Below are positions 1 to 64,000 of a stretch of DNA of 64,000 bases, piece by piece. Origin of the DNA: Chiloscyllium plagiosum. Its lineage: Eukaryota. Below the pieces are notes generated by a model that saw nothing but the letters and a program-made list of their open reading frames with translations, was not told where the DNA came from and made no database searches. Location of the stretch: the NCBI RefSeq assembly GCF_004010195.1, contig NC_057719.1, positions 18,683,159 to 18,747,158 of the forward strand, read 5' to 3'. The position numbers and the translations under genes are program-made. Numbering within the stretch: the stretch's first letter is position 1; each line of letters begins with the position of its first letter.

Positions 1-3000
1 GAAGCATTGATGCTTAGGTTTTCCAGAATTCTTTTCTTTAGAATAACAGAGTAATTCCTCTGCTTTCTGGTTGCTGCAGGCTAGGCTTTGAATGCTGCTT
101 TTGCTTTGATGCCTCTGAAATTTGACAAATATTTTTCTTCTGTGAGAAGATAACTGTCATGATGGAGTTGGGGATGAGGCTTATGTCCATGCAGCTCCTG
201 TATGTAGAACAGAAGACCTATGACCTGTCGGAGTCATTAGACAGCACTGTATAGAGGATTCAAAGTGTCGCCCAGAAGAGGAGGGTGAAAGTAAAGTCCT
301 TTTAGGAATTCAGGAACGGACCTCTTGTTAATATAGTAACCATTGGGAACTTTTACAGAACATATATTTGCTAACAGGGAGCTGGTATAAGCAGACTCGT
401 CAGATTTCAAATAAAATGATGAACAAACCAGAGATATGTCTTACTTTTTATCTGACAACTATTTTTTGAAATAGAGACAGAATGGGACCTGAGGGATCAC
501 ATACTGAAGGGATCGTTGATGACTGAAAGACTTTTGAAACCTTCTAGATTTGACATTTGACATTGTTTCATGTTACATTGTGTAACAGATCCCTATAACC
601 TAAGAGTGAGTGCTACAAAGGAGAATAAAACACCTGCTTATTGAGCATTAGGAGCGAAAACAAACAATTGCCCCTGATTCAGGTATTCAAGGTGCCAAAT
701 GTTTTCTTAAGTTGGGCTCTGGGCAATGAACACTGTTGACCATCAAATGGGTAGTGGTAGTGGGGAAGAGGGAGGGATTAGGAATGGAAAACGAAGCCTC
801 AACCTTGGCTCTGTCAACTTTCCTTTTTTAACATAAATATGCATATAAGGGGACAAACATCTCCAAGTTTGAGTTTACACAATATTACAAATTTCATTCA
901 AACAAAAACTTGCAATTTTAGTCAGCTTTTACATATATTTATGTAGAAATGTTTTGGGGAAAGAGAGATTTTAAAAGTTAATCACAATAAAGTTGTTGTA
1001 AGATTATTCCACTCTAGTAACTATTTAAAGACATATGGTACCTAGGCCGAGAAGGTTAAAGATAGCTTCTTAATTAATATTCAAAGAGTTGGATGTTCAT
1101 AGAAGAATCTGGGGACATTTGAATTTCTGTCAGAATCATTAGAAACCTTTGAAATTGTACTAATTATTATAGCAGTTTTGAAAATGTGAAAATATCAACA
1201 ATTCTTACTTTGAACAGTAATTAGGAGTCTGTATCTAACTCTCACAACATGTAATAGCTAATTTTTTTGACCTTTATTCTCAGATACCAGTTTGTTTATT
1301 ATTCAGAATCATTCAGACGCACAGGAAGGGTCTGTTTTGCAAAAACCACCTACAGGCAATCTATCTGTTCTGCTTTTAGAATCACGTTCATCTTGGATTA
1401 AAACCTTATTTGTATTTTAAGTGAGTTTTGTACTAATTAAGGTGAAGGATGTCATTGCAGAATACTTTTTGCATTTCCCCCACAACTTCAACCGTAACCG
1501 AATGTGGAACAGTTCATGTTTGATCTAAATGGACTGAAGTGATTGAGTTGGCAAGAAAGAATTGAGTGAGTTTTTTCTATTTGTTGGGTTTTTAGATTGT
1601 AAGAATTCAGAAAAAGTAAACACACCCTTTGTAAATTTGTAGCACCCCAGGTACAAATACTAAAGTGATTCGTATTTGAACCTGTCAGAGTAAGTTGACA
1701 GGTGTAAATGTCATGACCCTTCTACATCTGTCTCAGTTAATGTTCAAGAATCTTAGGACCTCTAATTGAAATAGGATTTCCCGTCATGCTTAATTCCAAA
1801 ATGTTATTCTTTCAGATCTGTCTTTCGCTCTTGTTTTATGCTCTGTTTCTGTAAAGTACTTGTGTTATCAAATGGCATTTTTGTTATAAGAGGAAGCAAC
1901 CCCACAGAATAGTGTCTATTATGAGATATTTTACATTATGAACACGTAATGCTGGGGAGCGTGTAAACAGAAATCTCTTTGATACTCTGTAGTGATAAAA
2001 CATATATTACACATGGTGTACTAAGTTGTTGTCAAGTTTGAATTGGATTTTCAAAACAAATGCTTACTGGTATATTCATGATGTTTAAGGCCTGCCTTAT
2101 GTGTATTTGCTGGCACTTGGAAGTTTATCAATTTGATAATGGGTATAGTTGATAAGAATGGAAGATTCCCTCAATAAATTTGCTCCCCCAACTGTTATTT
2201 CTCATCTAGACTGATGAGAGAACAAATTCTCCCAGTCTGATTTTGCAGTGTGGTATTGACTCCGTTGTTTCTCTGATTTTCCCCATATGAAAGTTTGATT
2301 CAGCAAACCCAGAAATTACTCCACACAAGATTTTAAGTCTGGGGATATATGCTTGAGTAAGAGCTGCTGTCTGTCAAGAGGCAGTTCACTACAACAATGA
2401 AGGTTTGCAATTCTACAAAAATCCATCCCTTAAAATTTTCAATGCCAGTAATCTTTCACATAGAATTTACTCAGAAGTTACAAAATGAAAACTGGCCAGC
2501 TAATGGTTCACTGTGCTCCCTGTAGACTATTTCCCTTCAAACACTTTATAATATCTTCTTGAATATTGCTGTAGACTTTGCTTCACTAATTAATTCCCGT
2601 AAAGGCAATGCCCCTTGACCCTCAGCAATGAAATGGGTTTCTCCTGTTCTCTATCCCAAAGGGTAAGACTCATTGCTATCTATTCATCCCGTCTGATTAC
2701 AATGGTTGATAAATCTATAAATTCCCCCCAAAAAGTTTTGATTACACAATGCTTATTCTGATATTTTAATAATAACTAACCTTCAGTTGACACATAATTG
2801 TTCAGCATCAGAAACTTACACATTAGTGCAGTTCTTTAAATATTTGCTTGCTATTTTTATAGTTATTTGTTTTTTTAAAACTAGGTTGCTATCATAATTT
2901 AAATATTGAACAAAGGAATTCATGTGAGCATTTTTTTCCATTAACACATAGATTATATACTCTTGTATTAATAGATGATAGAAAATGAGTGTCGTGATTA

Positions 3001-3103
3001 AACATGAGGAGATGAAACAAAACAGAAGCTGATGTGATAACTAGTCAGGTCCTTGCAGCATATTCTCATTAGAAATTGTTTTCCTGTCATAGTGATTGCA
3101 ACA

Positions 3104-3551
3104 TTGCCTAAGGAGAAGTAAGCGGCACCCAGAAAGGCTGCCAAGAAACTCCTGAGTAAAGTCACAGTGAAGGATGGTCGGGATCAGAGAAGAGCAACAA
3201 AAGACAGTTACTAAATTTACATTTCCTAACTGATAAAGAAGGTTAGACCATAGGATATAGAATTAGGTCATTCAACCCATCAAGTCTGCTCCACCATGCG
3301 ATCATGACATCATTATTATTGTCACCTGACACTGGCAACTCCTCTGAGACCATGAGCGCCTTTATGAGAAATATATCTGAGAGTGCGTTGTGACTGAAAA
3401 CTCTCTCCTGGCCTGTTACAGTGAGCCCTGGAGCATTGTTTCCAGCAAGATCTAGGCCACCATGTGCCTGAGGCTGCTCACAGGGCAACTGGCCATACTC
3501 AGTGTATTGGAACTTACAAAGACCTTGATCAAGTATATCAGCTCTGAGTAA
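3104..3551 (+). pseudogene. Heavily decayed histone H2B pseudogene, interrupted by a ~78-bp LINE/SINE 3'-tail fragment
   Basis: Manual translation gives LPKEK*AAPRKAAKKLLSKVTVKDGRDQRRATKDSY*IYIS*LIKKV, an insert at 3245-3322, then with frameshifts H-DTGNSSETMSAFMRNISE..CVVTENSLLACYSEPWSIVSSKI*ATMCLRLLTGQLAILSVLELTKTLIKYISSE*. This is colinear with H2B ([25 protein letters not shown]...[22 protein letters not shown]). Confidence 0.85.
3245..3322 (-). mobile_element. Short LINE/SINE 3'-tail fragment inserted in the H2B pseudogene
   Basis: AGAATTAGGTCATTCAACCCATCAAGTCTGCTCCACCATGCGATCATG resembles the reverse complement of the CR1-type tail at ~48470-48535; it splits the H2B KQV/HPD motif. Confidence 0.6.
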
Positions 3552-4378
3552 AACTCCACAAAACACAGAGCAAACGCTCACAAAGTTTGGCCATCAGCAT
3601 TACTGGTTCAAAGCACAATTGCTAATTTAATGGAATATAATTTATAATTAATGGATGTAGTATTTCTGGTGCTACAGCTGTGATAGCCACCACAATGGCA
3701 CAAGTCAACTTGAAGCTGGTAAAGAAAATTTAGCAAGTGATGAACTCACAACAAAAGCAAAACTCAGAACATTGCAGCAAACACGTCTGTCCTCCAGCAA
3801 AGTATAAAGATGGTTGGAAGTGTGTTCAGTCCCATGAAACATTCTTGGAATTAAGATGAAACAGAAAATGGCAATAATACTCAGCATCTGTGGAAATGTT
3901 TCAGGTCACTGACCTTTTGTTAGAACTGGATAAAGTTGGACATGTTTCATTTTTTAAGCAAGTACAGAGACAGAGAAATTGGTGAGTAGGAGAACCAAAT
4001 GATTAAGATGATTGTTTAAGTCACTCTTGGGGTTTATAACACAGCCACTTCCAGGCAGCTGTTATTCTTCTTAGACAGAAGCTCCAGTTTTTGAAATTCA
4101 GAATGAAAGTATGAAGATTCCTTTGGAGAAACACATATTAGGACTTCTGAAACTATCAAAAACAACCTTCCTGGTTTAAAGTATACCTTTCAGTAGGCTG
4201 TTCATCTCTGTCTGTGGCAGAAAAGTTGACAAACAATTGAGCCCACATTTGAAAATCAAATTAAAAAGAATATATTTATTAACTTGACTTCATATTATTC
4301 AGCATTTTGATAAGCCAAAATGTGAAAGAATAACTATTGACTGTTTTATTCTCATTTATGTTGCAGTTCCTTTTACAG

Positions 4379-4611
4379 CTGAAGTATGAAAAGAAAATAC
4401 AGATGGCACCTAGAAGGTATCAAAAGACAGTGAATAGAAAGTACAGACTCTGTAAGCAAGACCCAGAGAATGCAGCTGTCATTTTTTTTCGAAAAAGGTG
4501 GTGGAAAGAACTAACGTCCTTGCTTTAAATTTTCAGCCATGTACTTCAGCAGAATTCTTTCAACACTACAGTCATATTCAGAGCACTTATTCATTAATGT
4601 TAAAGATCAAG
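4379..4611 (+). other. Candidate pair of small spliced exons (4367/4379-4451 and 4537-4611) of an unidentified transcript
   Basis: Acceptors TTGCAG (4366) or TTTTACAG (4378); donor T|GTAAGC (4452); branch-like CTAAC 4511-4515 plus pyrimidine tract and TTTTCAG (4536); strong donor AAG|GTAAGT (4612). The spliced frame is open: MAPRRYQKTVNRKYRLSMYFSRILSTLQSYSEHLFINVKDQ. Peptide not recognised. Confidence 0.35.
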
Positions 4612-6110
4612 GTAAGTCTAGCTCCTAGTTTCCAGAGAAGTAGGTCACTTGGATCTATCCAAAACACTCCACCACTTGGGTTTACCTTCTACCATTTTTA
4701 GATTTGATGAAGAATAATTGATAGATTTGGTGTACTTCATGTAGTCATCAATTCCATTATAGCAGTGCACTCGAATGTTAATTAGGTAGACCAATGTATT
4801 TTGCTGTTCAGCTATTTCTAAAAGCTGCAAAATTTAATAGATGTCTAAGATTGATTTCTGCAACTGTTCTGTGTCTTTATAGACAGGCTTGTACCTGATC
4901 CTCAGGAAAAGAAAAGCTAGGAATGAGACTGAGAGATCCCTGATTTCCCCGCTTATATACCCTTCTCCTATTTTCCCATGCTGACGTTCTTAATTTTGAT
5001 ATTGTGCAATTTCCAGGGGCACTGAGGCCAATTACATCACCCCAAACATTTTCATGGCCAAGTCAAACAATTGAGCACACACTGCAGACTGAAATAAGAC
5101 CCCCTCCCTCCACTTCCCAAAGGGGAGATCAGTAAAATCTGGGAATAACACATAGTTCTCTATCTTGTTATATAAACTTCAAAGCAGAGAACCATTACAA
5201 ATATTACATTCATTTCCAAACATTACTTTTTTTAAAAAAATGGGACCTGCAGCAGCTGTTGGAGGGCACTCAGCAAGGATGCTGAGCAATTATCCAGGAC
5301 CTCCACCAATAGATGGTGATGGTGAGGGATGATAACTGGAGCAATTGAATGAACTCTTACTGGAAAAGATTGAGTGTCTTTGGTAGAGAGAGGGCAAATA
5401 GGAAGAGAGATGGGGCAGGCAAATTGAAACCACATAGTCATTCAATGTACGTAATTAAATAGTTCCTTGTTCATCCTTATTTTTTCCTCTTTGTAATGGC
5501 CTGGTGCCAGAGGAATAAAGAATCTATGGTTGGTTACCCTAATTCACAATTTGCTGAAGAAATCAGAGAGTGCTGCAGGAATAGCTGGCAAAGGATGTGA
5601 TACTTCACAAAACATCCCAGGGATGAACCCCCGCATGTGAAGACTCCTATTACATCCTCATGCAGAAGCTTGTCTCATCACCTGTCCTTGGCTCCCCAAA
5701 TTTCCTTTCATACTTGAAACTAACACTTGTTTCCTTGGCCTGGGGATGGTACAAGAGGAATATGGTGAATTACTTTGGTTTGAAACTGAAACCGTTAACT
5801 TTGAAGTGAGCTATGTCCCAGAAGTTTGGAGTTATTCTGATTGGTGCAGAGTTATTTTATTGACAGCAACCCACTCAGCAATTTTCCAATGTCTGCCAAG
5901 TTTGGACCAAGAGACCCAATGGGCCTCTGAACTTGGAGGGAGTTGGAGGAAGCTGTGGCTGACACCATACCCATGGCGCAAATTAAAGACAGCATTCTAA
6001 CTCTGATTCCCTATGATGCTCGCACTAAGGTTCAGTAGAATGTACCAAAGCATTTATGAGTGAGATCCAAATCAGATCCAAACAGCTGGACCCAGTTGTG
6101 GTTTCATCTC

Positions 6111-6460
6111 ATAGAATCATAAAATCCCTACACTGTGGAAACAGGCCATTAGGCCCAACAACTCCACATCAACCCTCCGAAGAGTATCTCACCCAGACCC
6201 TTTCCATTTCCCTATTACTCTTCATTTCCCCTAACTAATGCATGTAGCCTACAATCTCTGAACACTATGGGCAATTTAGCATGGCCAATTCACCTAATCT
6301 ACACATCTTTGGACTGTGGGAAGAAACCGGAGCACCTGAAGTAACCCCATGCAGACACGGGGCAAGTGTGCAAACTCTACACAGTCACCCAAGGCTGGAA
6401 TCAAATCCGGGTGCCTGGCACTGTGAGTCAGTACTGCTAACCACTGAGTCGCTGTCATCT
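6111..6460 (-). mobile_element. HE1-type tRNA-derived SINE
   Basis: Reverse complement has A/B-box head, central CCCACAGTCCAAAGATGTG core and CR1-like tail GGCCTGTTTCCACAGTGTAGGG; alignable to the copies at 60619 and 62240. Confidence 0.9.
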
Positions 6461-6940
6461 ACCTGAAAAGAAGGCCTCAGACAGCTTCAATTGATTGACC
6501 CAGGTGTCAATTGACTGAACCATTACTGGAAGTCCAACATGTACCAACACAGCACCAGCTAACGAGGGAGCCCAAACCAGCACAGAATCCTTTGAGGTAC
6601 TGGAAATTTATCAGGGAGAAGGATGGAGTTCTCTATCTGCTGTTTCGTGACTCAGACAGAGAGGTGTAGCAACTCATCCTTCCTACCACCCTCAAGTGTC
6701 ACGTGTCAGGAATAGTTCATGATGAAGCAAGATACCAACCAACAATAAAGGTGCCTGCTGTGACCAGAGAGTGGCTCAGAATGGCTGCTGATATCGATAG
6801 CTGCTATTGCAATTGTGAGGGGTGTATTTTCACCCGAGTGGAGAAGTGATTTCAGCCCAGCATGGGATCTTTGCTTACCGAGAGTTGTAATGGACCAAGC
6901 ACATTCTCGTACAGATGCCTTTACCAAGTTCACACCACAG

Positions 6941-7126
6941 GCAAAAATGAGGACTGCAGATATCGAGAGACCAGAGTCGAGATGAGAGTGGTGCTGGAAA
7001 AGCACAGCAGGTCAGGCAGCATCTGAATGGGGCTTCCTGATGAAGGGCTTTTACCCAAAACGTTGATTTTCCTGCTCCTCAGGTGCTGCCTGATCTGCTG
7101 TGCTTTTCCAGCACCACTCTGATCCA
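6941..7126. mobile_element. PLE-derived inverted-repeat (hairpin) element, family A
   Basis: Arms GTGGTGCTGGAAAAGCACAGCAGGTCAGGCAGCA and its reverse complement; decayed hammerhead CTGATGAAGGGCTTTTACCCAAAACGTT at 7037; 15-bp TSD AAGTTCACACC(A/C)CAG at 6926-6940 and 7127-7141. Confidence 0.85.
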
Positions 7127-7624
7127 AAGTTCACACCCCAGTCGTTTGCATCTGGGAACAAAAAGCTTCCAAGTGTCAGTGTTTGCTTAATTTGGCCATT
7201 TCAGCGTTCCACATCAAATCCACAATGATCAGGGACATGTCTTCGACTGTGGCATTACAACGAGATGCACTATCCCCTATCATCTAGAGGGTACTGGACA
7301 GTGAAAGCAATTCAAAAATAGTCTGCATGACTGAAAGCGGTCTAAGTAACTTCTAGAATTGGTTTATGCTTGTAATCAGAACTTATCCATTTACTCACCA
7401 TTTCTTCTTTAGATAAGACCCAAACCTGTCTATTGACAATCTCTTGGGCTCAGCACATCTTCTGCTGCGGGTGGTCAGGTCAATGAGTGGATAGGAGGTC
7501 ATTACACAAGGTTAGGTTGAGCATTTCAGATGACACCCAAGAGGTTTGAGAAAGAGAGAGAGATGCTGAGAAAAAAAAGACATTCATCAATTACATGACT
7601 GACAGACTGATCTTCCAATCAGCA

Positions 7625-8055
7625 CAAAGATGGTTAATCCACTTAGCCTGCAGATCCCTCGACACTACAAGGAAATTTGCCATGACCAGTCCACCTAACC
7701 TGCACATCTCTGGACTGTAGGAGGAAACTAAAGCACTCAGCAGAAACCCACGCAAACATAGGAAGAACACAGGAAGAGTAGTAAGGGTATGGAATGCTTT
7801 GCCTGCAGCGGTAGTAGATTCGTCAAGTTTAAATGCATTTAAGTCATCATTGGACAGGCATATGGATGTACATGGAATAGTGTAGGTGGGATGGGCTTCA
7901 GATTAGTATGATAGGGCGGCGCAACATCGAGGGCCGAAGGGCCTGTACTGTGCTGTGATGTTCTATGTTCTATGTTCCACTGACAGTGACCTGAGGCACA
8001 AATCAAACCTGAGTACCTGAGGCTGAGGTAACAGACCTAACTATTGTGCTGCCCT
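7625..8055 (-). mobile_element. Decayed HE1-type SINE split by a + strand CR1 3' end (7770-7976)
   Basis: SINE core CCACCTAACCTGCACATCTCTGGACTGTAGGAGGAAAC; the insert has GTATGGAATGCTTTGCCTG...GGGCCGAAGGGCCTGTACTG and a (TTCTATG)n tail. Confidence 0.8.
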
Positions 8056-8349
8056 GTTTCAAAACTTAAAAAAACATGTGATTATAATTCCAAAGAATAC
8101 TTTAAAAGCACATATATCTGAAAGAAGAGTCTTTTTACAAAATGTTTCATGCAACTCGGATTCTGCGATAAACTATAGCATAGCATTAATGCATTGTAGA
8201 GTTTGCCAACAGAAACACTTTGAAACAAAACATTTCAACCAAAGTTAAAACTGATTACATTATTTGCAAACCCCATCTGTATTAATTCTCCTCATGCTCA
8301 ATCGCAAATTAAAGATGAGTTACAGATGTATCATAAAGAAAACCACACA

Positions 8350-8625
8350 GAATCCCTACAGTATCGAAGCAGGCCATTCAGCCCATACTGACCCTCCCAC
8401 CTCAAAACCCGGCATTTCCCATGGATAATCCACAAAGACCACACATCCCAGGATACCATGGGCAATTTAGCGTGGCCAGTCCACCTAACCTATACATGTT
8501 TAGATTGTGGGACACAGACACAGGGCAAATATGTAAACTCCACACAGACAATCAACCAAGGTTGAAATCAAATCTGGGTCCCTGACAATTTGAGACAGTA
8601 GTGCTCTTCACTCAGTCACCATACT
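8350..8625 (-). mobile_element. HE1-type SINE, decayed
   Basis: GGGCAATTTAGCGTGGCCAGTCCACCTAACC and AAACTCCACACAGAC motifs shared with the other copies. Confidence 0.85.
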
Positions 8626-9069
8626 ACCTCATGTCAGCTATTAGACTTATTCAAAGGTTAATTGCACTGTTGAACGCAGGTATCCTATTGTTTTTACAAA
8701 CATGAGTCTACAGCCTTATTTTCTTTGTTGAAATCTAATTAGTGGAGTCTTATTTCTGCTTATACCATATGACTGACATCCAAGGGTGCATCAGGGAGTA
8801 GGTAGATCATGTTCAAGGGTCTAAAGACACAGCTCATTTGTACACCCCAATGCTGCTGTGCATGAATGACCTTGCCCTATCTGCAATTGTCCCATATCAG
8901 TGAATTCTAAGCATCCCAACACATATCAGTCTCAAACATGGGCAGTCGGCTTATTATTGCATCAGTCATTTGAACTTGGTCCAAAATATCCAAACAATAA
9001 AAATCATACACTTCCAGTCTTTCATCTCTTTGAGGATCTATATTATAGTTAGCTTCATTCACAGAATAG

Positions 9070-9290
9070 ACCAGCATTTATTACCCATTCTTAATTACCC
9101 TTGAGAATACAGTGATGAACTGCCTTCTTGAACTGCTGCAGTCTTGTGGTTAAAGCATCTACAGCACTATTAAGAAGGGAGTTCCAGGATTTTAATCCAG
9201 TCATAGTAAAGGAATGCCAACATGGTTCCATGTCAAGCGTGGCTTGGAGGAAAGCATGCAGGTGACATTGTTCCCATTTAACTTCCACAC
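9070..9290 (-). mobile_element. LINE 3' fragment, same family as 28750-29200
   Basis: Reverse complement aligns to the 3' part of 28750-29200. Confidence 0.65.
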
Positions 9291-9474
9291 TTATCCTTCT
9301 AGACTATAGTCACCAAATCCCAACAGTACTGAAAGAGGCCATTCAGATTATCGGGTCTACATCGACCCTCCGAAGAGTATTTAATTCTAAGATGATGGAA
9401 AGTTGGAATCAAAGATAAATAGGTAACATTGCAGACAAGATAAAATATTATTATCTTTCACGTTGCCATAGGAT

Positions 9475-9785
9475 AGAGCAATCATAGAGCCATAACGCAC
9501 AGAAATAGGGCCTTCAACCCACAACGTCAATGCTGACCAACATACACCAAACTACATTAATCCCAAATATCTGCACTTGGTTCATAGCCTACTATATCTC
9601 AGTGTTGTAAGTAGTCATTCAGATGTTTCTTAAATGCTGCATAAGTACCTGCCTCCGCCTCCATCTCAGGCACCAAGTTCCTCCAAACCACTTTTTCCTC
9701 ACCTTAAACTGGTCTTAGTCATATCTACCATGGGGAAGAGATTCTCACAATCTACTCTGCCTGTGCCTCATGATTTTGTATACCT
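9475..9785 (-). mobile_element. Decayed CR1 LINE 3' end
   Basis: Similar to the minus-strand CR1 3' ends at 15014 and 47160. Confidence 0.7.
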
Positions 9786-9787
9786 CA

Positions 9788-9870
9788 GGATGTAGGTTTG
9801 CTCACTGAGCTGGAAGATTCATTTTCAGACATTTCGTCGCCCTTCGAGGTAACATGTTCAGTGAGCTTCC
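9788..9870 (-). mobile_element. PLE family C terminal fragment
   Basis: GGATGTAGGTTTGCTCACTGAGCTGGAAG...CAGACATTTCGTC...GGTAACATGTTCAGTGAG matches 38508-38590 and 59135-59215. Confidence 0.8.
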
Positions 9871-10959
9871 AAATGGTGCCCAGATCCTTTTGTACATTAA
9901 CCTTTCCCAGTCTTTTAAATAATGCTCTGCCACTTTCCTTTTTCCTATTGAAGTGGAGACCCAATGTTGCATTTACACTGCATCCATATTATCCATATTA
10001 CACTGCACCAGCATTCGTCTGCCCACTCAGGCGACTTGTTTCATTATTTCTGCATAGAGTTTCTGCTCAAGTTCCAGCAAACAAATGGTAGAATTCCTGA
10101 AGAAATTCAACTGTCAAAGTGTCTTCTCAAATTCAGACTCTTGAGTAATAGGAATCAGCTTTATGGCCTTCTCCATTATCTACAAACAAGGCAACATCCA
10201 AGTGATTAATATATATTGTAATTATTGTAAATAATTATAGCCTCAATATTGATTCCTGTAATATTCCACTAATTGCAGGTTGCCAGACTGAAATTGCTCC
10301 TTTTATCCCATCTCTCTGTCTTCTATTATTTAGCCAACCCACTATTCATGCTATTATACTTTCCCACCATCACGGATTCTTATCTTAATAACTTGTTCTA
10401 TACGCAATACCTTATAGAATCTAAATATTTTAAATCCATTGGTTCCCCTATATCTGATGAATGAGCCCCAACACAATGAAAAATGTAGCTTAGCATTTAG
10501 ATGTCTTTATTGATTGTTGTTTTGTAATGACTGGACTTGCTAGAAAGATTACAATGAGCTTTAAACATCCTTCAGCCTCTTAGTTAATTCAGTATCATTC
10601 TTGAATCAGTGTGTCTTCCCTTGTTGTTTCTGATGAGAAATAATGTATAATTACTTGTGTCGAGTTTCATTTACCAAAAGGGTTTTCCACCTTGTAGATT
10701 TTTCTTGTAGTATCTTTACCTCATCAGACTCAATTACTCTCTCTTCCAGTTTCATATGGTTATTTACAGAGTACCATCATTCCAGTTCTCTTAAAAGACC
10801 TGATTCTTAAGTGTCACTGTAAATGACCTCAGTATATCCTGTAATATTGATTATGGAGACCAGGGATTGATTTTTGTTAGTTCTTTTTCCCCTATAGAGA
10901 TTAAATGCTTGCACACTAAAATGGGATTCTTCTCACAGATTACACGTTCATTGTATTTT

Positions 10960-10995
10960 ATTCCTGATGAAGGGCTTTTGCCCGAAACGTCGATT
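10960..10995 (+). ncRNA. Minimal type I hammerhead ribozyme motif, family A, intact core
   Basis: ATTC-CTGATGA-A-GGGC-TTTT-GCCC-GAA-ACGT-C-GATT: catalytic core, 4-bp helix II, palindromic ACGT in place of helix III, GUC cleavage triplet. Activity untested. Confidence 0.7.
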
Positions 10996-11090
10996 TCAAA
11001 GCTCCTTGGATGCTGCCTGAACTGCTGTGCTCTTCCAGCACCACTAATCCAGAATCTGGTTTCCAGCATCTGCAGTCATTGTTTTTACCT
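10960..11090 (+). mobile_element. PLE-derived short element, family A, single arm
   Basis: Starts at TTCCTGATGAAGGGC and ends CCAGCATCTGCAGTCATTGTTTTTACCT. Confidence 0.85.
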
Positions 11091-11884
11091 ATATATTAGT
11101 CCTTGAATTGTCATGTCATGAGGATGTGGCACGAGCTAGATTGCAAATTCCAACAGTAGGGTGCAGCCTCAGTGAATATATTAAGTATATACATAGATAT
11201 AAAATTAAATAATGATTCCCATCATAATGCAATGTCTAAGTTATATTTTTTCTCTATTGGACTCATTTGGTAAGGACCTGCTGTGGGATGCTACCTTCCG
11301 AGGTTGGGGGAGTATGTTTGTGCTGTTGGTGATCTACTTAAAAATTGACAACCTAATCCAGCATTTCCCCAGGATGTCATAGTAAATTTCAACCTTTCCC
11401 ATATAAGTTGGGAAATGTATAATGTAGCTGTTGTTCATGGTTTTGAAAGTTGCAGTGTCATTATTTTTAATATTGTGGATCATTGTGCTTGTGACTTAAC
11501 TAAATTTGCAATTTACTTTCCCTATCTTTACTTGTCTTGCAATAGTCTTTGCAGATCAATAGTACCCAAATATCCCATTGTATCACTTCATCTTGACGAT
11601 GTACTTACTTAGAATGAATTATTTTAGGTAATCAGCTGCATTAAACAGATGTCGAATTGTGTAACGGTTTGTAGAAACACTTAATTTCTGAAAATGACAT
11701 TATTATATAAATAGCAAAGCTTTTCTGGCATTCTAACCATGAAGCTTTACCGAGACTTCTTGATATTCTTTGTTCTGCTGTGATAGTATTGCAGGTTTGT
11801 GCATTGAGATCTCTTTCAGGCTTTGAATTTGGATCTGTAGCAGACATGAATTGCTGTTGCTTCACCAAATTCTCTAAGTAGTCT

Positions 11885-12245
11885 TAACTCAATTGACAGC
11901 ATTCTTGCCTCTAAGTTGCAAGGCTTTGAGTTTGATGTCCCACTCCGACTTGAAAGTAAATATCAAGGCTAATTATCCAGTATAGTATTGAGGAGGCATG
12001 GAACAGTTTGAGGTGCACTTTTGATGAGATCTTTAAAATTGAGGCCTATGAATACTCTCAGGCACAATTTTCAAGGATGCTCAGGGAACCTATCTCGGAT
12101 GTATTCGTCTTTATTTATCCCTAAATCAATATAAAAGATCTGGTTATTATCACATTTCTGTTTGTGGGAGCTTGCAATGTGTAAATTGACAGCTGCCTTT
12201 CCAATGTTACAGCAATGACTACACTTCATTGCCTGTAAAAGTCTG
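11885..12245 (+). mobile_element. Deu-domain SINE (SacSINE1/AmnSINE1-like), decayed
   Basis: GATCTGGTTATTATCACATTTCTGTTTGTGGGAGCTTGC...TTACAGCAATGACTACACTTC is typical of Deu-domain SINEs. Confidence 0.75.
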
Positions 12246-12269
12246 TGATCCAGGTAATCGCCACCCTGG

Positions 12270-12602
12270 GGTGGTGATGGTGCAGTGGTATTATCACTAG
12301 ACTGTCAATCCAGAGATCCATGTAATGTTCTGGAGACTTGGATTCAAGTCCCCCTATGGCAGTTAGTAGAATCTGAATTCAAAAAAAAGTCTGGAATTAA
12401 GAGTCCAATCATAATCATTGTCAATTTTTGAGTAAAGCCCACCTGGTTCACTAATGTCCCTTCAGGAAGGGAAACTGCCATCCTACCTGGTCTGGATTAC
12501 ATGTCATTCCAAACCCACAGGAATATGGTTGACTCTTATCTGTCCTTTAGGATGAGTAATGCTAGCTTAGTCAACAATGTTCCCATTCCACAAATGAATA
12601 AG
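12270..12602 (+). mobile_element. tRNA-derived SINE, second family (also at 33585 and 52213)
   Basis: Head GATGGTGCAGTGGTATTATCACTAGACT...GGATTCAAGTCCC; body CTGGTTCACTAATGTCCCTTCAGGAAGGGAAACTGCC. Confidence 0.8.
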
Positions 12603-13110
12603 GAAAAATGTAATAGAAATACAAGCCTTGTTTTCTTTTTAATGATTGACAGTGACATCTGATATTTTCTGAAGAGTGGGTTCGATCTATATTTTATAGA
12701 GGGCTTGTCTCCAAAATATTGCATGATTCCAAATCAGTGCTTCAAAAGAGACTATGCAATGAATTATTTCCATGAGCCATTCTAACAAGTACTTGAGAAG
12801 GCAATTACAGACTTTGACCATTAGGAGCAGAGCAAAAAAGTTTCGATTCCAAGTTTTTGAAAAGTCGAGATTATCAATGTTCCCCTGTGAGGGATTTCCA
12901 TCGAACTCAACTGCCTTAGTTTTAGCTCCGTCCTCCTTGCTAACTTTTCAAGACTAGGGTAGAGTTGAGCACAATGGAGTTTTGCTTAAGAACTAGGCAT
13001 TGGTATAACTGCAGCACTCTGCCAGAGAGAGTTGGTGTAAATCTCTATGCTAAAATGAAAAGTACATTTAAAAATTGTGATCAGTTAAGCTGACTACCTG
13101 TTCTTTCATA

Positions 13111-13318
13111 GTTAAAAATCACACAACATCAGGTTATAGTCCAGCAGGTTTAATTAGAATCACCAGCTTTCAGAGCGCTGCTCCTTCATCAGGTGGTTGT
13201 GACAACAGTGCTCCGAAAGCTAGTGCTTCCAAATAAACGTGTTGGACTATAACCTGGTGTTGCGTGATTTTTAACTTTGTCCATCCCAGTCCAACACCGG
13301 CATCTCGAAATCATGACT
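13111..13318. mobile_element. PLE-derived hairpin element, family B
   Basis: Inverted arms GTTAAAAATCACACAACATCAGGTTATAGTCC and GGACTATAACCTGGTGTTGCGTGATTTTTAAC; end CCCAGTCCAACACCGGCATCTC. Confidence 0.85.
13161..13195 (-). ncRNA. Minimal hammerhead motif, family B
   Basis: Minus strand CAC-CTGATGA-A-GGAGC-AGC-GCTCT-GAA-AGCT-G-GTG; the opposite arm keeps GCTCC-GAA-AGCT-A-GTG. G at the cleavage position probably inactivates this copy. Confidence 0.65.
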
Positions 13319-14479
13319 TCCCTCATCTGGTGATGATGGGAGAGTTCCACTGTGTGCCCCATGAGGTTTTGAAGAGAACTGGAGGTTAAATTCTCAGAGT
13401 CTTTCTTTCAGGCACATGGCGAATTTTAGACATACATTGAATTGTGCTTTTCTGTTAGGAACTTCACACAGAGAAACAAAAGCAGCACGCTTGAAGACAA
13501 ATAACTGTTATCATGTCAGAGACAGCAATAGGAATAACAACAGCTGTTCATGGCTCGATTTTGTTGATGGTTGGAAAGGAAAACAGAGTTTTGAGCAAAT
13601 GGATAATTTCATTCTATCATTATTTTGGTTGTATATTTCCAATTAAAAATTTGATCTTGAATAATTTTTGAAGCTGATTGATTTTGGAATCATATTTCGA
13701 AAAGGTTATAAATGATGAACGTTTACTGTCAAGAAGACAATTCTTGTTTGCTTATAGAAATTCCTGTTTATCAACGACTGTCTAATCACCAAACTGAGTA
13801 ACAGTGTGATCCTGGTAAAACAGGGAGCACGTACCAGGAAATTAATTGATCAAGCAGAAAATTTATACTTAAAGCTCTGATGGCAAGATCATGAAGATGG
13901 GAACTGGATGATAGTGGAGTAAAGTGAGAATGAGGGCATCTGATTTTCATGAATGAATGAAGGGTTCACAGAGGCTTTTGACACTTTTGTCGCCTGCTTC
14001 TAGTTAACCCTCACCACCTTAGTCCTCACCCATCTCGTCCATCTGAATTTTGCAATCCACTGTTTCAGTTGACAAACCTCAATACCATTACGACCCAGAA
14101 TTGGATAATTCCTTCCTCAAAGCTCCAACAAGACAGTTCATGTTCTATCATCCTATATATCCTACAACCTGCACCTTGATTTTGTAGAACATTGAAGAAT
14201 ATTAAAATGTTACTAGATTCTGCCAGATCCCAGGGCCATCTTCAATGTTGCATATTAACATGTCTGGTGACAGTACATTGTATAACATTCCTGTTCTTAG
14301 AGTACAACTAACTCATAAAGAATAAGGTTATCAACTTCTAATTTTTCCCATCTGGATTTTTTGAACAAAGCAGCAATGGAAAGTCAATGCCACAGCAAAC
14401 CGAGCTCACAGCACAACCCGGAGCACATTTGTTATTTTGTAACCCAGATATTCAAAATGTATCACAAAAAAAGCAATAA

Positions 14480-14980
14480 AAAAAAGTGAATGCGAGAAAT
14501 CAGAAACAGAAATGGAAATTACTAGAAAAACTCTAGAGTTCTCGCAGCATCTGTCATCAGAAAGCAAATTTAATATTTTGGGTCCAGTGACCCTTCTTTA
14601 GAACTGTGGACTTCACCAGTTTCTTCATTTCCCCTCCCCCCACCATACCGCAGTTCCAACCTGCCAGCTCAGCACCATCCTCATGACCTATCTGACCTGA
14701 CCATCTTCCTTCCCACCTATCCGCTCCACCCTCCTCTCCAATCTATCACCTTTATCCTCACCTCCATCCACCTATTGCACTCTTAACTACCTTCTCCCCA
14801 GCCCCACCCACCTCCCATTTAGTTCTCCATCCCAGAGCTCCAGCCTCATTCCTGATGAAGGACTCCAGCCCTAATCATCGAATTTCCTGCTCCTCAGATG
14901 CTTCCTGACCTGCTGGGCTTTTCCACCACCACTCTAATCTTGACTCTGATCTCCAGCATCTGCAGTCCTCACTTTCACCA
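14480..14980. mobile_element. PLE remnant: family D inverted arm (14480-14605) joined to a pyrimidine-rich PLE 3' region ending in the family A terminus
   Basis: GGGTCCAGTGACCCTTCTTTAGAAC arm end, then a C/T-rich tract leading into ATTCCTGATGAAGG...CTCCAGCATCTGCAGTCCTCACTTTC. Confidence 0.75.
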
Positions 14981-15013
14981 CTAGTAGTTGTCAAGGCCTT
15001 GGTTATGGTGCCA

Positions 15014-16720
15014 GTCATAGAGTCATAGAGATGTACAGCACGGAAACAGACCCTTTGGTCCAACCTGTCCATTCTGACCAGATATCCGAACCCAATCTAG
15101 TCCCACCTGCCAGCACCCAGATAATATCCCTCCAAACCCTTCCTATTTATATACCTAGCCAAATGCCTCTTAAATGGTGCAATTGTACCAGCCTAGACCA
15201 CTTCCTCTGGCAGTTCATTCCATACCCGTACCACCCGCTGTGTGAAAATGTTGCCCCTTAGGTCTCTTTTATATCTCTTCCCTCTCACCCTAAACCTATG
15301 CCCTCTCATTCTGGACTCCCCAACCCCAGGGAAAAGACTTTGCCTATTTACCCTATCCATGCCCCTCATAATTTTGTAAACTTCCATAAGGTCATCCCTC
15401 AGCATCCGACACTCCAGGGAAAACAGCCCCAGCCTGTACAACCCGTCCTTACAGCTTAAATCCTCCAACCCTAGCAGCATCCTTGTTAGTCTTTTTTGAA
15501 CCCTTTCAAGTTTCACAACAAGTTTCTGATAAGAAGGAGACCAGAATTGCACACAATATTCCATCAGTGGCCTAACCAATGTCCTGTACAGCCACAACAT
15601 GACCTCCCAACTCCTCTACGCAATACTCTGACCAATAAAGGCAAGCATACCAAATGCCTTCTTCACTATCCTATCTACCTGCGACTCCACTTTCAAGGAG
15701 CTATGAACCTGCACTCCAAGGTCTCTTTGTTCAGCAACANNNNNNNNNNNNNNNNNNNNNNNNNNNNNNNNNNNNNNNNNNNNNNNNNNNNNNNNNNNNN
15801 NNNNNNNNNNNNNNNNNNNNNNNNNNNNNNNNNNNNNNNNNNNNNNNNNNNNNNNNNNNNNNNNNNNNNNNNNNNNNNNNNNNNNNNNNNNNNNNNNNNN
15901 NNNNNNNNNNNNNNNNNNNNNNNNNNNNNNNNNNNNNNNNNNNNNNNNNNNNNNNNNNNNNNNNNNNNNNNNNNNNNNNNNNNNNNNNNNNNNNNNNNNN
16001 NNNNNNNNNNNNNNNNNNNNNNNNNNNNNNNNNNNNNNNNNNNNNNNNNNNNNNNNNNNNNNNNNNNNNNNNNNNNNNNNNNNNNNNNNNNNNNNNNNNN
16101 NNNNNNNNNNNNNNNNNNNNNNNNNNNNNNNNNNNNNNNNNNNNNNNNNNNNNNNNNNNNNNNNNNNNNNNNNNNNNNNNNNNNNNNNNNNNNNNNNNNN
16201 NNNNNNNNNNNNNNNNNNNNNNNNNNNNNNNNNNNNNNNNNNNNNNNNNNNNNNNNNNNNNNNNNNNNNNNNNNNNNNNNNNNNNNNNNNNNNNNNNNNN
16301 NNNNNNNNNNNNNNNNNNNNNNNNNNNNNNNNNNNNNNNNNNNNNAGATCCTGTTGTAACCCTCTTCGCTGTCCACTACATCTCCAATTTTGGTGTCATC
16401 TGCAAACTTACTAACTGCACCTCTTATGCTCGCATCCAAATCATTTGTGTAAATCACAAAAAGTAGAGGACCCAGCACCGATCCTTGTGGCACTCCACTG
16501 GTCACAACGCTCCACCACCGCCCTCTGTCTTCTACCTTTGATCCAGTTCTGTATCCAAATGGCTAGTTCTCCCTGTATTCCATAAGATCTAACCTTGCTA
16601 ATCAGTTTCCCATGGGGAATCTTGTCGAATGCCTTATTGAAGTCCATATAGATCACATCTACCACTCTGCCCTCATCAATCCTCTTTGTTACTTCTTCAA
16701 AAAACTCAATCAAGTTTGTC
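15014..16720 (-). mobile_element. CR1 (HER1-type) LINE, 5'-truncated, RT region plus 3' end, spanning the assembly gap
   Basis: [87 protein letters not shown]; (CTCTATGA)n tail. Confidence 0.97.
15740..16345. other. Assembly gap (606 N)
   Basis: Run of N. Confidence 1.
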
Positions 16721-16774
16721 AATGTGATGTCAAGGCCCTTCATGTATGGGAGTTGGGTTAAGGACATGGGAGGA

Positions 16775-17380
16775 GACCCTAAAAGTATAGAATTCGATTT
16801 TGAGTCCAGAGGGCTACAGGGTCCCCAAGTAGAAAATGAGATGCTGTTCTTCCAGCTTGTGCTGAACTTCACTGGAGCACTGCAGCAAGCCTGAGACAGA
16901 GATATTGGCGAGGAAACATGGTGGTGTGTTGAAGGTGCAGGCAACTGGAAGCTCAGGGCAATATTTAAATACAGAACATCGGTATTCTGCAAAGCAGTCA
17001 CCCAGTTTGCATTTTGTCTCCCCAGTGTAGAGGACATGGATTGTGAGCAGTGACTACAGTAGACGAGATTGAGTGAAGTGCAAGTAAATCACTGCTTCAC
17101 CTGGCATGTGTGTATGGGGCTTTGGATACTGAGGAGGGAGGAATTAAGCAGGCAGATGATGCATTTCTGTGAATGTAAGGGAATCTGCCATGTGGGAAGG
17201 CTTTGGGAGTGGAAGAGGAGTGAGCTAGAGTGTCTCGGAAGGAGCAGTCCCTGCGGAAGGCTGATAAGAGAAGGAGCAGTCCCTGCGGAAGGCTGACAAG
17301 GGAGGGGAGGGAAATATGTGCCTGGGTGTGGTATCCCACTGGAAGTGGTGGAAATGGTAGCTAATGATCCTTGATAATGT
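16775..17380 (-). mobile_element. Penelope-like element fragment, GIY-YIG endonuclease region, decayed
   Basis: With stops/frameshifts the minus strand reads FTCTSLNLVYCSHCSQ..LYTGETKCKLGDCFAEY...KLEEQHLIFYLGTL; internal 24-bp repeat at 17241 and 17273. Confidence 0.85.
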
Positions 17381-18139
17381 GTCACCCAATATGGGTCCAG
17401 TTATTATGACTGACTGCAAGTTGTTTTGCTATAAACGGGACGTGGTAAAATTAGGACATGCTGAGGTTTGCCTTAGTGCTATAGGTGCCACTACACCGCA
17501 TTGGGACATCTACAGCATGCCTAAATGCTTCCGGTGCTGGGCCTGTTGAGTGCAGTTTTGGTGATGGCATTAGTGCAGACTCTGGGAATGTCTACTGGAA
17601 GCAAACAGTGCAGGCAAGTAGAGATGTCAACCTGTGTATAGTGCTGACTTGCTATTAATCCTAATATCTTGGAATTCATCTACAGTTAGTGTTGTTTCTT
17701 ATACACACAGCAGAACATGATTCAGCACTGGGGTGAATCTTTCATCAACACTATTTAAACTGATCATCAAAGACTTTCAGGTTATTCCTTGGCTGATCTC
17801 TCGTGGTTATGGTTGTAATTGTAGAAGTGTCAAGTATGTTCCTAAACTGTGTAATATTACTGAAGTTGATAGGGTGTGGAGTGCCATATGCTGGCAGCCT
17901 TGCTCATGATTTCAAGGTTTCTGCACAACTCGCTTGCTCCCAGGGATGGGTCTAATCATTTTATCCTCTGCAGTATCCTGCTTGACAGGACAATATGAGC
18001 AGAGGTGATACAGAACTGTCCAAGACGCTAGAAAGGGAAACGAAGGAATTGGAAAGGGAGATGGGTTCTCAGCAAAGGTCATATTCACTGTGCCCAGTGA
18101 GCAATTAAATTTCAGTGATGTAGTGTGTGTCCATTTAGA

Positions 18140-18285
18140 AGCAGAAGGACTGCGAATGTTGGAAATCTGAAACAATGAAATATTGGAGAACTCAAAAGGT
18201 CTAGCAGCATTTGCAGATAGATGTACAGTTAATGTTTCACTTCTTCAGAATCCTGTTCAGGCCAGCTGAGTTTCTCCAGCTTGTG
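18140..18285. mobile_element. PLE family D hairpin remnant
   Basis: GGAGAACTCAAAAGGTCTAGCAGCAT...GTTAATGTTTC...TTCAGAA then CTGAGTTTCTCCAGC. Confidence 0.6.
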
Positions 18286-18289
18286 TGAG

Positions 18290-21200
18290 CCCTTTCTGCT
18301 TGACTGGAGAAAACATGCTAACTGCAGCCATCAGCACAACCTTAGAGCAGGACAAGCAATGTGAACTTTGACATGTTAGACTCCTTCTAAGATGGAGTAG
18401 CAACATCTCCCAGGTTATTGTCCACTGTTGTGTAAAACAGAACATTGAATCTTCATATTGCAAGATCTAAATAAATTTAATTCTCCTTTGCTGGAGAGAA
18501 GCAGATTGCTTCATGAAGATTGTAAGCTTGCTTATGGTATAACATTTCAATGATTACCCACACTGTAGGCACCATGTGTAAACTCTGAGACGTACTTCAG
18601 CTGAAAGGGATTTCAGTCTCTCAATGCCAAGCTGGAGTTCAACTATGTACAACATAAAAAGCAGTTCAATACTTTATACTGTGATCCAGATGTTTTCATT
18701 CCATGATAGTGGGATGTATATTGGGTGATAAGGACTATCTACTGACCATAGCCTACAACTTATACACATGGGAACAGTGTGTATATTGCTAAACGCCCTG
18801 CTACCGTGCAGGAAGTATCAAGCACACCATTTGTTTCCATTATTTGTCTGAGGACTCCTGCCATTCTGATCAAAATATTTCCAAAGGTTTTTCACAACTT
18901 CACCAAGAGAGGGCAGCTCTTGGCACCAATGGTGTGGTGATTAGCTGAGGATGAAGAGGGAAGAAATGCATGAGGAAGAAGTGAATGAAAAGGGGAAGAG
19001 GCAACTGACACAGCCCTTTTTTTTGCTGCATTCTCCATGATTAATTCATCTGACTGTTACTGGTAAATCTAGCCCTAATTTCCTATTCATAAAATGTTCT
19101 ACGATTTATCTTGCCTCTGTAACTGACCATCAGAGATTTTCTTGGCCACAATGCTGAAATCACCACAAAATAAACATTTGAAATCAATTTTAAAAACTCG
19201 GCCATGTACAGAAAGTACAACACGCCAATTATGTATGTGCTCTCAGTGTTTGTCTCCTTTTCTAATCATCATGCTCCCATTCAGTGCTACTCCAGTAACT
19301 GTAGTATGGCTGATGGGAAGCTGCTAACTTTTAGCAGGAAAGATGATTTTTCAGAATGCAGTCCAGCAGCTCTGGCTAAAGAAGACCAGACTTCAGTCGA
19401 CACTGTCACAGTATAGCTGAAAGGCAGCAGCAAGGGCATTGGCAGAATTGGAGTGACAGCCAAGCAAGTTGTGCTACAAGAGAAGAACTGGAACTTACTC
19501 AACAAGACCACTTTATCCACCACCTCCTCCACTTCCATTTCTCAGCGTGCTGTTAGTAATTATAATAAACAGCATGATAGTGAGCTGAGCTAGTATGAGT
19601 GCTGTCTGAGCTGTTGTGACAGGACATGAGCACCCATGAGTTCACCAGCAACTGGGCTATTCCAATGTCAGGTGGATTTGGAAACTGGGACATTGTACAT
19701 TCTGGTTGGTTCTGCAAGTGTTACAAGGAGTTGGCCACCATTTCCACACTGGAGATGATAGGACTCCAACTCTGCACAAAACCTAATGCCATGTTGGTGC
19801 TAGCTTCTTCCATGCTCCTTGATATTGTACCTGTGGGAGGCTTCCCAATGCATCAAGCATTTCATGATGCATACACTTCATTGTAGGCCATTCCATTGAA
19901 GTCATCATCAGAATCTCCTGCAGAAGAACTCATGAATGATCTCACATCCAGTGAACTGCACTTTGCTTATCCCCTGCCTGGCTGCAGGTCATGTGCACTC
20001 ATGTGCTGGTCCTTCCTCGAACACAACCTCTAAAAATGTGCAGTGTCAATATCTGAGCACTTGGCTATGAGTGCTAGAGCAAGGCTATATTTCTCTTTTG
20101 TCACAGTTGTCCAGCTGTTCCACAATTGCAGTAGCTGAAGAGCTGAAAGAAAGAATGAAGGCAGAGTCATAGAGAAAGGTGCATTCACTTGCTGCTTCTA
20201 GATTAGATGTAATTGAGGGATTAGGGCATAACGGGACATGAGAAGGAAGATTAGGAATGAGTATGTTGTCATCCTCCTTGTTTTTCGACCTGCTGCTGAC
20301 CATGGCCCTTATGATTAGATGACTTACAGTGTGGAAACAGGCCCTTTGGCCCAACAAGTCCACACCGACCCGCCGAAGCGTAACCCACCCATTCCCCTAC
20401 ATTTACCCAACACTATGGGCAATTTAGCATGGCCAGTTCACCTGACCTGCACATCTTTGGACTGTTGGAGGAAACCCACGCAGACACGGGGAGAATGTGC
20501 AAACTCCACACAGTCAGTCGCCTGAGTCGGGAATTGAACCCGGATCTCTGGCGCTGTGAGGCAGCAATGCTAACCACTGTGCCACCATGCCGCCCGGCAC
20601 GGTGAGCATTGTCTTCTCCATCAGGCTTAGGCCAAGTTGTTGTGCCTCTTCCCTGCCTCTTGTCTCTGGTTTGGTGCCAACTTGCTCTTCAAGGCAGATA
20701 TGAGTGCATCAGTGACGTTGGGCCTTTGTAATTGGTGGTGTGACTGTCATGGTTGAATAGCTGAGAGTTTGTACAGGCGGTGAGATGTGAACCTGTGTTG
20801 CAGCAGTGCTAAGTGTGTGAGAGTATACTCTAAATGTGACTCATTAATCGTGATTGCTAAAGATTGTTGGTGCCTGATAGATGGCGGTATGGTGCATTTA
20901 ACAGTCTCTGAGGCTAATGTGGTGATTTGAAGATATATTTGCCTGCCTTGGCAATTTGGTTGAGGTCAGTGAATGTCTTGCATTATTGCATCCAAGTCCC
21001 TAGGCTAGAAGGATGGTTTGACCACCACAGCTATCTGGTCCCATTATCCTCTGCGATTTTTTTTTCTTGAGGGTTAGTGTGGTTTGGGAAAGTCTTGGAA
21101 CTGCATACTTCCACATTGTGCTAGACTTTGATCACACTCATCTGCTACCAGTTCCAATAGCTGCCCCAGCCAGAAATAATATTCCCTTAAAGAGATGCAA

Positions 21201-21420
21201 GCTAGTTTGAAGTGGTGTTAGCTTTTCACAATTATATCCCCTGCTCAGGCATGTAGCTGCGGCACAGCCTGCTTAATGCTGCCGCCTGCTTTGTGCTGGC
21301 CACTTGCCATAGTCATTTGAATGAGTGGGCAGCCCAAAGTTTGTCAGCATCGGGAGGACAGCATGAGTTAATCACACATTGCAAACCATGCAACTGTTGT
21401 TGTGTCTCTTCAAATTTTAT
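18290..21420. mobile_element. Fossil PIF/Harbinger transposon 1: transposase on + (~18290-18960), Myb/SANT gene on - (~19100-21130)
   Basis: + strand KGFQSLNAKL (~18604) and GCILGDKDYLL (~18712) match KGFHSxNVQL and GWLLGDKGYPL. Minus strand WDQIAVVV...RTWMQ*CKTFTDLNQIAK (~20945-21045), then KLAPNQR...LMEKTMLTII. Confidence 0.75.
20313..20595 (-). mobile_element. HE1-type SINE, young, inserted in the Harbinger Myb gene
   Basis: Head GGGCGGCATGGTGGCACAGTGGTTAGCA, B-box GGTTCAATTCC, tail GGGCCTGTTTCCACACTGTAAG. Confidence 0.95.
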
Positions 21421-21809
21421 CATATATATTTTACTCACCTATTGTATAAATGCACAGTAAAAACAAACACAATATGAGGGCAGTGAATTGTATGCATTTA
21501 GGCTTATCCGTGTTTTTCACTTCACGATATAGAAATTGCACAATATTTGGGTTCTTTTGTATACATTACATCTCAACCATTCTTCCAATTGCCCTTCATA
21601 GTGATAGAACCAACAGGGAGTTGAGAATTAATTTACTTTAGGCAGCAGTTTTTTATGATCTGCAATGTACTGCCTGAAAGGATGATGGGTATAGGTTCTG
21701 TAGTTTCTTTCAAGAGAAAATTGTACAAATATTTCCCAAGTAACAGTTTGTAGGTCTTTGGGCAAAGAGGGTAAGAAGAGAAATAAATAATTTGAATAGC
21801 TCAGTCACG

Positions 21810-22150
21810 GTGAATACTCCAGTGCAAACCTGAGGGAGTGCAACACTGTTAGAGCATTAAACCAGAATCCCTTCTGCACTCTCAGCTGGACCAAAAGGTT
21901 TCCATGGACTGTTTTGAAGAAATAAGAGGATTGTCCTCACTGTCTCAACCAAAGTTTATCCAACAATCAACATCGTAAAAACCCAATGTCTTTATCACAT
22001 TGCAGTATGTGGGAGCTTGCTGTGTACAAATTAGCTGCTGCATTTCCTACATTACAACAGCAAATGTGCTTTAACATATCTTTCATTGACTGGAAAGTGG
22101 ATTAGGAAGCATAGTAGTCCGTGAAAACATTATACAAAAAAGAAACCTTT
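21810..22150 (+). mobile_element. Deu-domain SINE
   Basis: ATCACATTGCAGTATGTGGGAGCTTGCTGTGTACAAATTAGCTGCTGCATTTCCTACATTACAACAG. Confidence 0.8.
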
Positions 22151-23239
22151 CTCTAGCATTCAGCTGATGGGTCAAATAGTCTTCTCCTATGCAGTAAGAT
22201 TCTAAGATTCTATAAGAAATAAATCTATCCTATGTTGCATTTGCTTGAGATTCTGGCTCCTTGTATGTGGGGTGTAAACAACTGGTGACACCTCAAACTA
22301 AACTTGTTGGGGTAAAGTTAGGTAAAGCATATAGACCCTTCAGCCAGTTAACAATGAACTCTAAAATGTTCAAGGTGAGAAGGGAGATGAGGAAATACTG
22401 CTGCTAATGTGGGCATTGTACCAATAAAATCAAATGACTTAATTTCCCATTTCAGAATCGAATAGGATTTGGCTGCTAGAATCTGGAATACAAATAATGC
22501 CATATATCAGTGAGGAAAGAGTTGGTGGGTGATTGCTAGAGAAAGGATGTGTTGCCACAGCTTTCAATGGGTTAAAATATTATTACTCCTCCTCCACTAG
22601 TAGAAAAAAAATCCTGTAATCAAAAGCATCTGCCATGGGCTTTTGGTCAGAAATTTAATTGGCTGTGGACAGGCTTTACTGCCTTTATTACTTTTAATCA
22701 CTTTACTGCTGCTGATTGCTGGAGCCAATGGGAAATTTAATATGTGTCAATACAATATTGGGATTGTCTGCATATTCAGCCAGTGATTAACTGCGCCAGG
22801 GTCCATCACAGTGGCAACATTATTGTGTTAGCTACCTCTTGGGAAATGTGAAATTAAATTACATTAAAAAATGTTGTTGATTATCATTAGAGACTTATTT
22901 GTAGTGTACAATTACTGATATGTTGTAAAATAAATCAATCTTTTTTTTATCCTCCATGTACAAATTAGTTGTAATGTTGAAGAGCTGAGCATGAGCAAGG
23001 AGGCTCATTGAAGGTACCAGTCAGTATTGCATAAACACGGGCAATTTGCCGCTCTACAACTGTTCTGAGGCTTTTTATGCATTTTTTCTGCAGTTATTAT
23101 CCCCTCTACCTGACTGAAGCTAAAGAGGGATTTAGGCGATCATTCCTCCTTGTGTCGTCTGTTGTATAATACTTGCCACCCTACTTAAAGAATGACTTTA
23201 ATCTGTGTTAAAAATGTTAAACTTGGACAGCAAAGAAGA

Positions 23240-23405
23240 AAAAAATTCTTGCATGTGTAGCATGCAGATTGTAGCAAAACACTTTATTGCTGATTAATTA
23301 CTTCTGAAGTGCAGTCATGGCTGTCACTTTAGAAAATCCAGTGGCCAGGTGACAGACAGCAAGCTCCCATAAGCAATGAAACAAATGACCACGTCATTTG
23401 TTTTC
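23240..23405 (-). mobile_element. Deu-domain SINE 3' fragment
   Basis: Reverse complement GGGAGCTTGCTGTC...GACTGCACTTCAGAAGTAATTAAT. Confidence 0.6.
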
Positions 23406-23431
23406 AATGACCACGTCATTTGTTTTCAATG
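23384..23431. repeat. 22-bp perfect tandem duplication
   Basis: AATGACCACGTCATTTGTTTTC twice, plus AATG. Confidence 0.95.
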
Positions 23432-23509
23432 TTATTCGTATTAGTTGGAATAAGACTTTTCATTGACAATAATGGCAAGGATAACAGTGCTCACCAGTAT
23501 TGTGGAGTC

Positions 23510-23843
23510 CATCAGCAACTTTCAAAAACCCCTCCCAACCCAGTTAGACTCTCTCCATCCTTCTTCCACCGGCAGAAGATACAACAATTTGAAAACACGT
23601 GCCAATAGATTCAAAACCAGCTTCTTCCCGTCGGTTAATAAAACTTATGAATGGACTTCTCATATATTGGAGTTGCTCTTTCTCTGCACTTTCTCTGTCA
23701 TTGGAACACTATATTCTGCATTTTGTTCTAATTCCCTGACACACTTACGTAAGATATGGTTTGTCTGGTTAGCATGCAAAATAATACTTTTCACTGTATC
23801 TTGATTTATGTGACCATATTAAACCAAATCAAATCAAATCAAA
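23510..23843 (+). mobile_element. Rex1/Babar-type LINE 3' end
   Basis: TGRRYNNLKTRANRFKTSFFP matches the PSGRRYR..RTxRFxNSFFP C-terminal motif; (AAATC)n tail. Confidence 0.8.
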
Positions 23844-23959
23844 TATATGCAATTCATTCTGGAAAGTGCGTTTTAACCTGCTCTTTCACCGATTGCACTG
23901 GACCAGTACCTCACCGAAATGTGACATTGAAATTCATACAAGGCAATGATGTTGCTGTA

Positions 23960-24170
23960 TTTAACATGGCTGGATGGCTGGTTTGTGATGCAAAGCAATA
24001 CCAGCAGCATTCATTCAATCCCCATACTGGCTGAGGTTACTATCAAATGTCCTGACTTGCCCCTTGCCTGAGGTGTGGTGAGTCTCAGGTTAAACCATCC
24101 ACCAGTCATATCTCCTTCTGTTGGGAGAGCAGTCCTCTGGCCCTCTGCCACTATTGGTGGCTTTATTTTT
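23960..24170 (+). mobile_element. Old tRNA-derived SINE (tentatively LF-SINE-like)
   Basis: TTCAATCCCCATACTGGCTGAGG...CCCCTTGCCTGAGGTGTGGTGAGTCTCAGGTTAAACCA; family assignment from recall only. Confidence 0.5.
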
Positions 24171-24584
24171 GAACCATCATCTACGTAAACCAGAGAATGT
24201 CAGGGTTCCAGCATTCAGAGGTAAAAGAATTTTGAACAGCATGATCAATTGTAATTATTACTGACCAACCTCTCTGGCACTGGAAATCATGTGGTATCTC
24301 TTTCCTTCAGGATAGATAATTAGTGTTGGAGTCATTTGTAGTGATACCCATCATAGGAAATCTGGTGGTTGCCATAAGGAAGAAGTACCAGTGCAGATCT
24401 TCAGTCAATCAGCTTGACGTATCCTGACTGGAGTCAGGAAGACTCTATGAAGGGATGAAGATGGTGGACAAGGGTCAGTCCCACGATTCCTGATCTCATT
24501 CTCAAGATTTTCAATTTCCACTAGGGCTAGTTAGGGATTTAAATTGGGCCGGATGTCTTCCAGGATAACCATGAGTGATTCCTC

Positions 24585-25031
24585 TAGGGTTGGAGGCCTT
24601 GAGCTGTAGGGAGAGACTGAATAGGCTGTGGCTATTCTCCCTGGAATGTCAGAGGCTGACCTTGTAGAAGTTTATAAAATCATGAGGGGCACAGATCAGG
24701 GAATGAGCAAAGACCTTTCCCCCAGGGTAGGGAAGTATAAAGCTAGTGGGCTTAGGTTTGGGGTTAGTGGGGAAAGACTTAAAAGGGACTCAAGGGGCAA
24801 ATCTTTCATGCAAAGGGTGGTGCATGTATGGAATGAGCTGCCAGAGCAAGTGGTGAGGCTGATATAATTATAACATTTAAAAAGCATCTGGATGGATTTA
24901 TGAATAGGAAGGGTTTAAAGGGATATCGACCATATGCTGGCAAATGGGACGAGATTAATTTAGGATATCTGATCGGCATGGACGAGTTGGACTGAATGAT
25001 CTTTTTCAATGCTGTACATCTCTATGACTCT
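24585..25031 (+). mobile_element. CR1 LINE 3' end
   Basis: DLVEVYKIMRG...FMQRVVHVWNELPEQVV; CTCTATGACTCT tail. Confidence 0.93.
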
Positions 25032-25120
25032 TTGATGTGCATCAAGACTATCATGAAGCCCAGGAATTCTTCAGAAAGGTAAGTTTTAAAAAAAAAACCC
25101 GTCTGAAATTGACTATCAGT

Positions 25121-25481
25121 ATGGTTAAGGAAAAGAAATGCCATGCTGCCATGAAGGATGCCAGGAAAACATCGGGTGCCACCAAAGAATGTCAAGAAGA
25201 AGAGAAGGTCCAGGAAAGAGAGTTACTCCACCTATATCTACAACGGGATGAAGCAGGTTCGCCCCAACACCAGCATCTCCTCCAAGGCCATGTTGGTCAA
25301 CGATATTTTCAAGGACATTGCAGTGGAGATTTCCCGCCTGGCCCGTTACAACAAGCCCAGCACCATCATCTCCTGGGAGATCCAGGCCAACTCCCTGTGG
25401 CTGCTGCTACCCAGGGAGCTGACCAAGCACGCCGTGTCAGAGGGGGCATAGGCAGTGACCGAGTACACCTGCTCCAAACGA
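25121..25481 (+). pseudogene. Histone H2B pseudogene
   Basis: ATG at 25121 (MVKEKK...), a frameshift, then [93 protein letters not shown]. Five-codon deletion, premature TAG at 25449-25451, no histone stem-loop downstream. Confidence 0.95.
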
Positions 25482-26429
25482 AACACCACATTATCCTGAA
25501 AAGAAAAGTCTCTCACATATCCCTCATGACAGGTTTTCCCCCTATATTCCCCCTGTCCAATTATGGATGGGCTCCTGAACCTGGAAGATCAATCAGAAAT
25601 CTTCCAGCTTCCGAGAGGAACCTTGTTTGAATTAACTGAGAGGGCACTTCAACAAGAAGGTGCCTTTTTGGTCGGTCTGGAGAAAGCCAGTCTGGTAGAG
25701 CTCATCTACAAGGCAGTTTTGAGCTGAACCCCCATGCTAGAAAGCATTTGGCCCAATCTCAAACACTGGTTCTCCAGCCAAGCTCCGGGTAGTTAATGCA
25801 TCTACTGTTGCATCAAAAAAACGGGAGTTCAATCAGAAAATCCCAGTCAGCCAGCTAAATCCCTGGTTACCAAGGCTCCTAATGAGCAGAATTGCTTGCC
25901 CACTTTTGGGGATGGACAGCATTATTGTCACCAAACCCTCCTTCACTAAAATGATGGATGTGAGGATGGGGTCAACAAACTCACACAATGTCTGGCCTTG
26001 CAATTTTCATGCCCTCTCTCCCTTTCTTCCCAAATTTGGTGAGGCCCAATCCCTTGCCCTGTGTATTCAAATCTCTGCGCTACAAAAATATAGTCCCTTG
26101 TCTCAGAGGTGAGTTCAGTACCAACTGAAGCACCACTGCATGACCTTATCAACTTTGGAAGTTGGAAAAATAGACATTTTATCAAACCAAGTTCTAGGCT
26201 ACGGCCATAAGATAAACCTGTTGAGTATTGAACATGTTGTTGTACAATATGGAGAATAGATTAAGATCATAATAGGATTTACAGGTGAACGAACAACCTG
26301 AGAGTCCACAACTTGAATTTTCCTTCTGTAGCTTTCTTTATGCTTGCTAAAGTACTTGGTTTTACATAACAGGAGGGTGATGGAAGAAACCTTTGTCCAA
26401 GTATCCGGTAATTATTCCATATATTCCAT

Positions 26430-26888
26430 ACAGAGATCAAACAGGACATTCCAGAGAAACTCAGCAGGTCTGGCAGCATCTGTGGAGCAAGAAAAACAGA
26501 GTGAACGCTTCAAATCTAATTGACTTTTTTCTTCAAAATGGTTCTGAATAAAAGTAATTTCAGATTCTGTTAACTCTGTTTCTCTCACCACAGATGCTGC
26601 CAGCCCTGCTGAGTTTCTCCAGAATTTCCTGCTTGATTTCTGCTTGAATATATTGCCTAGAAGTGTGGTAGAGGCAGGTTTGATTGAGGCATTAAAGAGG
26701 GAATTGGGAAAGTTATTTGGATAGAAATTGTATATAAAGGAACAAAGCAGTAGATTGACATGAGATAATGTTGCTCATGTGAAGACTTGATCCAGGCTTG
26801 GTTGGCCAAATGGCTTCCTCTGCGATGTAACAATTCTGTGATTCTGTGATTTAAGATTGGCAGCATCTGCAGTATTTCGCTTTTGTTC
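26430..26888. mobile_element. PLE family D hairpin with a CR1-like tail (26660-26850) inserted near its end
   Basis: GAGAAACTCAGCAGGTCTGGCAGCATCTGTGG and CCACAGATGCTGCCAGCCCTGCTGAGTTTCTC arms; remainder CAGCATCTGCAGTATTTCGCTTTTG at ~26860. Confidence 0.75.
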
Positions 26889-27419
26889 AAGTCTACTCAA
26901 TTCTTACAGTACCAGCAACAGAACAAGTTTAAGAGCAAGGTCTCTTGACTTTTCCAACCCAAAATCAGCACCTGTCTCTAAGTGGAGACTAGGATGGACA
27001 GTTGAATGAGACATTGTAGCAGTCAAAAAGATATTTGATTTTTACTAGTTGAAAAGGGTCTTGACCAAGGTGAGTAAGACTTCCGAGGATGTTAAGTATT
27101 ACACTGGTTTTATAGATGGGTTGAAGATTGACAGAAAACAAGATTTTCTTGAACGAAAAGAATGGTAAACCCACCTCCATGACAGTGGATGGGTCAGATC
27201 ATGCAGCTGACATGATCCTGAGTGATAGCTATAAAAACAGGAACATCCCCTTGCTGAAATAACACTGACCATGTATACTGTGGCAGAATCAATGCAAGAA
27301 ACCATTGGCAGGCATGACCTCATTGTAATGGCCATGATCACAGCCAATGGAAATTCAGCTTCTGTATCTCTCACTTTTGCATTGGTGTGTCAGTTATTTA
27401 CAGGTCATCAACTTCTCAA

Positions 27420-27508
27420 TTTCCTGATGAAGGGCTTTTGCCCGGAACATTGATTCTCCTGCTCCTTGGATGCTGCCTGACCTGCTGTGCTTCTCCAGCA
27501 CCACACTC
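27420..27508 (+). mobile_element. PLE family A single arm with 12-bp TSD
   Basis: Starts TTCCTGATGAAGGGCTTTTGCCCGGAAC; TSD TCAACTTCTCAA at 27408-27419 and 27509-27520. Confidence 0.85.
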
Positions 27509-27777
27509 TCAACTTCTCAAGATGTTTGTCCACATAAGGGCAGCTGTCACTTATAATAGAGTTCAAAGACATCTCTCAATCATGTCTATCTAAGTCTGAG
27601 AGAATGATCAAACTGAGAGAATTGAACAGCACAAATTGAACCAGGAATACTCGCGAAAAGCTTGACAAGAATAACAAATCTGGAACTATTTTTATGACTT
27701 CCACATTGTATTATCTATTAGTTGACTACGCCCAACATTGGATCAGAAAAATTGACAGTAAGCCAAGACCCAGTCTT

Positions 27778-28143
27778 GGTGGCACAATGGCTCAACGGTT
27801 CGCACTGCTGCCTCACAGCACCAGGGACTTGGGTTTGATTCCATCCTTGAGTGACTGTCTGTGTGGAGTTTGCACATTCTCCCCATGTCTGCGTGGGTTT
27901 TTTTTCCGGATGCTCCAGTTCCCTCCCACAAACCATAGATTTGCAGGTTAAGTGGATAAGCCATGTCAAATTGCCCATAATTTTCAGTGGTCTACAGGCT
28001 AGGTGAATTAACCACGGGACATGCAAGGTTTCAGGGATAGCTTAGGAGGAAGTGTCTGGGTGAGATGCTCTTCAGACAGTCAGTGTGGACTTGGTAGGCC
28101 GAATGGCCTGTTTCCACACTGTACAGATTCAATGATTCTATGA
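27778..28143 (+). mobile_element. HE1-type SINE, full length
   Basis: GGTGGCACAATGGCTCAACGGTT...GGCCTGTTTCCACACTGTA...GATTCTATGAT. Confidence 0.93.
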
Positions 28144-28371
28144 TGAGACTCAGACTTGGAGATTTCTGATGTTCAGAAAGATATGAGTGAAAGAAGGAAA
28201 AGGAGACAATTTTTATAACCATTTCTTGTGCCTTTAAGTAAACCTTTGTCATATTCTATTTTTCTGATGAGTAAGACTCCTTTAAATTACTGCAAATCTT
28301 GGTGTATTAAATGATCCAGTGTATAAGCAGATTTCAGAAGGGTCTTGTGGCACAGTGCAAATGTCCCTAAA

Positions 28372-28652
28372 TCATAAGGGACATGAATATGATAAATAGA
28401 CAAAGTCTTTTCCCTGGGTTGGGGGAGTTTGGAACTAGAGGGCATAGGTTTAGGGTGAGAGGGGAAAGATATAAAAAAGATCTAAGGGGCAACGTTTTCA
28501 TGTAGAGGGTGGTACATGTATGGAATGAGCTGCCAGAGGATGTGGTGGAGGCTATACAATTGCAACATTTAAAAGGTATCTGAATGGATATATGAATAGG
28601 AAGGGTTTAGAGGGATATGGGCTGGGTGCTGGTAAGTAGGACTAGATTAGGT
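28372..28652 (+). mobile_element. CR1 LINE 3' fragment
   Basis: AGAGGGCATAGGTTTAGGGTGAGAGGGGAAAGATATAAA...GTATGGAATGAGCTGCCAGAGG. Confidence 0.9.
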
Positions 28653-28749
28653 GTTCTAACGCAGGAGATGCACAAAGTTGGTTTGCAGATAGAACAAATC
28701 CGCAGAAACAATATTCTGGACATTGTCAGGTGTTTGGTGTAATCTGCTT

Positions 28750-29200
28750 GCCTGGTTAAGTGTGGCTCCAACAACACTCAAGAAACTTGATACCATTCAG
28801 GACAACGCAGTTGCTTGATTGTAAATGTGGTGTCATTTGGTCTCTCTATTACTGATGCTCAGTAGCATAAGTGTGTGCCATCTATAAGATGCATTGCAGA
28901 ATTTCATTAGGGCTTCTTTTAGAAAGTACCTTGGAAAACCTTAACCACTACCCACTAGAAGGACAAGGGCAGCAACATGCAGGAACACCACCATTAATTT
29001 CCCCACCAAACTACACCAAATCCTGGTCTGGAAATATATCATCATTCCTTCAGTTTCACTGGGTCAAAATCCAGAAATCCTTCCCTAATAGTATTGTCAG
29101 TGTACCTAAACAAGTACATTGTGACAGTTCAATATGGCAGCTCATTACCACCTTCTCGAGGCAATTCGGCATCTGAAATAAATACTGGCCCATGAGTGAA
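28750..29200 (+). mobile_element. LINE 3' fragment (CR1/L2-group, family unassigned)
   Basis: APTTLKKLDTIQD-like reading at ~28765; 3' end shared with 9070 and with the second SINE family tail. Confidence 0.65.
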
Positions 29201-29239
29201 TAGCAAGTGATCAAGAATGTTGATTGGTTGCTATCCTTT

Positions 29240-29720
29240 CACTGAAAATAAAAATGAGGATGCTATGCTTCAGTTATATAAGGCATTGGTGAGACCCCCA
29301 TCTTGAATACAATATAAAGATTTGGCTTCTGTAGGGGAGGATGTAAATCCATTGGAGGCAATTCAGAGGAGGATATTAGATTTGATAATGGTCTAAATTG
29401 GCTGTCTTATAAGTATACATTTGATAGACCTGGCTTGTTTGCACTGCAGTTTAGATGTGTGATTGGTGACTTGATTGAAATGTACAAGATGTATGAGTGA
29501 TCTTGACAAGGTGAATGTGAACAGGCCATTTTCATTTGTGGGTCAGTCCAAATGGAGGGGGCATTATATTAAAATGGAAAACTTGGAAGGGTTTGGAGGT
29601 ATATGGGCTGGGTGCTGGCACGTGGGACTAGATTGGGTTGGGATATCTGGTCGGCATGGACAAGTTGGACCGTAGGTTCTGTTTTCTGTGCTGTACATCT
29701 CTATGACTATGACTCTATGT
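29240..29720 (+). mobile_element. CR1 LINE 3' region (old ORF2 remnant joined to a younger 3' end)
   Basis: MLQLYKALVRP-like reading at ~29265; (CTATGA)n tail. Confidence 0.8.
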
Positions 29721-31051
29721 CAAACCCTACCTCCACTTCTACCTTTTCAGCCATGATACGCAATACTATACGAAACCTCAATTTTTCATTGTACCACAAT
29801 TGAATGTTTTCCCTGCACCACCAGCTGCAAAAGTTCAAGCAGGTGATACAGTCTGTGCACCAAAGGTGTTTACACATCATATCCTGTCTTTGTGTTGGAT
29901 GCTAATGGATTTCAAAATAGTGGCCACCTGCACCCATGTTTGTGCTTCACTTTTAAACCGAGTCTATAAGTTGACCCCTATTTATGAAGAGAGTTTTTTG
30001 AGATTATAATGGTCAATTCATACTTACCGTCCACAGCACCTCTTTTAAGAACAGCTGTTCCCCAACTGATGTTAGTTGATTTACTTAAAAGGTACATTTT
30101 CTTGATTTGTGTAATTTCTTGGACTTAGTGATTTCTTTAATACTGTATGTTCAAACAGCGAATATTTATGAGCTGGGCAAATGCAAGCAAGATATGGGCA
30201 AGCAATGTATTACAGAGTCTCTGTACAGTCAGCAGACTGCACAATAGGTCTCTTCCCAAGAAGAACTAAATGAACCTCTAGGGTTTAAACTTCCAAAAGC
30301 CATTTCTTGTTCAGCCCTACACAACATCTGCTGACTTTTGTCATGTTAAAGAATATGTTAATGACTTTTTATCTTACACATTCTTAACTGACAGTAATAC
30401 CCAAAAGCCATCTCTTCATGGTGATATCTTGTCATAAAAGCTGAAAGAATAATATTTCAGTTACTTATTAATTTCTGTAGTTGCCATTCACCATTTTCTT
30501 TCTAATGCAAATGATTGAAAGCTACATTTTCTGGATGGTTAACCCTTCAGAGCCAATTAATTATTTATGATAATTAAAATATTTTCTTTGTAAAGTGTTT
30601 AAGGTTCGCAAATAACCTGGTAATGGTCACATGATTGATTTACAAGCACTCAGTTATGTCACTGAGCTTGTTATACATAACTCGCTGATAACCTTTCAAC
30701 AACACAAGAATTTGTGAATAGCCTGATTGCCATCCATAATTTCCAAATGTGCCGTACAAAACTGAGGTTAGGAGTATGGAAAAAAACAGTAGGCTTTCAG
30801 AGCCAATGTATCATCTCTTTGATATTTCTCAAACATCTCTGCCTTTATTCCATTCTCTCCTTCTTTCAGAAGCTTATTAAAGCCTACCCCTTTCTGCATG
30901 TTTTTGGTTATCTGTCCTAATGCCTTCAACTGGGTGTCAAACTTTATCCTGGGAAGTTCTTCACTGTGCTTCCAATGATGCTGCTGGTGCTTCACCAATG
31001 CAAGTTACAGTTCATATACAATAATTTGTTGAACCTGCTTAACTTCCATCT

Positions 31052-31760
31052 CGATGGCTCAGTGGGTAGCACTGCTGCCTCAGAGCACCAGGGACACAGG
31101 TTCAATCCCAGCCTGGGGCAATTGTCTGTGTGGAGTTTGTACGTTCTCCCTGTGTCTGTGTGGGTTTCCTCCCACAGTCTAAAGAGGTATAGGTTAGGTG
31201 GATTGGTCATGCTAAATTGCCTATAGTGTCCAGGGATGTGCAGGTTAAGTGAACTACCCACAGGATATAAAAACTGAAAGAACTGTGGTTGCTGTAAATC
31301 AGAAACAAAAACAGAAGTTGCTGGAAAAGCACACTACGTCTGGTAGAGGACTGGAGATCAGAGTCAAAAAGTGTGGTGCTGGAAAAGCACAGCAGGTCAG
31401 GCATCCGAGGAGCAGGAGAATCGACGTTTCCAGCATTAGCCCTTCATCAGGAATGGGGCTTATGCCCAAAATGTCTATTTCCCTCATTCTTGGATGCCTG
31501 ACCTGCTGTGCTTTTCCAGCGCCACATTTTTGACACTGGCAGCATCGTGAGGAGAAATTCGAATTAATGTTTCGGGTCCAGTCACCCTTCCCTCACTATC
31601 CTGGGATGTGCAGGCTTAAGTGGACTAGTCATGGGACATAAAAACAGAAAGAACTGCAGATGTTGCAAATCAGAAACAAAAACAGAAGTTGCTGGAAAAG
31701 CTCAGCAGGTCTGGCAGGATCTGTGAAGAGAAATCAAAGTTAATGGTGACCCTTCCTTAA
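31052..31760. mobile_element. Nested stack: HE1 SINE (+), PLE family D arm (31268-31596), PLE family A hairpin (31351-31537), second family D arm (31638-31760)
   Basis: SINE head at 31052; SINE text GGGATGTGCAGG(C)TTAAGTG recurs at ~31233 and ~31603; family A arms AAAAAGTGTGGTGCTGGAAAAGCAC and GTGCTTTTCCAGCGCCACATTTTT. Confidence 0.85.
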
Positions 31761-33584
31761 TAATCTCATCTCAGTCACTAATACAAACTTGGCTGAGGCC
31801 CAGCTATTGATCCTTGCAGTACATTGGTGTTTATTGCCTACCAACACAAAAACTTCCTGTTCCTACTTTCTGCTTTCTGTCTGGAAAGCACCACCTACTT
31901 GAGGTCAACTAAAGACGGGCATTAAATACTGGCGAGCCAGGGATGCCCATGTTCCATAAGTGAATGAAAAAGCTGTCTCAATTCATGCTCAAGCATTACG
32001 CCAAATGAGTCTGAATCTTATGTAATACCTATTGAATGGCACCTTGCCAATATTTTCTTTAGGAAGATCAATAAACTGCATCCACTAATTCCCCTTATCC
32101 ATCTAAATTTTCAAAATCTCTTACAGATTTAAATAGGTTTACATGAGATATATAGCACAGGTACAGGCCATTCAGCCCAACCAGTCCATGCTAGTGTTTA
32201 TGTGCCCCTTCAGCTCCCATTTTTCCTTACCTCAAGCTATCATTGTAATTTTCTATTCTTAACAGGTGTCCCCTTAAACAATATTTCAAGCACTCATTTC
32301 AACCACTCCCTGTGATAGCAAGTTCCATATACTCACCATTCTTTAAAGTTGCTTCTGAGTTCCCTATTGCATATCATGGTGACTGTCTTATATTGATTTA
32401 TCAAACTCTATTCCTCTTTCATGTATCCGTGTTGACTCTGTTTAATCATATGATGATTTCCCAAGTGCCCTGTTACCACATCTCAAACAGAGTCTAGCAT
32501 CTTACTACTACTGATGTTAAACTAACAGGCCTATGGTTCACATTTCCTCTCTCGCCGTTTCTTGAACTAACATGCTATGATTGCTAGCTTTCACATCCTT
32601 TAGAATTGTTCGAGTTTATAAAGAGCAAGCAATTTATGGAGACAGATCACAGCTCAGGTGAAAAGGAAATCTGCATCTCTGAAGGGCTTCCAACACAAGG
32701 CATTACTTGGAACTGTTGTTATGTCGGTAAATACTGTGACTGTTTTGACTTTTGAAATCCCATTCAGAATGAATAACCAACTAATCTAGAAAGGGTCAAT
32801 TCATTTATTCAGTGCCTTGTGAAGATCTTAATTGGATTTTAGTTGCACAAGTGCTATTTTATTCCTGTTTTATACAGAATACAATTTAACATGGCAGATT
32901 TAAAGAGGTCCTCAGCATAGAATGGGTAATTAACCCTAAATAGTTTGTTGATAAGATTTCAAGTAAAGAAATGAAGGATTTATCCAGTGCACCAAATGAA
33001 TATTTTTAGTTTATTGAATCTAGTTTTTTTTAAAATCATATATCCCATTCCTTGACCAATGTAGATTTGTACAGAATCTTCCATTTGATTGATGTCCACT
33101 AGATTGGCACAAATAGTTTATACTACCTGCCTGGTATAGAATTGTACAGAGCACAGAGGCTATCAATTTGAAATCTGGTCAGTGCTCAGTTAACTGACAT
33201 TACAATCGGCTTCACCATTCACAGGCAGAAGAGGAGAAATGCTGAATATTTCAGCATTCACTACTGACAGATCCACAGGAGTAAGAGGAAGGGTGGAAAC
33301 TCGATCTGCTCCTGGGAGCAGGAATTTTAGCAGGTTAGGGGAACCTAATTGTGCGGGAAGCCAAAAAGCGGCTTCCCAATGGAATAAAACTAAATGATTA
33401 CATTCTTGGCATTTCAAGCAGGTCAAGTTTCCCGACGGCAAGTTTTATGAAGCACTTTTGCATTCATTTCTCTGTTATGCTTGCTCTTTAAAAGATAATC
33501 TCCCTCAAATTAAGAGCACATTTCAAATTAAGTTCTCTGCGAGTAGGAGATATGTGTATCAGATTCTTGACTGAATGTTTTTAC

Positions 33585-33870
33585 TTACTTATTCATCCAT
33601 TGAATAAGTTGCTGGTTAGGTCTGCATTTATCACTCATCCCTAGTTCCCTACAGGGCAATTAAGAGTCAATCACATTGCTGTGGATCTGGAGTCACATGT
33701 AGACCAGATTGGGTAAGGATGGCAGTTTCATTCTCTAAGGAACGTTAAGGGAATCAGATGGAATTTTCAGCAATAATTGATTCATCACCACCATCTTAAA
33801 TTTTTATCCACCATGTGCTGTGGCAGGATTGGAATCCAGCTCCTCAGAACATTAGCTGGGTCTCTGGATA
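33585..33870 (-). mobile_element. tRNA-derived SINE, same family as 12270 and 52213
   Basis: TTAAGAGTCAATCACATTGCTGTGGATCTGGAGTCACATGTAGACCAGA...GTAAGGATGGCAGTTTC. Confidence 0.8.
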
Positions 33871-33883
33871 TACTTCCCTCTCT

Positions 33884-34302
33884 GACTCTGGTTGTTCCCT
33901 CTGCTGCCCATCAGCCTTTGTTCAGCCCCCAAGTGCTCATCACTGCTTGGAAATACTCCAGCCTTTCGAGCCATCCCTGTCTGTTTCCCCACTCTGACTC
34001 ATCCCCAATGACAGGGCGACAGATCGTTCTGCTATAACACACATTTCGTCATCGCGAATTGGCTGTAATGTGATTGATGAAAAGGAATGCTGTTTCTAAA
34101 GCACAAACTGTTAAAATGTGTGTTGGCTATAACATGATTGCATCACAAATACCTTAAGCGCTATTTTATTGTGCAATTTTTATATAGCATGGGGTTACAT
34201 AAGAACACAACGCGTTGTAGAAGAACTATCTATTTCCAAGCAGTGATGAGCACTTGAGGGTTGAGCAAAGGCTGATGGGCAGCAGAGGGAACAACCAGAG
34301 TC
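33884..34302. repeat. 72-bp inverted repeat (33884-33955 and 34231-34302)
   Basis: GACTCTGGTTGTTCCCTCTGCTGCCCATCAGCC...CACTGCTTGGAAATA versus its reverse complement, 3 mismatches. Confidence 0.95.
34020..34231. mobile_element. MITE, Tigger/pogo-like
   Basis: Terminal inverted repeats AGATCGTTCTGCTATAACAC and GCGTTGTAGAAGAACTATCT; ~210 bp, no ORF. Confidence 0.7.
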
Positions 34303-36136
34303 GGGGGGGGATGTATGGAGTGGTAGGGTGAATGGTCTAGGGTCTTGTTTAAGTATTGGATAGTCTCATGGAGGTGAAAACAATCTGTTGAAACAGGTGA
34401 CATAGATAATGAGAGGGGATAGACTCCAACTGAGCATAATGGATGTGGGCTCAAGAAGTGATGACTACGTTGTCTAGAGGGAAGCTCTCGGGTAGAAGAA
34501 TGTTTATATTTGGTAGGTGAAGAGTGATGGAGGGGGACGTTAGTGGATAATAGAGAGAGTAGAAAATAATGGAATGAGTCTGGAATCAGCTATGAACCAT
34601 TTTTAGCATGTCTTTGTTGAAATCCAACAGTTCAAACAATACAATGCCTTGAAGTGAGAGGAAGATTGATTGGGATGGGTAGAATTTGAGATATACACAT
34701 CTAGCTGATGAAAGGAACACCCTTATGTGTCTTTCAGGCTCTTAATGATCATGAGTTAAATGCGTACGAATCATGATCCCTCTCTGAAAACAGTAGCATT
34801 TCGGCCTGACCCAAGAGTCTCAGTCAGCCAATGTTACAGCAAGATGGCGAGAAGGAGGAGAGAAGTTTCTGAGGGACAGAGAAAACAGGAAAGGAGGGAG
34901 TTGGCAGCATGACAATATCTTTTGCAGAACAGAGGAAGGTCACACTGGACCATGCAAGGAACCTCAATCAAAAAAACTGCAAGTCCAGAGTGATTGTGGG
35001 TAGAAATTGAGGATTACAGCAGAGGTTATTCTGAAAGTCAGGATTGTTGGATGCTCCAGGATTATAAAGGGTTGGACAAGGTTGATGAAGAGCAGGTTAA
35101 GGATTCACTCGGGTGCAGTCAAATGTACCACAATATCAGAAGGAGCTTAGGGTTCCCTGATAAGTGGTTGTGTATCATAAATGGGAGGGTGGAACACATC
35201 TGAAGGCAAGGCAAGGGGTTGGACTGAGTTTTGAGGGCGATGAACAGAGGTGTATAATGTTTGAGGGAGCCAGCATACTCCTGGCTTCCATTTTCAGAGT
35301 CTCTGCTCCTGTGTCATTGCACATGTCTGCAAGAACAGGGGTCATATTAGCAGTGACCCTCTAGGATAGAAATGACCACAGTGGGGTGGTGGAGGCTAAG
35401 AAATATCACTATAATGCTGATTTTAAGGCTCAGCCTTGTGTGAAAAGGCTCAAGATAGGAGGGAGAATCTCAAAGAATCCGCAGAACAGAGCATTCTGTT
35501 CAACATGTTCATAAATCACTTCGCTTAGGTATGCTCATGAGTCAATGCTACATCTAGCTATGGTGCAGCTGAGAGGAACTAGCAGAGAGTGATTTTGGGC
35601 CAGACAGATTAATGGCCTGAATGGCCACAAGGGTTTGGGTGGACAGGGTCAAACAATGTAGGATGCTTGCAACCATGGTTCAATGTGATGACAAGCTTTG
35701 GTACACAATCAAATCTTTGAATGTTGGACATAACTGAGGATACCATGGAGCTGCATACTGTCACTCACAGATGCCAACTTTGGGTGTGCCAATGTGGTTT
35801 AGGGGCAATCCTATATCAATTGAGGTGAGCACATTAATGAAATTCATCAGGACTCCACTGGAGAGATGCGTGGCAGATGACAGCCTAGAATCCACAAATA
35901 CTCTATTCAGAACAGCAAATGAATTTGCAAGATTCACAAAAGATCCGGAGAGCCAGGCTTTGTGGGATTTCCACAATGTGAGGGATATTGGACTGCACAT
36001 GTGTGGTGCTGGAGTCCACTCTCTGGGGTCAGTTAGCAGCTTTTCATAATCTGAAAGGGCTTTCATTATATAATGGTCTGTGATTACGTTCTTTAAGTTT
36101 GTGTGTTACCCATAAATACATTATAACTATCCCACA

Positions 36137-36445
36137 GGTGGTGGCATGGTGACTCAGTGGTTAACACTGCTGCCTCACAGCACCAGGGACCTGGGTTCGC
36201 TTCCAGCCTCAAACAACTGTCTGTGTGGAGTTTGAATACTCTCCCTGTGTCTGCACGAGTTTCCTCCAGGTTCACCAGTTTCCTCCCACAGGATAAGGTT
36301 GTGCAGGCTAGGTGAATTGACCATGCTAAATTGCTTATAGTGTTCAGAGATGTGTTAGTTTGGCGTAAATGTAGGGGAATAGGTTTGGGATACTGTTCGA
36401 AGGCTTGATGTGGACTTGCTGAGTTGAAGGGATACAATAATCTGT
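36137..36445 (+). mobile_element. HE1-type SINE inserted in the Harbinger transposase
   Basis: GGTGGTGGCATGGTGACTCAGTGGTTAACACTGCTGCCTCACAGCACCAGGGACCTGGGTTCG head. Confidence 0.92.
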
Positions 36446-36518
36446 CGGGATTTGAGGTACCACAACTGCTTGCCATCATCACCTGCATTGAAGACCTGGA
36501 GTGCCTCTGTAGTTGACA

Positions 36519-37582
36519 GAATGAGTGCTCAGGACTATTGGGTTCTGTTGCACCACCAACAAACTCATTCAGCAAATGGGAGACAGATTTGCAAAGGCGG
36601 GGAGATAGCAGAGCCAAAAGGCTCCTCTGGCATGGACAAAGGGTAAAACAATGCTGTGGATGGGGAGATAGTTGGTGCGGATGCCATGGCAATAAATCCA
36701 AATGGCAGATAGGACCATCACACTTACTTTGTTGCCAGATTGCAGGCCAAGTGAAGGATTGCAACATCTCTATGTTGCTATGGGTTATCATTCACTGTTG
36801 ATGGGAACCTAGGGTTCCCTTGTGGGCATGTGGACATTTGTTTCATTGCATTGCTCTTTAATTTAGGTGGCTGCATTAAATTTGACGTTTTCACCTTAGC
36901 ACTGCTGGCATTGCAATCTGAATACAGTGTTGTGGCTGTGCCAACAGGAAGGCAACATGACTTGCATAACACTATACTTTTCTATCACCTTGGATAATTG
37001 GAAGGAAAAATGTGATGCAGGAAGTTCATATCCATGCAACAATGAAAACCATGTGCACTTGTAATTTAGCAGAAATATATTCATGTCTTACTGGCAGACT
37101 GACCAAACGTAATAAGTGCATTTCAAAGAGCTCTCGTTCTGAACATATCAGCAAGAGCTGCAATGACTTGATGGCAGGAAAATATCAGAGAGCACACTCA
37201 CAGTGATGATAATCAAATGGGTTCCCAAGTACATTCCGAGCATTTAATTTTACGAATGTTGCACAAAGTTTAAGCCTGCAAGTTCCAGGGTACAAAGAGA
37301 TGCCAGCATTGTTGCTGTAATACAATAAATCCATATATACATCCACATTCTGCTGGGAAGAGGTGTGATGCCTTTGAATGCATGCAACCATTGTAGCAAA
37401 TAACAGCATAAAGGAAATGGAACAAACTTGCTTTGAGTGAAATTAAACATAAATGAGTGCTCAGGAATGAGTGCTCAGGACTATTGGGTTCTGTTGCACC
37501 ACCAACAAACTCATTCAGCAAATGGGAGACAGATTTGCAAAGGCGGGGAGATAGCAGAGCCAAAAGGCTCCTCTGGCATGGA
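36519..37582 (+). repeat. 118-bp identical direct repeat (36519-36636 and 37465-37582)
   Basis: GAATGAGTGCTCAGGACTATTGGG...GGCTCCTCTGGCATGGA occurs twice with no mismatch seen. Confidence 0.95.
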
Positions 37583-38072
37583 GCCTTGGGGAATTAGTCA
37601 TCTGTACCATCTTTGTGCCTTTAAAACTTACTCTTTCTTTCTCAGCTGAAATGGAGGCAGCCTGCTGTCTGCTACGGCTGACTGATGACCTTGGTGGCAT
37701 TCCTCTGGGGGGCAGAGAACAACAGCATGATGAGGGGGCTACTGCAGAGGTACAGGGGCAACCTCATTGATCTGACCTGCAAAAAATGATGGAATCACTG
37801 GGGAGGGGAGAATGAGTGTCAGGACACACTTGGTGTACCCAAGGATGAAGCCCCCAAAGCGACTGGCTGCTCCAAATTGGTGTACAGTAGCACATGTTCA
37901 GCAGGATGGTATATTTTGCTGGACATGACTCTCCAAGGCAGTTGCCACTCTTCCCTTGGAGACAGCCAAGTGTAGTGCATTGGAGTCATGCCAATAGACT
38001 GAACTTGGACAGAATCCTCTGCCTATCATTCGAGTCTGAGCTTGGCTCAGACATCTCTGCTAGATATTACCC

Positions 38073-38294
38073 TGCCTGTATCTGCATCTCCATCGGGTCT
38101 CACATTGCTGACTCTAAAGGCTCAGCAGGGGCCTGGCCTCCCAGAGTCCATCCAGAGTCAGAGTCTGAGTCGGAAGAGATAGGAGAGGTCTTGAACAAGT
38201 ACTTGCCTGTATCTGCATCTCCATCGGGTCTCACATTGCTGACTCTAAAGGCTCAGCAGGGGCCTGGCCTCCCAGAGTCCATCCAGAGTCAGAG
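38073..38294 (+). repeat. 91-bp identical direct repeat (38073-38163 and 38204-38294) around a 40-bp filler
   Basis: TGCCTGTATCTGCATCTCC...TCCAGAGTCAGAG occurs twice. Confidence 0.95.
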
Positions 38295-38542
38295 ATCTCG
38301 GCTGTCACATGACCTATCAGCTACATGTTTGTCAATGTGTTCACCAGATTGTGAAATGGAACCTTATCTAGAAAGTGCATGCCCTGAGGTAGATGTATCT
38401 ACGCTGGTGGGGGATACAGAGAATTTTGTGGTGATGTTTTCTCTGAAAATACCTGAGGCATATCACCCAGGGTGGTTCTCAAGATGGAAGTAGAGCTGGA
38501 GTTAAGATTGCAAGTTTGCTTGCTGAGCTGGTGGATTTGTTC

Positions 38543-38582
38543 TCAGACATTTCATTACCATGCTGGGTAACATCATCAGTGA
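38543..38582 (-). ncRNA. Minimal hammerhead motif, family C
   Basis: TCA-CTGATGA-T-GTTACC-CAGCAT-GGTAAT-GAA-ATGT-C-TGA; ACGT palindrome apparently CpG-decayed to ATGT. Confidence 0.65.
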
Positions 38583-38909
38583 CCCTCCGGTGAAGAGTTG
38601 GTGTCCTGTACTGCTTGTTATTTATCTGTCTCGGTTTGTTGTGGTGGATGATATAATTTCCGGTTCTGTTTCTGAGAGGTTGGTAAATGTGGTCCAAATT
38701 GATATGATTGTTAATGGAGTTCCAGTTTGAATGCCAGGCCTCGAGGAATTCTGTGCGTGGGAATTTATATGGAACTCCATTAACAAACATGTAGATTTGG
38801 ACACCATTTACCAACCTTTTAGAAACAGAACTGGGATTGAAATCACCTCCTACTACAAACTGAGACAGATAAAAGACAAGCAGAACAGAACACCAATGCT
38901 TCACCAGAG

Positions 38910-38951
38910 CTCAGTGATGACGTTACCGAGCTTGGTGACGAAATGTCTGAG
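38910..38951 (+). ncRNA. Minimal hammerhead motif, family C, first core C mutated
   Basis: CTCA-GTGATGA-C-GTTACC-GAGCTT-GGTGAC-GAA-ATGT-C-TGAG. Confidence 0.55.
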
Positions 38952-39421
38952 TACAAACCTTCTAGCTCAGCGAGCAAATTTATAACCTGATCCACAATCT
39001 GAGCTACAAATCTTCTCCAAATTCTCAAACTGGAGTTAAGAGCTGGTTGTCTCCTCTTCTTGAGCAGGCCACAGCTGTCTGCAATGGGGAACAATTAGCA
39101 TTTCTCAGCAATGTTTCAGGCATTAGCCCTGTATGTCTGTTTCTCAATGGCAGACTGGAGGCCTCCTCAGTGGATTGCTGTGAGACTTTGATACAGGTTA
39201 GTCCCATTTATCCCTGGCTAATTTGGCAGCCTTCTCCTCCAAATTGGTTGAGGATTATTGTATTAGGTGACCTTCTTCAGTAATTTTCTCTGCAGATTGT
39301 CAGAATCCCACACTATCCTGAAACTTGTACAACATTCACAGCATGAAGTGACTCCCACACATACAGTCCACGTGTTCCATTTGCTGTTGACAGTCTTTAC
39401 ACTTGTATGCATACACTACTT

Positions 39422-39627
39422 TGAGGAGAAAGTGAGGTCTGCAGATGCTGGAGATCAGAGCTAGAAATGTGTTGCTGGAAAAGCGCAGCAGGTCAGGCAG
39501 CATCCAGGGAACAGGAGAATCGACGTTTCGGGCATTCCTGAAGAAGGGCTTATGCCTGAAACGTCGATTCTCCTGTTCCCTGGATGCTGCCTGACCTGCT
39601 GCGCTTTTCCAGCAACACATTTCCAGC
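39422..39627. mobile_element. PLE family A hairpin element, young, 14-bp TSD
   Basis: 77-bp arms at 39459-39535 and 39552-39628 with 2 differences; TSD TGCATACACTACTT at 39408-39421 and 39628-39641. Confidence 0.92.
39534..39569 (+). ncRNA. Minimal hammerhead motif, family A, intact core
   Basis: ATTC-CTGAAGA-A-GGGC-TTAT-GCCT-GAA-ACGT-C-GATT. Confidence 0.7.
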
Positions 39628-39795
39628 TGCATACACTACTTGATGTTCTTCTGAGTGTTACTTTGTGATGTTTACTGAGTGAGACTTCACCTTGCAAAGC
39701 ACAGCACATCTTCTATTGTTTTTGGGCACTGGACCCTGTTTCTTCCGTGGGCTCAACTGGCATTAACCTGCATCAGTCCAGCCCATCTTGGTCAG

Positions 39796-40358
39796 ATAGA
39801 GTCATGGAGTCAGAAAGCTACTCATCCATGCTGACCAGGTTTCCCAAACTAAATTAGCCCCATTTGCTTGCATGAGACCTACATCCTTCTAAATCTTTCC
39901 TAATCATGTGCCTGTCCAAATGACTTTTAAATATTGTAGCTATACCTGCATCTGCCACTTCCTCTAGCAGTTCGTTTCACGGATGAACTACACCCTGTGT
40001 GAAAAGCTGCATGTCAGGTTCCTTCTAAATCTTTCTCCTCTCCTGAAAAAAAAGCCCCCTAGTTTTGACCTCCCCAAACCCTAGGGGAAAGACCTTTGCT
40101 ATTCACCTTATCTATGCCCCTCAATCTCCTATTCTCAAGGGAAAAAAGGTCCCAGCGTATCCAGCATCTGCCTATAACTCAAACCTTCCAGTCCTGGCAA
40201 CATCATGGTAAATTTGTTTTGAACTTTTTCCAATTTAATAACAACCTTCCTGTAGCAGTGTGACCAGAACTGTGCACAATACTCCTAAAGTAACATTCTG
40301 TACAAACCGAACATGATGTCCCAACTCCTATACTGAATGGTCTGACCAATGAAGGCAA
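39796..40358 (-). mobile_element. CR1 LINE 3' part inserted in the Harbinger Myb exon
   Basis: FAFIGQTIQYRSWDIMFGLYRML; EYCAQFWS-like motif; GACTCCATGACTCT tail. Confidence 0.9.
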
Positions 40359-40619
40359 AGTACTGAGACCTTTTGCTGTAATCTCGGAGAAATAAGATGT
40401 CTACCTTACTTGGCCAGCTGAAGGAGCACCTGCATTGGCACATCACTAAACTATGGGGCCGATTGTCATCTCTGGAACACTGCACCCAGATAGTAGGTTA
40501 GCATTTAAGGTCCAGAACTTATTCATTTATCAAGGCTTCTACTCAGCTTTAAATGTGGCATAACTTCTCACCTTTTCTATTTCAACTCTCTTACTATAAA
40601 GGCTATTAGCCTTGTCAAT

Positions 40620-41480
40620 CATAGGATCATAGAGGTTTTCCAGAACTGAAGAAGACCATTCAGCCCATTGTGTCTGCACTGGCTCTCCAAATGAGCATCA
40701 TGACTTTGTATCATTCTTCTATCTTTCCCTGATACGCTTGCACATTGTTTCTAATTAATTAATTAACCGATGCCATCTTAAATACTTCCATTGACCTGGC
40801 CTCCATTGTACTTCTGGGCAGTGCATTCCAATCTGAATTATTTATTGTGTGTGCATTTCTTTTTTCACATTTGCTTCTTTTACACTTTAAATCTTTGTCA
40901 GGTCATTCCTGATTATTTTATGAGTGGGAACAATTTTTCTACTATCCACTCTGTTCAACCTCCTCATGAGTTTGAAAACTTCTATCGGATCTCCTCTTTG
41001 GAGAGGAGAATAGCTACAACTTCACTTATATGCCTTCGTCACTGAGATTTCTTACTTCTGGAACCATTTGTGTCGAGGTATTAATTGCTGTGCTTATTCT
41101 GGACAATAAGGACGTGATGGTTGCAATTCTTCAGTCTTCTGGCACCTCCCCTGACGCTCGGGAAGACTGAAGCCAGTGCCTCTGCAATTTCACTCTCACC
41201 TCCTTCAATATCCTTCACCCATCGTCTCTAGTAAACTTTAAGTACCAAAGGTCTATCCAATCCTGCTCTTTCAATTATGAACCCTTACGGTGACAGAATT
41301 TCATCCTCTGTCAGGAACACCTACTTCCTGGAAAAGACAACGTCAAAGTAATCATTTAACACTCAGTCATGCCTACTGCCTCCATATGTAAATCTCCTTT
41401 TTGGTCACTAATCTTCCTTTTACCACTCTTTTACTATCAATATGCCAATAGTAGGTTTGGGGATTCACCATTCTCACTTT
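40620..41480 (-). mobile_element. Old CR1-like fragments
   Basis: AGACCATTCAGCCCATTGTGTCTGC tail motif followed by degenerate ORF2-like sequence. Confidence 0.55.
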
Positions 41481-42163
41481 ACCAATTTTCATTTATTTAA
41501 CTTATTGAATCTATTAAGTTCCAGACTTTGATTTAGATCTGACTTTTATTGTACCTGTGGATGAGACAAAAAGATGGAAAGAGAGATTTCTTTCAAAAAT
41601 GGAGAGAAAAGGCAGAGAGGTAGGAGGCGAAGGGGCGCTGATTGAAATAAATTTCAGATCGCTATTAAAGATTCAGGAAAAGAAACAAACAGGAAAAACG
41701 TTGTTTTAGGGTTAAAGTGACAGAGGGAAAAGAGAAAATATAGACACTAGGGACTTTTCTAGTTGCTTCTTTGATGCTTCATATCCCAGAATGAACAGAT
41801 ATATGTTGTGAAGAGGAGGTACCAGTTTTTAGCATGCATCCTGAATCACAGAGCAAAGACATAACCATCAATATTGTGCATTATTTTTCTCTGAAATCTT
41901 GAAAAATTGATAACCCAGTTTAACTGAAACCAATTGTTAAATGGGGAGGTTTGCTACATTAAATCCTAACTACAGAGTAGATAGTCTCTTTCAAAGTGCA
42001 TTGACTCTCATAATGTAAATACAGGACAATATTTTGGAAGACAAATTTGCTCTAGTACTGCGCGCTTTTATTTTCTGTTATTCTTCTGAAGTACACACCT
42101 GAAATCATGCGTGATTTTTGTGTAGTATCATATCCCAAGTAATTATCTGCATTCCTGTTTGTC

Positions 42164-43433
42164 ATTTGCTGAAATTCTAATTATCTGTGTTGAAAATTTT
42201 ATTGTACTCTTAAGAGAGTTGTGATTTTTCACTAGAGTGCACTCTCAGAGAATTATGGATGCTGAGGACTCTTTGGGATTTCATAAGGGTCGACCACTGA
42301 TGGGCTCCCTTGGTTCTAGAAGAGTTCACTTGAAATAAGGGCTCTGAGAATGAATTCTTTGTTTAACCGCTGTGTTAGCACAGTGCCACTATGCCAATCT
42401 TCTGGGCATTACCGTTGCGACAGACCCTTGAATTAGCCCATTTGCCTCTTGGTATTTAATTAATTGATGTCATTACACTAGAAGGAAGCTATGTCTCGCA
42501 ACATTGTAATGAATAGAAATACGCTTTGTGCTTTTGGATTATATTTTCACTAGTTGAGTAACAGAAAAGCTTGAAGAAACCATCATTTATTTTGGTAATT
42601 TACAGTCAGTCAGGTGCCCTAAAATTTTGAAACAGATGCATTGTCATTTTGTTAACAGGGATAGAAAGAAAGTTAACAATAATCCAGAAATTGTCAAAAT
42701 GATCCTTTAGCAACTCTCAAGCAGTGAGCAAACCCTTTATACAGTATAGGAATGCAGCAACATACTTGATCAGAAAAGATTACACTCATCTATTTGGCTG
42801 CCTCAAAATGTAAAATCTATCACATCTCGCTCTGGGGTAGATTTTGAATTTGTGTTACAGTGCAAAATGGGTGATAGTGAATTAGCAACCTGTTTTATAT
42901 CTCCTGACTTAAATACAAATAAAAATTGGAAGAAGTATCAAATGAGTTGCCAATTTGCTATTGCTAGCTTGACACTATTATACAGAATCTAAATCCATCT
43001 CTCTATCTCCTCTATCAAAAGCTCCTTTCAACTAACTAAAAGGTCATTTTTAAATTCACTGGTTCAGTCTTCAGTTTTTTTTCTCAGCAATCTATGCAAA
43101 GTAGCTAAACCTTATAAGCCAATGAAACTGTGGTTGCTGGAAATCAGAAACGAAAAGAGTCATTGAGTTATACAGCACGGAAACAGACCCTTCGGTCCAA
43201 CTGTATTGCGCCAACCAGACATCTCAATCTGACCTAGTCCCATTTGCCAGCATTTGGGCTGTATCCCTCTAAACCCTTCTATTCAAATACCCAAGCAGTT
43301 GCCTTTTAAATGTTAGGTAAAAACAAGGACTGTAGATGCTGGAAACCAGAGTCTAGATTTGCTGAAATTCTAATTATCTGTGTTGAAAATTTTATTGTAC
43401 TCTTAAGAGAGTTGTGACTTTTCACTAGAGTGC
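42164..43433 (+). repeat. 77-bp direct repeat (42164-42240 and 43357-43433), second copy inside a PLE hairpin
   Basis: ATTTGCTGAAATTCTAATTATCTGTGTTG...TTCACTAGAGTGC, 1 mismatch. Confidence 0.95.
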
Positions 43434-43700
43434 TGCTGGAAAAGCACAGCAGTTCAGGCAGCATCCGAGGAGCAGGAAAATCAACACTTCGGGCAAAAGC
43501 TCTATTCCTAATGAAGGGCTTTTGCCCGAAACGTCGATTTTCCTGCCTTTTAAATGTTGTAACTGTGCCAGCCTCCACTACTTGCACCTCTAGGTCTCTT
43601 TGTTTGGCAATACTTGCTAGGGCCCTATCATTAACTGTACAAGTCCTGCCCTGGTTTGCCTTAGCATTATGCAACACTTCCCCTTATCAAAATTAAATTA
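43157..43700 (-). mobile_element. CR1 3' end with internal deletion, within a PLE family D remnant (43120-43810)
   Basis: TACAGCACGGAAACAGACCCTTCGGTCCAA...; VLHNAKANQGRTCTVNDRAL. Confidence 0.85.
43315..43543. mobile_element. PLE family A hairpin with 15-bp TSD and a captured 77-bp host segment
   Basis: TSD TGCCTTTTAAATGTT at 43300-43314 and 43544-43558; hammerhead variant CTAATGAAGGGCTTTTGCCCGAAACGTC at ~43508. Confidence 0.9.
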
Positions 43701-44347
43701 AATTGCTGGGAAAACTCAGTTGATCCGGCAATAACATTAACTCTGCTCTCTCCACATAGATGCTGCCAGACCTGCTGAGTTTTTACAACAAATTTTGTTT
43801 TTGTTTTTGAACTATATCTTCCTATCACTTATGTCAAACAGACTATGAGAATTCAACTTATTTATACCAACTGATTCTTGTATATTCATTTACATCTCCC
43901 GTAAACCATGTTTTGGCTAGTGTAAATATTATCAGCTTTTTTTAGTTTCTCCTGTTAGTTCAGATACCTCATTCCTAGTATCAGCTTCATTATCCTCTTC
44001 TCTACATGCTCCAGTCAAACTCACAGCTCCATCTATTTACTGTGACCTTGACATGGTGCCTTTGTACATTTCATTCGTACTTTTTCCCTTTCATTAATAT
44101 TAAGTAACCTATTAGTTTAGGTGTGGAATGGATAATTTTGTTATTAAAGTGCTTCAGGAGATTAAAAAAAAAACCCTTAAACCATCTCAGACAAAACAGA
44201 AAATGCAGGATATATTCAGGTTGGATATCATCTGTGGGGAAAGAAGTAGTGTTAATATTTCAGAACTAATAAAAATTCATTGACTGAAACAACGCTATTC
44301 GGCTTGTTGAACATTTCCAAAATTTTTATTATTTAGATGGAGCATTG

Positions 44348-44723
44348 GCTGAGGGATGATGTTATAGAGATTTATAAAATCATGTGGGACATGGATAGGG
44401 TGAATTGCCAAGTTCTTTCCCCAAGGTGGGCTTGTCCAAAACTAGGCATAGGTTTAACATGAGAGGGGAGAAGGGACCGAAGGGCAACTCTTTCACCCGG
44501 AGGGCGGTGCGTCTATGGAATGAGCTGTCAGAGGAAGTGATGGAGATTGGTACAATTACAACATTTAAAATGCATCTGGATGGGTACAAGAATAGGAAGG
44601 GTTTAGAAGGATATGGGCCAAATGTTGGCAAATGGGACAAGATTAATTTAGGATACTTGATTGGCATAGACGAGTTGGACTGAAGGGTCTGTTTCCGTGA
44701 TTTATATCTTTATGACTCTATGA
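44348..44723 (+). mobile_element. CR1 LINE 3' end
   Basis: FTRRAVRLWNELSEEVMEIGTITTFKMHLDGY; TATGACTCTATGA tail. Confidence 0.93.
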
Positions 44724-45072
44724 CAGTGCAGGCAGTATTTTGTTTTAACCATGTGCAGGTAAAACCTTTTGCTTTCAAATTGATTGAAATCCTGACTTGA
44801 GTAAAAATCCTGACATTGTAAATATGAATGAATGAAAAAGAGCAGAAGTAGACCATTCAGTGCTTTCAGTTAGCTCTGCCATTCAGTAAGATCGTGGCTA
44901 ACCTGGTAATGTTTCCAAATCCATGTGCACATTTGAACCCAATAACCTTTGATCCGTGCCTAAGAAGAATCTCTCCACTTCTGACTTAATAATATTCAAT
45001 GACCTTGCCTCCACAATCTTCTGAGGCAGAGATTTCCAAAGTATAAATAATACAAAGTTAAAATTGGGAAGT

Positions 45073-45341
45073 CATGGTGGCATGTGAGAATGGCACTACA
45101 TTAACATGGATAATTTAAAAAAAAATCTTCATATTCCTTCCACCATCCAAAGATGTGCAGGTTGGGGTGGATTTGTCATGCTGAATTATCCATCTTACCA
45201 AGGATGTGCAGGCTAGGTGATGGGAAATGTGGGATTACAAGGATGGGGTGGGTCTTTGTGGGCTGCTTTTTAGAGGATTAGTGTGGACTTGATGGGCCAA
45301 ATGGCCTGCTTCTGCAGTGTAGGCATCCTACAATTCTATGA
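45073..45341 (+). mobile_element. Decayed HE1-type SINE
   Basis: TCCAAAGATGTGCAGGTTGGGGTGGATT...GATGGGCCAAATGGCCTGCTTCTGCAGTGTAGG. Confidence 0.75.
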
Positions 45342-45789
45342 TATTGACTGGATAAATCAATGACAAGGAAGATGATTATCGAGAGAGCATCGGAATTGCT
45401 TTTTACAGCAGTATGTTTCAGAAACTCGCTGGAAACAGGCAGTTTCAGAATGTGTGACATGTAATGATGTAGGATTAAACCAAAATCTTGTGGTTAAGGA
45501 TTTTCTTGGGGGTAGCAATTACAACATATTGGAACATTAAAATTCAGTTTTTGGAAAAGTGACTTCGGAGCAACTTTCAAACAAATCTCTTTAACTTTAG
45601 TAAGGGCAAATAGTGTGGTGTGAGAAAGTATAATGTAAAACTGGCTGGGAAAATAGATTAAGGGGCGTGTCACTTGATGAGCATTGGCAGACATTTAAGT
45701 TAATGTTTCATAATGGTCAGCAAAAGTTTACTGCAGTCAAAAGGAAGGACTCGATGAGATGAGATGAACAACCCATTGTTAACAAAGGT

Positions 45790-48535
45790 GTTTAGGGAGA
45801 GTATCCAATCAAAAACAAAGCGTACAAAGCATTGAAGATTAGTGGTAGGGCAGAAGTTTGGGAATTTCTTTTAGGAATCAATAGCGGATGACTAAAAGGT
45901 AACGAAGAGGGACAAAATTTATTATGCGAGTAAATTGGAAAGAAGTATAAACTCAAGTAAAGGAGCTTCAACAGATATGTGAAAAATGAAGGAAATAGCT
46001 AAACTAAATGTTAGAACCTTACAGGATGCAACGGGGGAATTGATAACACGGAATAGAGAAATGGCAGATAATTTAAACTAATATCTTGCACTGGTCTTCA
46101 TGGTGAACACCTCAAAGATAATAGATAAGCAAGGTGCTAATTGAAATCAAAGGCCTCATAACAATCTCTACCACAAATACTTGACGAACCAACAGAACTA
46201 AAAACAGAAGTTATCAGGATCAGATGGCTTACATCTAATGGTTTTAAAACAAATTGTTGCAGGGATAGTAGATGCTTTAGTCAAAATATTTTAGAACTGA
46301 TTGAATTCCAGGAGGGTTCCAGTGCATTGGAAAACTGCTAAAATGAGGCCTCCTGTTTAGGAAGGGACTGAGACAGAAAGTAGGAATCTATAGGATAATT
46401 AGCCTAACATTTGTCAGAGGGAAAATGCTAGAGACCATTATTAAGGAAGAAATAGAGGAACATTTAGAAAAGCTTAATAGAATGAAAGGGAATCAACATA
46501 ATTTTGTGAAAGGAAAATCATGTCTGACGTAAGTCTTGAGTTATTTGAAGATGTAAGAAGCAGAGCTGATAAAGGAGAACCAATAGATGTAGTGCATTTT
46601 GATCTTCAGAAGGTGTTTGATAATTACAAGCCAGGACTGGGGCAATGTATTAGCATGAATCAAGAAGACAGATCTTCTTCAGGTTCAAATGACATAACAA
46701 GTGGAAAATCACAAGGATCAGTTCTAGTGCCTCAATTACTTACTAGCTATATTAATGAATTGGAGAAAGAGGCAGAGTATAAAGTCTCCAACTTTGCTGA
46801 TGAGTGAAAAATAAATGGAAGAGTATGTTTTGTGGTGAAGACATTAAAAATTTGCAAAGGGGTATAGATAGGTTGATTGAGTGGACAAAAACCTTGGATT
46901 AATATAGGAAGCAAAAGACAGACTATTATTTAAATAGAAAGAGAATCCAAAACTGCAGTACAAAGGACTGTCTGCATGAAACTTAAATAGTTAGCATGCA
47001 GGCACAACAAGTAATTAAGAAGGCAAATGGAGTTTTGGCTTTTGGAAGTTAAAATTGGGGAAATCCTGTTGCAACTGTACAGAGTATGGGTAAGGTCATA
47101 ACTGGAGTACTGTTACAGTTTTGGTCCCTGTTTCTAAAAAGAAGGATGTACTGGCTTTGGAGTCATACATTCATAGAGTCATAGAGATGTGGAAACAGAC
47201 CCTTCGGTCCAACTCGTCTATGCCAACATATCCCAAACTAACCTAGTCTCATTTGCCAGCACTTGGCCCTATCCCTCGAAATCCTTCCTATTCATATACC
47301 CATCCAGATGCCTTTTAAATGTTGCAATTGTACCAGCCTCCACCACTTCCTCTGGCAGCTCATTCCTTACACGCACTACCCTCTGTGTGAAAAATGACCC
47401 CTTAGGTCCCTTTTATATCTTTCCCCCTCACCCTAAACCTATGCCATCTAGTTCTAGACTCCCCCACCCCAGGGAAGAGACTTTATCTATTTATCCTATC
47501 CATTCCCCTAATGATTTTGAAAACCTCTATAAGGTCATGTCTCATTCTTCGGCGCTCGAGGGAAAACAGCCCCAGCCTATTTAACCTCTCCCTAAAGCTC
47601 AAATTCTCCAACACTGGCAACATCTTTGTAAATCTTTTCTGAACCATTTCAAGTTTCATAACATCCTTCCAAAAGGAAGGAGACCAGAATTGCACGCAGT
47701 ATTACAAAAGTGGCCTAACCAACGTCCTGTGCAGCGCAACTTGACGTCCTAACTCCCGTACTCAATACTCTGACCAATAAAGGAAAGCATACCAAATGCC
47801 TTCTTCACTATCCTATCTACCTGCGACTTTACTTTCAAGGAGTTATGAACCTGCACTCCAAGATCTCTTTGTTCAGTAACACTCCCCAAGACATTACCAT
47901 TAAGTGTATAAATCCCTGCTCTAACTTGCTTTTCCAAAATGCAGCACCTTGCATTTATCTAAATTAAACTCCATCTTCCACTTCTCAGCCCATTAGCCCA
48001 TCTGATCAAGATCCCATTGTAATCTGAGGTAACCTTCTTTGCTGTCCACTACACCTCCAATTTGATTTAGTAGGCTGGTTCCAGCGTGCAGGGGTTGAGT
48101 TATCAAGAATGACTAAACAGGTTAGGCCCTTATTCAGAAGGATGAAGGATGATCTTACTGAAATACACAAGATGCTGAGGGTCTTGACAGGATAAATGCT
48201 AGAAACAGTTTCCACTAATGATGGAGTCCTGAAAAAGGGGCATAAAGGGGTGTTATGGAATAAAGAGGCACTCATTTAAATCAGAGATGCAAATGAAGTC
48301 TTTCCTCCAAGACAGTAGTGAGTGTATGAAATTCTCTACCCCAGAGAGCTGTAGAGACCAGATCACTGACAGTTTTGAAAGAGGAGGTGGACAGATTTTG
48401 AAATTATCGGGGAGTTGGTGATACTGATAAGCTGGCCTGAAGGGGAATTGAGGCCTGGGACAGATAAGCCATGATCTTGTTGAATGGCGGGGCAGGTTTG
48501 TGGTGCTGAATGGTCAAATTCTGCTCCTATTTCTG
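45790..48535 (+). mobile_element. Old CR1 LINE (ORF2 remnant plus 3' end) split by a younger opposite-strand CR1
   Basis: LELFEDVRSRADKGEPIDVVHFDLQKVFD and QGSVLVPQLLTSYINEL...SNFADE; resumes at ~48068 and ends CTGCTCCTATTTCTGATG. Confidence 0.88.
47160..48062 (-). mobile_element. Younger CR1 LINE, 5'-truncated
   Basis: EQRDLGVQVHNSLKVKSQVDRIVKKAFGMLSFIGQSIEY and VQFWSPSFWKDVMKLE; same family as 15014. Confidence 0.96.
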
Positions 48536-49964
48536 ATGTTTATATATTCTTGTTGCCATTATTTGCCAACATTGTGTCATTTTATTTTACCAGGCTCTGT
48601 AATGATGTTAAAACAGATTTCAACATAACTCAAGCTAAAATGATGAAAGGGCCATCTCTCAGTGTGTGAGGCCACAACCGATTTGCAAGTGGGCATACAT
48701 TCACTATACTAACTATCCATAATTCATGCGCAAATTGATACTGAATTTAGAACTGGCTCAAGATAACTCATGTGGCAAATTAAGTGAAAGAGGGAGCAGC
48801 TCTGCCCATCTGGTTCCCTCTTAGGCTACTTGAAGCAATCATCTCACTAATAAACTTGGATGAGAGCCGTAGGTTTCTAATCCCCAATGTTTACAGCTAC
48901 GTTGAAAGAAGCTTCATTCATTTGATTCCGTTGTCTCCAGTGCCATTTTGTAACTAGGCTATTGTAGTTCAGTGGAAAGCTGCCATGATTTAACTATTAG
49001 ATTCAGAGGATCAAAATTTTGTGTCCAGTGGGTTTGAATGATGCTTCTTGGCATTTTTAGCTGTTATTTATCGTCCCTGATTAAACAATCGATTATAAGA
49101 GATAAAACTGTCACAAAAATGAAAAATGTTTCCTTGGATCAAATCACACAGAAACCCTTCCCAATTCAAAGTGCCAAAATGGCTCTAATTCCTCATAATG
49201 GGAACTCAGAAGGGCAGAATGAAAAGTTTTGTAGTAAATCACCACAAATGCATTGAAAAATAGAGATTTACTGACAGTGATTGGCATAATGCTGTTTAGT
49301 CAAAAGACTACTTTATATCTCGGGGAGTATGGGTAACATCAGTTATGTACTGTGCATACTTATTCATCAAAGAAGTGTGACCCTATTCAGTGTCATACGA
49401 AGAGACCATGTAGATGGTCCTATTCTCGTCAACCATTGTTAATTTTTCTACTATATATGATGTTATTTTCTTGGCTGATAAATTACCATGATCTCAGCAT
49501 TGCAGAGTCACCACTCAGAGTATTGCTGATAATTTCATTTAGACCAAATTAACATTTTTTCTGTCTGCTTAAAGCTAAAAAAAATTCAGAGCAACCCATT
49601 ATGTCCTGAATGAGATGTCATCTTCAATTTACGACGTTGAGCTAAATTAATTTACCACTCTTATTCAAAAATCCATTCAGAGTGTGCCCTGCAAAATAAT
49701 AGCTTAATAGACCAACTTATTACAAGTAATGGTGTATTTTTCAAATCGTAATTAGCAGTCTTAAGTAAATACAGACCATTTAATCACACACTCAACGATG
49801 GGGAACACATAGAGATAAAGATAGGAAGCTAAACTCTACCTAAGAGCTGAAATTTTAGCCATTATTTATTTTAGCAGAAAAACTCGAGATACACTAAAAA
49901 AAGTAGAGAAAAAAATACATCAATGTCTAAGTCAATATTCATTGCTCAAATGACAACCTAACCA

Positions 49965-50135
49965 CTTGATACTTATCACATTACTGTTTGTAAGGCCTTG
50001 CTGCGCAGACTCACTGCCGCATTTCTTACATTATAACAGCGATTGACCTTCAAAAGAGTACCTCATTGGTTGTAAAAGTGTTTGGCACATGATTCTGAGG
50101 TCATGAAAGTCATTATAAAAATGCAAATCTTTCTT
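49965..50135 (+). mobile_element. Deu-domain SINE 3' fragment
   Basis: TTATCACATTACTGTTTGTAAGGCCTTGCTGCGCAG...CTCATTGGTTGTAAAAGTGTTTGG. Confidence 0.7.
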
Positions 50136-50469
50136 TTTTGCACTTTATAAAAAAAATTCCTGCCGATCCAGAAATGAATTAAAACGTTAGCAAAGAGTAA
50201 GAGAAAAAAAACAATAATTGCACACAATTAATGAGAGGACTCTTACCTTATCATGAAACGACGCACTCAAATGAAAATTAAATAGTCTGGATTTTGCAGC
50301 CAGTAGCAAAGCAAGTTCACTCACCACAGACTTCAAAGAAATCTGAATGTTTCCTTCCCTGGTGGGAGTTTGAATCTGGTGTCAACTCAAGGGAATGTTC
50401 TCCTGAACAATTGGGAACATCCATTACATTGAGTTTAACCTTTAAAGGTTGAGACTGAGAATCTAAAGA

Positions 50470-52015
50470 AATTAAAAGCAAAGTACTGCAGATGCTGGAG
50501 ATCTGAAATCAATCCTGGACTGGCAATATCTGCAAGCAGTGAGCCAAAATTAATCTTTCAAATTCAATAACTCGTCCATGCTGACCAAGCTTCCTAAACT
50601 GAACAATCCCATTGTTAGAGGGCCCAAAACCCTCTAAACCTCACCCAATGAAGGGCTTACGCTCCTCGGATGCTGCCTGACCTGCTGTGCTTTTCCAGCA
50701 TCACACTTTTTGACGCTGATCTCCAGTCCTCATTTTCTCCTTACCTATCCATGTACCTATCCAAATGTCTTTTAAATATTGTAATAGTATCTGCCTCTAC
50801 CACTTCCTCTGACAGCTTGTTCCATATATGCAGCAACCTCTGTGTGAAAAAAGTTGCCCCTCAGGTCCCTTTTAACTCTTTCCCCTCTCATCTAAATGAC
50901 TCTATGACTCTATATAACTCTTCTTTGGAACTGAAAAGGGCTGGGAAAGTGATAGCTTTTATTCTGTTGAGAGGTTGAGGGAAGAAGAATGAGTGGGACA
51001 GTTGGGAAAGGTGCCCAAATTAAAAGGCAAGGGGAGAATCAATGATAGTGGAGGAGCGATATCAATGAAGAGTGGGTATTTATGGTAATTATTAACAACA
51101 GAAAATAGGTTAGCACTGCTGAGAGTAAATCCATGCAAACAAGGCAGTGAGAGGAAGTGGGGGAATGGAAACTAATCAGACTGGAGGACCAAGTTCATGC
51201 TTTGATATTGGTGAACTCAATGTTGATTCCTGAAGGCTAGAAAATGCCATAAGAGAAAATGAAGTGGTGTCCCTTCAGCTTGCATTGGACTTCACCATAC
51301 AAGTCTGGGGTAGGAAAGTTAGCTTGAGGACAAAATGTGTATTGGAATGACAAACAACCAGAATGTCAAGTCATTTTTGCAAAGAGAATGGAGGAGTTCC
51401 ACAAAACAGAAACCCAGTCTGTGTTTTAGTCTTGCCAATATGGAAGAGACTGCACTGTAAGCATTGAGTAGAGTAGACTGAATTATAAAAAGTCTAAGTC
51501 AATCACTCCTTCATCTGGAAGCTGCCATTATGGTCTTGGTTAGTTAGAGGGAAGTGGTAAAGTGCTACATTATCTGTATTGCATGGGACAGTGCTGTGGA
51601 GTTGGAGGATGAGGAAGATGTGAAGACATCATAAAAGTGACGTGGTGTAGATCAGATTATTAGAGAGAAATTTATTCTTATGCAGTGTTGACAGGAAAAG
51701 GGAGAGAAGGTATGCCTAGTTGTGGCATTCAGCTGAATGGAACAGAAATGGCAAAGGGTAATCCTTTGAATGCTAAGGCTGGTGGGGTGGAAAGTGAGAG
51801 CAAGGGGATCCCATTTGTTGTTCTACGAAAGAGGAAAAGAGCTGACAGCAGGACTGTGACAAATGAGGTCAGGAACAATTGAACGGCCTGTCCATGCATA
51901 ACTTAAAAACAACACCTTTCCAGCCTCTCAGTTCTGAAAAACTGGACTCAAAATGTTAACTCTTCACAGCCGTTACCAGACCTGCTGAGTTTTTCCAGAA
52001 CTTTCTGTTTTTATA
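50470..52015. mobile_element. Long decayed PLE (family D termini, GIY-YIG remnant on - at ~51190-51600) containing a CR1 3' end (50570-50915), itself containing a family A fragment (50645-50740)
   Basis: Termini AAAAGCAAAGTACTGCAGATGCTGGAGATCTGAAA and CCAGACCTGCTGAGTTTTTCCAGAACTTTCTGTTTT; interior similar to 16775-17380. Confidence 0.75.
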
Positions 52016-52212
52016 TTTGATAGACAGTATACTGGATTGTAAGTATAGTTTTCTTTAAAGCTTATATGTTTAAACTTTAAAAAAAATTTTAAAGGTGCAT
52101 TTAAATATTGTGTATACACTTGAAATAGAATAGTCATGTTATAATTACCTTTGATATTCTAAGATACAATATTCTTTATTATAATGTAATTTGGGATCAG
52201 TCCTTTACAAAG

Positions 52213-52567
52213 GAGGTGATGGTCTAGTGATGTTATTGGTGGACTGCTAACCCAGAAACCTGAGCCATATGCCGGGGGCCTGGGTTCAAACTTCACCACA
52301 GCAAATTTTGGAATTTGAAATCAATAAACGTCAATCAATTAAGAGTCTAATGATGACTGTGAATCCATTGTCAATTGTTGGGAAAAAGCCAATCTGAGTC
52401 ACGAATTTCCTTTAGGGAAGGGAACTGCCATCCTTACCTTGTCAGGCCTACATGTGACACCAGACCCACAGCAATACGATCGACTCTAAACTGTCCTCTG
52501 GGCAATTAGGTTTGGATAATAAATGTTGATTTAGAAAGTGATGGTCTCATCCTATGAATTAGTAAAA
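52213..52567 (+). mobile_element. tRNA-derived SINE, family of 12270
   Basis: GGTGATGGTCTAGTGATGTTATT...GGGTTCAAACTTCACCAC...AGGGAAGGGAACTGCCATCCTTACC. Confidence 0.8.
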
Positions 52568-52694
52568 ACAAAGTTCAGAATGAATTATAATCTCAAACTT
52601 GAATCCTCAGAATCCCAGGTGGAGACAACAATAGATTAGAGTTCTGAAATTAAGATTTTAAGTGCTGGTATTGGCAAACTTAAAAAATACTTTT

Positions 52695-53228
52695 GGGATA
52701 CTGCATGCAATTCTGGTCTCCCTGCTGTAGAAAAGATGTCTTTAAACTTGAAAGCGTTCAGCAAAGATTTACAAGGATGCTACCAGAGTTGGGGAATTAT
52801 AAGGAGAGGCTGAATAGGCTGTGCCTATTTTCCCTGAAGCGTGGGAGGCTGTGGGGGTGACCTTAGAGAGATTTATAAAATCATGAAGGGCATAGACAAG
52901 GTCGTTTTTCCAGTGTTGATGAGTCCAGAGCTAGAGGCCATACTTTGAAGGTGAGAGGGGAAAGATTTAAACGGGACCGAAGGAGCAACATTTTCATGCA
53001 GAGGATGATGCGTGTATGGAACGAGCTGTCAGAAGAAGTGGTGGAGGATGGTGCAATTACAACATTTAAAAGGTATCTGAGTGGATATATGAATAGGAAG
53101 GGTCTAGAGGGATGTGGGCCAAATGCTAACAAATAGAACTAGATTAATCTAGGATATCTCGTTGGCATGGATAAGTTGAACCAAACAGCCTGTTTCCAGA
53201 CTGTATAGCTCTATGACTCCATGACTCC
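52695..53228 (+). mobile_element. CR1 LINE 3' end
   Basis: YCMQFWSPC; FMQRMMRVWNELSEEVVEDGAITTFKRYL; tail repeats. Confidence 0.93.
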
Positions 53229-53654
53229 AAGTTGTTTCTGCTGTAATATGTCTGTAGTGTGCTCTGCCCTTTAATAGTTTCCTGGTTTGGAAACTCCTGT
53301 GGGGAGAAACATTTCATTACAGAACTCCGCCTAAAGCTGATCAACCTGACTAAATTTCTCTCATGTATCTTCCTTGGTTGAGATTTCAAGTTAACAATAA
53401 GTTTGACTGGATAAGTTTGCTGTCCTGAGAGTGGAGATAGTAGAACCATGAACACCCCTTCATCACTGACGTGAAAGGTGTCACAGGCATCTGAACAGCA
53501 GGAATGATTTTAGGATATTGAAACTGAAGTGTGTTACTTCACGAACAGAGCCACAATCCAGCTGAGGTGAAAGACCAATAGCGGAGAGGATCACCATTGC
53601 CTTCAAATTAATACCACAAGAACTTTGCATAATGTAACATGTATTAGACCAAAA

Positions 53655-54197
53655 AGCAAAGAACAATATAGCACAGGAACAGGCCCTTTAGCCCTCCAAA
53701 CCTGTGCTGGCACATTTTGTCCTTCCATACTAAAACTGTCTTCACTTAGAGGATCTGTATCCCTCTATTCCCTTCCTTCTCATTTATTTGTCCAGATGTT
53801 TGCTGGACAATGCTACTAATGTGTTTGCTTCCATCACCTTCTCTGGCACAACATTCCAAACACTCACCATCCATTGTTTGAAAAATGTGCTTGTCCAGCT
53901 CTTTTAAACTTCTCCTCTCGTACCTGGAAGTCTGTGTCACCTAGTAACTGACCCTTCAACCCTGGGAGAAAGCATCATATTTTCCACTCTATCCATGCCA
54001 TTCACAATCTTATAAACTTCTATCAGGTTTGCCCTTCAACCTCCTGTGTTCCAGTGAAAACAAAGCCAGTCTATCCAACCGTTCTTCGTAGCTAAAATCC
54101 CCCATACCAGGCAAGATCCTGGTAAACCTTTCCTGTACCTTCTCCAGAGCATCCATATCCTTCTGGTAGTGTGGTGACCAGAACTGTGCACAATACA
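53655..54197 (-). mobile_element. CR1 LINE 3' end, different subfamily
   Basis: YCAQFWSPHYQKDMDALEKVQERFTRILPGM. Confidence 0.92.
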
Positions 54198-55245
54198 TTT
54201 TTTCTGCATAATGCTCTTTCGGATTAACTAAATAAAAGACTAAAACTACGAGTTCCAGTGAAAGTAAATGCATGAATTAAATTGTGCAGTAACACTGGCT
54301 TTGCAACAAATGGGTTCTTGGCACACTTAGGGCTTGTACATTGTGAAATTCTCAATGCATGTTGTCCTCGCATGCTTCTGTTATTTGCTCTTGCAGAAAA
54401 GGAGTAGTATCGATAAGTCCATGCAAGCCAAATGGTCCTGCAGTAGTGTCAGGAGTATAGTTTGCATGAATCACTGCTGTTAGAGTTGTTAGGTGCTGTT
54501 GGTTGCACAAGTCTCCGAGGCAGCAAAGATCTACCACTAACATCAATATAGACTGCTGTTCCTGCGCTGCATAACACAGGTCATCTTTCCACTGCGATTA
54601 TTGACTTAGAACCTGCAATTAAGCACATTGAAAGTGCATGAATTGGGAACTGTAAACATCTATGCAATGGATGTGTTCCCTGTTAGTACAGAGATTGGCC
54701 CATTACTCCACCAAGGAAATGCACCAATAGCTATAGCGTTAACAACAATGCTGAGCAGATTCGCAAATTATTTTGACACCACTACAAAAACATTATCAGA
54801 TTTTAATCCTGCCATTGAATGAAGAGGCAGGAAAATCTGCTCCATTACTGATGATGAGACATGATTTTAATTACCACAATTTCTCTCATTTTCCAACAGC
54901 TAAAGATTTCACAACAGTAGGATATTGATGCCAAACGTATTTGTAGAACCAGGAATTTTCTGGAAAGGCCAGATTGTATCAAGCAGTTCTTTTTATTCCT
55001 TGAGGAAGACTGTAATTCGATGCTCATGCAAAGATACTGGAATAGAGTTAATTCCATATTATTATTGTTTTCTTCCTGCCACATTTCCTTTAGTTTACCT
55101 TATATTCACTGAAGAGTTTTTTGACACACGTTCCTTCAACGTAAACATATAAAATTTGTAATATATCTGACGACAAATGTAAAGAATTAACACTTTGCAT
55201 AGACCACAGAAAAAGTTGTAGAACAATGTCATTTCATTTTTTTAA

Positions 55246-55481
55246 ATCATAGAAAACCTACAGTGTGGAAGCAGGCCATTCGGCCCATCGTGTCCACACC
55301 TAAGATGCTCAAAAAGCATCCCACACAGACCCACCCCATCCCTCTAACCCTGCATTTGCCATGGTGAATCCACCCAGCCTGCATATCCGTGGACCCAATG
55401 GGCAATTTGGCATGGCCAATGCACATAACCTGCAAATCTTTGAACTGTGGGAGGAAACCAGGACACCCAGAGGAAACCCAC
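55246..55481 (-). mobile_element. HE1-type SINE, 5'-truncated
   Basis: CCTACAGTGTGGAAGCAGGCCATTCGGCCC...GGGCAATTTGGCATGGCCAAT. Confidence 0.9.
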
Positions 55482-56095
55482 TTTGCATTTACATACAAAG
55501 AGGAACTGATGAAATCTCCTCAGGAGCACTCTCACCCATTGGTGATATATGACTGAATGCCTATTAGGAGTTACTAGATGTGAATCGTAGGCAATATCTC
55601 ACAATGCCTGAGGTGAAGTATCCCTGTGTGTACTCAACTCTGGTTGAGGTTCAACATGCCAGTAACCTTCCATTATTCAACATTTGCTGTAAGATTAACC
55701 AACGTTTGCTGGTGACAACCTTTCACATGGTTCCTCGGAGGCAGAAGAGGAAGTCTGAATGGATGCAGCGTCACATCCTTGCTATGTTTTAAGCACCATA
55801 GGCTGCAATGGCATAGACCATTAACAGTCAGAGGACTGCTGGAGGTGATCAAGATGGTGAGACCCAGTCAGTGATGAACCTCTCGAGTCAGTGGTGAGTT
55901 GACAGAGGTCCAATAGTAAGAGTGAGGTGTGTGGTCATGTGATGGCAATATTAGATGTGGCAGTGATATCAATCCATATTCTGGCACAGATTTTTGAGTG
56001 TGCATCCAGGCCATGAGCATTGTACTCACCCAGATGGCAATGGTCATGAAGGGCAGTCTGAACAGATTGCAGGAACTATTGTGTAAGTGCATTCT

Positions 56096-56227
56096 TCGAG
56101 GAGAAAGTGAGGTCTGCAGATGCTGGAGATCAAAGTTGAAACTTTATTGCTGGAACAGCACAGCAGGTCAGGCAGCATCCAGGGAACAGGAGATTCGATG
56201 TTTCGGGCACAGGCCCTTCTTCAGGAA
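56096..56227 (-). mobile_element. PLE family A single arm with 14-bp TSD
   Basis: TSD TGTAAGTGCATTCT at 56082-56095 and 56228-56241. Confidence 0.92.
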
Positions 56228-56228
56228 T
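56193..56228 (-). ncRNA. Minimal hammerhead motif, family A
   Basis: ATTC-CTGAAGA-A-GGGC-CTGT-GCCC-GAA-ACAT-C-GAAT; perfect 4-bp helix I, palindrome CpG-decayed. Confidence 0.65.
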
Positions 56229-58799
56229 GTAAGTGCATTCTGACAATCATTTCATCAGCTAATCTCTTTGCTCAGTAGCCCATAGCCATAGCAATTGGTA
56301 GATAAGGAACATGGAGTCATATACAGCTCCTGGTCCATCTTCTAAAAGAATTGGAGGGCATTTTGGCTGTCATGACAGTGTGAGCAATAATCTAGGAAAT
56401 CATCTAGAAGAATCCCTTAGAACATCTCTGATGGGGACATCATCCCCTCGACCATTTGCCATTGGCAGAGTCAACCTCAAATACCACATTGGCAGAAGAA
56501 TCTCCTGTAAGGAAACAGGACTCTTCCACCGTATCGGGGGCTTCATGGCCTCAGGTGAGCTGCGGATGGTCATTACGGTTACCCAAGGCAGGGAAGCAAA
56601 TGGGCTATCAACCTGTCTCTATCCTAGCTTACAGTAAGTGGTGAGTACAACACTGCAACACTGGAATAGAAGCAAGAAAGCTTGCATTATAGTATATAAG
56701 ACTGAGATTACACTTTGATTCATTTGCAAGAAACAATAATGTTGTATGATAATAAATGATGACTTGCTTGATAGGAGCTCTGGAATGTTTCCAGGAAAGC
56801 AAACTGGGTGTAGAAGAAGTCAGTGGATCATCTTTTGTGACTATGTGAAAAGTTGTATCCCTGGGGAGTTGGGTGGTTGAGGTGCTATTGCTCGCATACC
56901 TTGAAGAATTGGATTCATGGAGAGGTTGGAAGCAAAGAAAAGAAGCTGTGTGTAGAATGTGGTAAAGTCTCAATTGTCTGACTTACTGGAATCTCCAGAG
57001 GATTAGTGTCTTCTGTGACTACTGACCATACTGTCACTCCCTGGCAGACACTTACACATCTGCCAGCTCTAGTTGTCCCACTTCCTCTATTACCTCTCAT
57101 CAGAGGAAGCTATGTTCTGAACTGGTCCCTCCTCCACCAGAGTGCAAATTGAGGAGAGTGTGCCACACAGTGACCATCAGGAACACTCTGGAAAGAGCAC
57201 AGTGGAGCAAAATCTCATGTTGAGGAGACAAATCCTTTGGTCTGCGATGATCCTGGTTGTGCAGCAGCTCTCTTCATATTGGGTCTTGACATCAGATCTC
57301 GGAGATCACATTGATGTCAGCAGCCACCTCTTTAATGGGTAGCTTTGTCAATGAGTCACCATTCTCCTTATGCACCGGATTCTGAGAACAGGATTGGCAC
57401 TTGGGAGTTCCTGAGTACATGGCTACTCCCTGGCAAAATTAAAATTAAGATTTAGTGCATCTTTCAGGGCAACTAACATTGGATGTCCTTAAAGCAGTTA
57501 GATTTGATCTCCTCAGCCAGCATCTCACAGAGAGATATCCCAATACTTCTTGAAAGTCGGAGTCTCCTCAGGCAGTGTGTCTCTGTCATTTTCGGATAAG
57601 TCTAGATACAATTGTGTGGATAAAACCATGATAGAGAAATACATTACCACTTGGCGCTTTACCCAAGTTGGGAATGTATTACTGTGTTCCGAATAGATCG
57701 CTGGAGTTGATTGGAGTGCTGATGAGGTTATCTATCCCCTAGTTATTAATTTCAAAATGGTAGTTGGCTGCTGTTTTTGAGATCCACTCTATTAATTTAT
57801 CCTGGTGTAGTCTTGGCAGTAATGCAGCACAACATTATCATGCTGGTTACTACATTACTTTGGGAGATCATTTCCATTTCCAAAAGGTAAAATTCAGCCC
57901 ATAGTATTTGTACTCACAACTCATCCTTAAATGAAAATGCAATGCACCACAATCACACTTTCAGAAGCACGCAGATATGCACACACAAGTAAAAACGATT
58001 TTGAGAGACAGAGCATGTATTGAAATTATTGGTTGAGATATAAAAAGGAAATCATGTGCTGAAATTTCAACCCTTTGATGTGCACAAGCTGGATAAATTC
58101 TCTCTTGTGGGTCTTTAGATGAACTGAAGTTGAAAACCTCTGGGTTTCCAGTGAAGGTCATGGCCAAATTTCTGTTGAAATAAATCTTTTCAGCTGTTGA
58201 CCAGTTAGCTACTCTTTCTCCCAGGTTCAGCCTCACCTCTATCTTTCTGGCTGACAGAGGTGTTAGTTTCCAGACCAGCTTGTTCCTGGCTGGTTCTTGA
58301 GGAATAAAATTTGTTAGCTGGAGCCCAGTTCAAACATGGGACAACCTGTGATCAACTCCCTATTGTCCGTTCAAATGATTTGAAGTTAGAAGCTATAGAA
58401 TGTGATGGATGTTCACATCTGATTGTGGTGTATTGATTTCTCTGAAGCTTTATTTTTTAAGTGTTGAGCTCAATGATATTGTGTTTTAGGGGTCTATTGA
58501 ATTTGTGTTCCCATACATACCCTGACAATGGGGCTTTAAATTCCACAAGTCATTTCATATTTTGAATGTCTTTTCAAGGGGCTGTCTTCCACTTATTGTC
58601 ATTTACATTACAATGGCCTTCAGAAGTATGTCCAGCCATAGGAAAAATACCAGAATATCACCTCATCTTTGGCAGCCACCTCTGATGCATATTGTCCACT
58701 TTTAAAGTTAATTTTTAAAGAGTTGAAATTGAATGGAGTCTGTAAGTTCAGAATATGATATCCTTAATGAGCATGATGAACTTGAACACAAGAATTAAG

Positions 58800-59098
58800 G
58801 GTGAAGGCAGTGCAGTACTGAGGGTACAGATGGGGTGACAAATCAGTGCGCCATCTGTCCCTGCCAAATGGGTGTTATATGGCAAGGAAATACCTCAAAG
58901 AAGAACAGGCAAGATATTTCTGATGTCCAAGCCAATCCTTATCTCTCAATCAACTTGAAAAGTACAGGTGATCTGATCTGATGTTTGTGGGTGTTGCTAA
59001 TCACAAGTTAATTACCAACAATGCAACTACATTGCAACAGTAACTGCAATTCAAAAGTTGCAAATCACTTTTTGACATCATGAAATGTTCAGTATAAA
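58800..59098 (+). mobile_element. Deu-domain SINE, decayed
   Basis: CAGTGCAGTACTGAGGG...CCTTATCTCTCAATCAAC...TGTTTGTGGG. Confidence 0.6.
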
Positions 59099-59100
59099 CA

Positions 59101-59400
59101 AGTTTTGAGAAGATTTGTAGCTCAGGCTGACGTTCTGGATGTAGGTTTGCTCGCTGAGCTGGAAGGTTCATTTTCAGACGTTTTGTCCCATTCTAGGTAA
59201 CATCTTTAGTGAGCCTCCAGACGAAGCACTGCTGGTGATTCCTGCTTTCTATTTATATGTTTGGGTTTCTTTGGGTTGGTTATTTTATTTCCTGTGGTGA
59301 TGTCATTTCCTGTTCTTTTTCTCAGAGGGTGATAAAATATCAACAAACACATTGACTTGGACCCCATTTACCACCCCTAAGATAAAGAACAGAAAATGAC
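59101..59400. mobile_element. PLE family C fragment with short inversion
   Basis: TTTTGAGAAGATTTGTAGCTCAG is the reverse complement of the 38508 element end; CAACAAACACATTGACTTGGACCCCATTTACC lies on the opposite strand. Confidence 0.85.
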
Positions 59401-60618
59401 AGTTCAGAGCGACCTGCTGTGAATTTGATCATGCAATGCATTTGACAGCAGTGAAGATAAACCTCTCCCTAAACTATTCCCTGTCTTGCCAGTGGAATGG
59501 AAGTTAATCTTCGCCAGTCTTTTCCCTCCTTTGACAGCACAAGACATTCAGCCTACATCCCCACAGAAGGTGGCACTTTCCACTGGTACTTCGACAAATC
59601 ACAGTGACGATTGCTCGCAAAACTAATGACTCTACCCGTGACATTATAAATATTTACAACGTCACCTTTTTTTTGTAATTGGTTACTCATTATTCCTATA
59701 GCAAATTGCAACAGACTTTGATGATCTCTATAAAAATCGCTACTAGCCAATAGGAAAACCTCACAATATTCTTTGCAAATCTGCCAGACCGCTTTCAAAG
59801 TTCCCCGGCTGTGCAGAATTGCAATAAACCATCAGAGAGCGATAGACTCCCTGGAGTGATGGTTGGTTTATAATACAGTATTTACATAAAATTGTTGCAA
59901 TAGATTATATTTCCACACATTCATAACTAGAAACAATTTTCAATTAAACAGTCCTCAATTACTGACTGTAACAAAAAAAATTGGACTCCAAATAGAGTTA
60001 AGACTATTTAAAAATGAAAACTTTTTTGTAAACATAGCAATGCATGTCCTTTTGAGTACATATTCAAACAGTGATAACGATGAATTAAAGGCCTTAGGCT
60101 ACTGCCTGTGCAGTATTTCCATTCAACTGCATACCAAAGAGCTAGAACAATTTACAATAAACATGAGGCTATTACAATTCAATCAAAAGATGTTTTGAGC
60201 AAAATAATGTGAAATTAAATCTTCTAGGATTCTGTATATTAAAATTTAGGCAGTCAATAAAATCTGGCCTACGATTGCCATTTGTCATAGGACAGATTAT
60301 TTCGCTATGACTAAAGTTTCTTTTATATGTGTTGTCATTTTTAATGTTTAAAATACAAGTATAATATCATTGTTATAACGTAAGCCTTGACAGATTAGGG
60401 TTTATAAACCTTAGCATAAAAGAAGCAAATGTCGAGGAGGTTCATTCCTTTTATACAAAGCTGCAATTATTTAAAATAGCCCGTGGACATTTTTTTTTAA
60501 TTGACAAAAAGAAGCATTCTGGTTAGGTACATGCGTATGTAATTTGATAACTGACCTTGTATTGTTAAGTTTGCAGGATGCAGTGAAATTTGTGTATTAT
60601 TGTGCATTTTTAGATTTA

Positions 60619-61146
60619 GGGGCGGCAGGATGGCTCAGTGGTTAGCGCTGCTGCCTCATAGCACCAGGGTTCCAGGTTCAATTCCAGCCTAGGGTGACTG
60701 TCTGTGTGGAGTTTGCACATTCTCCCCGTGTCTGTGTGGGTTTCCTCCAGTGTTCCGGTTTCCTCCCACAGTCCAAAGATGTGCAGGTCAGGTGAATTGG
60801 CCAGGCTAAATTGCCCATAGTGTTAGGTGCATTAGTCAGAGGAAAATGGGTCTGGGTGGTTACTCTTTGGAGGGTCAGTGTGGACTGGTTGGGCCAAAGG
60901 GCCTGTTTCCACACTGTAGGGAATCTAATCTAATCATCCTGTGTCTGCGTGGGTTTCCTCCAGATGCTCCGGTTTCCTCTCACAGTCCAAAGATGTGCAG
61001 GTTAGGTGAATTGGCCATGCTAAATTGCCCGTAGTGTTAGGTGAAGGGGTAAATGTAGGGATATGGGTGGGTAGCGCTTCGTCGGGTCAGTGTGCACTTG
61101 TTGGGCTGAAGGGCCTGTTTCCGCACTGTAAGTAATCTATTCTAAT
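60619..61146 (+). mobile_element. Tandem HE1-type SINEs: full copy 60619-60935 plus 5'-truncated copy 60938-61146
   Basis: Two CACAGTCCAAAGATGTGCAGG cores and two tails. Confidence 0.95.
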
Positions 61147-61859
61147 CCCAAAGCCCACAAATAACTTCTTCAATTTGTAAAATTTATTTAGTTTTATATT
61201 TTGCAGACAGTCAGATTAATGTCAATCAGCGTGAATCAAGGGGTAGGATGTCTTTTGTTCTCAACACAATTGGAGAAGAGGTTAGGTGTTCGTTATGGAG
61301 AATTAATGAAAATGTATGAGAAGAAATATTCATTAACGAGTATTTATACATTGGGTCAGCGCCAGAATTAGTCATCTATACAAGTCTCCTCCCACTCTAA
61401 TACCTGCCTTGCCCCATGTTTCCTCCTGAACAAGTCAGTCCTTTTATTATTTGCATTAATGTAATTTGTTTTTACCACTCCATGTGGTAGTAAGTTCAAC
61501 ATTCTCACATACTCTGCTCAAAGCAATTCTAAATTTTTGATTTGATCTGTTAATGATTAGCTTGCAATTATGTTGACTTGTTCTCAACTCAACCACAAGT
61601 AGAAATCATTTCCACAAGTCTCTACTATCTACCCTCTTTAATTGTTCTCAATCTCTATCAGGTATTCTCTCTGTGTCCTTCCAGTGGACAGTGCCCGGAC
61701 CTGTTCAATCTTTAATTAAATTCATTAATGGAATCAAATATAATTTGTAGGAGAACAATGCTCCAATGTGCCAAATATCCTTTTTTTTTCATGTCTTGTT
61801 GTCTTAAATGGCCATAGAAACAAAAGACATGAAATGATCCATTGAACCTATCTTGTCAA

Positions 61860-61953
61860 GACAAAAGTCACATACCAGCTTTCAGAGCACTGTTCCTTCG
61901 TTGACTTTTGACTTTGTCTACCCCAGTCCAACACCGGCACCTCCATATCATGA
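61860..61953. mobile_element. PLE family B remnant
   Basis: CCAGCTTTCAGAGCACTGTTCCTTC and CCCCAGTCCAACACCGGCACCTCC, as at 13111. Confidence 0.75.
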
Positions 61954-62084
61954 CAACTCATCCTATAGATAGTTTCTAATCAACCTGTTCAGAGTTGTAT
62001 TAAACCTCTGGAATTGGTAGGACTTGAACTCAGGCCACAAAAGCACCTCCATATATTATTTGAAACACCCATTTCCACTATGCA

Positions 62085-62636
62085 GAGACAAAAAATAGAA
62101 ATTGCTGGAAAAGCTCAGCAGGTCTGGCAGCATCTAGAGGGAAATCAAAGTTAATGTTTCGTGTTGAGTTCTAAGGAAGGGTCACGTGACTCGAAACGTT
62201 AATTCTGATTTCTCTCCACAGATGCTGCTAGACGTTTTTAGATTAGATTCGATTCGATTACTTACAGTGTGGAAACAGGCACTTCGGCCCAACAAGTCCA
62301 CACCGACCCTCCGAAGAGCAACCCAGCCAGAACCATTCCCCTGCATTTACCCCTTTACCTAACACTATGGAGAAATTTAGCATGGCCAATTCACCCAACC
62401 TGCACATTTTTGGACTGTGAGAGGAAACCGGAGCACCTGGAGGAAACCCACGCGGACACGGGGAGAATATACAAACTCCACACAGACAGTTGCCTGAGGT
62501 GGGAATTGAACCTGGATCTCTGGCGCTGTGAGGCAGCAGTGCTAACCACTGTGCCACCGTGCTGTCCTGCTGAGCTTTTCCAGCAATTTCTATTTTCGTC
62601 CCTGATTTACAGGATCTGCAGTTCTTTCGGTTTTTT
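62085..62636. mobile_element. PLE family D hairpin with a young HE1 SINE (62240-62566, -) inserted in its right arm
   Basis: Arms AAATAGAAATTGCTGGAAAAGCTCAGCAGG and CCTGCTGAGCTTTTCCAGCAATTTCTATTT; SINE complete with head and tail. Confidence 0.9.
62168..62203 (+). ncRNA. Minimal hammerhead motif, family D, one core substitution
   Basis: GTT-CTAAGGA-A-GGGTC-ACGT-GACTC-GAA-ACGT-T-AAT. Confidence 0.55.
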
Positions 62637-64000
62637 ACCCATTATGTGAGATCCTGGGAATGGCAAAAAAAAACCCTTCAATCGATTTGGGAAAAACTCC
62701 AGAAAACACTCTCAAGCTTTGTAAAAGTGGGTTATTCAAGATTGTCATGCAAACTGACAGACATATTCTCAAATACCCAACTATTTTCTATAAACATATG
62801 CATTCTCTTATTTTTGTATTTTTTTTATTGGGCATCACTGGCAAAGGCAGCAAACATTGTGACCCTGAATGTTCTTTTGAAGGTGTGGAGAACCGCTGTC
62901 TTGAACCACTGTAGCTGTTGTATGTTAATGGCTTCCAATTTCAATTTTTGTAACATTGATAAAATAAAATAAGTCTTCAAAATGAAGTTTATTCACGTTT
63001 AGCTCCTCTCTTGGCTCGCAGTTATTTCGAAAAAATTCTGCTTACACTAGCTTTTATATGCTAGAAAGATTCTCAGCAAATTCCATCAACGATGCTGACA
63101 CAAAAACATGTATAAATTTCAAGGGTAAGCGTGGTCCTGGATTTTCTGGCCCATGGTACGCAGGAGCTTTCAACAATCTTGTTAGTTCAACTGTGCATGT
63201 TGATCCAGCACTTTTGCAGTACAGGGCTCAATGCATCCTGTTCATCATCATCATTCATTGTTTGAACAAAATATTCAAATTAATTCAGATGAAATGGAGA
63301 AGAAATCAAAAGGGTGTCAATTACAATTCTTTGTAACTGATTGATTTTTAAAGAGGTACTAATAGCAAAACTCGCTCTCTAACAGGTGAACAACTGAACT
63401 GTTGGTGAATGGGCTTCTGATTGGGTTTATGAATTTCTCCTTGCAAGCATTAACATTTGAAGAACCCTCTCATCTGGGGCTGAGCAAAAATAAATCAATT
63501 AACCTTCAGAGTGCCTTTCGGTAAGCTGCCTTGTTTCAGTGAAACTATCTACTCTACTGAGACAGCCAGTGACAGATCTTGTCCTTTTCCACTTCGCTCA
63601 CAGACAATAAGCTGAAGGACTTGACTTGTGGATGAACCTCTGCAGCCCAGTCAACATTCAATAATTACGAAGCGAGAAGTATGAAGAGACCAGTTATAGA
63701 AACCACCATTCAACACGGGTCAGGAAAAGATAAAGAAAAAAAGAGATGGGACAATTAATTGGTTTGCCTTGCAATTGTTCTGTATTAATTGGAGAGTTAG
63801 TAGTTTCCACATTTTATCAAAAACCTAACAACATTACCTTTATGTTCTATGATGATTTTATGCCAAACTTTAGGATTCTGTAGAAACAGCAACGCAGAAA
63901 TAGCCAATTGTGCTGGTGTTTCACCTTGACATTGTTAATGTCATTTTGGTACATCGCTATTTAAATATCAACTGTAGTAATTTCCATGTTAACAAACCCG

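Follow-up and report, generated by a model that had tools for sequence, protein, structure and literature searches.

The hammerhead ribozymes scattered through this shark genome lie in the pseudo-LTRs (pLTRs) of four families (A to D) of EN+ Penelope-like elements (PLEs), and the short copies that carry them, here called stubs, probably arose as cDNAs made from the front part of the element RNA. PLE hammerheads are slow in vitro, are dispensable for insertion in the single reconstituted system and have left no cleaved ends in RNA-seq. With so many copies in this genome, the positions of junctions can serve as a statistical record of germline RNA templates, and start site and cleavage become testable through counting alone.

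Hammerheads in the window

Using a profile search, we identified 28 arms in the window (the whole 64-kb stretch of DNA analysed), with 13 belonging to family A, 2 to B, 4 to C and 9 to D. Each of the 13 coordinates listed in the original prediction lies on a repeat arm that bears a hammerhead, with six on the minus strand, and seven motifs score at least 9, against zero or one per Markov shuffle (10 shuffles). Of the 28 arms, 26 are damaged or truncated and only two are intact (10960 fully, 39534 nearly). An Rfam search of the window returned no hammerhead family; its microRNA matches are the palindromes themselves, and a CPEB3-like match (E 0.039) was under its cut-off. The window contains the following features.

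10960..11090, plus strand: young family-A stub in which the minimal hammerhead is intact (10960-10995; C3 at 10964, cut predicted after 10991), with both PLE-tail 3' ends
39424..39628, both strands: family-A palindromic insertion; plus arm (39534-39628) with a near-intact hammerhead (G-U at the helix II base), minus arm stopping within helix II and bearing the tail
6939..7119, both strands: decayed family-A palindrome, core at 7037
14848..14967, plus strand: decayed family-A arm, absent from the original prediction
27421..27514, plus strand: decayed family-A arm
31351..31529, both strands: decayed family-A palindrome, core at 31450 (minus)
43428..43559, both strands: decayed family-A palindrome, core at 43508, G5 changed
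50649..50726, plus strand: family-A arm, ribozyme partly deleted
56114..56228, minus strand: copy of a family-A subfamily with a 4-bp helix I, its helix III palindrome decayed
13107..13317, both strands: family-B palindrome; minus arm core at 13192 with G17, plus arm ending in loop II, tail at right
38506..39021, both strands: family-C palindrome; both arms comprise final PLE ORF codons, pLTR and a decayed hammerhead (38579 minus, 38914 plus)
9785..9872, minus strand: decayed family-C arm, likewise not listed before
59137..59295, minus strand: decayed family-C arm, likewise not listed before
62083..62235, both strands: family-D palindrome, core at 62171 broken (G5 changed)
14501..14605, minus strand: decayed family-D arm
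31536..31759, minus strand: two decayed family-D arms (31536-31591 and 31671-31759)
26462..26628, both strands: decayed family-D palindrome
43733..43802, plus strand: family-D tail fragment
51941..52012, plus strand: family-D tail fragment
16829..17377, minus strand: broken RT-linker/GIY-YIG coding fragment of a D-type PLE

The stub at 10960..11090 recurs with 99-100% identity in at least 39 other places among the matches listed (1616 candidates). Every family-D copy of the window carries a core that is broken or truncated, and the palindrome that replaces helix III has decayed at 56224 (minus), 38579 (minus) and 38914.

Host elements

All four families tie to RT/GIY-YIG open reading frames, which bears out the Penelope origin first proposed. 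The D motif follows 23 of 30 endonuclease loci; family-D open frames span 497-509 aa, with homologs carrying PF00078, PF01541 and PF26215, and relatives of the coding fragment at 16829..17377 have a D motif shortly downstream in 13 of the 19 fetched. In family B, RT, a zinc linker and GIY-YIG precede the motif (L104), and in family C GIY-YIG and RT motifs lie upstream of the hammerhead. Family A has endonuclease pieces 246-325 nt upstream of motifs (L082, L084) and, at one locus (L167), a motif that occurs twice in identical form on the same strand, 3,697 bp apart, flanking an ORF start and an assembly gap; this locus shows direct pLTRs around the ORF, with the gap as its interior. RT followed by GIY-YIG upstream of the pLTR is the arrangement of EN+ PLEs, and the insertions take the EN+ PLE form, as inverted truncated copies with two 3' ends about 35 nt apart, in keeping with a 30-40 bp tail. 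Six window peptides and two ORF pieces gave no RT or GIY-YIG match in a local Pfam scan, and a PDB sequence search gave no match. The CX2-5CxxC linker ahead of the endonuclease is present in B and D and absent in C. On this linker, B and D are provisionally classed as Neptune-type, and A is placed there only by its similarity to D.

Since every family ties to such frames, the short copies are read as the ends of autonomous elements; the same motifs terminate long RT/GIY-YIG copies, and the dedicated short non-autonomous elements of the original prediction find no support.

Junctions at the 5' end

We mapped 5' boundaries with subfamily-matched references (some mismatches remain) and with genome-wide patterns, which leave out long copies with C at -13; tallies of 100 matches were counted by hand on one chromosome, among the matches listed. 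The 5' ends cluster 0-6 nt (A and D) or about 8 nt (B) ahead of the core. Among assignable A arms of the random sample, 67 of 145 end at -8 to +4 and six at -39 to -9; among the 100 family-A matches listed, 70 stop at -6 to 0, none at -7 to -12, and 30 continue. Of the 100 D matches listed, 51 stop exactly at -4. Family C gave no clear 5' pile-up, and C boundaries at -2/+1 were dropped, the count being inflated where a subfamily has no long reference.

The base at -5 is G in 3,017 cases and A in 1,449, against background frequencies of 0.205 for G and 0.294 for A. At 20 loci with this G, none continues into the pLTR; the G is plainly untemplated at eight, shared with the target at six and with the partner arm at four, and ambiguous at two. 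Untemplated G at the 5' junctions of L1 and SVA has been ascribed to cap copying (PMC3287187), and the pile-up with its excess upstream G is likely a cap footprint. A smaller peak falls at the predicted cut site, where 16 of the 100 matches listed begin at the first base after C17 against an expected mean of 4.0; of these 16 listed matches, five have T at +27 and four are internal jumps, and the random sample alone shows no clear excess there (3 of 145 A arms). This peak likely records occasional cutting by the ribozyme in vivo, as judged from genomic junctions. Neither the cap footprint nor the cut-site peak was found in the published literature. Of two RNA runs, the single-cell run X21 yielded reads on both strands, mostly running into unlike sequence and with no common ends or pile-up, and X22 yielded none; neither is counted as evidence about expression.

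These boundaries could also arise in the same elements if the endonuclease resolved the intermediate at a preferred site in its own pLTR, or if the edge marked a splice acceptor or stalling of the RT, with junction microhomology behind the G and cut-site excesses; we consider this reading unlikely. The anole enzyme favours ATT (PMC11167929), and family A starts with ATT; at B and D boundaries there is no ATT. The family-D edge, where AG occupies -4/-3 next to a pyrimidine tract, resembles a splice acceptor, and a Drosophila intron terminates at helix I (PMC4209133), but A and B have no AG. Given that G is common to target or partner at 10 of 20 loci, part of the excess may reflect junction microhomology or a preferred cut site. 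For B, 9 of 14 G could stem from the partner arm, and for D the base at -5 among the matches listed is most often C (23 C, 15 G, 13 A). Against this reading also stand the eight untemplated G, the neighbouring -3 boundary, whose flank holds G in only 1 of 12 hand-counted matches among those listed, and the position of the second peak on the chemically predicted base.

Copy number and arrangement

The very large genomic number anticipated for these motifs is borne out, with 96,333 exact family-A motifs by genome-wide pattern count and an estimated ~190,000 intact motifs by sampling. Arms number an estimated ~1.2 million, ranging from about 60 bp to full length, the majority being 60-135 bp with a fixed 5' start. 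Of 396 sampled arms, 183 form inverted pairs with 3' ends outward, and these pairs fold as long hairpins. A neighbour on the same strand within 700 bp was present for only 30 arms. Because same-strand partners are so few, most genomic copies are probably inert relics, and the proposed ribozyme load holds as a motif count but not as a number of active ribozymes. Tandem units each with an intact hammerhead are absent from the window and rare in the sample.

Short SINE- or retrozyme-like non-autonomous families, copied from short masters, possibly via circular RNA, and making up a large active load, are an improbable source of these copies. Most copies are indeed short, near-identical 134-bp copies are numerous, one tandem array has four units 248-321 nt apart (L168), and stubs could be transcribed from an internal promoter like that of Drosophila Penelope (PMC2377424). 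However, stubs match in sequence the long ORF copies of their own subfamily and have nothing of the region past the RT start, which the anole protein needs in order to bind (PMC11167929). Their 5' ends lie mostly at the ribozyme front rather than at the cut site, the tandem arms are scarce, one of the four cores at L168 is intact, and palindromes bury the ribozyme fold.

Fold, families and covariation

Cores, helices and palindrome are those of minimal type I hammerheads in the pLTRs of PLEs, a known class. CUGANGA and GAAA boxes and a NUH cut site are present in the family masters and, in the window, only in copies 10960 and 39534; the families have helix II with an extra base ahead of it and G10.1-C11.1. 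Helix I has 4 bp in D, 3-4 in C and 3 in B. Family A is the weakest case, most copies having 2 bp, a U-U and 1 bp; its two commonest intact types in the sample are 24 with U-U at the third pair and 6 fully paired, and the predicted helix I pairing probability in the monomer is 0.02. With this mismatch usual, pairing is not fully kept in helix I of A, as had been claimed for all families, while helix II and the extra base are. The palindrome replaces helix III in 59 of 86 strict C3-G8 matches and 5 of 7 U3-A8 matches, the rest being mostly CpG decay.

The covariation claimed for the stems is borne out, pointing to selection on the RNA fold. Helix I pair 3 of family C is U-A, G-C or C-G, and in A/D both partners differ in six of nine pairs, among them C3-G8, which becomes U3-A8, a core whose subfamily has 1,619 exact copies and was not in the original prediction. 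G3-C8 and A3-U8 cores have no match in the 1,159,765 sampled bases. None of 500 shuffles reached the covariation score; because the copies are related and were picked for being intact, this should not be taken as a probability. Families A, B, C and D were each found, but A and D share a tail and are sister lineages. The earlier B consensus was a composite of two arms of one palindrome, with 13192 (minus) having G at position 17, and the G/A ambiguity given for the D core is decay, the family core being CUGAGGA/CUGAAGA with a 4-bp helix I.

An origin of the motifs by chance, or their survival only as decaying sequence without selection, is practically untenable: it holds for individual copies, 26 of the 28 window arms being damaged or truncated, but it is refuted for family masters by the compensatory changes between subfamily masters and by 93 strict matches in the 1,159,765 sampled bases against none in four shuffles.

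Proposed mechanism

In our preferred reading of stubs as cDNAs of the RNA front end, Pol II would start at an initiator-like A that is the first base of helix I, and the ribozyme would then form the very start of the capped element RNA. The element RT would start internally, about 90 or 125 nt downstream, run to the cap and add a C opposite it, which leaves a genomic G. Palindromes would arise when both strands of the target prime synthesis, and longer copies would come from read-through RNA or template jumps. In vitro work on the anole element has demonstrated internal RT start, two-strand priming, an uncut template and protein-assisted cleavage (PMC11167929). The ribozyme would depend on the element's protein or on a second copy, with which it would pair through the palindromic 4-bp helix III; cleavage would strip the capped first 32 nt from family-A RNA, on a few percent of templates.

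More tentatively, shark genomes may hold a million-copy record of the PLE cycle in which the hammerhead, being transcribed first, decaps the element's own mRNA on cleavage as a protein-assisted off switch. The main junction peak with its extra G would then mark the capped start, and the minor peak cleavage in vivo. If so, evidence that PLE ribozymes cut in vivo would be available for the first time, and it would speak against a circular-template model for most insertions. The junction analysis names exact positions for RNA-end mapping by RACE and cyclic-phosphate sequencing.

Comparison with known systems

Minimal hammerheads in PLEs were already known, as the original prediction acknowledged, and with both motif class and host elements known the finding as first posed is ordinary. 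The published survey of minimal hammerheads describes motifs that agree with these in the core, the additional base ahead of helix II, G10.1-C11.1 and the palindrome standing in for helix III. It too has more than one covarying family in a genome, chiefly single copies of truncated PLEs, and the U3-A8 variant (there in Schistosoma). Sharks do not appear in the available text of the survey or in its supplement file 2, and the ~190,000 intact motifs here are 20-50 times its counts for coelacanth (4,000) and Xenopus (9,000), under a different descriptor. The survey proposes circles, whereas the shark junctions favour capped linear templates. PLE-derived type I hammerheads are also shared with non-LTR retrozymes, which a 2026 preprint reports in one chondrichthyan; those are defined as tandem arrays with intact motifs, of which the window has none and the sample few (Li, Clavereau, Pollet, bioRxiv 10.64898/2026.07.22.740005).

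The green anole Poseidon element PAc (Frangieh 2024, PMC11167929) likewise carries its ribozyme where pLTR and ORF meet, has RT starting internally at two points 30-40 nt apart and priming on both strands, and uses mainly uncut RNA as template. RNA ends at the cut site were not seen in that study, and its available text has no description of a pile-up at the ribozyme 5' edge. PAc is a Poseidon element, and shark A, B and D are Neptune-type (A by similarity to D).

With canonical EN+ PLEs (Craig 2021, PMC8557442; Arkhipova 2013, PMC3846280) the shark elements share 5' truncation, partial tandems, an inverted copy, an optional tail and a GIY-YIG with internal CxxC. An Inr-like element is known from a rotifer pLTR, and a zinc linker in B and D and none in C fits the Neptune versus Penelope/Poseidon clades. 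What sets the shark apart from these canonical elements is its ~1.2 million arms, mostly 60-135 bp long and with a fixed 5' start.

Hammerhead motifs in the window

Using arm profiles derived from a genomic sample together with the window itself, we found 28 arms (single repeat copies with ribozyme or tail) in the window, 13 of family A, 2 of B, 4 of C and 9 of D. Many of them are paired in inverted orientation, 3′ ends outward. The original prediction of hammerhead-like cores was borne out, with 13 of 13 positions falling on repeat arms that bear one. A relaxed scan gave seven window motifs scoring ≥9, against 0–1 per Markov shuffle (n = 10), and no Rfam hammerhead model matched the window. 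Only the motif at 10960–10995 is fully intact, with that at 39534 nearly so; the remaining copies are damaged by a changed core base, CpG decay in the motif's palindrome, G at position 17 or truncation. Other sequence in the window includes the following, where the class names CR1-like LINE and SINE-like are ones we take to apply:

6112–6387, 20308–20595 and 62246–62567, for example: pieces of an abundant SINE-like repeat
15013–17088, 24654–25044, 44471–44724, 47188–47720 and 52689–53226: many CR1-like LINE pieces
15740–16345: assembly gap, 606 bases
25028–25630 (+): decayed histone H2B-like sequence (PF00125, E 3.9e-5, under the cut-off), likely a processed pseudogene
26271–26346 (−): low-scoring CPEB3/HDV-like hit in Rfam (24.5 bits against a cut-off of 35), probably chance
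51347–51822 (−): second broken D-type coding fragment of a Penelope-like element (PLE), beside a D tail at 51941

Ribozyme anatomy and covariation

The genome was sampled blind in 120 stretches of 10 kb, all from chromosome-scale contigs (1,159,765 non-N bases). There, a strict descriptor returned 86 matches with the core pair C3-G8 and 7 with U3-A8, against 0 in shuffles (n = 4); the motif's palindrome was intact in 59 and 5 of these, respectively. The predicted covariation of the stems also held, with compensatory changes in C (10 sequences), where helix I pair 3 is U-A, G-C or C-G depending on subfamily, and in A and D (14 sequences), where both sides changed in six of nine pairs; these sequences are related and were mostly picked as intact, so counts from shuffles should not be read as probabilities. 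The weakest fit is family A, with a U-U mismatch in helix I of most copies, and fold prediction for the 10960 insert gave a pairing probability of 0.96 for helix II versus 0.02 for helix I. U3-A8 replaces the C3-G8 tertiary pair in one D subfamily (1,619 exact 21-mers without C at −13) and may have originated when G8 was lost to CpG decay and the change was then compensated; PMC4209133 reports the same swap in Schistosoma. This subfamily (genomic loci L157 and L158, outside the window) is young and ORF-bearing, and has no copy in the window.

Association with Penelope ORFs

The carriers had been read as dedicated non-autonomous elements, which was not supported, since motifs of all four families are linked to PLE ORFs. 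The family A motif lies upstream of the start of a long ORF. At locus L167, two identical same-strand motifs 3,697 bp apart enclose that start together with an assembly gap of 3 kb, and at L082 and L084 endonuclease fragments lie 246–325 nt upstream of A motifs. For family B, the motif in L104 comes after a GIY-YIG domain, which is itself preceded by reverse transcriptase (RT) motifs and a cysteine linker. In a family D search, the motif after the endonuclease locus (n = 30) was D in 23 cases, A in 3 and none in 4, and two D open frames (497 and 509 aa) had 407 homologs, many annotated PF00078, PF26215 and PF01541. The best named homologs of an element ORF came from sharks and rays (54–63% identity), in keeping with a shark as the source. 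The family C palindrome (inverted pair of arms) in the window retains the last codons of an ORF, for which there were 72,887 first-look candidates; longer C copies have RT and GIY-YIG motifs and lack the cysteine linker. On sequence features, by the criterion in PMC8557442, B and D class as Neptune-type and C as Penelope/Poseidon-type, with A grouped with D solely on common tail and protein similarity.

Insertion junctions

Junction positions were numbered relative to C3. The 3′ ends lie near +89 and at +121 or more, the length extracted limiting the upper value, and each of 20 loci inspected stops at one or other of two positions ~35 nt apart; this interval is the PLE tail, which PMC11167929 showed to be two internal RT starts. 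The 5′ ends cluster at the front of the ribozyme. Among 145 assignable A arms (69 of 214 were omitted, having no close long reference), 67 had 5′ ends at −8 to +4 and 6 at −39 to −9, and 35 were longer. A manual count over the first 100 of 39,204 family A matches gave 70 that stop at −6 to 0, none at −7 to −12, and 30 that continue. Family D stops exactly at −4 in 51 of the first 100, the family B edge is A at −8, and family C has no clear 5′ edge; the match patterns omit copies with C at −13, so long B and D copies are undercounted. The edge base lies in what we take to be an initiator-like context (YYA/CA).

At −5, where the family A element has C, the genome holds 3,017 G versus 1,449 A (background G 0.205, A 0.294), with overlapping palindrome centres making up 22 of the first 100 A rows. 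None of 20 inspected G loci continued into the pseudo-LTR (pLTR), and the G was untemplated at eight, shared with the target at six, shared with the partner arm at four and unclear at two. Families B and D gave a weaker signal: 14 G and 3 A in B, where the partner arm could supply 9 of the G, and 23 C, 15 G and 13 A in D. Untemplated G at full-length L1 and SVA 5′ ends is ascribed to cap copying in PMC3287187. Drosophila offers a precedent for a ribozyme close to the cap, because its start lies 46 nt upstream of an intron ending at helix I (PMC2377424 and PMC4209133).

A second footprint coincides with the predicted cut site, the base that directly follows C17 being +28. In the random sample only 3 of 145 A arms begin there. 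A targeted search forcing truncation between +20 and +35 gave 3,725 matches; in the first 100 rows, of which 8 were illegible or ambiguous, 16 starts fell on +28 versus a mean of 4.0 across +22 to +27 and +29 to +35, leaving out +20 (15) and +21 (9), which are raised by the filter and partner microhomology. The Poisson P is 5e-6, or 0.003 when restricted to the 11 rows lacking T at +27, for a hand count of family A on one chromosome, and stalling or microhomology may also produce such an excess. All 16 loci are true insertion junctions; a 13-bp target duplication adjoins +28 at one, and at four the sequence jumps from +28 to the 5′ part of the element itself. The two junction footprints, at 5′ edge and cut site, are suggestive.

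Copy number and arrangement

Fully intact motifs number 64 in the sample, which corresponds to 55 per Mb (bootstrap 40–71) and, extrapolated to the 3.556-Gb genome, to ~190,000 (140,000–240,000). One intact family A pattern, counted directly, occurs 96,333 times (control 0), and the 396 arms in the sample imply ~1.2 million genome-wide. In overlapping classes, 183 of the 396 belong to outward inverted pairs, 30 lie within 700 bp of another arm on the same strand and 202 are alone; palindromic copies are predicted to form long hairpins (−150 and −99 kcal/mol). The proposed large ribozyme load stands in number and is qualified in activity, as few genomic copies could cleave in cis if a partner is needed.

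Several loci depart from single arms. L168 (G000:C17:46330000–46336000, minus strand) is a retrozyme-like array of four family A units 248–321 nt apart, one with an intact core, and L063 is a family C tandem. Young family A insertions (L026–L045) combine sequence of the ORF start and the pLTR through several template jumps; some of their units start over at the ribozyme 5′ edge.

Proposed mechanism and comparison with known elements

Alongside the directly established motif, covariation, PLE ORF link, tail, inverted pairs and junction positions, we propose that a capped RNA would start at helix I, and that RT would start internally and run up to the cap. Palindromes would arise by priming from two strands and partial tandems by template jumps, and dimer- or protein-assisted cleavage is predicted to remove the capped leader from a minority of RNAs. 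One single-cell run yielded 853 and 1,550 reads that covered both strands; 94–97% of them extended into unlike sequence and there were no common read ends, consistent with copies embedded in host transcripts.

These motifs are additional PLE minimal hammerheads, a class already known. A term search of supplement file 2 of PMC4209133 gave no shark, and searches of openly accessible literature found no shark report and no cap or junction footprint for PLEs. The value of the finding lies in the copy number and the two junction footprints, both testable. PMC4209133 gives, with another descriptor, ~4,000 motifs in coelacanth and 9,000 in Xenopus, versus ~190,000 intact here.
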